This document shows, piece by piece, positions 1-64,000 of a stretch of DNA of 64,000 nt. Below the pieces are notes generated by a model that did no database searches, was not told where the DNA came from, and saw only the letters and a program-made list of their open reading frames with translations. The DNA comes from Leucoraja ocellata. Taxonomy: Eukaryota. Where the stretch lies: contig JAWMAR010000026.1 of the NCBI GenBank assembly GCA_036785375.1, positions 8,308,001 through 8,372,000 on the forward strand, in the 5' to 3' direction. The translations under genes and the position numbers were made by a program. The stretch's first letter is position 1; each line of letters begins with the position of its first letter.

Positions 1-155
1 CTGCATTTTGTGTCCATCTTCAATTTTCTTGGCCCCGCTCTGGGAATAGAAGTGGTGGCGGATCCGGGCCGAGCTCAGTGATCATTCGCCTGCTTCTGCT
101 GCTGTTGGCTGCGGCCATATGATGCAGGTGAGACATTACGTCGCGCCAGGGTCTT

Positions 156-381
156 GGGCCTGTCCCACTTTGGCTGTCAGTTCTGCGACAGGCCGTTGGC
201 GTGCAAAGATTTTGTTCGCTACAAAAATTTCGGAGCCCCGCGCGATGTCGCGCACAACTACATACCCCTCTGCGCTTCTCAGTGGAACCGGCCCCGTGAG
301 GCCATACAATGCCCATGCACCTCAATGCGACCACGAGGTCGCGTAATTTGCTTGCCAAGGACATGTAAATGGGACAGGCCC
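156..381. mobile_element. MITE-like non-autonomous DNA transposon segment (PIF/Harbinger-type TIR)
   Basis: Inverted pair gggcctgtccca (156-167) and tgggacaggccc (370-381), followed by TTAA. CpG-rich interior; may extend left to about 30. Confidence 0.55.
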
Positions 382-720
382 TTAAGTCCACAACTTGTGA
401 AGTAGGGTTTTCCTCATCTGAACCTCAGAGATATGGCATATTATGACAGTGCACCCAAAGAGGCAGCTCTTTGTCCTCCCCTACTCCCTCACTTCTCATT
501 CTCCTTCTACTGCTGCCGTGCAGTGGGCAAGGCCTGTGCCTTCCCTGGAGTCAGCTTGTGGCGAATGCAAGAGGTAATGTAGATGCATGGCAACATCTCA
601 AAACAAATTTGTAGGAGTGTCTCCTGATCTATCCAACCTCAGAATGAGGACCCCCGTGTTAGTTGCTACAAAGCTTCTCTGTTGCAATGCCCGAGTTAGT
701 CAGAAACTATTAGCAATGCC

Positions 721-1643
721 TACCGGAAGTGGCGGCGCTGGTGAACGGCTGCGGCTCGCCTGCAGTCCGTTTGTCTTTACTTTTTTGTGTCGTTTTTTTT
801 CGTTTTGTCTAGTTAAGTTTTTTGTTTTTAGGTTGTGTTTATGTGGGGGGGGGGGGGTGAAACGGGGCTTGCTGTCTCTCCTTTCGGGGAATGCAACTTT
901 TTTGTCGTATCCCCCTTCTCTGCCTCCGTCTGCGCTGAGGCCTAATGGCGGAGCTGGCGACCTCGAGACTCCAGAGGCAGAGCCAGTCAGGACTTGCCCT
1001 GGGCTCGCTCCCGTGAGGGCGGTCCGGCTCAGGGCTGGAACGGCGCTCCCGTGAGGGGCTGTGACGCTCCCGTGAGGGCGGCCTGGCACGGGGCTGAGAC
1101 TCTCCCGTGAGGGGCTGTGGCGCTCCCGTCGGGGCAGCCCAGCCCGAGGGTGGAACGGCACTCCCGTCGGAGCGGCCCAGCTCGAGGGAGGAACGGCACT
1201 CACGTGAGGGCGATCCGGCTCGGGGCTGGAACGGTGCTCTGGTGGATGGGACGGCGTTCGGGCGGCTATGACCTGAGTCCGGGGTTCAGCCGCGGGCCAG
1301 CGGCTGCGTCCGCTGGACTGGAGGGCGGCAGCTTCGACCACCCCGGGCCGCGGTGTTTGAGCCGGCCCGTTTGCGGGGTTCGATGAGCCACGGGACTGTT
1401 TGTGCCATCGCCCGGTGCGGAATCACCTCAGCGCAGAGGGAGAAGAGGAGGGAAGAGACTGCAGCCCTAAGATTTTTGCCTCCACCACAGTGAGGAGGTG
1501 CTTGGAGGATACACTGTGGTGGATGTTAATTTGTGTTTAGTGTTGTTTATTATTGTATGATTGTATGTATGACTGCAGGCACGAAATTTCGTTCAGATCG
1601 TAAGGTCTGAATGACAAGAAAGGTATTCAATTCAATTCAATTC
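721..1643 (+). mobile_element. GC-rich non-coding retroposon (SINE-like) with Rex1/Babar-type 3' tail
   Basis: 5' ccggaagtggcggcg head, internal minisatellite, and 3' gaaatttcg-stem-loop-tgacaagaaagg-(attca)n. The 5' boundary is approximate. Confidence 0.6.
1007..1238 (+). repeat. Minisatellite, about 7 units of variable length with core (g/a)ctcccgtgaggg
   Basis: The core recurs every 21-38 bp. Confidence 0.85.
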
Positions 1644-2017
1644 TGATCCTGATTATGAACCAATGTCTAGGGTTTGATAAAATGTGGTTTCATGATTATG
1701 GATTAGGTGACATCTCCATATTCAGAAACTTGACTCATTGATGATCTATGGTACAGAAAGAGGCAATTGGGTCCATCATTTGTGTGTCAATGTTGTACAA
1801 AACAGATGGAAAGTTATTGAAATGCTTTGAGAGCCTCTGGAGTGGTGCTGCTGTGAAACTGTTATGTTGGTAAATATGAGAAAATGAGGGAGAAAACAAA
1901 CAAATCAATGCATGGAGTTGCTACAGATCTCCAATCCTGTTTGTGAGCAGACTATGATTACAGAGGAACTCCCAGAGAGAAAACAGAAACACATCCACTC
2001 CATCATAAGATACTTAC

Positions 2018-2178
2018 GAATAGATTCGAGTCTGGTACAACAGCGTATCCTTGAAATTGATATTTTCACATAGGCATTCAAAGTCACTGTAATTCACCAT
2101 GGCACTGATCAACAGTGTCAGCTCCCGAGTGCCATCTTCCAAAATAATATGGGCAGGCTCTGGATCAGTCTCCACCAC
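2018..2178 (-). CDS. HYDIN: HYDIN coding exon
   Basis: tctctgtaag|GTG...TAT TC|gtaagt, 161 nt. VVETDPEPAHIILEDGTRELTLLISAMVNYSDF...FKDTLLYQTRIY. Confidence 0.95.
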
Positions 2179-2280
2179 CTTACAGAGACAGAAAGGAATA
2201 AGGATTGAAAAACAAACATCTGGATACAATTCACTGTCCATGCGTGGACTAGTGTAGAATTTGCATCAAGATGCACATTA

Positions 2281-2888
2281 ATGGCTTTCATAGTGAGAGG
2301 ATTTGAGTATAGATGCAAGGAGGTCCTAAAGCAGTTGTACAGGGCCCTGGTGAGACCACACCTGGAGTATTGTATGCAGTTTTGCTCTCCTAATTTGAGG
2401 AAGGACATTTTTGCTATTGAGGGAGTGCAGTGTTGGATCACCAGGTTAATTCCCTGGATGGCGGGACTGACATATGATGAATGAATGGATCGATCGGGCT
2501 TATATTCACTGCAATTTAGAAGGGTGAGAGGGGATCTTATAGAATCATCTAAAAATCTTAAGGGATTGGACAGGCTAGATGCAGGAAAAATGTTCCCAAT
2601 GTTGGGGGAGTCCAGAACCGGGGTCACATTTTAAGAATAAGGGCGAGGTCATTTAGGACTGAGATGAGGACTAACTTTTTCATCCAGAGAGTTGTGAATC
2701 TGTGGAATTCTCTGCCACAGACAGCAGTGGAGGCCAATTAATTGGATCTATTCAAGAGAGAGTTAGATATAGCTCTTAGGGCTAATGGAATCAAGAGATA
2801 TGGGGAGAAAGCAGGAACATGGTACTGATTTAAGATGATCAGCCAGGATCATACTGAATGGTCCAAAGGCACCTATTTTCTATGTATT
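2281..2888 (+). mobile_element. CR1 LINE 3' fragment
   Basis: LYRALVRPHLEYC..RKDI..IEGVQ, with internal stops; CR1 3' end. Confidence 0.9.
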
Positions 2889-4284
2889 TTAATTGTGGCT
2901 TCATCTTACTCGTGTATAGTACGATTTGACTAGATAGCGCATAAATAAAGCTTTTTACTGCATCTTGGTGCATGAGACAATAATAATCTAATATCAATAC
3001 TCCAATACCAATAATGCCAGGTTTCCTGCATATGGATTGCGCTGCAAGAGGAGATGGTGAAATCAGATACAATTACTATGTTTAAAAGGCATTTAGATAG
3101 ATATTTCATGACAGGCATTGATGCTTTTGGTCCTTATGCGGGCAAATGAGATTAGTTAGGCAAAAATGTTGGCATGGACATGGTAGGCTGAAGGGCATAT
3201 TTCTGTGTTGCACCAATCCAAGACTCGGTAAGTCAAGACGAACCGAATGGATTGCAAAGGGAATGCCATAGATGTTATATATAAGGATTTACAGCAAGCC
3301 ATATAGTAAACCTGCAATGGAAATAATTGCAGATACTATCAAAGGGTTATTTATCAGATTTGAGGGATTCAATATTGTTTTCAATATTGGGACATGTTCT
3401 CCATTTATACAAACACGGTGAATGTGTCAGAGATTATTGATGAAAATTGCAAGGGATCCTGTAGAGGGGGCAGTAGTTTATGGACAAGCAAATGGAAATG
3501 GCATAAATGGATGGATACAGTTTACTGCAAAGAAACATGAAGGAGAGTATAGGATAAGATGATTGAACAACAAGACAAGATTCTTAATGGCAGACTGCAG
3601 AAGGGCAAATACAATGAAGAAGGAGTGAAAGAAGGAGCAAGAATGCCATATAACAGATCTATGTTTACAGTGGAATGTTGTTCAAGTCACACAACAATGG
3701 AAACAGGTCCTTCAGCTCCACACATCCATGTCTACCAAAGGGCCCATTTCTGCGCTGACCAATTTCATGACTCACTCTAATTCCATTTGCCTGCATGTTC
3801 CTCAGAAACCTTTCCTAGCCATGAAACTGTCCAGATCCCTCTTCAACATTGTAATCGTGTACCTACCACTATCACATTCTATTTAGCCACCATCCTTGTG
3901 TAAAATGCTTGCCTCTAACTTTTTCCACAATCAAGTATGCATCCAGTGTTAGACTCCCCAACTCTGGAAAAACCCTATGTAAACATCCACTTCATTCATT
4001 TATAAACCTCCATATGGTCATCGCTCAGCCTCCATTGCTCCATGGAAAACAGTTCTAGCCTATCCAAAATCTCCTTATAACAAGCACTCCAGTCCAGGCA
4101 ACATTCTGGTGAATCTTTCCTGCACCTTCTGTGGCATTAGTACATGCTTGTTAGAGTCTGGTGACCAGCACTGCACAGAATACTCCAAATGCAATCTCAC
4201 TAATGTTGTTTGTAAGGGATCTTACAAGCTCACAGAAAGGGATTTGTTTTGTGATGTCCTGCTCAACTTTCTCAGGAACCGATA

Positions 4285-4729
4285 TCTATCTATCTATCTA
4301 TATTTAAAACTCTGTGTGTGTCTGGCTGTGTGGCAATGTGTGTTTCTGACTTGTGGCTGCCAGCCTTTGATTCGTTGCTACGCCAACACCCGACCCAGAA
4401 ATGCAGAGTTTCTTTCCATTTCGGTAGAGATTTCACTTTTAATTCCAAGTATCCACTCCTCATTAAATTTTGTCGTGTTTATGTACACATTTTTAATAAA
4501 ATCCTCCCCCCCCCCCCCCCCCCCAACTCACTCATTTTGTCGCCTCCTGCTGGCCAGCGACCATAACGGCTGCTGGCGCCCGCATCTCGCCTCAAAGACG
4601 CCATTTAAAAACAGCCGCACTGCTGATTCCTGAGCCGCTTGAGTTGGAGGACCACGTCTCCCGTGGGGGCTACGGGTAGAGAACGGCTACGTTGGGGGAG
4701 CAGACCCAACGGGTCTGCGCTTGGTCTAG
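4285..4729 (+). mobile_element. Non-autonomous Helitron
   Basis: 5' a|TCTATC..TATATTTAAAAC; subterminal hairpin gcagaccc-aac-gggtctgc (4700-4718); 3' CTAG|t. Inserted in an AT site with no TSD. Confidence 0.85.
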
Positions 4730-5902
4730 TTCCATTTAAAATTCTTATGTTGATTTTTAATTTTGACAGTAGCTTCATCCCACCTTAACTTTTCAATTCT
4801 TCCCAGTCTTATATTGCACAAATTCTACCTCTGTCACTCCTGCATTCTTTGCTGAATAACACTCTTTTCTCCAACCCAATGTGCTATCAGCTAGATTATA
4901 TGCTTCACCAAGGCCTATCAGTTCTCACAGGGATGTAACTGGATCCCAAAACATGATTTGAAAGAATATCAGGGCAGTTGCTCTGATTTTCAGGCCATTA
5001 CTCATTCATCAACCAACATCACCAATATAGTTCATATAGTTGTTTGATGTGCACAGATTGCTTGCTGTTGTTTTTACATTACTATAGATACATTTGAAAA
5101 ATTATTTGGGACAACACTTGAATAGACAAGGCACTGAATTAGAAAGTCATAATACAGGAAAATGGGTTTGGTGCAGATGGACAAAAAGATCAGCATTGAT
5201 ATGGTGGACATTTCTGTCCTGACCAATTTCATGACTATCTCACAAACACATATACATACACACCTTAGCATGTACATAAATTCAGATACAGACATACATG
5301 CGCATGCACTTGGTGCATATGTATGAAGCCTCAGCAGGGGTGATCTTAGTAAAATATCATCTGCTGTAATTCCTACACTGCCTCAGTTGCTATGTTTCAT
5401 AATCAATGGAATGCACTGCTAAGCCGTGTGGCCGAGGCAGGCACAATTGTGGCATTTAAGTGAATTTTGGATTGGCATATGGATACGCAAGGAATGAAGA
5501 GACATAAATTAAGTGCAGGCAAATATGCGTTAGCCTTGGGATCATATTCAGCGCAGACATTGTGGGATTTTATGGTACTGTTCTCTGTTCTATGTTTTTT
5601 TGTCATGTTAATATCCATTCATTTTTAATTATTATTGATGTGCACTCTGTATCTTTATCTCATTTAAACTCAGTAACTTAAGCTACTTATTACTCCAACT
5701 GCTATTAAACTATCCTCATCAACTCCTTCCAGATTCTATCACTTACCAACATAGTAGGAGCAATTTACAATGGCCAATTAACCTATCAACCCACGTCATT
5801 GAGATGAGGGAGGAAATTGGAGCCCTGGGGAAAACCCACATTATCACATGCAAATGTATTGCAAAAGTTGATGTATTTGCACAAATACAAACAACACGTG
5901 GA

Positions 5903-5967
5903 CACACACGCACGCACACACACGCACACACACGCACACACACACGCACACACATGCACACACACAC
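5903..5967. repeat. (CA)n/(CG) microsatellite next to an exon donor
   Basis: Read directly from the sequence. Confidence 0.9.
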
Positions 5968-5988
5968 TGCTTTTAGTAGGAAACTCAC

Positions 5989-6198
5989 CTTCTTCTTGGC
6001 GGGTCGAGAACCTTTTTTAGCATCAATCCACTTAACTACACTCAGGCGATTATCCCAATCTGGAACCTGGTCAGCAGGCACTGGGAAAGTGATCTTCGAC
6101 ACTGTGCATTTTACTACCTTACTGTTGTATGTGATCGGTAGGTCAGACTTTAATGTCACATTTATATCCTTTGCGCATCCAGCATGCAGATGGCCAAA
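5989..6198 (-). CDS. HYDIN: HYDIN coding exon
   Basis: tactggttag|TTT...AAG|gtgagt, 210 nt. FGHLHAGCAKDINVTLKSDLP...PADQVPDWDNRLSVVKWID. Confidence 0.95.
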
Positions 6199-7038
6199 CT
6201 AACCAGTAAAAATAGCAAAACATAAGACATAGAGAATGTTAGCAATGAAGCCAATTGGTTAAATTTCCCATTTCTTCTCCCATTCTCTTTTTGATAGTTG
6301 AATCCAGGCAAACACATATCAGACAGCTAGCTGCAAGCCAGGGGCAGGGCCAATCTTGGAACTAGTGGCAGGGAAACAGCTAGGCCAAATTCAGTACAGA
6401 ACAGAAATCAGTCATTGTCTAAAATCTCCTTAATGTGATCATCTCATTACATCAAAACCACCGACATATCGACTTTAATCAAATAATAAAATTATGCATG
6501 GATAAATAAACCTGGACTACAAGTAGGGGATGTTATTATTTCCTTGTGGTTATCTCCTGACTATCAATTCATAATTATGAACTGTTTAGAATGATTGACA
6601 AGTTCTTGAGAATCCACGTTAGTATTGACATATTTCTCAAAATCCCCTGCAAATGAAAGTGAGCCCTGTAATAATTGAAACAATCTTGGGTGGCCTCTAT
6701 AAACACTGACGGATTGCAGGGTAATGTCAAAACACTTTTATGAACATCGGCAGACACACGCAAATACTGACATAGAACAATTTAGACTTTAAACTTTAGA
6801 GATATAGCGTGGGACAGGCCCTTCAGCCCACCAAGTCTGCCCTGACCAGTGTTCTTCCCTATACACTAGCTCTATTCTACACACTAGAGACAATTTACAG
6901 TTTTATCAAAGCCAATTAACCTCCAAACCTGTACATCTTTGGAGTGTGGGAGGAAACCGGGGCACCCAGAGGAAACCCATGCAGTCACAGGGAGAATGTA
7001 CAAACTCCATCCAGATAGCATCCATAATCAAGATCAAA

Positions 7039-7819
7039 GATGCAGTTGTACAGAGCCCTAGTGAGACCACACCTGGAGTATTGTGTGCAATTTTGGTCCC
7101 CTAATTTGAGGAAGGACATTCTTGCTATTGAGGGAGTGCAGCGTAGGTTTACAAGGTTAATTCCCGGGATGGCGGGACTGTCATATGCTGAGAGAATGGA
7201 GCAGCTGGGCTTGTACACTCTGGAGTTTAGAAGGATGCGAGGGCATCTCATTGAAGCATATAAGATTGTTAAGGGCCTGGACACGCTAGAGGCAGGAAAC
7301 ATGTTCCCCATGTTGGGGGAGTCCAGAACCAGGGGCCACAGTTCAAGAATAAGGAGTAAGCCATTTAGAACGGAGACGACGAAACACTTTTTCTCACAGA
7401 GAGTTGTGAGTCTGTGGAATTCTCTGCCTCAGAGGGCGGTGGAGGCAGGTTCTCTGGATGCTTTCAAGAGAGAGTTAGACAGGGCTCTTAAAAATAGCGG
7501 AATCAGGGGATATGGGGAGAAGGCTGGAACGGGGTACTGATTGGGGGTGATCAGCCATGATCTCAGATTCAGATTCAATTTTAATTGTCATTGTCAGTGT
7601 ACAGTACAGAGACAACGAAATGCATTTAGCATCTCCCTTGAAGAGCGACATAGCAAACGATTTGAATAAAAAAAAAAAATAAGTGTCCGGGGGGGGGGGG
7701 GGGGGGGGGGGGGGTGGTGATTGGCAGTCATCGAGGTACGTTGTACGTTGATCTCATTGAATGGCGGTGCTGGCTCGAAAGGCCAAATGGCCTACTCCTG
7801 CACCTATTGTCTATTGTCT
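7039..7819 (+). mobile_element. CR1 LINE 3' fragment (open 166-aa ORF2 C-terminus)
   Basis: ORF 7040-7540; tail ctattgtctattgtcta. Confidence 0.92.
7566..7748 (-). mobile_element. Short Rex1/Babar-tailed retro-insertion inside the CR1 3'UTR
   Basis: 8-bp direct repeat tgatctca at 7558-7565 and 7749-7756. Minus strand ends tttcgttg..tgacaattaaaattgaatctgaatc. Confidence 0.7.
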
Positions 7820-7879
7820 AAACCAGGTCTCTGGCATGCAAGGCAGCAATTCTACTACTACCTCACTGTGCCGCCCTAA

Positions 7880-8390
7880 GACCTTTCTGTCCTGGGCTTC
7901 CGCCCTGGCCAGAATGAGGTCACATGCAAACTGGACGAACAACATCTTATCTTTCATTTGGCTGGCTTACTATTCAACAGTATAAACATTGAATTCTCCA
8001 GTTTTAGGTAACTAAACCCTCCCCTCTCCCTTTTACCCCCACATTCTCCCCCCCAACCCTTTTCCCCCTCCACCCACCTCGATTCACACCTAGTTCTCCT
8101 ATATATCAACTATATTCCTTCCTCTAGCTTCACAATTTGCAACTCTTCAATCCTTTTGTTTCACAACTTATGTTTTTACATCTCTGGCCTTTGTCCAATC
8201 ATCTGCCTATCAACCCCCTATCTGTATCAATGTGTCACCTGCCAGGCTTTGTCCTGCCCTTCCACTCTTCCAGCTTTCTCTACCCTACAATTAGTCTGAA
8301 GAAGGGTCCCGAGCCAACACATCACCTATCCATGTTCTCCAGAATTGCAGCATGACCCGCTGAATTACTCCAGCACTTTGTGTCATTTTT
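7880..8390 (+). mobile_element. Penelope-like element 3' remnant (GIY-YIG C-terminus plus terminal unit)
   Basis: LSVLG..KLDEQHLIFHL..INIEFSSFR*, followed by the ctgaagaagggtccc.. terminal unit. Confidence 0.75.
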
Positions 8391-8945
8391 TAAATCATTA
8401 ATGTGTCATGTTAGTGATGTAGCTGGAGCAATCACATTGGATTGAATTGGGATGAATTTCAGAAAGTGCTGCCTCATGAAGGCAGATAATATAATCAAAG
8501 TTTCACAGAAACCTGGCCATGTTCTCTTCTTGCTGCTACCTTCGGGAAAGGTACCCTCTAGGTTCAAGGCAGCTTCGTCCCATTAACCGTCAGGCTCTTG
8601 AACCACACTGCACAAGCTACCTCAGCATCAAACCACTATGGACTCTAACAGGTTGCACTATTATGGGTGGTTACTTAGTATTATTGATAATTTGTTGTAT
8701 TGTTGTTTATGGTACATTTATTTGTTGTGTTGTTGTGCTAATGTGCCTGAAAAGCGGCATCAAGTAATAATTTCATTGTTCCATTCCCAGTGTAAATGAC
8801 AATTAAATGCATTCACATGGCAATTCAGTCATTCTTTGAAGAGAAAAAAAGCATTGATATCCCTCTGTATCATAAGCAACATTATTTCAAATGTACCTTG
8901 TTGCTGGTTTGATGATGTGGTGTTTAATTAGGCACTTTTAATTAC

Positions 8946-9091
8946 CTGTGGGGAGAACTTGACTTCATTGTTATCTGACAGCCACTGAAATCGGACGACA
9001 TCTATTACACTTCGATTGGTCATCATGAAGGTCACCTGATAGGGCTTGCCAATGTAGCAGTCTCCAAAATGAATGTGGTTCAAGTATTGTG
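8946..9091 (-). CDS. HYDIN: HYDIN coding exon
   Basis: ttatcctag|CA...CAG|gtaatt, 146 nt. QYLNHIHFGDCYIGKPYQVTFMMTNRSVIDVVRFQWLSDNNEVKFSPQ. Confidence 0.93.
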
Positions 9092-9654
9092 CTAGGATAA
9101 ATCACCATAACATGACGTTATTATTTCTCATTTCCTACAACACGTAACTAAATTCAATTGCTGTAAATGAACTTGATAGTGGAGGTGTAACAATGCATTG
9201 AAAAGTCAGCAAACAATTAGGGCTTAAATCTTTACTGTCGGACACAAATTCACAACTTTCTACATCAAAGACCAAGGGTCTGAGACTTCAACACTGTTGT
9301 ATACAAGCACTATAGTTCCCAACGTCAAACTGTCTGCTGCATGATGTGCAAATTGATAAGGTGAGATACAAGCAGCTCAAACAAGATACCCAGAGTTCAC
9401 TTGCAGAATATTCACAGACCCACTTAGAATTTGCTACATATAAAGTTGCAGTTTAGCGCAGCTGATTGAACTGGTCCTTGATGGGGCCTTAAAGTAACAT
9501 TACTATCCACAATAAATATCATATAATACTACAATTTTATATGTTGTGACAGCACCCTATCCCGTAGGGTGTTACTTTGATCCATTTAACTGGCTGACAG
9601 GCCAGAGTGGCCAACTCCCAGCATTATTACTGTTGGTTGGCCACTTGAACAAAG

Positions 9655-9860
9655 AAAGAGAGAGAGGGAGAAAGAGAGAGTGAAAGAGTGAGGAAGAGGG
9701 AGAGAAAGAGAGAGAGTGAGAAAGAGAGAGAGTGTGAGGACGAGAGAGAGAGAGAGTGAGGGAGAATGAGAAAGAGACAGCGAGAAAGGGAAAGAGAGAG
9801 AGAGTGAGAAAGAGATGGGGAGCGTGAGGGTGAGGGGTAGGAGGAGGGGGAGAGGGAGAG
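9655..9860. repeat. GA-rich low-complexity tract
   Basis: Read directly from the sequence. Confidence 0.85.
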
Positions 9861-9954
9861 AACATTTTTTTTACCACTATTGGAAAAGGACAAAGACAGG
9901 CTAGGATCAAGTTCTCTACATTGAGTATCTGAAATCCAGATGCACTCAGCAACA

Positions 9955-10842
9955 TGCTGTCCCAACTCTATAATCAAGTTTACTGATGACACTGTGGTGG
10001 TGGGCCTGATCTCCAATAAGAATGCGAAGGCCTACCAGGAGGAGGTGGCTGATCTGGCACTCTGGTGTCAGGACAACAGCCTCCTCTTGAATGTCATAAA
10101 AACTAAGGAGCAGATTGTGGACTTTAGAAGGGCACAACAACCGAGGACGTATACGCCTCTGGAGATAAATGGGGCTACTGTGAATAGGGTGAGCTACTTT
10201 AAATACCTGGGAGTCCACATCACAGAGGATCTGACATGGACATCACACGCTGCCACACTGGTGAGTAAGGCAAGGCTGCGCCTTTACCACCTCAGGCAGC
10301 TGAGGAAATTCAGAGTCTCTCTGAGGATCCTTCAGTGCTTCTACTCAGGGGCTGTAGAAAGCATCTTGTCCAGCAACATCACAATCTGGTTTGGGAACTG
10401 CTCTGCCCAGGACAAGAAGGCTCTGCAGAGAGTAGTGTGTTCGGTCGAACGCTCTATGGGAACTACACTCGCCCCCCTGCAGGAACTATACATCAGAATG
10501 TGCAGATCCAGAGCCAGCAACATTATGGGGGACCACTACCACCCCAGCAACGGACTGTTCCAGCTGCTACGGTCTCCGCTGTCATGCTGTGAAAACAGAG
10601 AGGATGAGACGGAGTTTCTTCCCACAGGCCTTTAGGACTGTAAACTCTTATCTCACCAGGGACTAATTTACTGTACCAATTTGCTGTTGTGCTGTGTCTT
10701 TTTAAAATTGCAGGGTTTTTTCTAACACAAATACTGATTCTGATCTATTCTGTTCTGTAGTTTTTTGCACAATCCACAGGCATTGCCACTTTCATTTCAC
10801 TGTACATCTTGTATGTGTATGTGACAAATAAACGTGACTTGA
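9955..10842 (+). mobile_element. Rex1/Babar LINE 3' fragment (RT C-terminus)
   Basis: IIKFTDDTVVVGLIS..WCQDNSLLLN..FKYLGVHITEDLTW; tail tttcactg..gtgacaaataaac. Confidence 0.88.
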
Positions 10843-12146
10843 ATAATGCAATTAATTATTTAATTAAGAATTGAAAACTAAGCAGATATGTAGAAAGATC
10901 TTAGAAACGAAGATGGAATTTGGGTGGGGAGAAGCATGTAGAATGCTGGTAACATTGTAATTGAAGATGTTTTGTAGATGTGCCGCATTAAAGAGGATTA
11001 CAAAGAAGAGCGACTACCTGAGTCTAAAACAAACATACATTGAGTATACTGATGGAAGCAGGCTATATAATTCAAAAGGAATACTCTGCCAAAGGCAACA
11101 AGAACATTAGAGAAAGTGTGTGATATATTGCGTGTGAATACTGTGGAAAGAGGATAAGTTAATTGTCTAATATCTTTAATAATGGGGCTATGATTCAAAA
11201 ACTTGCACATAAAATGACAATGGACAGTGTGGCTAATCGTGAGGAAGGTGGTGGAAAGATATCCGTGGATTGCTCAGGTTGGCAAGTAAATGACAGAAGA
11301 AAATCTGCCTAAAGAAGTGTGGGACATTTTCAGAGAAAGCAAACAAAGCAATGGAATGCACAATACATGGTAGGATCTATTTATTTCATAACAGATAAAC
11401 AAGGTGGATACATACACACGAGATGCTAGCTCTTTATGGATAAGCAACAGAATGTAAGAGCACAGCTGTGATTCTAGAATTGCACAAAACACTATTTCAC
11501 CCACAGTTGGAGTAACGCGTTAAGATCGTATCACACCAAAGGCAGGATGTGGCATAACTTGAGGGTACAGAAAGATTTGCAAAGGAGTTGCAAGGGCTAG
11601 AAAACAGAAGTTATGTGGCAGACTTGAGATGCTTTCTCTGGAATAAAGAAGAGCGAGGGAAAACTTGATTAAGGTGGATGAAATATGGCAGAGAGTAAAA
11701 CCTATTTCACTTGGGCGAGGTAAATAAAGTAGGGAAAAGATTAAATTTAAAGATTTAAAGAGTAGAGATCATCATTTTTTCAATATGGGAGTCTGTAGCA
11801 GACAGTCCTACTGAATGGTAATCAGCAAGCCTAAACATATTTTAAAATGGATCAGTCTGCACACTTGTAGAGCCATAAATTATGAATGTGTGGATCAAGA
11901 ATGATGATGTTAGAAATATCCAAGCAGCTCCTATTTAGTCAGCATGAACATGGTGGGTTGCATAGCCTCCTTCTGCTGTATAGTTGATGATTCTATAGTT
12001 GCTTAAGGAGTTTTCGGTTGTGATGGTATTTGAATAATTTGCATAATGTGAATCTTTAGAGTAAGAGACCCGTTGGCCTACCCTCACCCTAACCTTTGCA
12101 TTTCAGGACCAGCTGAGGGGCAGGGATGGTTGGTCTACAGGTAATT

Positions 12147-12525
12147 GAAACATCGAAACATTGAAAATAGATGCAGAAGTAGGTTATTCGTCGCTTAGAC
12201 CAAGCACCATCATTCAATATGATCATGACTGATCATCCAAAATCAGTACCCCATTCTGGTTTTCTCCCCATATCCCTTGATTCCATTAGCCCCAAGAGCT
12301 ATATCTAACTTTCTCTTGAAAACATACAGTGAATTGGCCTCCACTGCCTTCTGTGGCAGTGAATTCCACAGATTCACACACTCTGGGTGAAAACGTTTTT
12401 CCATATCTCAATCCTAAATGGCCTACCCCTTATTCTTAAACTGTGATTCCTGGTTCTGGACTCCACCAACATTGGGAACATTTTTGCTACATCTAGCCTA
12501 TCCAATCCCTTAAGAATTTTATAAA
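12147..12525 (-). mobile_element. CR1 LINE 3' fragment
   Basis: Reverse complement of the CR1 3' end seen at 7300-7800 and 37900-38250. Confidence 0.88.
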
Positions 12526-13386
12526 TTTCTTGGTCCGATTTAGGTACAACACAGTTTCCCCTATGTGCATTGTAATAATAATTAAATCCATGTCTTTGAT
12601 ATTGACGCTACTTCCTGGTATCAGTAGCAGATCCAATCCACAGACCTGGACACAAATGCAGGCTAACGTTCTGCTGCTGAATGCGGGCAATGATGTGATA
12701 ATAAACCAAGAACCTCCCTCTCCTCTCAAATCCCCGTGAGAGACTCGGTTGACTATTTCATGAAATGTGCCACGTCCCCTCGAGTTACTTCCATTCTTTT
12801 TGTGAAATCTTGCTGTACATCAGTTGATTGTGCATTTCTATGCTACACCAGTGGCTGCATTTCAAAGGTATTTCATTATTGGGATTTTGGTGGGATCCGA
12901 GAGATAAGTGAATTCCTGGTGCAAAAATGCGAAAATCATTTTCAGAAAACTTTCATGGCTCTTAATTTCTTCTCTTGATGCGCACAAAAATCACAGACTG
13001 GATGAGTGCAGATTCACAACACACAGCAGGAACAACAGTGGGAGATTTTATGTCAGTCAATCAATTTACAAGCTCCTCAGGCAAGGAAAGTTGATGGGAG
13101 TCTGGATAACACAAACTCCAGCCAATTCAAATGCTGACCACTAGTGGTCAACAGTATCAAATGCAAATATTATTTAAAGCAGGAACTAATTGGCTATGCT
13201 CTTTGTCACAGTCGCACATGAGTGTGAAGTTTTGTACAAAGAAAATGGTCTTGGCCACTTCATCCAGGACTTGAGGACTTCTAATCTCTCTAGCAGAGTA
13301 GCCTTGGATCAAAGTGTAAATGTTACATTGTCACAAGTCCATAATCTTGAAGTATTTCATTGATTTTCAGGAAAGCATGATATATA

Positions 13387-13510
13387 GAAGGGTCTTGACC
13401 CGAAACGCCACCCATTCCTTCTCTCCAGAGATGCAGTCTGTCCTGCTGAGTTACTGCAGCATTTTGTGTCTATCTTCAATTTAAACCAGCATCTGCAGTT
13501 CCTTCCTACA
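13387..13510 (+). mobile_element. Short Penelope-terminus-derived unit
   Basis: gaagggtcttgacccgaaacgccaccc...gagttactgcagcattttgtgtc...ccagcatctgcagttccttcctaca. Confidence 0.75.
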
Positions 13511-13520
13511 TTTGATATAT

Positions 13521-14021
13521 AGTGCAAGATTTGGTCCCTAATTTGAGGAAGGACATTATTGCTATTGAGGGAGTGCAGCGTATGTTCACAAGGTTAATTC
13601 CCGGGATGGCGGGACTGTCATATGCAGAGAGAATCGAGCAGCTGGGCTTGTATACTCTAGAATTTATAAGGATGAGAGGGTATCTCATTGAAACATATAA
13701 GATTATTAAGGGTTTGGACACGCTAGAGGCAGGAAATATGTTCCCCATGTTGGGGGAGTTCAGAACGAGGGGCCACAGTTTAAGAGTAAGAGGTAAGACA
13801 TTTAGAACAGAGATGAGGAAATGCTTTTTCCACACAGAGAGTTGTGAGTCTGTGGAATTCTCTGCCTCAGAGGCCGGTTCGCTGGATACTTTCAAGAGAG
13901 ATCTTGATAGGGTTCTTAAAGACAGTGGAGTCAGGGGATATGGGGAGAAGGCAGGAACGGGGATATGATTGTGGATGATCAGCCGAATGGCCTACTCCTG
14001 CACTTATTGTCTAGTGTCTAT
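13521..14021 (+). mobile_element. CR1 LINE 3' fragment
   Basis: ORF 13522-13968, PNLRKDI..EGVQR..LGLYTLE. Confidence 0.9.
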
Positions 14022-14098
14022 TCACTGAGAAACACTATGATAGTTTGCATTAATCTGGAATTTACCCAATGTTGCAGTAATTGTAATGAGTCTCTCAC

Positions 14099-14359
14099 CT
14101 TCGATTTCTTTATCTTCCAGAAATGTTGTAATGTTTTCTTCTCCACCATTTCGCACTAGTCCATGGATATTGTCAAGAGTAATGTCATCCTGGTACCCCT
14201 CACCAACCAAATTTATAATGGTGTCCTCATATTGGTTATTGAATACGGTAAGGAAGACTGTTCCTTCTAAACGTTGAATTATGGTTGGTTGGAATGCAAC
14301 GTCAAATGTTACCTCTTCGCCACTGTTGATGTTAATTGTGAGCATGCAACTTTCCCTTA
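14099..14359 (-). CDS. HYDIN: HYDIN coding exon
   Basis: tttacacag|TA...GAA G|gtgaga, 261 nt. GEEVTFDVAFQP...NNQYEDTIINLVGEGYQDDITLDNIHGLV. Confidence 0.95.
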
Positions 14360-14423
14360 CTGTGTAAAAGTATAAAATTAGTTTTGTGGCCATAATAGTA
14401 TTTTGTCAAAAAATGTCAACTGC

Positions 14424-14428
<5 letters not shown>

Positions 14429-14476
<48 letters not shown>
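14429..14476. repeat. (TA)n microsatellite
   Basis: Read directly from the sequence. Confidence 0.95.
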
Positions 14477-14478
<2 letters not shown>

Positions 14479-16679
14479 GCACTGAATTATGCATAACGTA
14501 ATAGAATGGCTTAGAAGTACAGTGCACTAATTATTAACTTTGGCTTCTTCCACAGTACCTCCCAAAGCTGTAGCATCTCCCACCAAGAACAACAAGGACC
14601 AGGTGCATGGGAAGATCCCCACTTCTAGGTACCCCTTCATGCTACACACTAACACAATTTGGAAATACATTAGCAGTCCTTCAACGTTGCTGGCTCTAAA
14701 TCCTGGAACACCCTGCACCACAGAACTGTAGGAGTACCGTCACCAGAAGGACTGCAGTCACTCGAGATGCTGGTCTTACAAGTAAAACACAAATTGCGGG
14801 AAATGTATTTAAAAAAACAAAGATAATCCAGTCGAGGACTTGGCACTGATATTTGTGCCAATGGGAAATAAATTGGTTTGCCTCTTTGGAAGCTGCAGGT
14901 AAAATCAATGCAAAGACAGCACAATTGACTGAAAAATAGTAACAGCAGTAGAAAATTCGTGGTGAGGTTGCCTGTAAATTTATCCAGCAGCTCTGAGCAC
15001 CTTTAAATCTAGTTACCATAAGGAATCTTAGAAGAGCAGGAAACTGGGCGTGCAAACAGAATGATTACTGCCAATACTCACTGGCTTCTTGCTCGGTGAG
15101 TCCTGCCTTCAATATCAGTGTCATTAGTTGGAGGAAGTTCCTTGGCAATAATTTAACTTTTCTACTGTGCGCAGGGTTGGAGTTTGGAGGTCCCGGTAAT
15201 GTTGCTTACAGTGACAGTGCATGAGGAAAATAAAATGACCTGTTGAAAAAGTGGCTTCCTGACTTCTAATTTTATATATTCAAGGGATGGGGATGTCAAT
15301 GGTAAAGTTAATGTTTATTATCTCTCCCAAATTTCCATTTGGAATGAGGGAGTTTCCAGGCCATTTGAGTGGATTGGGAAATACTAACCATCTTGGTGGT
15401 CTCACGTCACACTTGGCTTGAGAAGATAAGGATGGCAGATTTGTTCTTTGAATAACATTGAGTTGTTCTAGCAGTCTGATTATTTACTTGTCTCTGTTCT
15501 GGCAGTAGCTTTCATTTTAGAGTTGTTTAATTCCACAAATTTGGATTCTTCCCCCCCCCACCCCCCACTGGCACATGGGAATCCAACTCATCCGATCAAT
15601 ACTCAAGGTTCTACAGACCATGAATCATCATGCTGAAAATGAATTCATAGCCAAGAATGAAGTACAGACCTATTTGGAGTGTTCAGAATCCCCAAAATAA
15701 TGTAATTGCAGTTTCCAATATTAATAATTATGCCAGGATTATAATATGTACAATATTAATACGACAACTGGTTAACATCCTAAACCACACGCATCAAAAT
15801 TGTAAAACAATCTTCTCCAACTAAACCACCACCATCTCCCATTAAAAAATCCCACCTGAAACTAATGAAGACAAATTCTAAACCAATTAGAACCCCCCTC
15901 CCCCCCCACCACCCAAATTAACAATAACCTCAGCCAGCCAACCGCTGTGGCTATGTACCCATTGCCAGTACATCCAGGGTCAAGGCAGCCACTGTGCATC
16001 TACTCCCAGTACATCTAGGAAACATTCATTCCCATAATTCAAAGAATAAATCTATATATAATCGCATATCTAATGGTCAACTCAGCCAAAAGTTCATCAA
16101 TTCAACCTGAACCTATCTAAACTCAATCACGGCCCAAACTGAAATAAACACTTACGACCCATTTATAATAAGTGCCCATCCCATAAGAGCGAGAGGCAGA
16201 CCATGGTCCCGTCAGAAACTACCAACCTAATTTGAATCCTCAGCAAACCCATGCAACAGGAATACAAAGCACCCACTCAGAATAAACTCATAACTAAATC
16301 GGAATATCATCTGAATGGAAACTGACCTAACTGGGTCATATTTAACCAGACCACAGTACATCACAGAAGTAATTAGAACACTGTCACAACTCACACAGAT
16401 AATTATGCCTAAGTAAACCATTCACTTCCTCAACTTCATTATCTGTACTTCAGGGCACAGGTGGGCAACTACAGACTTCCAGAACTACCATGACTGTTAC
16501 TTCACCCAGAATTCTATTTCATTCTCCAATTTTTCCGTGTCCAGCTCATCTATTCTGTTGAATTCATCTAATGCACCAGTGCGTCTCAGAAATCTCCCCT
16601 TTTCCCTCAGTCGTGGTTTTACTTCCATCATAGTTGACAAGCGTGTTTGTTTCATTTCCTGTTCTCACCCAGAACACAA

Positions 16680-17215
16680 ATCCATTCCTCATCCTCAGTG
16701 CCCATCCAGCCAGTCTCTCCATTCAATGGATATATCTTGGCAGGACACATTGTCTCCCCCTCTCTATTTTCAATTCCCTGAGGAAGCCTCAACTGAAGAG
16801 GGGTCCAATCTTTTACCTGCACCAACACTCCCTTTCTCATGGTATCCACCCAATGCATTACCCGCCCTCTTACCTCCTCCCTCTCCAAGAGCCCAAATTA
16901 TACTTTGAGATGAAATATGGATTTCTTTATCTCGTTTCCAGTTTTGTGTGGTTTATCACTCACAGTGTGGTCTCCCCTACACTGGGGGGGATCAAACACA
17001 TATTGGGTGACCACTTTGCATGCAGTCCACAATGATGACCCTGAACTTCCAAGCGCCTGTCATTTAAAGTTCTCCATTCCACTCTCACTCTGACCTCTCA
17101 GACTAGCCTCACACACAGCTCCAATTAAGTTAATTGAGGAACAGCACCATTGCTTGTCGGTGACATAATGGAACTATCAAGCACTCAACAGTAAATCAGA
17201 CAGTTTCCGTTAATC
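16680..17215 (+). mobile_element. Degraded Penelope-like element
   Basis: Decayed counterpart of the GIY-YIG region at 36030-36430 (cagtgtggtctcccctacactggggg..ttgggtgaccactttgca..cactctgacctctc). Confidence 0.6.
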
Positions 17216-17523
17216 AGCTATACTAGTTTTGTATCTCGTATATATTTTTGTCCTTTGGTCGTTTGGTATTTCAGATCTCTATTTACGCGTCTTTCAGATG
17301 TGCCTCTTTCATTCAATAATGTTTCAGCCTGCTCCATCCTTTATAGTTATCATGCAATCTCTCTCTCTTTGTATCTCATCCCAGACACTTTTCCTTCTGT
17401 CTTCCCCTCTCTGCAACTCAAGAAAAGTTTGATTTCCATTTTTATCTAATTCTAGATTTCCACCAGCTTCAGTTTTATTGATATTTTTATTGTTTGACTT
17501 TATTGTTAGATTCTGGTTGTTAC

Positions 17524-17635
17524 CTCTGCTTGGGTCCTTTTCTTTGATGTAATGGTCTTTAGGATAGAGGCATACAGTACCAATACATTGCTTGAGAGAA
17601 AATACTCCATGATCATCAGAAAGATTGATCGATAC
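17524..17635 (-). CDS. HYDIN: HYDIN coding exon
   Basis: tttttcatgacag|GTA...AGA G|gtaaca, 112 nt, phase 0 to 1. VSINLSDDHGVFSLKQCIGTVCLYPKDHYIKEKDPSR (not in the ORF track in this frame). Confidence 0.88.
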
Positions 17636-17772
17636 CTGTCATGAAAAACACCCAGCACACAGTTTATTTGAGTATGATCGACAAACCAAGAAATATACAC
17701 ATGCTTGGACATTTTTAAATGTCCTCCCTCCATCATTTTCTGAGAAAACAAATTAGCCAACAGGTATCAATA

Positions 17773-17958
17773 GAAGGTACACAATAATGCTGGAAAAACT
17801 CAGCGGGTGCAGCAGCATCTATGGAGCGAAGGAAATAGGCAATGTTTCGGGCCGAAACGTTGCTTATTTCCTTCGCTCCATAGATGCTGCTGCACCCGCT
17901 GAATTTCTCCAGCATTTTTGTGTACCTTCGATTTTCCAGCATCTGCAGTTCCTTCTTA
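17773..17958. mobile_element. Fold-back miniature element made of two head-to-head Penelope-terminus units, with 14-bp TSD
   Basis: 78-bp inverted arms (17773-17850 and 17852-17929), flanked by aacaggtatcaata at 17759-17772 and 17959-17972. Confidence 0.85.
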
Positions 17959-18564
17959 AACAGGTATCAATATAATGTCTAATAATAAAAGTAGTATAAA
18001 GGTTTTGCAAATGAATAGCAAGGCATGCTGTTTCTTATAGAGGCACAAATCAATTAAAATTGCACAAATATTTTTGTTCAAAATGCATATATTACAAAAT
18101 GTAGAGCCAGCCAAATATTGAAAATCAAAGTTAAATTTCATTGAGGGATGAGAAATATCTGGCCAATGTCTACATTTCTTCTTCATTTTGTTCATGCATA
18201 AAATGAGGAAGAGATGTACGCAGAAACTCTCTTGTCTTTGACAAGCATTCAAAGGGTGTGCACTCCTTGGTTCAAAACTTTTAAATTCTGACCATGCATT
18301 ACAAATTAATAATAGATTCCCCGAGTTCTCTTAGTTTGAGTCTACACTTTTTCAGAGCCTCAGCAAATCCCCTCTAACTTCTCAATGGTCTTCCCATTCA
18401 TAATTAATGATGGACAGTTCCCCAAATTAATTGCTTAAAAACTAAATGAGTCCCTCACTTCAACTTCCACTGAATTAAAATAACAAAATCCTGAACTTCT
18501 TTATCCATGATTATTTACTATGATCCATTAAATAATAGATATAATGCAAGGCAACAACTTCAGT

Positions 18565-18592
18565 CTGAAGAAGGGTCTCGACCCGAAACATC
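18565..18592 (+). ncRNA. Minimal hammerhead-ribozyme-like motif in a Penelope-terminus unit
   Basis: CTGAAGA-A-GGGTC-tc-GACCC-GAAAC-ATC. Confidence 0.45.
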
Positions 18593-20159
18593 ACCCATTT
18601 CTTCTCTTCAAAGATGTTATTCGTACCACTATTCCTGTATTTTGTGTCTAGCAACAACTTACAATGTATCCAAGTTAGATTCACAGTTTTTGAAACTTTA
18701 TCTTGATCACCAAAGAGTGTCTTTCAAACACAGGTTGTCTCCAAACAGCCTCTTCAGACTGCCTTGCACGACTGCTAAGTATCATAATTCTCTGTAGGGT
18801 TTGGGGCAACTGTGCCGAGTGTCTGGATATTGTTAACTGTACTCATCTCCATAAATATGGATATGATGAGTTTCGAGGGAGCAGCAATGTACTTGTCACA
18901 GTGCCATCATCCCATCTCAAGGTGCCCCATTCATGCAGCTTTTTCTATTCCACGCATAAAATATCGTGATTCTCCATTAGAAGGGTTATTAATTCTAGCT
19001 TGCATGGATGAATGCACATACTTTGCACAACGACCACAGCTGTTGTAATAAACTGTGTTTTCATCAAACCATCTGTTGCAGGAGATAGACATAAAGATCA
19101 TTGTCACACATTGACTGATCCACTAAATTGAATGGATTGGCATATGGACATTAGCTAGTGCAGTTGGCATGAGGTTACTTTTATGCCTTTACCCTCCAGC
19201 CTCAGATTCATTCTGATATCAGGGGAAGATTATCACATATCATTGAATCAAACTCCAATTAATATGATTGAGGAATGTGTTAGGTTCCAAACTAAATCAA
19301 CCTCAACGATAGCCACTTATCTATGACCCCGATTATACTTTGCCACTTCAGGTAGACAAAATCTACTCATGAAATTGTGCATCACTGCTTAAAAATAAGG
19401 TATTGCCTATGATAGGACACAGTTGATGTAACTTTTTTACTGGAATGTTTGCGAGTCAGTTGAACATAGAGTAATGAAAGCAGAGCCTTTGAATATTAAA
19501 AAAGAGGTGGATAGGTTTTTGATATGGGTTTGAAAAGTGGCCACGGATAAGATGGAATGCAGATTTGAGTTTTGCAATCAGATCAGCAATCATTTTATTA
19601 AATGCCGGAGTGGCCTGTAAGGCTGAGGGGCTTACTCCTGCTCTTAATTCTCATCTTCATAAAACCGTACAATAGGGCTCATCCAGATTGTAAACTGTGC
19701 CTAAAAGGTAGAACTCTTAAAAAGTCTGCCATTATATTACTTCAAGCAACATTGGCAGTTGTTTGCAGAAGAGTGAATTAAAATCCTGTTGGCAGGATCA
19801 AACCCAGGTCTCTGGTGCTGTTAGGCAGCAATTATATCGGTGCGCCACCTCATTCTTCCAGCTATCTTCAACTATTACTTAACCTTCAATTCTACCTTCA
19901 ATCTAAGGACAACATTTTCATACTGCTGGTCACCGAGAGGCAACCCACAGATCAATTCTTTGACACTGGTGTGCAGTTTCAGACATTGGTGTTAAGACTG
20001 AGGCGATTAACATCAGCGCCTGATTCTGTTCAATAATTAAACTATTTTGTAGAAAATAACCAAGCAAATGTGAGGTACATTGAAAACAGTAGACATATTT
20101 CTGTGTCCATACTAATGTGCTTTACCACTGAATATTCAATCGGGGAGTTCACTATTTAC

Positions 20160-20346
20160 CTTTGCAGGTAAGGTACCATCATTTTTCAGGACAATGGGTA
20201 GCTTCTGTGTTTGACCCAACAGTAAACGTGAGTATATAAGCAAAGGATGTCCTATCGTATTACGCAGAAGAGGCCGAAGGATATTAATCCTCGGCAGGTT
20301 GCCATCCCCAACAATATCAAACGCCAGCGATTTGCTCTTTGGTAAA
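20160..20346 (-). CDS. HYDIN: HYDIN coding exon
   Basis: ttttgtag|T TTA...AAG|gtaaat, 187 nt. LPKSKSLAFDIVGDGNLPRINILRP...RLLLGQTQKLPIVLKNDGTLPAK. Confidence 0.95.
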
Positions 20347-20519
20347 CTACAAAAGAAGGATGGTAAGAGGATGCAATTTTTCAATTGGAAAATACATTCA
20401 GATTTCTCTTTTTTTTACTCTCTTTAATATCATAATTTTTTGGGGGAAGTGGATGGGGAGGGGAAAGGAGGTGAGAGGAGGGGAAGGGAGGGGAGAGGAT
20501 GGGAGAGGATGTGAGGAGA

Positions 20520-20673
20520 NNNNNNNNNNNNNNNNNNNNNNNNNNNNNNNNNNNNNNNNNNNNNNNNNNNNNNNNNNNNNNNNNNNNNNNNNNNNNNNNN
20601 NNNNNNNNNNNNNNNNNNNNNNNNNNNNNNNNNNNNNNNNNNNNNNNNNNNNNNNNNNNNNNNNNNNNNNNNN
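20520..20673. other. Assembly gap (N run)
   Basis: 154 N following a purine-rich tract. Confidence 0.99.
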
Positions 20674-21052
20674 TTTCCCTTTGCAGTCTTTAGAAAGACT
20701 GGGCTGCCGGGACAAGCACCACACTGCCAGTGTATCCTTTTTGAAGTCAAGACTGAGCTATTGGGACAAGCCCAAGACCCTCACGTCCTGCTCACCTACC
20801 CAAAGACAACAAGGGACTGTGAGTCCCACATGAGGAACAAATACTTTTTTGCCAGGGAAAGCCTGAGATTGCTAGTGAGTCCAAGACTGGGCCATCGGGA
20901 TATGCCCGGGATTGCCAGTTTCTTCTCGTCATTGTCGGACTCAGTATAAATAAGCAGTTTCATGTGACTTCACCTTACCACGGTGTAGTCATTATCAACC
21001 AGGCATCTTTGCTGATGCCACACTATGTAATTTCTGTTCAATGATGGCATAC

Positions 21053-21204
21053 CCAGATGTTGCTTCCACAATAGCTTCAAATAGACACTGATAAGTCTGC
21101 ATTGTTGGAGGAGTGAACCTGACCACTACAAATTTATGACCATAACTGGGGACGTTCAGTCGGGTAGGCTCCACTTCAAAAATATCAACAATCCGAGCTG
21201 CTAT
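21053..21204 (-). CDS. HYDIN: HYDIN coding exon
   Basis: tttgcag|ATA...TCT GG|gtatgc, 152 nt. IAARIVDIFEVEPTRLNVPSYGHKFVVVRFTPPTMQTYQCLFEA. Confidence 0.95.
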
Positions 21205-21511
21205 CTGCAAACAAAAACAAAACATTTTGGACTTTAAATTGTCATAAATAAAATGTATTATAAATATTAAATGAACTGTTGCAACTCTAAACATTGGAGC
21301 TAAAGACCTCGGGGCTGGGACTATTTTGCCTGGGACATAGGCAGTTGAGGGGTGACTTTAATGGAGGTTCAGAAAATCATGAGGGCATAAATAAGGTCAG
21401 AGACCTTTTCCCAGGGTAATGAAATCCAAAACTAGACGGTATATCTTCAAGGTGAGAGGGGGGAAAAGAGTTAAGAGCAGGTTTTTCTATACAGGAAGGT
21501 GAGTATATGGA

Positions 21512-22852
21512 ATGAAGGGAGCGAAGCAGAAGAGTGGAAACTATAGACCTGTTAGCCTGACTTCAGTGGTCAGTAAGATTTGGGAGCCCATTATCAAGGA
21601 TGAGGTTTCTGAGTACGTAGAAGCTCATGATAAAACAGGCCGAAGTTGGAATGGTTTTTGTGAAAGGAAGATCTTGTCTGCCGAACCTGTTGGAATTCTT
21701 TGAGGAAGTAAATAGCATGATAGATAAAGGATAGTCAGTGGATGTGGTTAATCTGGATTTTCAGAAGACCTTTGATAAGGTGCTGCACGTGAGGCAGAAG
21801 GCAAAGAGTGGCAATAAAAGGGCCTTTTTCTGGTTGGCTGCCAGTAACTTGGTGTTCTGCAGGGGTCGCTACTCTTCACGTTGTGTATCAATGATTTGGA
21901 TAAGGGAATCGAAGGCTTTGTGGCCAAGTTTGCAGATGATACGAAGATAGGTGGAGGGGCAGGTAGCGGAGAGAAAGCCAGGACTGTCTGCAGAAGGATA
22001 TGGACAGGTTGGGGGAGTGGGCAAAGAAGTGGCAGATGGAATACGAGATAGCAAAGTGTGGAGTCATGTATTTTGATAGTAGGAATAAAGGCGTAGACTA
22101 TTTTCCAAATGGGGACAGCATTCCAAAATCCGAGGTGCAAAGAGACTTGCGAGTACTGGTGCAGGATTCACAAAAGGTTAATTTGCAAGTCAAATTTGTA
22201 GCAAGGAAGGTGAACGCAATGCTGGCATTTATTTTGAATGGGATAGAATATAAAATCAGGGATGCAATGCTGAGTCTTTATAAGGCACTGGCCAAACTGC
22301 ATCTGGAGTACTGTGAGTAGATGTGGGCACCTGTATCAGAGGAAGGATGTGCTGGCGTTGGAGAGTCCAGAGGAGGTTTACCACAAACATCCCAGGAATG
22401 ATTGGGTGAACATATGATGAGCATTTGACGGCACTGGGTCTGTACTCACTGATGATTAGAAGATTAGTGAGGGAGGACCATTGAAATTTACCAAATATCG
22501 AAAGGCCTGGATAGTGGATGTGGAGAGGATGTTTCCATTAGTGGGAGAGTTTAGGACCAGAGGCCATAGCCTCAGTATAAAAAGCCACACCTTTGGGAAG
22601 GAGATGAGGAGGAATTTCTCTTGTCAGAGGGTGGTAAATCTGTGGAATTTATTGCCACAGAAGGTTGTGGAGGCCAAGCCAGTGGATATTTTTAAGGTGG
22701 AGTTTGATAGATTCTTGATTAGCACAGGTGTTAGGGATTATGGGGAGAAGGCAAGAGAATGGGGTTGAGAGGGAAAGATACCTCAGACATGATTGAATGG
22801 CAAAGTGGATTTGGTGGGCCAATTGGCCCAATTCTGCTCCTATAACATGAAC
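21512..22852 (+). mobile_element. CR1 LINE RT-to-3' fragment, degraded
   Basis: GNYRPVSLTSVV, LDFQKTFDKV and KFADDT-type motifs across frames. Confidence 0.88.
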
Positions 22853-23210
22853 ATCGAGTCATGGTCAGACAGTGTGGAAACAGGCCCATTGGCCCAACAT
22901 ACCCACTCCGGCCAACATCTTCCAGCTACACTAGTCCCACCTGCCTGTGGCCCATATTCCTCTAAACCTATCCTATCTATGTACATGTCTAATTGTTCCT
23001 TTAATGTGGCAATAGTCCCTGCCTCAACTACCTCCTCTGGTGGCTCGTTCCAAACCTTTGTGTGAAACATTTACCTCTCATATTCCTGTTAAATTTTTTC
23101 CCCTTCACCTTAAACCTATGTCCTCCGGTCCTCGATTCCCCTACTCTGGGCAAGAGGCTCTGTGCATCTACCCAATCTATTCCTCTCATGATTTTATACA
23201 CCTCTATAAC
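22853..23210 (-). mobile_element. CR1-family 3' fragment (older subfamily), tail-to-tail with the previous element
   Basis: Minus-strand peptide WNEPPEEVVEAGTIATLKEQLDMY; ggaaacaggcccattggccca tail. Confidence 0.75.
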
Positions 23211-23320
23211 ATCTCTATAAGAATATTTTCTGTGAAAAGGACAGTGAAAAAGTAAGACTCTCCAATAAGTACAACATTACTTTTGGTAAGTCACAATCAC
23301 TACTTTTGGTAAGTCTTTAC

Positions 23321-23556
23321 CTTGTTAGATATTGGCTTGACGGACACTACTACATCCGCGTTGACTTTGCCTACGTTGATGATCCTGAAACGGGCTTCAG
23401 CCTGATCTCCAACATAAACGTTATGGAAGAGAAATTTCTTTTCATCCTCTATGTAGATTCCACTGGTCTGCACGGTCTGCAAGCATTGGTGAAGATTGAT
23501 GTTTTGGCAAATGAAATGTTCCTCAAAGATGGAAGGAATGTCATCCACCACAATAT
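23321..23556 (-). CDS. HYDIN: HYDIN coding exon
   Basis: ttatctag|AT...AAG|gtaaag, 236 nt. IFEEHFICQN...EDEKKFLFHNVYVGDQAEARFRIINVGK...KPISNK. Confidence 0.95.
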
Positions 23557-25442
23557 CTAGATAAGCAAATGCAACTGATTACACATGATGAAAGAAAAAT
23601 CCCCAAGGTTTTGCATAGGGTAAGAATGACAACAAAAATCTCCTCAGGAATGGGGTGGTTAAACCTAATGTTTGCATTGTTCAAGACCAATATCTTTCTC
23701 TCAGTAGACATTTCTAAACTGAAGTTCAAGCCAGAAAATCATCGGACCTGTCTGAAAGGTAAGGCCCAAGCAAATTCAATCCAACTTTTTTTCAAATGGG
23801 ATAAGATCATCGCCAATCCTTCTATTACAGAACATACTCCAGTAAATTGCATATTTTTGTGGTCTGTAATCTGCTAGACATTTCACAAAATGTTAGAAAA
23901 TATAAAGATTATTTGGTACAAACTAGAAAGTGGCATTGAAAAAGAGGCAATCTGATCATGAGAGACAGGCAGAAAGGAGAGGGGCTGAATAGTACAGAAG
24001 ACGGTGCAGAGATACACGAGAGGGGACATAGGAATGGATGCAGGAATAGTAGACCATGTGGTCTAGGATTCCATTAGATAGTAAACTGTTATCATAGGTT
24101 TGTCACATGGATGGATCAAATGCTTCTTCAGACTTATGGAGTCTGATGTGCCTCCAGTTTTGTGGTTGACCCTGCATTATCTCAAAGGCCAATGTATTCT
24201 AACTAAATTGCAGAGCCTGGAAATGAACATATGATGCATACTAAACAGTTTTCTCTAAAAGTAGCAATATTTTCAACACATTGTATTTTTAGCTACCTTG
24301 AATTGAAAGCAAACATTCCACTTGCCTCTGTAACTTCACTTGCACACATCCAGCAGAAGGCAGAATGACAGAGATGGAGCAGCCTTATCCCACATAATTA
24401 CTACTGGATTCCAGGACAATGAACATCAGTGAGACCCAATCATAGAAACTGCAACATACTCATCTCCAGCATAGAAAACAAACAATGGATTTTTAATTCA
24501 GACTTAGCTGGTATTTAATTGCGCATCTTTAATTGTCCCTGAGAAGGTGGTAGTGACCTGTGCTGTGAATTGGTGCATATCTTCAGAGGTGGGGCTACCA
24601 CAATGTTGTTCAGAAGATAGTTACAGAATTTTGACCGAGTGACAGTGGCCTTAGTGATATATTTCCAGTTCAGTATGATGTGTGGCTTGGAGGGCAACAT
24701 CAAGATGTAGGTGTTCCCCATGTTTTTGCTGTCCTTGTCCTTACAGCTGGTAGAGGTGGTGAGTTTGGAAAGTGCTTCTTAGTAAGTTTCACATACAAGG
24801 AATTTGCCTTGGTGCTCCGCCCACAAGCAACAACATGACATACAGTGAGTCTTGGTGGGTTGCTGTAGGGCATTCTGTAGATGGTACAAATTGCTGCATC
24901 AGTTGCAGAGTGAGGGAATTGTTATGGAAGAGGTGTCTATCAAATGGGCTGCTACATCCTATATGGTGTTGAGCTCCTTGAGTGGTGTTGAAGCACCACT
25001 CATCCAGGGAAATGGAGAGTATTCCAATTCACCCCTGACAAGCCTTATAGATTGTGATGAATATCAACAAAGTTCATGGGGCCAAGGTAGGAAGCTCAGT
25101 ATTTTAAAGGCTCCCAAACAAATTCACCAATCTCTCTCTCCAGAATCTGTTCCCAACACTCTCTGATCATTCAGTCTGGGATCTGTGTGTGTCTCGGTTT
25201 TTCTTCATCCGCCACAGGTTCCATGGTCTTGGCTACCAAAGACCTTAGCTTTCAAATTCTCTCCCAACACAACTCAATCACTTTCACCCTCATCAACGCA
25301 CTGTTCAAAAGATATCTTTACATTTTTTTTGGCCTTAGTCAACGTCTCTCCTTACCAGCTTAAACGACCAACGCCATTTGATTTCATAAATGCTAGATTT
25401 ATTTGAAAATTTGTGACTGAGCTTTGGTCTGTTTGAACATAC

Positions 25443-25647
25443 TTGGTGCACAACATTCGATGATCATCCAGTATGGGATACCAGTTGGATTGTCTTTCGG
25501 GTCCCGGTCAATAACATCAATGTTCAAGACCTCTTCATGCCTCCCGATCTGGTCTCCAGAGCTTTCCACTGTGATGACCAATTGTCCTCCAGGAGGCACT
25601 AATCCGTAACCAGGGAAAACTGTGAATATTCCAATAGTCAAACGTGC
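25443..25647 (-). CDS. HYDIN: HYDIN coding exon
   Basis: ccatgcag|GCA...CCA A|gtatgt, 205 nt. ARLTIGIFTVFPGYGLVPPGGQLVITVE...DRDPKDNPTGIPY. Confidence 0.95.
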
Positions 25648-27861
25648 CTGCATGGAAGACAGCAGAGAAACGGAAACTAAAGCACACAACTGACTCAGAA
25701 CAACATGGCACAGTTCATCACAGGGATATGATAATCACTTACAGGTTCAGTTGCAATACCATCTCCAGCATCTATTAAGAACGTGCTGAGCCATAATCTT
25801 AAAGATAGATGAGAAAGATTTAAAGGTGACCTGAGGGCAAGTTTTTCCCCACAGAGTTTATTGGGAATATGGATCGATCTGCCAGAGAAAGTGTCAGAGG
25901 TGGCTACAATTGTAATGTTTAATAAACAGATGGACAGGTACAGGGATAGGATAAGTTTGGAAGGGGAGGGACCAAATGCAGGCAAATGGTACTAGTTCAG
26001 GAACGTATCTTGGTCAGCATGGAGGAGTTAGGCTGAATGGCATTTTATAACTTAAACCAGTGCAGGACATTTGGGGTGAAGTTCCTTTCACAAAACAATT
26101 GGGCACAAAGTAATAATTTCAGTCATTGACAATGAATAAAGGATGATGTGCTTCCTTGTAGAGCTGCTGAACAAATGTATTCACATACAGCTCATAACAC
26201 TTATAGCACATATACTGCAACAGCTCAGGGTGACAGAGTGCGTAGGTGTAGCAATATTAGCAAGAGGAGGAGAAGTAGAGCATACCTACTCAACCATTTA
26301 ATAACATCATGGCTGATCTGGTCTTCAAGCTTAATTCCATTATCTTGTCAGATCTCCTGTATCCTAGATTCCTTCATTGTACAAAAATCTATACATCCAT
26401 AATAACCCTGAATATATTTAACGATTTGTCATTATTATCTCTCTGGGGAAGAGAATTCCAAAGATTCACAACCCTTTGAGGAAAAAAAAACCTCATCCCG
26501 GTCCTGAAAAAAATAACTCCTTATCTAAAGTGTTTGTCGGAGTTCTATCTTCTGGGAGCTTGAAAGACCAGATGTCCAAACTTAAGAACAAGTTCTTCCC
26601 ACTGCTATCAGTCATTTTAACCAATTACCTCTGTTCAACCCCCTACCCAGAGGTGCTGCCTCTATTCATTTGTTCATTCCATTTATGCACTGTCATATTA
26701 TTTTGCACTACTTCACTAGTATAATCTTTGCACCATTCTGGTGCTTTGCTGTTGCATTTATTGTCGTATCTCTCATTACTGTGTTTATGATTTACTCTGT
26801 GAGCTTCATGAGAACAAGGAATTTCAATGCACTCTTTATGACAATAGACTAATGTGAATCTGAATACAAATCTGAGTTCTCGATCCATCAAGCAGGGAAA
26901 CATTCTAAAAACATCTACCCCACCAAGCTCTCTCAATATATCATGCTTCACCACATTCCTTGCAACTATGGAGAGCATATTCTGCTCAATCTGTTCTATA
27001 AAATACCCCTCTCATCAGAATATAGAATTGTACAGAAGAGGAATGGGCCCTTTGGGTCAGGGTGCTTGTGCCACACATGATGCTAAGTTAAACTAATTTC
27101 ATCTGCTTGTGCATGATCCATACCCCACTATCCCTTGCACTTCAATGCACTTATCTAAAAGCACCACTATTGTATGTGCCTCCACCACCAACCCTGGCAA
27201 TGCATTCCAGTCCCCCACCACTCTCTGTGTTAAAGACTTGCCCCACACATCTCCATTAAACTTTCCCCCTCTCACCTTATAGCTATGGTATTGGATATTT
27301 CCACCCTGGGCAAAAGGTTCTGACATTGTATGGGAATTTAGTGAAGTTGATCATCAGGAATCCAGAAACCATCCGAGCTGTGGAAAACTAAAAATGTACT
27401 CTAACTCGCTGCAACTGTCTGTGATAGAGGCTCCTCAGCGCGATTGTACAAGGCTCAATTATGCTGCAACCAAGTCCTTTATTTACTTTCTTATCCCCCT
27501 CCATCTTATCTTCAGCATGAAGCCTGCTTCTTGCTCCCATGGTGCAATTCCCCCCCAAACAGCTGGTAAGAAACCACTTCCTGATCCTGATGCCAACTGT
27601 CATTGTCAGTGGTTATACCTTTGTTCCATCCTGTTAAGTGCTGTTCAACTATTATACCCTGATATGTTTAACCATGAAAGCCCAACTGGCAAAAAACATG
27701 AACTGTTCTTGTTTGCTTCCAGGGTACCACCTGCCCTGTTGAATTTCAGCATTCTGTTTTCATGCCAAGATCAGGAACATTGCACGTCTCAAGTTCAATT
27801 AATGGAAAACACTCTCCCACCACCCGGCCATTAGATCTTCTGCACGGGGCGCCCGGCTCAC

Positions 27862-27952
27862 CTGAGGCGTTTGCTCTTTCTGCTTAGGAGCTCCATTGGA
27901 TCTCATGGAGCTCGATCTGTCCTGGGACTTTGCAAGTTTGGAGCTAGCGACA
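27862..27952 (-). CDS. HYDIN: HYDIN coding exon (short low-conservation linker)
   Basis: tttcacag|T GTC...CAG|gtgagc, 91 nt. Bridges phase 2 to phase 0 exactly as the neighbouring exons require. VASSKLAKSQDRSSSMRSNGAPKQKEQTPQ. Confidence 0.8.
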
Positions 27953-28142
27953 CTGTGAAATCCAGAAAAAAAGTTAACTGAAGAGGTTTGCAACATACCA
28001 AGTTATCCTGAATTGCAACACAACATAAATTAATTCTACACCTTGATCTTGTACCAGTACCATTCATTTTACTCTTACTGCTCTTTCCCTATGGCCAAAC
28101 AACCATATTCCTCTCAACATTATCCCCATCTCTTTCAAAAGT

Positions 28143-29060
28143 TGTGTAGGAAGCAACTGAAGATGCTGGTTTACACCGAAGATAGACACAAAATGCTGGA
28201 GTAACTCAGCGGGACAGGGAGCATCTCTGGACAGAAGGAATGGGTGACATTTTGGTCAAGACGTTTCTTCAGACTGAGAGTCAGGGGAAAGAGGCACGAG
28301 AGATATAGACAGCGATAGAGAGCAAAATAAAACATGGAAATAAAAGATACTGTATGCAAAAAAGTAACGATGATCAAGGAAGCAGCCCATTGTTAGCTGT
28401 GGGCTTGGTGAAAACGAGATATACATAGACAATGAAACTCACCAGCAAGCCAGTGAAACTAGTACAACAACTAGGGTGGGGGAGGGACGGAAAGAGAGGG
28501 GATGCAAGGGTAACTTGAAGTTAGAGTGTTCATATCGTTGGGTTGTAAGTTGCCTAAATGAAATATGAGGTACTGTTCCTCCAAGGCAGGGTGGAAAGAA
28601 GTGTAGTCTAGATAGTTGTGAGATTCAGTAGGTTTATAATAGACATCAGTCGATAGTCTATCTCTTGTGATGGAGATGGTGAGATCAAGAAAGTGGAAGG
28701 AGGTGTTGTCCAGTAGATGTTCCAAGTGAATTTGAGTACAGGATGGAAATTAGTTGTCAAGTCAGTGAAGCCAATGAGTTCTGCTTGTGTGCAGGAGACT
28801 GCACCATTGTAGTCGTCATTGTAGCTGAGATAGAGTTCTAGGATAGGGCCAGTGTACGCCTGAAATAGGGATAGTTTGACGTATCCTACAAAGAGGCTAT
28901 GCCTGGGTTTTGGAGGAAGTGGGAGTAGTCGAAGGAGAAGTTGTTGAGAGTAAGGACCAGCTCTGCTAGGCAAAGGAGAGTGTTGGTAGAGGAAAATTGG
29001 CTGGTTCTGTGGTCGAGGAAGAAATGGAGGGCTTTGGCTGTGGTCAAAGAAGAAACAGAG
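28143..29060 (-). mobile_element. Penelope-like element remnant with internal deletion
   Basis: RT motifs (YLSYNDD, FHPVLKFTW, FLDLTISI..DVYYKPTESHNYLDY) joined directly to the EN tail LEEQYLIFHLG; terminal unit at 28143-28277. Confidence 0.82.
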
Positions 29061-30188
29061 GGCTGTTATTGAAGCCCTTATAGACAGTGTTCCCAAATCG
29101 TATCAACTCTTTTCTTTCCTAACACCATCTCCAGTTCTCCTACCAGTTCCCTGAAATTGGATGAGTGAAATACACAGCTGGTGGACAGAAGCAGTATTTT
29201 GGCATGGACCAGTTTGGCTAGATGGTTTGTTTACACACTGTGCATTCTAAGCAATTTTAAACAGGCAATGTGAGGAGAAAATATGTAGCGCATGAAATCA
29301 AATTTTCTCTCTCCCAATACTAGAAATGTGGTGTAAACAGAGTTATAGGTTTTGGTAATGTGTTCTGGGAAGCTAGATGGAATACATTAATGCTCCTAAT
29401 TTGACAATAACTCGAGTTCATTTGACAACTCTACAGAGAGGTAGCAGAATGGTTATCGCAGGAATCGGAGAAATATCACACTGGTATGGATGACAGGAGC
29501 CTTTGGAGTTAAGGCACAGAAGATGGAGAATTCCTATCTGTGCAAAGTCATTTATGTGGTAGGAATTGGAGCATACCACTAATAATAAAAGCAGAACTCA
29601 CTCCAATGGCAGTAGACAAGACACTGCTCCTGCTTTGTGCCCAGTGGTCTGTTAAGCATAAAATCAGAAGCATTTTGTATGACAGAACAGAACTGTGCAT
29701 TCTGAACTTCTGGTTGGTGGATGGTGAACATTTCTGGTTGGTGGATGGTTCCTCATACCTGAGGGTAGAGCAACAACCAATCTTGTGGAGGAAGTCAACA
29801 GGTTAAGCAGTATCTTTGAGAGGTGGGGAGGGGAAGGAACTGTTCACGCTTCGGGTCAAAACCTTGCATCAGTAACCAAAGTAAAGCATAGACTAAGCGT
29901 AAACCAGAAATCCATCCTTCTGGCCAGTGCACAAAATGACCCCAAATTTAGGTTTCTTTGCAACTCCTCAGCTAACGCCAAGACGTGGGAGTTACTGGAG
30001 AGTGACTAGGGGTGGGATATCTGAGCCAGGATCCTCCTCTCCAAATCCAGGGGCATTAAAAGCTGTTATGATATCGCAAGAGTGAGAAATTCTCCTGGAA
30101 GAAATCGTAAACAGAGCAAAGACTGATGGAACTGAAAGCACCTCCACCAAATTGTAGTTGAGGAATAATCGGAAGGGACTTTCCATAC

Positions 30189-30427
30189 CTCTTCTTTCCC
30201 TGGTGTGACGCCATGATGGGCATTTTAAAGATGTAGTACTTGAACTCAAATTCGCCAGTGTTTTCAAGAGTGAAGGTGCGGTTCCTTCGGCCACCAACCA
30301 GCACAGTGCCAAAGTTGAGCTCCCTGGCAGGCAGCATCCGATATGTACTGAAGACAGCACGGACGGAGATTTTCACTGGAATGCTGGCAATGACCTCTCC
30401 TCCTTCAGCCAAGGTGGGTTCAATCAC
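30189..30427 (-). CDS. HYDIN: HYDIN coding exon
   Basis: actacag|GTG...AAG AG|gtatgg, 239 nt. VIEPTLAEGGEVIASIPVKIS...LNFGTVLVGGRRNRTFTLENTGEFEFKY. Confidence 0.95.
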
Positions 30428-30923
30428 CTGTAGTCATAAAGAGAAGATAATGTATTGATGGTCCAAACAAACATCCCTCATTCAGTTAGTTTTATGGACC
30501 ACTAACTGTATAAATCCAAATAAAATCCAGCCAAGAGATATGAAGATTCCCTTAAAAAAGAGTAAAATTAACAGCAAGGTGACAAACCAGGAGGAGCTTC
30601 AGCATATCTTGTTCAATGAAATACCTGCAAAAGTGGGCAGTACCAATCATTATACAGCATGGCTGGACAGATGTGAAGCTCTTCAGTTCTATCTATGGTC
30701 CCAAGCGTAAATTGATAGCAACCAAGGCCAAACTACTCGGCACTGGAGGTATTTGGAAAGGGAGGGCATAATTAGTTCACAAAGATTGCGCACCTGGTCA
30801 TTTTCTGGTGATCAGGTTCAGGGTTCCTGAATTCATAGAATAACACATTAATCTATGACTCTTACATAATTCATAGATTTATTTATTATATGATCTTCAA
30901 TTCAACGTGCTCCTTCTGATCAT

Positions 30924-31260
30924 GCGGCATGGTGGCGCAGCGGTAGGGGGCGGCACTGTGAACAGCGGTAGAGTTGCTGCCTAACTGCGCCAGGTTTGAT
31001 CCTGACCATGGGTGCTGACTGTGCAGAGTTTGTACGTTCTCCCCGTGACCTGCCTGGGTTTTCTCCAAGATCTTCGGTTTCCTCCCACACTCCAAAGATG
31101 TACAGGTTTGTAGGATCAATTGGCTTGCTAAAATGTAAATTGTCCGTAGTGTGTGTAGGATCGTGTTAATGTGTGGGGATCGCTGGTCGGCACGGACTCG
31201 GCGGGCAGAAGGACCTGTTTCTGCGCAGTAACTCTAAAACTAAAAACTAAAAACTAAAAC
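30924..31260 (+). mobile_element. tRNA-derived V-SINE (HE1-like), near full length, with duplicated head
   Basis: A-box-like ggtggcgcagcggtag, V-domain gtttgtacgttctcccc..ggtttcctcccacactccaaaga, and (ctaaaaa)n tail. Confidence 0.85.
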
Positions 31261-31900
31261 GCCAACCAACACTAATCCCATCAGCCTGCTTTTGGCCCAC
31301 ATCCCTTCAAATATTTCCCTATCCACATACCTGACCAAATGTCTTTTAAACATTATAATTGTACCCGCCTCTCAAACTCCATTTGGCCGCTTGTTCCATA
31401 TACCCATCACCCTCTCTGTGAAAAAAAACATGCACCCTGGGTCCTCTTTAAATCTTTCCCCTCAACTTAAGATCCATGTCCTCTAGTTTTAGACTCTACT
31501 ATTCTGGGAAAACACTGTGAACCTTATCTATGCGGCCATAAGTTTATAAACCTCTATAACATTACTCCTCAGCCTCCTTCGCTCCAGGAAATAATGGCCA
31601 ACCTTAATAATTGCTTATTATATCTCAAGCCATCCAGTCCTAGCAACATGTAGATATTTCTGCACCCTATCTATCCTATGTCTATGATTTGCAGCAGTTG
31701 CAAGAGGTAAAGAAAACCACCAATGTATAGGTGTTACCCTACTACACAGGAACATGCTCTAAATCTTGACTTTTTTTACTCTTGCAATACCTTCTCCATT
31801 TGAAGAACAAAAGGGAATCAAAGTGTATCGGGGGGGGGGGGGGGGGGGGAGATTGTAAAATGTGAATGCTGGAAACCAGCCATCACCAAGTCGGATGAAG

Positions 31901-32037
31901 TGTGTAGGAAGGAACTGCAGATGCTGATTTAAACCGGAGATAGACACAAAATGTTGGGAGTAAATCAGCGGGTCAGGCAGCATCTCTGGAGAAAAGGAAT
32001 AGGTGACGTTTCGGGTCGAGACCCTTCTTCAGATTGA
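31901..32037 (-). mobile_element. Short Penelope-terminus unit with intact hammerhead-like core (32005-32032)
   Basis: Minus strand: CTGAAGAAGGGTCTCGACCCGAAACGTCacctattcc...cagcatctgcagttccttcctacaca. Confidence 0.8.
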
Positions 32038-32214
32038 GTCAAGGGAAAGGGAAACAAGAGATATAGACAGTGATGTAGATAGATATAGATCAAATTGATT
32101 AAAGATATGCAAAAAAGTAATGATGATAAAGGAAACACGCCATTGTTACCTGTATGCTATGTGAGAACGAGTGCAGACAATGAGGCTCCACAAGGCGACT
32201 TTGAAGCAAGTTGT

Positions 32215-33010
32215 ACCAGCTTCAAAGTCTTGCACTTTGGAAAGTCAAATATAAGGGGAAAGTTTAGGTTATTTGCAGGACCCTGAACAGCATTGATGTA
32301 CATATGGATCAAGGGGGGTAAGTCCGTAGCTCACGGAAAGTAGTAACACGTAGGGAGTGTGGTTAAAAGGGATATGGAATGCTTGCATTTGTCAGTCAGG
32401 GCATTGAGTATTAGTCAGGTAGTCATGATACAGTTATATAAGACTTTGGTTGGGCCACATTTAGATTACTGTGTGTAAGTTTTTTTTGTCCCATTACAAG
32501 AAAAATGTGGAGACATTGCAGAGGGTGCAGATGATGTTTACCAAATTGCCACCCTGGGTTAGAGGGTATTGGAATGGCTGAAGAAACGTGAAATGGTTTG
32601 TTTGGAGAGTTGGAGACTGAGGGGAGACCTGTTAGAAGTTTACAAAATTATGAGAAGCATAGATAGGGAATATAGTCAGAGCCTTTACCCTAGGGTAAAT
32701 ATCAAATACAAGAGGATATAGCTTGAAGGTGAGAGGGAAGGAAGTTTAAAAATGTGCGGGGCAAGTTTTTTTTACACAGTGAGTGGAGCATGCCTGTAAC
32801 ACCTCACCAGAGGTGGTGGAGGAAGTAGATAAGACAGTAGCATTTAAGAGTGATTTAGATAAGTATAAGGGAATGGAGGGATACGGATCACATGCAGGCA
32901 GAAGGGAATAGGTTAATTTGGCATTTTATTCAACAGAGATATTGGGGGCCTGTGTTGTGCTCAGTCATGTCCTGTCCTGTCCTGTTCCTGTCCTGTGCTG
33001 TTCTATGTTC
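32215..33010 (+). mobile_element. Older CR1 3' fragment
   Basis: Decayed LYKTLVGPHLDYC and EVYKIMR segments. Confidence 0.75.
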
Positions 33011-33261
33011 TTAATACCAGGTAAAGATGAGAGAAAATATATTCGGTAATGAGTAGTATGTGTTATATCAAGTTATTGTCAACTGATATGAGTTGGGAAA
33101 AGTTGTGCAAAAAATTGGGTAATATTCAAAGAGCAAAAAGGAAATCAGCATATTTTAATTTGCATGTTACCTGGACACCTGCTTGATTGGAAAATGCAGC
33201 TAGCGAAAAAGACTGAAATGCAAGGAGTGGGAATTACCTGGAAACAACTATTTGATCTAAC

Positions 33262-33430
33262 CTGGCAGCGTAGAATAGGCTCATCCTTGATGTGTGTGCT
33301 TATGCTGCTGCGGAAAATTATGTAGATATGACTGGCACGATCATTCGGAGCCAGAGACCCTTTATTCGGCTGAATGTTGAATAGAGAATTCACATCTGGC
33401 ATGTCGCGCTTTGTGGATTGGAGTTGAAAT
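33262..33430 (-). CDS. HYDIN: HYDIN coding exon
   Basis: cttgccag|A TTT...CAG|gttaga, 169 nt. FQLQSTKRDMPDVNSLFNIQPNKGSLAPND...EPILRCQ. Confidence 0.92.
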
Positions 33431-33734
33431 CTGGCAAGAAAAAATTTAACTTTTACAAGCTTGAACAAAGTAACTGACATAAAAATGTAAGCGGAATGTA
33501 ATCCTTTGAATTCACAGTAATGCATCCAGAGGACATATCTCCTCACCCATCTGTTTAGTGGGACTGTTCCCTCTGTGATTCTCGTGTTCACTCCCAATTC
33601 CACGAATATTCGTTCCATTTTTCACAGCTGCTTCCCATCCTACCACAGGAGTTGGCCCTTGCTAACCATCAAACACCCATTTACACTAATTCTACATTGA
33701 TCCTATTTTTTATTCCTTCTATGTTTCTTTTTTT

Positions 33735-34262
33735 ATAATAAAAACAAACTTTATTCAAGTAAAAAATATGTGTAATACAGGAACTGTGAACAATTCTTCT
33801 GATATTATCAGCTATGCATTGTGTTTACACAAATTACACAATTTTACCCCACACCCTTGCCACTTATGTGGCCCTCTGGCATGAACACCCTTCCCATATT
33901 TGAGGGGCATCTCCACCACACCCTGCTCCCCCAATGCCCAGCATCAGAAGGACCCTAGACTGTTGCCCTCCCCCACAGAGCCTTGGCTGCGCCATGCTTC
34001 AGTGCTTCCCTCAGCATGTACTCCTGCAGTCTGGAGCGGGCCAGTTGGCAACATTCCCTGACAGACTGCTGGGAGGACAACAAAATTCGGGCAGACCAGA
34101 GGGTGTCTTTCACCGAGTTGACGATCTTACAGCAGCACTTGATGTCTGTCTCTGAATGCGTCCCTGGAAACAGTTCGTAAATCATAGAGTTATCTCTTAT
34201 GGAGCTGTTTGGAATAAACCGTGACAGGGACCCTTGCAAACTTCAGACACTCTTTGCAAATC
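33735..34262 (-). mobile_element. Tx1/L1-group LINE 3' fragment
   Basis: ORF 33955-34239 (IVNSVKDTLWSAR..ECCQLARSRLQEYMLREALK..WGRATV), then a 3'UTR with AATAAA and an A-rich tail on the minus strand. Confidence 0.7.
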
Positions 34263-34878
34263 CATATAGAGGTGGGCAACTGCCTCTGGGAACTCCCTCT
34301 ACATTCGATGATTCAACTACACAGTAAGGACAAATTATAGTGGCTAAATAACCTAGAAACCCCTCCACCTTTGGGATGTGGCAGGCAGAGGTCACATCTA
34401 AGCGGTCACAGGGAGAATGTGCAAACTGTAGACAATGGCAGATGCTAGGATTGAAATCACGTCCCGAGCAAACAAAAATGTTGGAGGAACTCAGCAGGCC
34501 AGGCAACATCTATGGAGGGAATGACAGATTATGTTATCAGTCGTGTTCCTTCTTCAGACGGATGGCGTAGGTTTATTGTGCATATGCCAATAAACTCGAC
34601 TGGACTTGAAACACTCAGCAGGTCGGAAAGATTCCATAGATAGAGGAATGGAGTTAACATTCAGGTTCTGGTCTTCAAGTTAAAACACTGTTTTTCTCTC
34701 TCAGATGCCTAAGTAGTTGAGTGCTTCATGCATTTAATGTTTTTATTTCAGAATTCCATCATCTGGAGATTTTTTATTTCAAATACAACATCCCTTTTTG
34801 GCAAATCCGAGGGAAGCAACTCTGCTTTTTGATCTATAATTTATCATCAGACTACTTGAGGAGAAACAGAAAAAGTAC

Positions 34879-34978
34879 CTGTATGCAATCTCATATTTTC
34901 CTTTGTTCTTCAACGTGATAGTCTGTTTCACGGTATCGATAACTTTAATGATACCAAAATCAATCCCGCCATCTGCAC
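34879..34978 (-). CDS. HYDIN: HYDIN coding exon
   Basis: aataaag|GT...TAC AG|gtactt, 100 nt. GADGGIDFGIIKVIDTVKQTITLKNKGKYEIAY. Confidence 0.92.
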
Positions 34979-35177
34979 CTTTATTGCAGAATCAAGAATA
35001 AGATGTTAATATATATATCTCTTCAACATAACCGCTGCAGCAATGGAAATGTACGTGGAGAGGAGGAAGCTGATGAGGAGTTGGTTTAATAGTGCATGGC
35101 CTCTGGCCAATACATTACAAACTATACCGTGTGGCTGAGTCTGGATTCCAGCTGGACGGAAGACTGAAGGTAGACAT

Positions 35178-35264
35178 AGACACAAAGGAACTCAGCGGGA
35201 CAGGCAGCATTTCTGGAAAGAAGGAATCGATGACGTTTCGGGTCGAGACCCTTCTTCAGACTGA
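35178..35264 (-). mobile_element. Short Penelope-terminus unit with intact hammerhead-like core (35232-35259)
   Basis: Minus strand: cagtCTGAAGAAGGGTCTCGACCCGAAACGTCatcg. Confidence 0.75.
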
Positions 35265-35796
35265 ATGAGTAAGTGTTGCAGGATAATCAAACTGATGATT
35301 TGGGGAGCAACCCACAGGGGCAACCCTGAGCTTGCCGTTGCCGCCACTTTAATTTTCCACCCCACTTGTGTGTAAGCGCCTGTTCCTCTATATCCTGTCT
35401 GGTATCGTAGATTGTGAAAATCGTTATTGTTATGATTAGTGTTGCCTTGAAGTCTATGTTCAAGATAAATAATGGAGACTTCACTATGTATCATGGTTCT
35501 GTTTTAATAGTTCCAACTATTGTATGGCTTCTACAGGCTGCTCTTTCTGCATCTGTTCCTGCACTTTCCAGATCACATGTCCTTAAAAGTTGGTCATGCA
35601 CTTAAATTTGTATGTCACAACCCAGTTTCAATTGTAACAGTATAACAATTCTTAAAGAAATACAGCAGGCTCCTGATCAGCTGGCCAAGTGGGCTGAGGA
35701 ATGGCTAAATGGAGTTTAATGCAAATAAGGTCAGGAGCTTTTTTGTGAATGGTAGGGCCCTGGGAGTGTTATAGAGCAGAGGGATCTTGGCGTACA

Positions 35797-36535
35797 GGTA
35801 GACAAAAATGCTGGAGAAACTCAGCGGGTGAGGCAACATCTATGGAGTGAAGGAATAGGTGACATTTCGAGTCGACACCCTTCTTCAGACTGATGTGAGG
35901 GTGGGGTGGGGGGTGGGGGGGGGGGAGGGGAGGCGGGAAGAAGAAAGGAAGAGGCGGAGACAGTGGGCTGAGGGAGAGCTGGGCAGGGGAGGGGGATGTG
36001 GGAGAAAGCAAGGACTGAAATTGGAGGTCAATGTTCATACCGCTGGGGTGTAAACTGCCCAAGCGAAATATGAGGTGCTGCTCCTCCAATTTGCGATGGG
36101 ACTCACTCTGGCCATGGAGGAGGCCCAGGACAGAATGGTCAGATTTGCAATGGGAGGGGGAGTTGAAGTGCTGAGCCACCAGGAGATCAGGTTGGTTAAT
36201 GCGAACTGAGCGGATGTGTTGGGCGAAGCGATCGCCAAGCCTGCGCTTGGTCTCACCGATGTAAAGCAGTTGACACCTAAAACAGCGGATGCAATAGATG
36301 AAGTTGGAGGAGGTGCAGGTGAACCTCTGCCTCGCGTGGAAAGACTGCTTGGGTCCTTGGATAGAGTCGAGGGGGGAGGTAAAGCGACAAGTGTAGAGTT
36401 TCCTGCAGTTGCAAGTGAAAGTACCAAGCAAGGGGGTGGTTTGGGTGGGAAGGGATGAATTGACCAGGGTGTTATGGAGGGAGCGGTCTCTGCAGAAAGC
36501 CGAAAGTGGAGGAGATGGTTAGATGTGGCCAGTAA
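35797..36535 (-). mobile_element. Penelope-like element 3' part: GIY-YIG endonuclease plus terminal unit
   Basis: ORF 35769-36431: FTCTSSNFIYCIRC..LLYIGETKRRLGDRFAQH..VAQHFN..RKLEEQHLIFRLGSLHPSGMNID. Confidence 0.92.
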
Positions 36536-36606
36536 CTCCTTGGACAATTCATCCCTTCCCAATCAAACCACCCCTTCTCTCCTGGTACTTTCCCTTGCAA
36601 CCGGGC

Positions 36607-38392
36607 TGGGCTTGTATACTTTAGAAGGATGAGAGGAGATCTTATTGAAACATGTAAGATTATTAAGGGTTTCGACACACTACAGGCAGGAAACATGTTC
36701 CCGATGTTGGGATAGTCGAGAACCGGGGACCACAGTTTAAGAATAAGGGGTAAGCCATTTGGAACGGAGATGAGGAACAACATTTTCACACACAGAGTTG
36801 TGAGTCTGTGGAATTCCCTGTCTCCGAGGGGGTTGTGGAGGCTGGTTCTCTGGATGCTTTCAAAAGATAGCTAGACAGAGATCTTAACTGCTAGAGTCAG
36901 TTATTAAAGATGGGATAGCAGCACATTTGGAAAGTGGTGAAATCATTGGACAAAGTCAGCATGGATTTACGAAAGGTAAATCATGTTTGACGAATCTTAT
37001 AGAATTTTCGAGGATGTAACTAGTAGTGTGGATAGGGGAGAACCAGTGGATGTGGTGTACCTGGACTTCCAGAAGGCTTTCGACTAGGTCCCACATAAGA
37101 GATTAGTATGCAAACTTAAAGCACACGGCATTGGGAGTTCAGTATTGATGTGGATAGAGAACTGGCTGGCAAACAGGAAGCAAAGAGTGGGAGTAAACGG
37201 GTCCTTTTCACAATGGCAGGCAGTGACTAGTGGGGTACCGCAAGGCTCAGTGCTAGGACCCCAGCTATTTACAATACATATTAATGATCTGGATGAGGGA
37301 ATTGAAGGCAATATGTCCAAGTTTGCGGATGACACTAAGCTGGGGGGCAGTGTTAGCTGTGAGGAGGATGTTAGGAGACTGCAAGGTGACTTGTATAGGC
37401 TGGGTGGAGTGGGCAAATGTTTGGCAGATGCAGTATAATGTGGATAAGTGTGAGGTTATGCATTTTGGTGGCAAAAACAGGAAAGCAGACTATTATCTAA
37501 ATGGTGGCCGACTAGGAAAAGGGGAGATGCAGCGAGACCTGGGTGTCATGGTACACCAGTCATTGAAAGTAGGCATGCAGGTGCAGCAGGCAGTGAAGAA
37601 AGCGAATGGTATGTTAGCTTTCATAGTAAAAGGATTTGAGTATAGGAGCAGGGAGGTTCTACTGCAGTTGTACAGGGTCTTGGTGAGACCACACCTGGAG
37701 TATTGCGTACAGATTTGGTTTCCAAATCTGAGGAAGGACATTCTTGCCATAGAGGGAGTGCAGAGAAGGTTCACCAGACTGATTCCTGGGATGTCAGGAC
37801 TGTCTTATGAAGAAAGACTGGATAGACTTGGTTTATACTCTCTAGAATTTAGGAGACTGAGAGCGGATCTTATAGAAACTTACAAAATTCTTAAGGGGGT
37901 GGACAGGCTAGATGCAGGAAGATTGCTCCCGATGTTGGGGAAGTCCAGGACAAGGGGTCACAGCTTAAGGATAAGGGGGAAATCCTTTAAAACCGAGATG
38001 AGAAGAACTTTTTTCACACAGAGAGTGGTGAATCTCTGGAACTCTCTGCCGCAGAGGGTAGTCGAGGCCAGTTCATTGGCTATATTTAAGAGGGAGTTAG
38101 ACGTGGCCCTTGTGGCTAAGGCGATCAGAGGGTATGGAGAGAAGGCAGGTACGGGATACTGAGTTGGATGATCAGCCATGATCATATTGAATGGCGGTGC
38201 AGGCTCGAAGGCCGAATGGCTTACTCCTGCACCTAATTTCTATGTTTCTATGTTAAAGATAGCGGAGTCAAGGGGGATATGGGAAGAAGGCAGGAACAGG
38301 GTACTGATTGTGGATGATTAGCAATAATCACATTGAATGGCAGTGCTGGCTCGAGGGGCCAAATGGCCTACTCCAGCATCTTTGTCTATTGA
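36607..38392 (+). mobile_element. CR1 3' fragment (36607-36888 plus 38252-38392) interrupted by a younger CR1 (36889-38251)
   Basis: The inner copy has [21 protein letters not shown], a 292-aa open C-terminus and a (tttctatg)n tail. The outer copy resumes at ttaaagatagcggagtc. Confidence 0.9.
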
Positions 38393-38631
38393 TGCAAAAC
38401 TTTGGAGTTCTCCACCTGAGAGTTTGTTGAGTACTCAGTCATTGACGGTGAGTAGATCTTTGTATTGTTAGGGGCTGAAGATAAATCAACGAGTGGGTAA
38501 GTGGATGAGATATACAGTTTATCCGGATCTTATGCAAAGAGCCAGCTCTTGCTTCAATTTTTACCGTTACTATTGTCTTTCCTGACATGAGCTCATTCTG
38601 TGAATCAGCACTGCAGCAATAGCAACCTTAC

Positions 38632-38731
38632 CTTTAGGGAAACTGATGTCCAGAGCCACATCATAAGCTTCTGCAAGGATCAGTATGTTTTCCGTTTGAA
38701 CAATGCCGAGAATGTTATCTGCATCATAGAC
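38632..38731 (-). CDS. HYDIN: HYDIN coding exon
   Basis: ctctcctgag|GTC...AAA G|gtaagg, 100 nt. VYDADNILGIVQTENILILAEAYDVALDISFPK. Confidence 0.93.
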
Positions 38732-38910
38732 CTCAGGAGAGGGCAAGCAAAATGATAACATGAAAACATAAACACACACTTGATATCCACTGATTGGACC
38801 AGATGGTGAATGCTAGTTGAGGACTAATTAAGCATGATCTAATTATATGTTATACTCTTGTTGCTACACAGCATTCATTAACTTCAACAAAGCACTCTCA
38901 TTACAAGAGA

Positions 38911-39122
38911 AGACACAGAGTGCTGGAGTAATTCAGTGGATCAGGCAACATCTTAGCAGAATATCAACATTTCAAGTCAGGACGCTTCTTCAGCTGAAAA
39001 ACGCCTCCCATCCTGAAATGGTGGCCATCCGTGTTCTCCTGTGATGCTGCCAGATCTGCTGAGCTACTCCAGCATTCTATGTCTTCTTTTCTAAATCAGA
39101 AACTGCAGCTTCTTGTTTCTAC
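38911..39122. mobile_element. Degenerate fold-back Penelope-terminus element
   Basis: agacacagagtgctggagta ... tactccagcattctatgtct arms, centred on cttcttcag|ctgaaaa. Confidence 0.65.
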
Positions 39123-39983
39123 CTCCCTGATTACAAGTCCTCTTTGCATTATCAGCATCTGACTTAGAACACCTCATTTCCTACAAACATTTGGGAGACC
39201 AGCGGGATGGATGAGAATAGAATTACCAGTTGCTGCAGGCACCTTCTGCCGGGTGGGAAATGGAGCATTTGTGTGTGTTCTCTCCACAGACCCATGCTTT
39301 CAACCTCAATTATCAGAGGTTGGGTCAAGCTGAATAGAGCTGAGAGAGTTGAGCAGACTCACTCGCTCACTCACTGAGTCAGGGAGGTTGGCTGGCGGCC
39401 ACTCTTACCATGCCTGCTAGCTCTCCATCACAGCTGTTTCTGTGATCCTTTCCCACATACCATTTTGTTGATTTCTGACTTACAAACAGTTCAGATTACA
39501 AACAGTTCTCAGAACATAACCGTGTTCCTGACTGCCTGAAACTATATTTAAAATATTGTAATTTACTCGTAATACGTTCAACAATGGCAGTGTCATTGGC
39601 GAATTTAAAAATGCAGTAGGAACTGTGTCCAGTTACACATTCATGAGTATAGAGCACGTAGAGCAGGGGACTGAACATACAACCTTGAGTTGGTAATGAT
39701 TATATTGGGGAGAATTGTTGCCCCCCAACCCTGACTGCATACCTGAAATGAGGCACTCAGCCACTGGCCAGGGAGCAATTTGCTCATGTATCCAATGAGA
39801 CTCAGGAAATGTGAATTTTATTGGAACTTTACTCCAACCATGGGCATCCACTGCACACACACTCTGACGAGTGTTAAAATGGGAGCTCGCTGGTGTGATT
39901 ATTATCTTTTTATTGGGATATTATTTAAAATTATTGAATAAAATTGCATCTCACTTGCTCAGTACTCTTCTCAATCCACATAC

Positions 39984-40181
39984 CTCAAGCCGAATGTACT
40001 TTCTCAGGTTGATTTGTCTTGTAGCTCTGAAGTGCACGTGCACACTAAATTCAGCTTTGGGTTCAATGATTCCCTGGTCCTGAGAGAGAGTGAAGTCCAT
40101 CACCAGATTCTCAGGCCAGTGATTCTCCACGCTACTGCCAGAAGACAAGTGTTCCGCATCACCAGGCTCTTGGTGTCCTTC
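39984..40181 (-). CDS. HYDIN: HYDIN coding exon (contains an apparent 1-bp deletion)
   Basis: ttccctcag|G AAG...GAG|gtatgt, 198 nt where 199 is needed. KDTKSLVMRNTCLLAVAWRITGL, then shifted frame ENLVMDFTLSQDQGIIEPKAEFSVHVHFRATRQINLRKYIRLE. Confidence 0.9.
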
Positions 40182-41349
40182 CTGAGGGAAATCAATCAAA
40201 ACTTGGTCTACCAACACACCAAGGTGATCATACACACACACATATAGTCAATATGGTACATGTAAAAGTATCATCATTGTATTAACAAGTCAACAAGGCA
40301 ACAGATTTTACACATACTATGAGTTAACAACCAAGTAACCGGGTTTAGTTTTTAGTTGAGAAATAAACATTGGCTCGGTATTAGGATAATGTCTTCAATG
40401 ATTCAAAATAGTGTCTGGGTGTTTACAGGTTCAAGGACAGTTTCTTCCCAGCTGCTATCAGGCAACTGATCCATCCTATCAACAATTAGAGAGCAGTCCT
40501 GAACAACTTTCTATCTCATTGGAGACCCCCCAGACTCTCTTTAATCAGGCTTTACTGGCTTTACCTTGCACTAACATCATTCACATTATTCCCTTTATCA
40601 TGTATCTGTACACTGTGGATGGCTCGATGCCTGCTTGTTGGTGCTTTGATTTTCAACAATGAGTTATTGAGAACTGTGCCCTGCCACATTTTCTCATTAA
40701 GGCCAGAATAAAATGTAAGATAGTTGGAACAAATTCCAAGGACATGGTCTGCAGAATTTTTACAGATGCACTGTAGAAACTATTCTCGTTGGTTGCATCA
40801 TGCACTGGAATGCAAGAGGCTGCAGAGAGTGTGGACTCAGCCCAGACCAACATGGGCACAGCCCTCCCCACCATTAAACATACCTACATGAGGTGCTGCC
40901 TCAAGGAGGCATCCATCATCAAGAATCCCCAACATCAGAGCCATACTCTCTTCAACTGTTACCATTGAGTAGGAGATACAGAAGGCCATGGTCCCAATCC
41001 AGCAAGGACAGGAGCTACATTCCTATAAATGTCAGGTTCGTAAAACAACCTGCATAGCTCTAATCCTAGCTCAGCAACGGACATTATGGAGCACTTCTTA
41101 AATTACCATAGACTTGTTTGCTAATTACGGTTTGCACTGGTGACTTGCATTTTTCTTTTAATTGTCACGTGGAATTCATGTGTAATTGATGTATAATTTA
41201 TGTTTTCGCGTGTTTTCTGAATCTATGTGCGGGTGATGCCACTGTGAGTAAGATTTAATTGTACCTTTACCTCACTATAGTAATACACGTAATAAACCTG
41301 ACTGGACTTGACATTTGCCTGAGATAATATTTTCCAGAATGTCAAAACA

Positions 41350-41546
41350 AGGAACAGGATGATGCTGGTTTACCAAGGAAAGACAGAAATTGCTGGAGTG
41401 ACTTAGTGGGTCAGGTGGCATTTCTGGAAAACATGGATAGGTGTTATATTGGGCTGGGACACTTCTTCAGATGGACCTAACCCGAAACATCCATGTTCTC
41501 CAGGGATGCTGCCTGACCCGCCGGGTTACTCCAGCAATATGTGTCT
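41350..41546. mobile_element. Degenerate fold-back Penelope-terminus element
   Basis: ttgctggagtgacttagtgggtcagg ... cctgacccgccgggttactccagcaa arms. Confidence 0.7.
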
Positions 41547-41740
41547 TTCTATAATATTGTCCACTTTTTAACCCTCCAGAAATCTATCCTAAACACCTCA
41601 GCCACTCGTACGATCTGCTCATCTAACATTGTGAGATGGTAACTTTATTTACAGAACTGTTGGGCTTTTCTTCATTGGGTTTCAAAGAGCCAAGGGGGGC
41701 TGCACCATGGATAGCACTTGAGGCATCGTACTTTTTTAAC

Positions 41741-41871
41741 TGTGGGAAGGAACTGCAGATGTGGTTTACACGGAATATAGACACAAAATACTGGAGTAAC
41801 TCTGAGGGGACAGGCAGCATGTCTGGTGAAAAGGAATGGGTGACATTTCGGATCAAGACCCATCTTCAGAC
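41741..41871 (-). mobile_element. Short Penelope-terminus unit
   Basis: Same unit as 31901-32037, with a degenerate core. Confidence 0.75.
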
Positions 41872-42506
41872 CTTTTATCTAATCACATGCTGTCTCCTGT
41901 GCGAACAAAATAAATCAGAGACATAACAAGAGGTTAGTGTTCATCTGTGTATTTGCACCACGGGATGTGCAAGTTGTAGTTGTTGCTGCTGACTATATTA
42001 TGGTTTAGGTATGGGTTTTGATGCAATTGTTTTTTATCATTTTCACTATATATTTAAATATGTTATTTTAGTTCAATTATTATTACTTGATCGCAATAAA
42101 ACAGACACATTTCAATTAACTGGAAGCATTAAGGAAGGAAAATAACAAGAAGCATTAAAATTAGCACACGTCAAAAGAACGTGGCCACAAAATATTAAAC
42201 ATAAATTCTTAGAGGCAGTAAAGAAACTGGTGAGCTAATAATTGGGCCTGAGGTTTGACGGAGTAAGGATCAGAATGTACAACAGAACAAGATGCTACAG
42301 GAAGCTTTGTGTGCCATTTGTTCATTGCATCCTCATACACAAACTCCCGTTTTGGAATTTGACCATGCAGCAATTAATGTTGAGGGTTTGAATAGGGTTG
42401 GCTTCTGGGCCACTTTGATGTCTGTCATTATGAACAAAATGCTTTTATACATCTATTTGTAACATGCTGTGACTATATGCATAGCGTGACTTTGATAAAC
42501 ACTGAC

Positions 42507-42679
42507 CTGTGAAGAATCATTTTGTCAAAGTGTAGCTGTTTGCGGTCAAGCTCCAAGTCCGCACGTACTCCATAACAGGATACCTTAAAGAGTACTGGTT
42601 CAGGATTTTCGCGTATGCAACAGACAAGGTGGTCATCAAATTTCCCAGAGCTGGTTGGATAGGCCCAGATCGTGACCTC
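42507..42679 (-). CDS. HYDIN: HYDIN coding exon
   Basis: cttgcag|GAG...CAC AG|gtcagt, 173 nt. EVTIWAYPTSSGKFDDHLVCCIRENPEPVLF...QLHFDKMILH. Confidence 0.95.
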
Positions 42680-44084
42680 CTGCAAGATAAATTTGTGACC
42701 TCAAGTGTTCTTGTAACTGAACTCAGAGATCAAATCATTGGATCCATCTATCATTGGACACATTATATTGTTCATTTCAATATACTCATTCATTCTATGC
42801 TTCAATTATACCTTCAGTGAAAATTAGTAAACGTATTTTCATCTGACATTTCATCAAATTTCCTATGTCTTCATCCCAACCACAGTCTATTCTTCACAAT
42901 TCTAAGTATTCTCTCATAATAAATGTGTTTAAAAACATATCCATGAAATAGGGCTTATCATTTAAATCACGGAAATAAGAAAGCCATAACAGAAAACCAG
43001 CAGGAAACTAACCATAACGGCTTCAACACATGAGGACCCTGGCTAATTTAATACTGAATTACAACATCTAAGAATGGCATGGAGATCTGCCAGCAATTAA
43101 ACTAGAAAATGTACTGATCAGAATTATTAGCCAGATCTAATCTCTTCACCACAACATTGTCGGCATTCTCCCTTCATTGATGCCACGCAGAAAAACCTCT
43201 AGAAGCTGTTCTTGAAACTGGAGGTAACAGCTCTTAGGCTATATCTTCTACCCAATGGTAGTAGCCAGAGGAGAGCATGGCCAGGGGGGTAAGTCTTTGA
43301 AGTTAGCTGTCTATTTGAAACAACGCCTGCTATAGATCCTTTTCATCGGGGGTAGATCAATGCCCATGCCCAGTCATGGCAATGTCTACCACTTCCGCAG
43401 CCTCCTTCGTTCCTGGCCAATTGATTTATTGAACCAGGCCATGATGCAACCAATCGGTATGCTTTCTACCATAAGCCTGGGATGGGGGTTGATGGAATAT
43501 TCATTGACAATTCAAATCTGCTCAATCTACTAGAAATGTTAGAGTTTCTATTACAAGAGCTTTCTTTGTGATTGCATCAATGTGTTGGACTTAAAGCTGT
43601 TGACTCCCTCCACAAGTTTCCCATTGATGGAGATTGCTAGAGTTGCAGACTGTGTGGAAGGCGGTTAAAGTGTACAGGGGGGTGTAGATCAGCCACAGAA
43701 ATGGGTGGAGAAATGGGCAGGTTACTGGCAGATGGAGTTTAATCCATGCAAGTATGAGGTGTTGAAATTTGGGAGGTCAAAAGTAAGGGGAAATATATAT
43801 AATTAATGGCAAAACCCTTAACAACATTGATGTGCAGAGGGAATTTGGGGTGGGGTGAGTTTTTTTACTGGAATGCCTGGAATGTTCTGCCAGGGGTGTT
43901 GGTCGAGGTAGACACGATAATGGCATTTGAGACTTTTGGATAGGCATATGGATATGCAGAGAATGGAGAGATATAGATTATGTGCAGGCAGCCAAGAGAT
44001 GGTTTGGCACAGTCATGGCTGGCTGCAGGGCCTGTTCTTATGCTGTACTGTTCTATGCTCTATATATACCAAAAAGGAACATAC

Positions 44085-44244
44085 CTTTGCTTCATAAGCT
44101 GCAAGCGTCACACATGGTGGATCCACAAGATAGGTGGCAGCTTTCACATCATGCTGATAACAGAAGGAAACCTCAGCTTCCATTGATGAGGTATTCATTA
44201 TTTTGATAATCTCCTTGTTTTCCGCATATTTGCCCTCCTTGTAC
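44085..44244 (-). CDS. HYDIN: HYDIN coding exon
   Basis: tttatag|G TAC...AAG|gtatgt, 160 nt. YKEGKYAENKEIIKIMNTSSMEAEVSFCYQHDVKAATYLVDPP. Confidence 0.93.
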
Positions 44245-45185
44245 CTATAAATAAAATAATCTTACCACAATCCTGCACAATCAATTGAGACAGATATTCC
44301 TCATTTTGTGTTACTTCTCCCAATGTTTCCAGGATGTTAGTTCAACATGTGCACTTACCTCCAGTGTCATTTGTTACATGTGAAGTTAGACTGCACAACC
44401 AACAGCAACCAATTATACCCTTACGTAACAAAATATCTCAACTTGCACAGAGATGTCAGAGAGATGTCAAACAAAATTTAATACCAGACTGCAGAGACAA
44501 ATATTAGGATAGGTGACCAAAGGCCTGGACATAGAAGTCAGTTTGAAAAAGATTTTTAATGGGCAAGATGAAGAGGAATTAAATATTTAAAGAGGGTATT
44601 CCAGAGTTTCGGACCAAGCCAGCTGAAAGTACAGCCTCCAGTGGTGGAATAATTAAGTTTGGAAATGCACAAAAGACCAGCCTACCTCTGGAGGACATGG
44701 ATGCAGATGGTTTGAGTGGGGATCCTTGCTCAGATTGATTGTAGTAGGGTGGAGAAATATGGAAAAGAGATGGCGTGGGACTAAGCCTGACAAGTGATAG
44801 GGAGACAGTTAGAGGGATTTTGGCAAAAAGATGGATAGCTAGAGATGAAAATAAGATACCTCATGGAGTGAGAAAGAAAAAATAAGTGTACAGAATATTG
44901 TGTTACAGTACAGAGAAAGTGCAAATAAAAAGGTATGAAATGAGGTACATTTGATCAGAAATATATCCTTAGCATATGAAAGGTCCATTCAGGAGGAGGT
45001 GTTGGAATCAGGTACAATTACTATGTTGAAGAAGCATTTAGCCTGATACTTAAGCAGACAAATCAAAGAAGGAAATGTAATCAGAGTAAATGGGCAAAAA
45101 GGTTGGTATGGACATGGAAGGCTGAAGGGCCTGTTTCGATTGTATGACTAAACTCTAGCAAGTACAGGCCCAGAGCCGTCAACCA

Positions 45186-45360
45186 TTCGCAATACGTTAA
45201 TGGGTGTCATGGTTCACCCATGGTTTCAGGTTCGGGAACGCTCGTATTGTCTTCTTTGGCATACATTCCTCCACATACTTATTAATAAAGTCTGCGATGG
45301 CAGTGGCATACTCATTTAGGTTACCCACAAAATCCTTGAATATAGACCAACACAATTCTG
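45186..45360 (-). mobile_element. Rex1/Babar ORF remnant
   Basis: Minus strand WSIFKD..LNEYATAIADFINKYVEECMPKKTIRAFPNLKPW resembles the N-terminus of the 50130 ORF (KNIRVFPNQKPW). Confidence 0.65.
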
Positions 45361-46715
45361 TTGCGCAAGTTGTCATCTTTTTTCACAGGCCAATAGTGTA
45401 TGACATTCTATGCATCCTCCCACTTCAGTTTCTGGTTGTAACTGGGAGTAGAAGCACAACCAGGAGATCCGATATTCCAAAATACAATTGGAGGGTGGAG
45501 TGGTAGGAATCTTTGATGGTTGTGTAGCATTGGTCGAGGGTTTCTAGGTCTCTGGTGGGATTGGAGATGTGTTGGTAGTCCCAGTAACTTTGCAATCATG
45601 GTAGCATGTAAGAGAAACACAGGTGGCAGAGGTCTCAGGTTTGGAAGAAATATGAAGGAAGATTTGAAAGTTATTGCAGTGCAGTTAGTAGATGGTATGC
45701 ATCACAGCTAGAATGTGTAAAGTCAGTTTAGCTTGGTGTCAACAAGATAGGATGCTCTGTTTTTGATGATGCCATGTTTCTTACATGTTATTGGTGGCAC
45801 CTGTACAGGAATGTAAAGAATATTCCATCCCTGTCCTGTGAATTGGTCTTCTTTATGAATTTTATCATATTTAAGATTATCTCTACCCAAAATGTGCTGT
45901 GCCTCTAACATGCCATATGTTGTTGGAAGATTCAGGCCATTCTCAGCATCGTGTCATATCATTCCAGGCAACTTCTCAAATGGAGTAAGAAGGAATTATA
46001 GCAGGGTTATCCCAGGACAACTGTACAGATGTGATATTTCCAGACAGCAAATCTCTCTCAGATTGCTTAGGCTACAATTAAAAGCTTCAGCCCTAATGCG
46101 CGCTAATTACACAAGTATAAAATCACAGAAATATCCACTTTACTTTGCACTATTGATAAATGTCAGCATGTGACATGTCTACTTTCAATGTGGCTAACTG
46201 TGGTTAGGCTGGTTTCTAAAGGTTTGATCGCCTAATTTCTTCGCAATTAAGTAAATTGTTATTTCTCCAATTCTCAATATTCTTCAGAATATATAAAAGT
46301 ATTAAAGAAAAAAATGTAAAAGAATCAATGTTTGATGTTCTGTGTATTTCTTTTCTCCATTTGCTTATAAAAATAATATGAAGATGGAGACTATCCTTTA
46401 ATTCATGGAGGCATTACGATAATACTGGAGGGCCTAAGTACATGCCAATCACCCACCATATTGTGTCACTGCATTACAGGTAACCCCCTTTGAAGTTCCA
46501 GAAAAATGGCCTTATTATAATTTTCTGTAACTCAAAGTCATGTCACCTGTAAATGTATCAAGAAACGCGAGTTGAAAAAAAATTAATTTGGGGTTGATTT
46601 TGTTCTTCACACAAATTTTGTGAGACTGAATTTTATTGTGTAATGATTTGTGAATTCTGTAAGGGCTAATTTCCATAACCTGAGCAACCATAATGCAGAC
46701 GTTGCCTATACGTGC

Positions 46716-46835
46716 CTTTCCCTAGTGATGCCACAGAGCAATGGTCCAAACTGAAACATTTCTTTGCTCATAATGTACTTCTTCCGAGGGATTTCTTCAA
46801 GCTTATGATTCTTTATCCGATGTCGGAAGACAACT
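46716..46835 (-). CDS. HYDIN: HYDIN coding exon (GC donor)
   Basis: ttttgcag|A GTT, 120 nt. VVFRHRIKNHKLEEIPRKKYIMSKEMFQFGPLLCGITRE, ending AG|gcacgt; phase 2 fits the next exon. Confidence 0.9.
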
Positions 46836-47302
46836 CTGCAAAATAAATTAAATGAAAAGTCAGGTATGGACGTTTAGTCAGAAACTATAAGGTTCCCAGT
46901 AAACAAAAATTTATATATGCTGTCCAAAGATAATGACACAGCCTGAAGGCAATACTGCAAAATGACAAAAACTTATTTAAATTTAAAAAAAGCTGCAGAT
47001 GCTGGAAATCTAAAATAATAACCTTTAATAATGTATAACCTTCAAATAAATTAAAATAATCAAACAATTTCAAAATATTAGCACTTTAATACCTCACAGG
47101 GGAACATTTTGTCAGTTGTTCAAGCAGGAAGTTGTTGCAGCAAGTCAGTTGTTAGCACACAATTGACAAAACATGAACAAGGTGTTAGCCATCTGTGACA
47201 TGTTTCCCATGAGATGGAAAATCGCAGCCCACACTGTTTTGAACAGCATGGAGGAGAATACTGGATAACTCAATGTTATATCTTTGCACTAAATGTTGTA
47301 TC

Positions 47303-47612
47303 TTTAAACTTTTAGACTTTAGAGATACAGCATGGAAAGAGGCCCTTCGGCCCACCAAGTCTGCACTAACCAGCCTCATCCGCAACCATACACTAACACT
47401 ATTCTGTACACTGGGGACAATTTGCAGAAGCCAGTTAACGTACAAACCTGCATGTCTTTGGAATGTGGGAGGAAATCTGAGCACCCGAAGAAAACCCACG
47501 CAGTAACATGGAGAATGTACAAACTCTCTAAAGACAGCCACCGAGGACAAGGTCGAACCCAGGTTTCTGGCACTGTAAGGCAACAACTCTATCGCTGCAC
47601 CACTGTGCGGCC
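47303..47612 (-). mobile_element. tRNA-derived V-SINE (HE1-like), full length
   Basis: Reverse complement of the 30924-31260 element, including head gggccgcacagtggtgcagcgatagagttg. Confidence 0.85.
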
Positions 47613-47746
47613 CCTTTATCTTTTATTTGTACACTTTGGATGGATTGGTTGTATTCGTGTAGAGACTTTTCTTTGACTTAAGAGCATGCAAACAAAGGTT
47701 TTTCACTGTACCTTGGTACACGTGACAATAATAAACTAAACTAATG

Positions 47747-48446
47747 TTACCGCTGGGTTGTAAGCCGCCCAAATGACTGAATACCAGTCCGGAGCCGTGG
47801 AGCTAGCGCTGCTTCTCCGCGCTGGCTGTAAGCCTGGGCCATATTTCCCTTAATTCCAGGCAGGGCTGGAGGATAACCCGGCGGGAGAGGCATAGTTGAG
47901 CTGGGTTTAGCGCTGCTTCTCTGCACTGGCTGTGGGCCTGGGAGCACCGCGCCGGTCTGACTCCCGACGTCTCTGGCCACCCCCGGGCATGGGGAGCACT
48001 CCGGTGGGGACGGGGATGATCCGGTTCGGCAGCGATTGCAGCGCCAGAGAACCGGCCGCGATCGATTCTGGCTGCGGATGAGGCACAGGTCTGTGTCTAG
48101 GGCTGCCGTTGTGACCCTGTGACCTGGGCATGTCTCCCTCCTCCAATCTCCACACTCTATCCTCAGTCCCACCCCCCTTCATCCGCATCTGACCGACACC
48201 TCCCTCCTCCAATCATCACGCTGAATCATCATGTCCCATCCCCATTGCCTGCTGACCGACGTCTCTCTCGTCCAATCGGCGCCCTCGATCAGCAGTCCCA
48301 CCCCCACTGTCTCGCGGAAAGCTGAGATTTCACCGGGTTTTAAAATCCGGATTACAAAAATGGGGGAGGATCGTTCCCCACCTCTCAAAACAGAGGGAGG
48401 ACACGTGTCCCCTGGTCCCCTGGTCCCCCTGGGATTTCCGCCACTG
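47747..48446. mobile_element. GC-rich putative non-autonomous DNA transposon (hAT-like end)
   Basis: CpG-rich block whose right end reads CAGTGGCGGAAATCCC on the minus strand and truncates the Tc1 ORF. No matching left TIR seen. Confidence 0.4.
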
Positions 48447-48903
48447 CTCGACACAATCCTGTCTCGGAGGTCTACGGACAATTCCTTCGTCTTCATGGCT
48501 TGGTTTTTACTCTGACATGCACTGTCAATCGTGGGATCTTGTATTGACAGGTGTGTACCTTTCCAAATCATGTTCCATCAGTTTAATTTATCACTGGTGG
48601 ACTCCAATCAAGTTGTAGGAAACATCTCAAGGATAATCAATGGAAACAGGATAAACCTAAGCTCAATTTTGAGTGTCAAAGCAAAGGGTCTGAATCCTTT
48701 TGTAAATGTGATATTTCAGTTATTTCTTTTTAATTACCTGTACTGTGCAAAAATTTTTAAACACCTGCTTTAGCTTCTTCATTCTGGGGTATTGTGTGTA
48801 GATTGAGGATAAAAAAATAAATTAATCAATTTTAAAGTAAGGGTGTAATGTAACAAAATGTGGAAAAAGTGAAGGGGTCCGAATACTTTGTGAATGCACT
48901 GTA
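48447..48903 (-). mobile_element. Tc1-like transposon left end (TIR, 5'UTR, transposase start)
   Basis: Minus strand TA|CAGTGCATTCACAAAGTATTCGGACCCCTTCACTTTTTCCACATTTTG; ORF start MKTKELSVDLRDRIVS. Confidence 0.85.
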
Positions 48904-49968
48904 TTTCGTTGTGGCCCCTACAATTTTCCTTTTAGCTGCACGTTCTCTGTGCTGTATTGTATTGTGCACTCTTTTGCACTACCTGTGATTTACCTTGATA
49001 GTAAACAAAACATTTTTTGTTGGCCGGATATGATGCACAACAAATGTTTTCCCTGTTTCTCGGTTCACGTGACAATGATAAACCAATATCAAGGGTTTTT
49101 AAGGGTTGAGGAAAGATGTTTCCCCTGGCTGATGTGTTAATGACTAGGAGTGCCATCTAAGAATATGGGATAAGCAATTCGGGACGGAGGTGGGGCGTAG
49201 TGTCTTCTCTACTTTGTAATTTTGTTTTAAATCAAGGAATTTCTGGGCATTAAGAAAATCTAGGGATATGAGGATTGTGCTGGAAAATGACACTGATATA
49301 GAAGATCTGTTGGGCATGTTGTAGGAAAGATTTGAATAATCTCTTTCTATGGTGTTCTACAATGACGAAGTATAAGGACTTGCTATTCACACTCCTCGCT
49401 ATTGAGGGGGATTTCTCCTGGTGATGCCACTACGGACCTGTCCCTTGGACCTCATCCTGCAGTCATTGCCCCCGCCCTGCCCTTCAACTGCGAGGCCAAG
49501 TTCGTGAACCCCAACCATGACAGGCTCTGAGAACAAAAATATTGGCACGGAACTGGGCCATTCAGCCCATCAAATCCACTCATTCTGTCTGGTATATTCT
49601 GCAAAGTCCTGTCATGAATATTTCAGCCCGACGAAAACAAGGGCGGACCTTCTAGTGAACGAGAACAAAGACTCAGCAGCCATCCAGCACGAAGACTAGG
49701 CAGGCCAGCCATGGCCACGTGCGGCGGCAGGCCTGGTCACTTCTGTGAAGAGTGCCCGGCAAGCCCCTGCCTACAGGAGGAAGCTCGGAAATCTGAAGAC
49801 AGGAGAGTCAAGGAGGGTCAAGGAGGGAGCCGTTGCTGACCACGGACATGTGAAGTGGGGCAGCAGAAGGGGGACCGGGGTAATGCCTTCAGTGCCTTCA
49901 AGGATTGCTGCAGGAGGTGCCCTCAGGACACAAAGGCAGTTAGGTAAGGAGTGGAACTTCGATTAGCA

Positions 49969-52092
49969 GGCCTGCAATAGCGTGGGGTTCACTCAGACGC
50001 AGTGCCAGGCCCACCATAAGATCTGTTACAACCTGGCCTGAAAATGCACTCTCCAATCTACAGGACTGCTTTACACAGACAAACTGGGACATATTCGAAC
50101 ACCAGGATCTGGAAACTCTCACAGAATCGGTGCTGGACTATATCAAGTTCTGCATCGGAAATGCGACTGTAGACAAAAACATACGGGTTTTCCCAAACCA
50201 GAAACCCTGGATGTCCAGCCAGGTCCGCACACTCCTCAGAGCCCGCGATGCTGCCTTCAGGTCAGGTGACAGAGCTCTGTACAGGGCTGCTCGAGCCGAT
50301 CTGAAAAGTGGTATTAAAAAAGCCAAGGCGGACCATAAGAGGAGCATAGAGTCCCACTTGTCCAGCAATAATACACGGGAGGTATGGCGGGGCATACAAG
50401 ACATTACCAACTACAGAGGCTGTGCCACAAAGTCAGAAGACCTGAGTGCGCCGCTGGCAGAAAAGCTAAATGGCTTCTTCTCCCGCTTTGAAACATCACA
50501 ACAGCAGCACTCACCTGCTACAGCCCTGTTTCCACCCTCACCTAGCTCCTGTACTACTCCACTCACTGTCAGGGAGCACAATGTCAGACGGGTGCTCCTG
50601 GCAGTGAACCCCAAGAAGGCTACCGGCCCAGATGGAGTACCTGGTAAGGTGCTCAAAGCGTGCGCCCACCAGCTCACTGCCATCTTCACCAGAATTTTCA
50701 ACCTCTCCCTGGACCAGGCAGTTATTCCGTCCTGCCTAAAATCAGCCACAATCGTCCCTGTGCCGAAGAAGTCTCCCATCACCAGCCTTAATGACTACTG
50801 TCCTGTGGCCCTCACTCCGGTAATCACGAAGTGCTTCGAGAGATTGGTCCTCCAGCACATCAAGGACTATCTACCACCAGACTTCGACCCCCACCAATTC
50901 GCCTATCGCCAAAACAGATCCACAGAAGACGCCATTACCGTAGCTCTCCACTCTGTGCTGAGCCATCTGGAGCAGGGGCAGAGCTACGTCCGGATGCTCT
51001 TTGTGGATTTTAGTTCAGCCTTTAATACAATCATTCCGGACATTCTCATTGGTAAACTGGTCACTCTCGGCCTCCCCACTCTCACATGTGCCTGGATAAA
51101 GGATTTCCTCACCAACCGGCCCCAGACTGTGAGACTCGGCCCCCACCTCTCCTCCACTCGCAGGTTGAGTACTGGTTCCCCACAGGGCTGTGTGCTAAGC
51201 CCCCTCTTATACTGTCTCTACACCTACGACTGTAGTCCGGCCCACAACAACAACCGCATCGTCAAATTTGCTGACGACACTACTGTGGTCGGACTTATTT
51301 CAAAGGGAGACGAGGCAGCCTACAGAGAGGAAGTCCTGAAGTTGACAACCTGGTGCTCAGAAAACAATCTGGCTCTGAACACCAGGAAAACAAAAGAGCT
51401 CATTGTCGACTTCAGGAGGCACAGCACCGACTTAGCCCCCCTACACATCAACGGCGAGTGTGTGGAGAGGGTCAACACCTTCCGGTTTCTCGGCGTCCAT
51501 ATCGCTGCTGATATCTCCTGGACGGACAACATGACAGCGGTCATCAAGAAGGCTCAGCAACGGCTGCACTTCCTGAGGGTCCTCAGGAAGCACAACCTGG
51601 ACTCTAACCTGCTGCTGACCTTCTACCGCTCGTCCATCGAGAGCCTGCTGACATACTGCATTACAGCATGGTATGGCAGCTGCACCATGGCAGACAGGGA
51701 GAGGCTTCAGAGGGTAACCAGGACAGCGCAGAGGATCATTGGCTGCCCTCTCCCCTCCCTGATGGACATCTTCACCTCCCGCTGCCTTAGCAGGGCAAAG
51801 AAGATCATCAAAGACAGCTCCCATCCTGCGTTTGGACTGTTCGACCTGCTGCCCTCTGGAAGGCGCTATAGGTGCATCAAATCCAGGACAAATAGACTCA
51901 GGAATAGTTGCTTTCCGAGAATTATAACTACTATAAATTCAAATTCACACATGCACTGACTACACCGCCCAACACGGACTTCCATCTGATATATGTATAT
52001 ATGTATGTAGCATGGCGACTGTGCATTTGTGGGTTGTGCAAAACAATTTCACTGTGCTGTGCGCATGTGACAATAAAGAACCATTTAACCAT
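49969..52092 (+). mobile_element. Rex1/Babar non-LTR retrotransposon, 5'-truncated
   Basis: Long RT ORF plus 3' tail aatttcactgtg..gtgacaataaagaaccatttaaccatt. The 5' boundary is approximate. Confidence 0.9.
50130..51959 (+). CDS. Reverse transcriptase (Rex1/Babar ORF, endonuclease domain missing)
   Basis: 609-aa uninterrupted frame: KATGPDG, PVALTPVITKCFE, LFVDFSSAFNTI, GSPQGCVLSPLL, KFADDTTVVG, FRFLGVHI. Confidence 0.9.
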   Translation: MLDYIKFCIGNATVDKNIRVFPNQKPWMSSQVRTLLRARDAAFRSGDRALYRAARADLKSGIKKAKADHKRSIESHLSSNNTREVWRGIQDITNYRGCATKSEDLSAPLAEKLNGFFSRFETSQQQHSPATALFPPSPSSCTTPLTVREHNVRRVLLAVNPKKATGPDGVPGKVLKACAHQLTAIFTRIFNLSLDQAVIPSCLKSATIVPVPKKSPITSLNDYCPVALTPVITKCFERLVLQHIKDYLPPDFDPHQFAYRQNRSTEDAITVALHSVLSHLEQGQSYVRMLFVDFSSAFNTIIPDILIGKLVTLGLPTLTCAWIKDFLTNRPQTVRLGPHLSSTRRLSTGSPQGCVLSPLLYCLYTYDCSPAHNNNRIVKFADDTTVVGLISKGDEAAYREEVLKLTTWCSENNLALNTRKTKELIVDFRRHSTDLAPLHINGECVERVNTFRFLGVHIAADISWTDNMTAVIKKAQQRLHFLRVLRKHNLDSNLLLTFYRSSIESLLTYCITAWYGSCTMADRERLQRVTRTAQRIIGCPLPSLMDIFTSRCLSRAKKIIKDSSHPAFGLFDLLPSGRRYRCIKSRTNRLRNSCFPRIITTINSNSHMH

Positions 52093-52842
52093 TGGAGTTA
52101 ATGATCATCAGGAGCAGTGCTGGATCAGCATTGATCTTGTTTAAAAAATGATCGCATTTGGTAATCCACCCAGAAGAAACAAATGGGAGGATTCTTCATA
52201 ATAACTCCAGATATGGTAAGAAAGAACTGTGCCAAAAGAAACCAGCCCACAAAACAAATAAATAAAATTTGGCTGTCATTCAAAAATATTTTTTAAACGT
52301 GCAAAACACAAATAATTTAAATGCAAATAAAACTTCAAAACAAAATCCCCAAACTTTCCAAAACAAAGCTTTTTAAAGCACTTTAAAATACTTCTGAACA
52401 TTTCCAAAAACATTTATAAACACTTTAAAACAGTTAAACCAACAGGCTGTAAGATTTATAAAAACAATGTTGAAAAGATTTAAAAGAGCACTTGGGATTA
52501 ATAACCTCTCTGTGAGTCTTTTAAAATTGTCAAACATTTAGCTGAAACAGTCTTTGATGCTCCTTCGCATCAAGAGGAGAATGCTCCTTGTGCCACCACA
52601 AGGCTGGTAATTCCATACTAAGTGTGTGAGAACAGTCTCACGCCTCTGCTGAACTCCATGAGGAGTTCAGTGATAAAGCAAAGCCTGCTTCCCAGTGCCA
52701 AACTGTTGACACTGACTTTTGGATATCGCCAAAAACTTGAGATGATTACTTCATTTCTCCCACTCCCAAATGATTTCCGTTAGCATTTGGTCAAAGAGAC
52801 TACATGCAATTAGCATCACAACATTTTCCAAAGATTTTCCTC

Positions 52843-53341
52843 AGGGAGTACAGAGAAGGTTCACCAGACTGATTCCTGGGAGGGCAGCACTTTCATATGA
52901 AGAAAGACAGGATAGACTCGGCTTGTACACGCTAGAATTCAGAAGATTGAGGGGGGATCTTATAGAAACTTACAAAATTCTTAAGGGATTGGACAGGCTA
53001 GATGCAGGAAGATTATTCCCGATGTTGGGGAAGTCTAGAACTAGGGGTCACAGTTTAAGGATAAGAGGGAAGTCTTTTAGGACCAAGATGAGAAAATCAT
53101 TTTTTACACAGAGAGTGGTGAATCTGTGGAATTCTCTGCCACAGAAGGTAGTTGAGGTCAGTTCATTGGCTATATTTAAGAGGGAGTTAGATGTGGCCCT
53201 TGTGGCTAAAGGGATCAGGGGGTATGGAGAGAAGGCAGGGATGGTATACTGAGTTGGATGATCAGCCATGATCATATCAAATGGCGGTGCAGGCTCGAAG
53301 GGCCGAATTGCCTACTCCTGCACCTATTTTCTATGTTTCTA
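52843..53341 (+). mobile_element. CR1 LINE 3' fragment ending about 30 bp from a HYDIN donor
   Basis: [29 protein letters not shown]; tail ctattttctatgtttcta. Confidence 0.92.
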
Positions 53342-53373
53342 TTAGGATTAGTGCCCATGAAACAGAAACCCAC

Positions 53374-53556
53374 CTGGGATCCTGGTTTATAGTTGGGAAG
53401 GTACAAATTCCTCTGCAGTACAACTTGTAGCATCTTCGCGTTCCCAGGAGCTCAAAGTTCAGAGTTTGATCATATGTCCCAATAACTACTGAACTAAAAC
53501 GCACTTGTAAAGTAACCTCCTCGCCAGGTTGCACAATCCAGCGATAAGGAAGCACT
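53374..53556 (-). CDS. HYDIN: HYDIN coding exon
   Basis: tttcccccag|A...CCC AG|gtgggt, 183 nt. VLPYRWIVQPGEEVTLQVRFSS...QTLNFELLGT..YKLYCRGICTFPTINQDP. Confidence 0.95.
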
Positions 53557-54300
53557 CTGGGGGAAAGATAATAACAATGGATTCAAATTTTTTTTAAATC
53601 AAGGTCAGATGACTAAAAACACATTTTATGGGTCCATGTTTGGGCCATTGGTTGGACAGAAAAAACAATGTTTTTAAATGCCTTACAAAAAATGACAAAT
53701 AAAGAGGTCAAAAATCCTATGGAACAATACAAAAGAGAGCTTCCAAGCATGACCTCATCACCGAAGATTATAATTATCTGTTACAATAGCTTTATTAAAT
53801 CAAGTATGGAGAAAAACCACGCGACCCAGAAAAACAAATCTCTTCATTGTTCTAACTTAGCATCTAACTAAGATCCTATAGCTGCTTAGCCGCCATGGGA
53901 TCTTTGGTTATTTCTGCGCAATTTGAACAACGGGGAGGGTTGGAGCGGGCGGGCGGGCGTGGGGACACGGACGCAGACAGAGAGAGGCACAGAGGCAGGG
54001 GAGCTTCCTGCCTTTTGGAGCTGGGGTTTCCGATTTGCGGCGTCTATTGAGTGGGCGACCATGCTGGTGCGAGCGGAGCGAAGATCAAATGCAGTAGAGG
54101 GCCGGCCGATGGAGAGAGAGGGCAGTGAGAGAGGGGAAAGACAGAGAGAGGACAGAGAGAGGACAGAGGCATAGTTTGGAGACCCCTGGTATACAGAGTC
54201 ACCGGTTTGGCACCATTTCCAATTCCCAGTTGTAGTAAGTGGAGAGGTCTTGATCTGACCATGAAGGTCTGTTTTCTGGAGGGGGTGGGGGGAGTGTGAG

Positions 54301-54321
54301 GGCAGAGAGAGGGGGAGAGAG

Positions 54322-54371
<50 letters not shown>

Positions 54372-54452
54372 AGAGAGAGAGAGAGAGAGGGCAGAGACAG
54401 AGAGAGGGCAGAGAGAGAGAGGGCAGAGACAGAAAGGGCAGAGACAGAGAGA
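54301..54452. repeat. (GA)n microsatellite and GA-rich tract
   Basis: Read directly from the sequence. Confidence 0.95.
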
Positions 54453-55102
54453 CTACTGGCGGGCGTGGGGCGGCTTCTTTTTCTTTTGCCCCGGTCACGG
54501 CCCCATCCCAAACCCCGGGTTTGGCCCTCACTCCAGCTCCAGGCTCTGCTCCAGTCCAGGCTTTGCTGCAGCCCAGGCAGCAACCTCCCCACCAGGCGCT
54601 GGTCAGCGGACATAAACTCGAGGGAGGCCACGACCTGATCGACCTGAGGACCCTGAGCGAGGCGGCGGGTGGGTCTTGAGCCGGGCTTGACCCGCGGCAG
54701 CAGCCTCCCCACCAGGCGATGGACCCGAGTGAGGATGTGGACGGGCGTGGACCCCGAGCAAGGCAGCGGTGGGCAGGCTTCTGCAGAACTGTCTCAATAT
54801 TTCTGAGCTCCATGGGCTCGCATCCTCGGCGCTTCAGACCCCGAGTACGGGGAGGGGGGGGAGGTGGAGAGGGGGGAGTGGGGGCGAAGGGGGAGAAGGA
54901 GAGGATGGGGGAGAGAGATAAAGTGGGGGGGGGGGGTGGGCAGGCGCAAAGATTATAGTATCCTCTAGTATCTTTGGGCAGGCGGGCATGCTGGAGTCCA
55001 GCAGCGGGAGTGTACTTGGAGGCATACTGGAGGCAGGTTGGCCTGGATTGGTCGGCATGTGGGATTGTGATGTCAGCAGCTCGTTAGGTGTGGTTTTGGC
55101 GG

Positions 55103-55104
<2 letters not shown>

Positions 55105-55138
<34 letters not shown>
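55105..55138. repeat. (AC)n microsatellite
   Basis: Read directly from the sequence. Confidence 0.95.
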
Positions 55139-55143
<5 letters not shown>

Positions 55144-55406
55144 AATATATAGATTTGATTTGATATGATGGTTTGGAAAAGGAGTGCCTGGGGTCACTCA
55201 GAAGGCTGCTGACATCCGTTGAGCAGTACCACAGCATAATCCGAGAAAATAAAAGAATGAAAATTGAAGGTCTGAAATGTATTCAAATAAATCCTCATCC
55301 AATAACAGTTCCAATAGATAACGCATTATTTTATGCATATGCGATAAATATACCTCATCACCAATATATCTGTAGTGAGATGCTCTTCAGTATAAGTGCT
55401 GCTTAC

Positions 55407-55612
55407 CTGACCGCTGTGCTATCTTCTTTGGATGGCTCCTCAGTAGTGCTGCTGTGGTCGATGTCGGATTGAGGTGACGGGGCACCCAGTAAAAAAGAAG
55501 TGCGGGAATCACGTCGGCCCTTTTTCCCGTGCCCACCTGAGCGACGTTTGTCGCGGTCCGTTTCTGATTTGTCTTTCTTATATTTTCCTTTATGCTGAAC
55601 AGGTGCCTCCTC
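55407..55612 (-). CDS. HYDIN: HYDIN coding exon
   Basis: ttgcatag|GAG...GTC AG|gtaagc, 206 nt, phase 0 to 2. Open frame EEAPVQHKGKYKKDKSETDRDKRR...SPQSDIDHSSTTEEPSKEDSTAV. Confidence 0.85.
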
Positions 55613-56446
55613 CTATGCAACCAAAATTGTGAAAAAAAAGTGCAGCTGTGCATACAGTTCAGACAGAAAACCCTGTATTGCTACATTATCTTTCATGAAC
55701 TCAGAACATTCAAAGCATTTTGCTACAATTAAAGTGAAGTTGCAGAAAGTGCTGGAAAGTTCCCACTCTCCAACGTCTTTCATTTACTCACTGACCAGAC
55801 AACTCCAATTACACTCTCCCTGTGCTTAATTGGCATTTTTTGTCTCGTTCCCACTGATGAAGAGTCTTTGACCTATTTTCATGAATGCGACCTAATCTGC
55901 CGAATGTTGGGAACAGAATTTTCATGTTCTAATTTTAGATTTCCAGCATCCACTGTTTTTTTCCCCCCATTTTTATGACTGTTGTACTGAAGCACAGCAG
56001 CCAATGTGCATATGACAAGCCCTGCCATACAGCCATCAGATGCTGACCAGGTGGTCTGTCTTTGAGAGATAAATGTTAGCTCTGACACCAGGGAAACCTC
56101 CTGTGCTCCATAAATGGTGCAGTGCAACCTTTTATTTCCATTCATGAGTAGATAGTGGGTTTCAAGTATCAGTTGAATGACTGCACCTCCAGAGCAGAAT
56201 ATTATTATACTTCATTGGGAAGATCAGCCAAGGTCATGTATTCAGATATCCAAAGCATGATTTGTAGTCATGCATTGAAATGAGACTGCTTCAGCTGAAC
56301 CATGATAGATCCCCAAAAAGATCCAATGTTATATTTAATCCACACCTTTAGATTGCAAACATTTTTGCAGTTGAGACTTGTACTCGAATGTTGTCTTACC
56401 TTAGTAACTGGGACACCAGTTCTAATGAATTCAGATGTGGTCTTAC

Positions 56447-56661
56447 CTTAGCAACTGGGGCCAGCAATTCAGGCTCTGGTTCAGGCTCTTTCTTATCTTC
56501 AAATAACAATTTTCCTTCTTCTGCGTTAGGTGCGAGTGAGAAGTGACTCAGCACATCCTTCCCAGATATGGACTTCGCTCCATTGGATATTTCACCACTG
56601 AAAACAGGGCAGAGGGGCGGATAGGGGGGCCACTTGGACCCATGCCCAGGCTATCTAGTAT
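56447..56661 (-). CDS. HYDIN: HYDIN coding exon (contains an apparent 1-bp deletion)
   Basis: Acceptor ttccttgtgtag|ATA, donor AAG|gtaaga, 215 nt. First half ILDSLGMGPSGPPIRPSALFSVVKYP; second half in a shifted frame KDVLSHFSLAP...EDKKEPEPEPELLAPVAK. Confidence 0.85.
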
Positions 56662-56727
56662 CTACACAAGGAAAAGCAACAGGAAATGAACAATTATACA
56701 AAAGAGTGAAATACTCATACTTAAGTG

Positions 56728-57506
56728 TTACATAGAAACATAGAAAATAGGTGCAGAAGTAGGCCATTCGGCCCTTCGAGCCTGCACCGCCATTCAATAT
56801 GATCATGGCTGATCATCCAACTCTGTATCCCGTACCTGCCTTCTCTTCATAACCCCCTGATCCTTTAGCCACAGGGCCACATCTAACTCCCTCTTAAATA
56901 TAGCCAATGAACTGGCCTCAACTACCTCTGTGGCAGAGAGTTCCAGAGATGCACCACTCTCTGTGTGAAAAAAAGTTCTCTCATCTCGGTTTTAAAGGAT
57001 TTCCCCTTTATCCCTAAGCTGTGACACCTTGTCCTGGACTTCCCTAACATCGGGAACAATCTTCCTGCATCTAGCCTGTCCAACCCCTTAAGAATTTTGT
57101 AAGTTTCTATAAGATCCCCTCTCAATATTCTAAATTCCAGAGAGTATAAACCAAGTCTATCCAGTCTTTCTTCATAAGACAGTCCTGACATCCCAGGAAT
57201 CAGTCTGGTGAACCGTCTCTGCACTCCCTCTTTGGCAATGAACTGGCCTCAACTACATTCTGTGGCAGAGAATTCCAGAGATTCACCACTGTGTAAAAAA
57301 TGTTTTTCTCATCTCAGTCCTAAAAGATTTCCCCTTTATCCTTAAACTGTGACCCCTTGTTCTGGACTTCCCCCAACATCGGGAACAATCCTTCCTGCAT
57401 CTAGCTGTCCAACCCCTTAAGAATTTTGTAAGTTTCTATAAGATCCCCCCTCAATCTTCTAAATTCTAGCGAGTACAAGCCGAGTCTATCCAGTCTTTCT
57501 TCATAT
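56728..57506 (-). mobile_element. Two tandem CR1 3' fragments (56728-57236 and 57237-57506)
   Basis: ORF 56922-57224; the segment aatgaactggcctcaactac..ccagtctttc occurs twice. Confidence 0.9.
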
Positions 57507-57509
57507 GGT

Positions 57510-59553
57510 CAACCGGTACTCGACCTCCATCCATGCTTTCCCCCTCTCTGATCATAAGCTTATACGGTTCACCATCCCTTCTCCGACACCTCTCCCCCGC
57601 TTCCTCGTGAAATCACCTTCCGTAATCTAAAATCCATTGATCCCCTCCACCTCTCTGACCTCCTCTCCACCACACTCCCCCTGGACTCAGGCCCCCATCT
57701 CACCTGATGATCTCACAAACCATCTCAACTCCACCTTGTCTACCTCCCTTAACACTATGGCTCCCCTCAAAACAAGAACCGTAATTTTCAACACATCTTC
57801 ACCCTGGTACACACCTGCACTTCGTAAACTGAAACAGACTGGTCGCCCAACTTGAACAACTCACAAAGAAATCATCTCTCACAGTCCACCTTGAAGCTTA
57901 CAAACTCCACCTCACTGATTGCAAAGATGCCCTCATTGCTACAAAATCTGCCTACCTCTCCTCTATATTCACTGATCCCTGCCTAAACCACAGAACCCTC
58001 TTCTCCACAGTGGGGAACCTCCTCAAGCCACGAGCAAACACTCTCCTACCTCTACTCCGGATCTCTGCAACTCATTCCTCCACTTTTTCGCTGATAAATC
58101 AGCACCATCTATCAATCTTTATCCCCTGTACCCGACTTCCCAGCATCTACTCCACCACCTACCAAGGCCCCTCCTTTCAACATCTCCACTGACCTCCTTA
58201 CCCCTCCTCCACACTGCTTCCTCTCCCAGTTTGACCTGGTCACCCCTATTGAAATCTCCAACTCATCAGCTCTTCCAAACCCACTACCTGCTCCCTCGAC
58301 CCTCTCCTCACTCCCCCTGCTGAAGTCCTGCCTCCCCGTTCTCGCCCTACCTCACTAATCTCTTCAACTCCTCATTGTCCCAAGGAATTGTCCCCTCCGC
58401 TTTCAAAACTGCTGCTGTCCACACCAATCTTAAAGAACCTGGTCTTGATCCCTCCTCTCTCATTAACTACCGCCCAATCTCAAACCTCCCCTTTCTTTCA
58501 AAAACCCTAGAGCGTATCGTTGCGTCGCAACTTTTCCCACCTCCTTGCGTATAACCTACTTGAACCTCTCCAATCTGGCTTCCGCCCCTCCATAGCACAG
58601 AAACTGCTCTCCTCAAAGTCCTCAACGACCTCTTCACCTCTGCTAACACTGGTTCCCTCAACATCCTCATCCTCCTCGACCTGAGCGCAGCCTTCGATAC
58701 AGTGAACCACAACATCCTGCTCACCAGACTTAAAGACCTCGGCATTGAAGGCTCTGCACTCAGCTGGCTCCGTTCCTACCTATCCAACAGATCCCACTTC
58801 ATCTCTCTCCATAACCACACCTCTGCTACAGCCACAGTCACTCAAGGCGTTCCCCAAGGCTCCGTACTCGGCACCCTCCTCTTCATCATCTACATCCTCC
58901 CCCTTGGTCAGATACTCCGCCACGTCAACCTGGACTTCCACTGCTACGCCGATGACACCCAGATCTACCTCGGCGACAAATCCCCCCACAACCCCCCCCC
59001 CCCCCCCCCATATCAACTCCTGTTTGTCAGCTATAAAAACCTGGATGCAACATAACTTCCTTAAACTCAACAGCGATAAGACAGAATTCCTCCTCATAGG
59101 CTCCAAAGCCACCATCAGCAAAATCAATAACCCCACTCTCACCATCGACGGCACCACTGTCTCCCCATCTCCCTAGGCCCGCAATCTTGGCGTGATCTTT
59201 GATTCCACCCTCTCCCTTGAGCCTCACATCCGCCATGTCATTAAAACCTCCTTCTTTCATCTCCGCAACATCGCCAAACTCAGACTCTCTCTCACACCTC
59301 CCGCTGCTGAAAGACTCATCCATGCCTTCATCTCCTCCCGACTGGACTATTGCAACTCACTTCTCCTTGGCATCAGCTCCACTTACATCAACCGACTCCA
59401 ACTGGTCGAGAACGCAGCCGCCCGACTCATCACCCACACCAAATCCTGGCATCACATCACTCCAGTCCTCAAACAACTTCACTGGCTTCCCATCTCCCAC
59501 CGGATCACCTACAAAATCCTGATCCTCACCTACAAAGCCCTCCACCATCTGCC
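57510..59553 (+). mobile_element. L2 LINE ORF2, many frameshifts, runs into a gap
   Basis: [65 protein letters not shown]. Confidence 0.92.
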
Positions 59554-59753
59554 NNNNNNNNNNNNNNNNNNNNNNNNNNNNNNNNNNNNNNNNNNNNNNN
59601 NNNNNNNNNNNNNNNNNNNNNNNNNNNNNNNNNNNNNNNNNNNNNNNNNNNNNNNNNNNNNNNNNNNNNNNNNNNNNNNNNNNNNNNNNNNNNNNNNNNN
59701 NNNNNNNNNNNNNNNNNNNNNNNNNNNNNNNNNNNNNNNNNNNNNNNNNNNNN
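59554..59753. other. Assembly gap (N run)
   Basis: 200 N. Confidence 0.99.
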
Positions 59754-61025
59754 GAGAAGAGGGAGGGAAGGTAGGGAAAGAAGGGGTAGGTGGCGTTTGC
59801 AATCAGCTACCTAACATTGGAGAATTCAAGTGTTCATACAATTAGGTTGCAAGCTACCCAAGTGGTCTATAAGGTGCTATTCCTCCAGTTTACATGTGGC
59901 CTCTGGAAATGGAGGGGGCCCAGGACAGAAAGGTCAGTAAGGGGGTAGGATGGGGAGTTAAAATGATTAGCAACCCCGGTGCACTGTGCGCAAGTGTTCG
60001 GGGAACTGGTCGCTGAGTCTATACTTAGTCTCGCCAAGGTAAAGGAGGACACATTGGGAACATTGGATGCAGTAGATGAGGTTAGAGGATGTGCACGTGA
60101 ACCTTTGGTCTCACCTGGAAGGATTGCTAGGGTCACTGGATGGATGTGAGGCAGGAGGAATAGGGCATATGTTGCATCTCTTGGGGTTGCAGGAGAAAGT
60201 ATCTGGGGAGGGAGTGGTTTATGTGCAAAGGGATGTGGACCAAGGAGTTGCGGGGGGGAGTGGTCTCCGCAGAAGGCAGAAATGGGTAGCTGTGGGAAGA
60301 TGTTACTGGTAGTGGGATCACACTGAAATGTTGGAGAATAATGGGTTGGATGTGGTGGCTGACGGCATGAAATGTGAGGACTGGGGGAGTATCCAAGTGT
60401 ACCAAAGAAAGATGTTAATTAAATTAGCAAGTTCTGAACAGGTGCAGCAGGCACCCCCGATACAGTCATTGATGTAGCAGAGAAAGTGTGAGCAGATAAT
60501 GCCAGTGTACATTTGGACCAAAGACTGTTCGACGTAACCAACATAAAGGTATGCTTAGCTGGGCCTATACAGGTGCCCATGGCTACCCATTAAATAAGAA
60601 AGCGAGAGGAATCAAAAGATAAGTTGTTGAGAGTGAGGACATTAAGCCACATAGAGGAGAATGTTAGTAGAAAACTGATTGGGTCGCTGTTCAAGGAAGA
60701 ACCGGAAAACATTCCTTGTGGGAATGGAGGTGTAAATGGACTGGTATAGATGAGGCAATGGGAGCTTAGAAATTGCAAGTTATTGAAGAATTCAAGGGCA
60801 TGCAAGGTGTCTCAGATGTAGGTCGGAAGGGACTGGACAAGGAGGATAGGAAAGAATCGTATTTGGAGATCAGTTACTGTATGTTGGGAAAGAGCTAGCA
60901 GAAACAATGGTTTGCCAGGGCAGTCCTGTTTGTGGATTTTGGGAAGGGGATAGAAATGGGCAGCGTGAGGTTGGGAAACTATAAAGTTGGAGGCTGTGGA
61001 AGGGAGGTTGCCAGATGTAATTTGC
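59754..61025 (-). mobile_element. Degraded Penelope-like element (RT and GIY-YIG remnants)
   Basis: FYPLPKIHKQDCPGKP, FLCYINDCIG and VANHFNSPSYPLTDLSVLG across frames. Confidence 0.82.
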
Positions 61026-64000
61026 ACGGAAACAAAACATTTTATCTTGAAGGTAAATATTGTGGGAACTCAACCTATTTTCTAAGTTGTCACTTGGATT
61101 TGAAAAGTGCCCTTCAATTCCAGATGCAAGCTGGCTGGCCCAAGCTTATTTATAACATCACAGAGAAAGCAAACCAGACACTACAAATGATGTGGTGGAC
61201 CAGTGGCAAGATGAGTTGTCAACATCCAGTGAAGAGATTCATGGTTCAGAGATTCCAGCAACTGCATTCTTTCAACTTTACAAAACACTGGTTAGGTTGC
61301 ACTTAGAGTATTGCTTGCAGTTCTAGTCATCACAGGAGGGGGTGCCATTGCACTGACAATAAGCAAGTTCAGTATTCCGATAAAAACGCATTGGATTTGT
61401 CAAACGTCATTGGGGAAAAAAAAAGCGAGCGCCGTGCTGTATAAACTGTGTATAAATTGTTAACTAGTCTACCAATTAATTAATCTAGCATTCTGTCAAC
61501 TCAATAGCTTCCTTTCATGTTCTGCTGTTCATACACTACTTACATAGTCCCAGTGCTAGTTCAGTTCATTAATCTGCAATTATGAGATATTCAAAAAGTT
61601 AACGAATTTATTATCTTCATTTAATCCTTAATGCGTTTGCTACTGGAATAAGAAAATATTACTTGTGTTTCCTTATCTTTATTCATAATTTGTGTGTAAA
61701 AATATTTTATCTGATAGGCAGGGGAAGGCAAGCTAGTCTCCCATGAGGGTCAAACAGAGGTTTAATAACGTTAACTCATTATATCTTTATTTTCACTGAA
61801 AGAACAAGCCACCGCCTTTGCAAGTGTTCACACTGCGACAAGCGAGACTATGGGAAACGTAAGCGATTGCATCTCATGCCTCTGACGCCATGTCAGGAAA
61901 CAATTTGCCAGATGCAGACAAACCTTTAGTTACAATTTGGCTGTCGTTCATTTGATTAGATTGTGGTGGGTGTGCCCTTTAGGCAGCAAGACTATCCACT
62001 GCCAAAGCAATTGTGGTCACACTATTTATTCCACTCGAACTTCATTCCACCTGAAATATTATCGTTTGTCTACTGCAGTTGGAGCCGAGCTCCTTGATAT
62101 TATCCTGCAAGTCTTGCGCTGGGGACGTTGTAGGATGGATCTCTGTTCGCGATCGTTCAGACAGTAGCTTTCAATGAGACCTAATACAATCTGTGGAGTT
62201 ATGCAGTTATAGACTGCACGGCAACGGGTGAGTCGGTGCACCAGTCTTTGCTGACCAAGGTAGCATTCTGCAGCAGCCCCTTTTTCCTGGATATGGCATA
62301 CAATCCTCTAGATTCTTCAGTGAAATTTCTCAGTGAAATTATTATCCTTGAACCCCTTCCTAAATCTCACCCCTCTCACGAAGCCTACATTCTCCAGTTT
62401 TAATATCCTCCAATCTGGGATAAGAACATAGTGCGTTCACTTTTTCCAGGATCCCTGTAAGATTTTACAGAGGTGCAAGAGCGGCGCTCCAGTGAGCTCC
62501 GGCAGTACTGCTCCCCTGGATATAAGACATTTAATTGCGAAATGCCTGTCCTTTAGTATTGGATAGATTGAGTAGAGGGTCTGTGCTGTTCCAAGTTTGT
62601 GGTGGTTGCGGTGCGTTTCCCCCAGCTATCTCGCCCAGTGCACTTTGACCAGCACAGTTCGCCAGCCCTTGTTAGCAGAGGCTCTTTGTGCAGGTGTTAC
62701 CCGAAGCCCAAAGGTTTTGTGGAGGTTCTGCATAGGATCGGGCACGCAGCGAGCTAGGGAGAGGGCTGTCAGATCAGATCATCCCAGGTTGCCGAGTGGC
62801 CGAAGGGTGGATTTTAATAGGTCGTTATCAAACTTTTCTGTCTGTGCGGCATCGCCAGCTCTATCTCTCTCTCCCAGATCCCCCACCCCAACTGTCGACA
62901 AAGTCTGACTGAGAAAATGCTCCCACTCATATTACAGGTTGGCTCCACGTTTGCACACTCACTGGGGCGGGCAGCGCCTCTTTAAAAGAGAGCGAGGATA
63001 GGTCCCGTTTTACATTGATCCCATTTGCTACCATTAGATGCATGTCACTCCATTCCTTCTCAACCCAAGTACCTGTCGAAACGCCTTTCAATTGGTGCCT
63101 GAAAAGATCATTTGAAATAGATTGGTCATGATAGGCTTGTTTTCCCTGGAATTAAGCTGGCCGAGGGAAGAGCTGAAAGAAGTATCCAAGAGTACGAGAG
63201 AAGAGATAATCTGGATTTTTTTATCCATGGGAGGGGTTTCAAATCAGGAGCGCGTGGGGGGATTTTAGGGGTAGATCTTTTAGACTATGTCATATAGTGT
63301 TAGTTACCTTCAATATGGGGAAAAGTTTCCTAAAGGAGGTGGTAGAATTAGATACAATTACTAGGATAAAAAATATTTATGCAGACACGCAAATAGACAA
63401 GAATGAGGTTCTAAAGTGGGCAAATAGAATTAGTGTGGGTGGGCATGGACATGGTGGGCCGAAGGGCCTGTGTTGCAGGATCCTGTGAATCGATGACTCA
63501 ATGACACTTTAAAATTTGACTGTTTTTTACTTTGTTCCATGTTCTCCATGAGTTTACATGTTGACCAGGCCAGGGTTTATTCCCTGGCGGCAGGCAAATA
63601 CGTAATTGATGGACTGAGGATACCTGGTTTCCTGTCCACTTACTGATTACTGGAGTTTTACCAATTTACAGATACCAAATCTTTTGTTATAGAATTCAGT
63701 TTTCAAAATGTTCTCTGAATTATAGCTTGCCCAGTACACTAAAAGTTATGGAGTCATGCGGCTTCCACTACTCTCTTTCTCTGCGTATTTCAGGTACCCG
63801 CTGCAATCTGGGTGCAAAAGGTCCCCGACAGATTCTCTCTAAATCTCTTCTTCTATATCCACAGCCATGTCCTATATTTTTATCTATATGGGAAAAAATT
63901 TCCTGCAGTTTACCCGATCTATATTCCTCAGCATTTTAGGTATCACAATCAAGTCCCTTTCTTAACCTCCTCCATTCCAGGGTGACAGACCCATGCTGTC

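Follow-up and report, generated by a model that had tools for sequence, protein, structure and literature searches.

Penelope-like elements (PLEs) are already known to carry minimal hammerhead motifs and to leave single motifs across animal genomes. The metazoan examples lie in the pseudo-LTR (pLTR), have no helix III beyond a palindrome and possess an unpaired base between positions 9 and 10.1 as well as a G10.1-C11.1 pair (Cervera and de la Pena, 2014, PMC4209133). They are mostly single motifs from truncated elements and have been reported for Neptune, Poseidon and Xena. EN+ PLEs of the Neptune clade are described with a GIY-YIG endonuclease at the C terminus with CCHH, a CX2-5CxxC linker and DKG, and as strongly truncated at the 5' end, with partial tandems, inverted copies and an optional tail (Craig et al., 2021, PMC8557442). 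For Poseidon of Anolis carolinensis, which belongs to another clade, the ORF begins within the pLTR end and a start of reverse transcription inside the tail has been shown (Frangieh et al., 2024, PMC11167929). Non-LTR retrozymes are likewise linked to Penelope and have copies that are short, do not code for protein and contain a type I hammerhead; monomers occur, and they are described as tandem repeats of 150-450 bp with canonical hammerheads and circular RNAs (see Cervera and de la Pena, 2020, PMC7229834; Li et al., 2026, bioRxiv 10.64898/2026.07.22.740005).

We analyzed a window of 64,000 nt from Leucoraja ocellata (GCA_036785375.1, JAWMAR010000026.1, positions 8,308,001-8,372,000, forward strand), in which a short unit recurs. 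The unit agrees with the metazoan PLE motifs and with the Neptune clade in all of the features mentioned above. It resembles Anolis Poseidon in the ORF start within the pLTR end, and retrozymes in its short non-coding copies, type I hammerhead, Penelope link and occurrence as monomers. In contrast to the published retrozymes it is dispersed, minimal, shorter and collinear with an autonomous element. Very probably, the unit is the pLTR end (a minimal hammerhead core plus a tail of about 70-100 nt) of a Neptune-type PLE. The dispersed copies are probably insertion products of this element that are inert and decay neutrally.

Copies of the unit in the window

A first-pass annotation had placed the unit at 12 positions, all of which proved to be copies (nhmmer, 17 matches at E<1e-3 in round 2). 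A 13th clear copy, an older divergent lone unit at 29872-29775 on the minus strand, was absent from it. The three 28-mers quoted as best copies were found at minus 32005-32032, minus 35232-35259 and plus 18565-18592. A strict scan for CUGANGA..GAAA(C/U)(G/A)UH yielded six matches in the window, compared with a mean of 0.09 and a maximum of one in 100 shuffles.

GIY-YIG remnants had been noted upstream of three copies, and this holds for those at 8295, 28274 and 35889. The first is part of a 5'-truncated Penelope (7850-8392, plus) with a C-terminal GIY-YIG remnant, a UTR of about 280 nt and the hammerhead-tail unit at 8295-8392, whose helix II is damaged. The second ends a broken Penelope (28143-29050, minus) composed of RT fragments, the endonuclease end, a UTR and the unit at 28273-28143. 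The third belongs to a 5'-truncated Neptune-type Penelope (35795-36601, minus) with an inverted 5' arm, a CX4CxxC linker and GIY-YIG domain (36518-36012; Pfam GIY-YIG at E=8e-4, under the curated cut-off), a UTR and the unit at 35889-35795. A fourth, broken remnant reaching from RT to GIY-YIG lies at 59810-60700 (minus), and its downstream end runs into N.

The remaining copies had been regarded as solo, which is correct for several of them. Lone units are located at 13386-13510 (plus; truncated within the core, without CUGA, long tail), 18564-18657 (plus; core 18565-18592), 34468-34558 (minus; damaged core), 35173-35260 (minus; intact core 35259-35232, helix I of 2 bp, U-A and G-U) and 41741-41871 (minus; long tail, damaged helix II). 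The copy at 32033, by contrast, (feature 31901-32171, minus) carries about 140 nt of Penelope 3' UTR in common with the 28274 copy; its core (32032-32005) is intact but lacks G2.2, which reduces helix I to 1 bp. Three further places are not solo copies but head-to-head inverted pairs: 17763-17945 (feature 17763-17962), a long hairpin with its junction in helix II, 38905-39104 (feature 38905-39114), with the junction at the core's 5' edge, and 41361-41563 (feature 41349-41563). CUGANGA is missing from the copy at 13386 and from both arms of the pair at 17763-17945. Only two window copies, those at 32033 and 35260, combine the full core with a paired helix II.

Parent element and genome-wide abundance

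Searching the assembly for exact matches to the 28-base core gave 21,383 occurrences, and the reversed control gave none. Evenly spaced stretches of 760 kb in total contained 401 matches; estimates were 476-580 per Mb, the unit density amounts to one match per 2-3 kb, and the haplotype-inflated assembly contains roughly 1-2 million copies. By comparison, PMC4209133 gives 4,000-9,000 motifs for coelacanth and Xenopus, a far lower number obtained with a different counting method. Cartilaginous fish are absent from the searched supplement of that paper, and we found no account of such motifs in this group in the open-access papers searched. A set of 668 matches comprised 241 inverted, 197 lone, 130 UTR-bearing and 100 internally truncated ones; 40 of the 130 UTR-bearing matches start within the unit, some being mis-binned tandem neighbors. 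Inverted head-to-head pairs thus make up about a third of the matches. The earlier description of the unit as a Penelope terminus of very high copy number, with a minimal type I hammerhead motif and a weak helix I, is upheld.

Within 26 of 30 endonuclease-matched loci the core starts 100-135 nt downstream, and the other four diverge before the core; the UTR between GIY-YIG domain and unit measures 100-300 nt. DKG, YIDD and GIY-YIG follow each other in this order in the broken loci L045, L049 and L061 (RT, then C-terminal endonuclease), and real loci also contain the CX4CxxC linker and a CCHH GIY-YIG. Judged by these motifs the element appears to be an EN+ PLE of the Neptune type, the linker being common to Nematis also. 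All loci that were read are broken and no intact full-length element was seen among them. Several subfamilies with different UTRs have the unit in common. Partial tandems (L236, L262 and L263, one amplified insertion and hence not independent) show the order EN-UTR-unit-ORF, with the unit continuing into the next ORF, and in L235 an open frame begins at an ATG located in the tail. This candidate ATG lies about 21 nt after the predicted cleavage site, whereas the start codon of Anolis Poseidon precedes it (PMC11167929).

Fold and decay of the hammerhead motif

The conserved hammerhead core (CUGANGA, GAAA and UH) is present in the unit together with the unpaired base after A9 and the G10.1-C11.1 pair. 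Helix II had been drawn with 5 bp and a 2-nt loop. Since hairpin loops require at least 3 nt, it is better drawn with 4 bp and a 4-nt loop. The proposed ACGT palindrome of helix III is found as ACGU in the younger clusters, but is broken in the 18565 copy, which reads ACAT; positions 15.1-16.1 are CpG-decayed in about a quarter of the copies. Of 60 UTR-bearing copies, 48 have a helix I of 2 bp, and among lone copies 5 of 86 reach at least 4 bp; a canonical helix I of about 6 bp with loop-loop contacts is absent. With 4 bp in helix II and 2 bp in helix I the motif is smaller than that of Schistosoma (7-8 and 4-5 bp), while helix I of D. virilis also has 2 bp (PMC4209133).

Rfam hammerhead models gave no match up to E=10, and matches to Rfam miRNA families turned out to be the long hairpins of inverted pairs. 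Paired counts in helices I and II correspond to those expected under independence (203 vs 197, 196 vs 195, 188 vs 188 and 213 vs 215). No two-sided change was found in the two helices, only one-sided U-A to U-G changes between subfamilies; compensatory covariation was not seen here, unlike in the motifs of PMC4209133. Within the motif, the changes that separate clusters are U-A to U-G (helices I and II), GUC to GUU and substitutions of loop letters, and these subfamily changes preserve the fold.

For the two intact window copies the predicted probability of helix I is at most 0.002. A double hammerhead is predicted at -6.1 kcal/mol compared with -21.1 kcal/mol for another dimer. The dimer fold needed for self-cleavage would therefore be energetically disfavored, as far as secondary structure goes. 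The full core and helix II are retained in 74 of 668 copies (11%), so that many loci could in principle pair up. We also considered whether inverted pairs supply a long helix I. Of 160 inverted halves, 9 retain the core while the partner arm begins at the cleavage site or beyond it, and the predicted folds mostly bury GUC.

In 82 UTR-anchored copies 62 of 809 core positions (7.7%) and 205 of 3409 tail positions (6.0%) are substituted; G12 is changed in 12 of 79 copies and the tail CpG in 9 and 10 of 82. In dispersed copies the decay of the core thus keeps pace with that of the tail and is neutral. An apparent over-conservation of the core (14 substitutions vs 39.5 expected; 72 vs 137) was gone once the profile was not required to start at the core, and we therefore interpret it as an effect of selection at the edge of the alignment. 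Between clusters none of 11 core columns but 18 of 61 tail columns differ (p=0.055), a borderline result which may point to constraint on the core at the level of the parents.

The gene HYDIN lies on the minus strand, as had been annotated: 14025-14405 matches 9ijj_4G at E=1e-17, and the exon spans 14130-14345, with approximate limits taken from aligned residues. Cleavage of HYDIN pre-mRNA by sense copies during transcription had been put forward as well; a wider form of this idea would include other pre-mRNAs and so affect host genes. Both intact window cores are indeed sense to HYDIN, about 11% of all copies retain the core, and the Penelope hammerhead of Anolis cleaves with the help of protein (PMC11167929). 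Single minimal motifs, on the other hand, remained uncleaved in vitro (PMC4209133). About 200 kb inside HYDIN contain five intact cores in sense and two in antisense orientation, compared with 30 and 26 damaged ones (Fisher p=0.45; small sample). Intact cores are thus not depleted in the HYDIN-sense direction, which gives no support for cleavage of this RNA. Read starts and ends show no pile-up, a weak test in fragmented poly(A) libraries of another species, and reads ending at the cleavage site are lacking for Anolis Poseidon too (PMC11167929). The window's part of HYDIN moreover lacks the 5' exons and could, as part of a 355-kb HYDIN duplicate, be an artefact of assembly. Together with the neutral decay of the core and the disfavored fold, these observations leave the proposal unsupported, and we consider an effect on host genes highly improbable; the scattered copies likely leave the RNA of the host gene uncut. 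Were pre-mRNA in fact cut by intact sense copies, host genes would be concerned at about 11% of more than 1 million loci, but nothing here suggests so.

Starts, 3' ends and the route of insertion

Lone copies are insertions with a sharp start. Target duplications of at least 8 bp flank 23% of 192 lone copies compared with 3% in controls. Among 132 anchored lone copies, about 62% extend over 0-3 bases upstream of the core, and starts amount to about 31 per nt in this boundary zone versus 1.2 inside the unit. This is what would be expected if reverse transcription ran off the 5' end of an RNA. The 3' ends form two groups, at profile positions 92-104 and at 113 or beyond, which match the known optional tail as well as the two reverse-transcription starts downstream of the hammerhead in Anolis (PMC11167929). 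Passages of PMC8557442 on the Neptune clade do not mention that lone ends start at a fixed point immediately ahead of the core, and we found no account of fixed-start lone pLTRs in the open-access papers searched.

The unit had been interpreted as a non-autonomous, retrozyme-like family, in which tandem units would self-cleave, circularize and retrotranspose. Besides the hammerhead motif itself, 253 core-to-core junctions were found genome-wide; among the 100 of these that were listed, one 31-bp array has the period of the predicted 5' cleavage fragment, and a matching joint that goes back 32 nt is present in RNA reads, as it is in DNA contigs. Arrays, however, account for only six of 668 copies, all at a single locus and all without CUGANGA, and the short helix I and the predicted energies of the double hammerhead likewise speak against this route. 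Starts are not enriched at the cleavage site (10 of 668 at profile positions 29-32, compared with 16 and 11 in the neighboring bins), and among the 100 listed junctions the left pieces end at many positions with no dominant C17 end, which also argues against cleaved RNA as the template. Since the unit lies inside an autonomous element, is common to several subfamilies and rarely forms arrays, we see no separate retrozyme-like family and regard such a cycle as very improbable.

A separate non-autonomous, SINE-like family, whose lone loci would be transcribed and then mobilized by Penelope in trans, with neither circles nor cleavage involved, is unlikely, although less remote. Lone copies have the sharp start and target duplications described and outnumber UTR-bearing copies, poly(A) RNA from a related species contains the unit in abundance (26,765 of 12.9 million reads in run X23), and in rotifers pLTRs suffice in cis for mobilization (PMC3846280). 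Yet UTR-bearing and lone copies display the same variants of motif and tail, no common sequence lies upstream of lone copies, and in two bulk runs reads are about equal on both strands, as read-through would give; a strand bias in the single-cell run X21, whose orientation is ambiguous, was set aside.

In the likelier reading, lone copies are products of the parent element itself. Its enzyme would begin reverse transcription within the tail, on uncleaved RNA, and most products would stop early or fold back. The motif would be under selection in active parents and cleave only as a dimer or with element protein; scattered copies would not cleave. Tentatively, the accumulation of lone copies 0-3 nt before the core would reflect the start of the RNA at this point; a helix I of 2 bp would be explained in this way as well. 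Lone copies could possibly then be run-off (strong-stop-like) products of the element's own capped RNA: its first base would lie 2-3 nt before the core in TCAGT, which we take to be an initiator-like motif; priming would occur in the tail of the 5' pLTR and run-off after about 100-130 nt, sometimes with the cap copied as an extra G or with fold-back, followed by integration. A copied cap would leave an extra G at the start. Such a G precedes the start in 21 of 100 listed junction rows with known left side (counted by eye), while the genome-wide signal is weak (G:A 1.10 vs 0.79-1.01 expected). In the sample the extra G reached p=0.013 and 0.008 against a single-base background but p=0.14 and 0.11, which is not significant, against a context-matched one, and its origin from the cap is kept as a lead only.

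Other causes of the sharp start, namely a polymerase stall past helix II, the UTR with its pyrimidines or poly-C, or a 3' splice site, are less likely. YAG stands directly before the core in all subfamilies (as YAG|T, after a pyrimidine tract), and the 3' end of an intron maps to helix I in D. virilis (PMC4209133). Against splicing, including splicing to an upstream exon that would lengthen helix I, the endonuclease end is joined directly to the core in none of 35 sampled copies with upstream endonuclease, and no such joint occurs among 15 listed of 238 in RNA reads of a related species.

Few repeats of the Leucoraja ocellata genome are commoner than this family. For this reason annotations should list it under Penelope pLTR rather than as a retrozyme, a miRNA hairpin or an active ribozyme. 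Its sharp starts, its inverted junctions and the pair of tail ends constitute a large natural data set on the Penelope insertion cycle and the role of the hammerhead. If the run-off reading is true, the copies, in their hundreds of thousands, would together form a genomic map showing where transcription starts and where both initiation sites lie in a vertebrate Penelope. A helix I of 2 bp would then be all that the RNA has, and the hammerhead would be positioned to remove a 31-nt capped leader.

Copy number and identity of the repeated unit

All 12 places named in the first-pass annotation proved to hold copies of a single unit that measures about 95-130 bp. With a profile made from the window copies, 17 matches were obtained in the window at E<1e-3, and a strict hammerhead-core pattern matched six times, whereas 100 shuffles averaged 0.09 matches. 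The description of the individual places holds in part: three cases downstream of GIY-YIG remnants were found again within the window, but among the copies regarded as solo three places are head-to-head pairs and another one has a Penelope UTR, CUGANGA is absent from two listed places, and among the three copies quoted as best the helix III palindrome is broken in one and helix I is 1 bp in another. The Rfam hammerhead models gave no match to the window copies.

An exact search of the assembly yields the 28-base core 21,383 times and its reversed control not once. Evenly spaced stretches totalling 760 kb contain 401 profile matches (476-580 per Mb); extrapolated to 3.44 Gb, this gives about 1.8 million matches. 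Because inverted pairs are thereby counted twice and the assembly contains many near-identical locus pairs, a fairer guess at the true number of insertions is about a million.

In 26 of 30 endonuclease-matched genome loci, read by eye, the core starts 100-135 nt beyond the endonuclease region. Upstream, real, broken copies encode a reverse transcriptase (RT) in which DKG and YIDD are present, then a CX4CxxC linker and a GIY-YIG domain with the CCHH motif; PMC8557442 gives these as marks of Neptune or Nematis elements. Endonuclease end, UTR, unit and the start of a next ORF follow each other uninterrupted in the loci L236, L262, L263, L235 and L250, the first three of which are one amplified insertion and count as a single case; in L235 the open frame begins at an ATG inside the tail. 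Since the unit continues without a break into a following ORF, it represents the pseudo-LTR end, which doubles as the insertion's 3' end and the coding unit's 5' start, and it is common to several subfamilies whose UTRs differ. The host is a fish of the cartilaginous group, most likely a skate. The proposed Penelope terminus is borne out by this order in broken loci, and the features tested identify the unit as the pseudo-LTR terminus of a Penelope-like element that is endonuclease-positive and bears a minimal hammerhead.

Between the endonuclease stop and the core, the UTR (e.g., L014:2012-2129) opens with AG-GT at the stop codon and in several subfamilies closes with a pyrimidine tract followed by YAG; in sequence it resembles the intron retained in D. 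virilis Penelope and may be a candidate for splicing. A near-complete, partial-tandem Penelope insertion has been amplified together with its flanking sequence and recurs on numerous small contigs inside a larger repeated block (L236, L237, L241-L247, L252, L255-L259). The window also holds many 3' fragments of a single LINE-like family (2284-2861, 7042-7562, 12142-12530, 13522-13984, 37617-38389, 52843-53342 and 56722-57507), which we take to be CR1-type from the likeness of the translated C-terminus, and longer LINE RT fragments (9925-10632, 49944-51956 and 57631-59500, one with a 671-codon open frame), presumably of L2 or Rex type. The 46-bp stretch at 14430-14476 is perfectly self-complementary.

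Classes of copies and their start sites

For a classification, 668 matches in 1.35 Mb were used (392 kb surrounding the window, the 760 kb of evenly spaced stretches and 200 kb from a dense part of contig C1). Inverted halves of head-to-head pairs account for 241, lone copies retaining the 5' edge of the core for 197, copies sharing upstream sequence with others for 130 (40 of which start inside the unit, including mis-binned neighbors) and internally truncated copies for 100. Lone copies are insertions, because flanking duplications of at least 8 bp accompany 23% of 192 lone copies versus 3% of controls. According to a mixture model for 132 anchored lone copies (with wide intervals), the shares that begin 0, 1, 2 and 3 bases upstream of the core are 10, 19, 23 and 11%, and 22% include at least six such bases; start density is about 31 per base at the core's upstream edge versus 1.2 inside the unit. 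The 3' ends form two groups, as with the optional tail known for such elements.

Inverted pairs at window positions 17763-17962, 38905-39114, 41349-41563 and 36408-36601 form long hairpins, which score below threshold against plant miRNA models and are possible sources of double-stranded RNA.

Run-off at the RNA 5' end is the simplest explanation for the pile-up of starts immediately upstream of the core, and TCAGT at this position resembles an initiator. At core-to-core junctions with known left side (100 listed of 253, counted by eye) AGT is preceded by G in 21 rows (17 once duplicates from the same contig are removed), by A in 10 and by T in six, most A and T among those listed being templated by the left piece. 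Genome-wide, C precedes the AGT-core 127,004 times, G 15,780, A 14,371, and T 11,031 times, a G:A ratio of 1.10 versus an expected 0.79 (single bases) to 1.01 (context). As this excess is small against the context background, and the extra G in the sample is non-significant against it, a cap copied as extra G stays a mere lead. Stalling at that spot could possibly produce the same sharp start, as could a splice site there, but none of 35 copies examined is intronless. For an Anolis Penelope, PMC11167929 describes two reverse-transcription start sites, both downstream of the hammerhead, uncleaved RNA as main template and cleavage by the hammerhead only with the protein present. By analogy, every insertion would be initiated in the tail, and most products would terminate early or fold back.

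Constraint on the hammerhead and comparison with retrozymes

In its core, the unpaired base after A9, G10.1-C11.1 and the palindromic ACGU, the motif agrees with the minimal type I hammerhead that PMC4209133 describes for Penelope elements. Between tail-defined clusters 0 of 11 core columns differ versus 18 of 61 tail columns (p=0.055), and in younger clusters the changes in the motif are confined to the loop, to U-G replacing U-A in helix II and in helix I, and to GUU replacing GUC, which suggests selection in active parent elements. Helix pairing counts equal those expected for independent columns, and no two-sided covariation was seen in either helix. In 82 UTR-anchored copies, post-insertion substitutions reach 7.7% in the core versus 6.0% in the tail, and G12, the general base according to PMC6155905, decays at the rate of any CpG; by this measure the core is unprotected once inserted. 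An earlier test indicating a conserved core was discounted, because its alignment had been forced to begin at the core.

Core and helix II are both retained in 74 of the 668 copies. Of 60 UTR-bearing copies, 48 have a helix I of 2 bp, and of 86 lone copies, five reach at least 4 bp; the predicted probability of helix I is at most 0.002 for both intact window copies, and a double hammerhead is predicted at -6.1 kcal/mol versus -21.1 for another dimer, all energies ignoring tertiary contacts and protein. Retrozymes, as portrayed in PMC7229834 and bioRxiv 10.64898/2026.07.22.740005, have tandem units, a canonical helix I and cleavage-defined ends, whereas here arrays comprise six of 668 matches at a single locus where CUGANGA is absent, helix I is mostly 2 bp, and no excess of copy starts was found at the cleavage site among the 668 matches. 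The proposed retrozyme-like family fails on these three points.

The following arrays were recorded. A 66-bp tandem array of the unit tail (7.3 copies) lies at L300:5840-6120 and 6940-7424, without CUGANGA. On contig C73 (7,728,090-7,728,210) a period-31 array, a single locus among the junctions listed, repeats the stretch that begins 3 nt upstream of the core and ends at C17, which coincides exactly with the 5' fragment predicted for cleavage. Contig C72 (1,104,579-2,018,781) carries at least five junctions in which a core and 7 nt of tail are followed by another core, with a spacing of 70 bp between two of these junctions; they may represent a local array or an amplified repeat that contains hammerhead cores and, among the junctions listed, come closest to a retrozyme.

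HYDIN, transcripts and placement of the family

HYDIN indeed lies on the minus strand of the window. The suggested cleavage of its pre-mRNA by sense copies was not supported: across about 200 kb assigned by homology, intact cores show no purging in sense (five sense versus two antisense, a small sample), and damaged cores number 30 sense and 26 antisense. In RNA runs labelled as a related species, about 0.2% of the reads contain the unit, which lies on both strands in the two bulk runs; no position was found where many molecules start or stop, fragmented poly(A) libraries being a weak test.

On the window's contig, C26, the region from about 8,143,500 to 8,499,800, which includes the window, is duplicated in tandem from 8,499,800 onward, over about 355 kb and with 97-99% identity. 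As many examined loci occur in such pairs, this is probably an uncollapsed haplotype; a true partial HYDIN duplication is possible. The window's HYDIN copy is without at least one 5' stretch, situated at C26:8,848,001-8,858,000 and bearing a HYDIN-type Ig exon.

Our literature search yielded neither a report from cartilaginous fishes nor a description of fixed-start lone ends. The class, a Penelope-like element end with a minimal hammerhead, is already known, and the present repeat family is a further member.
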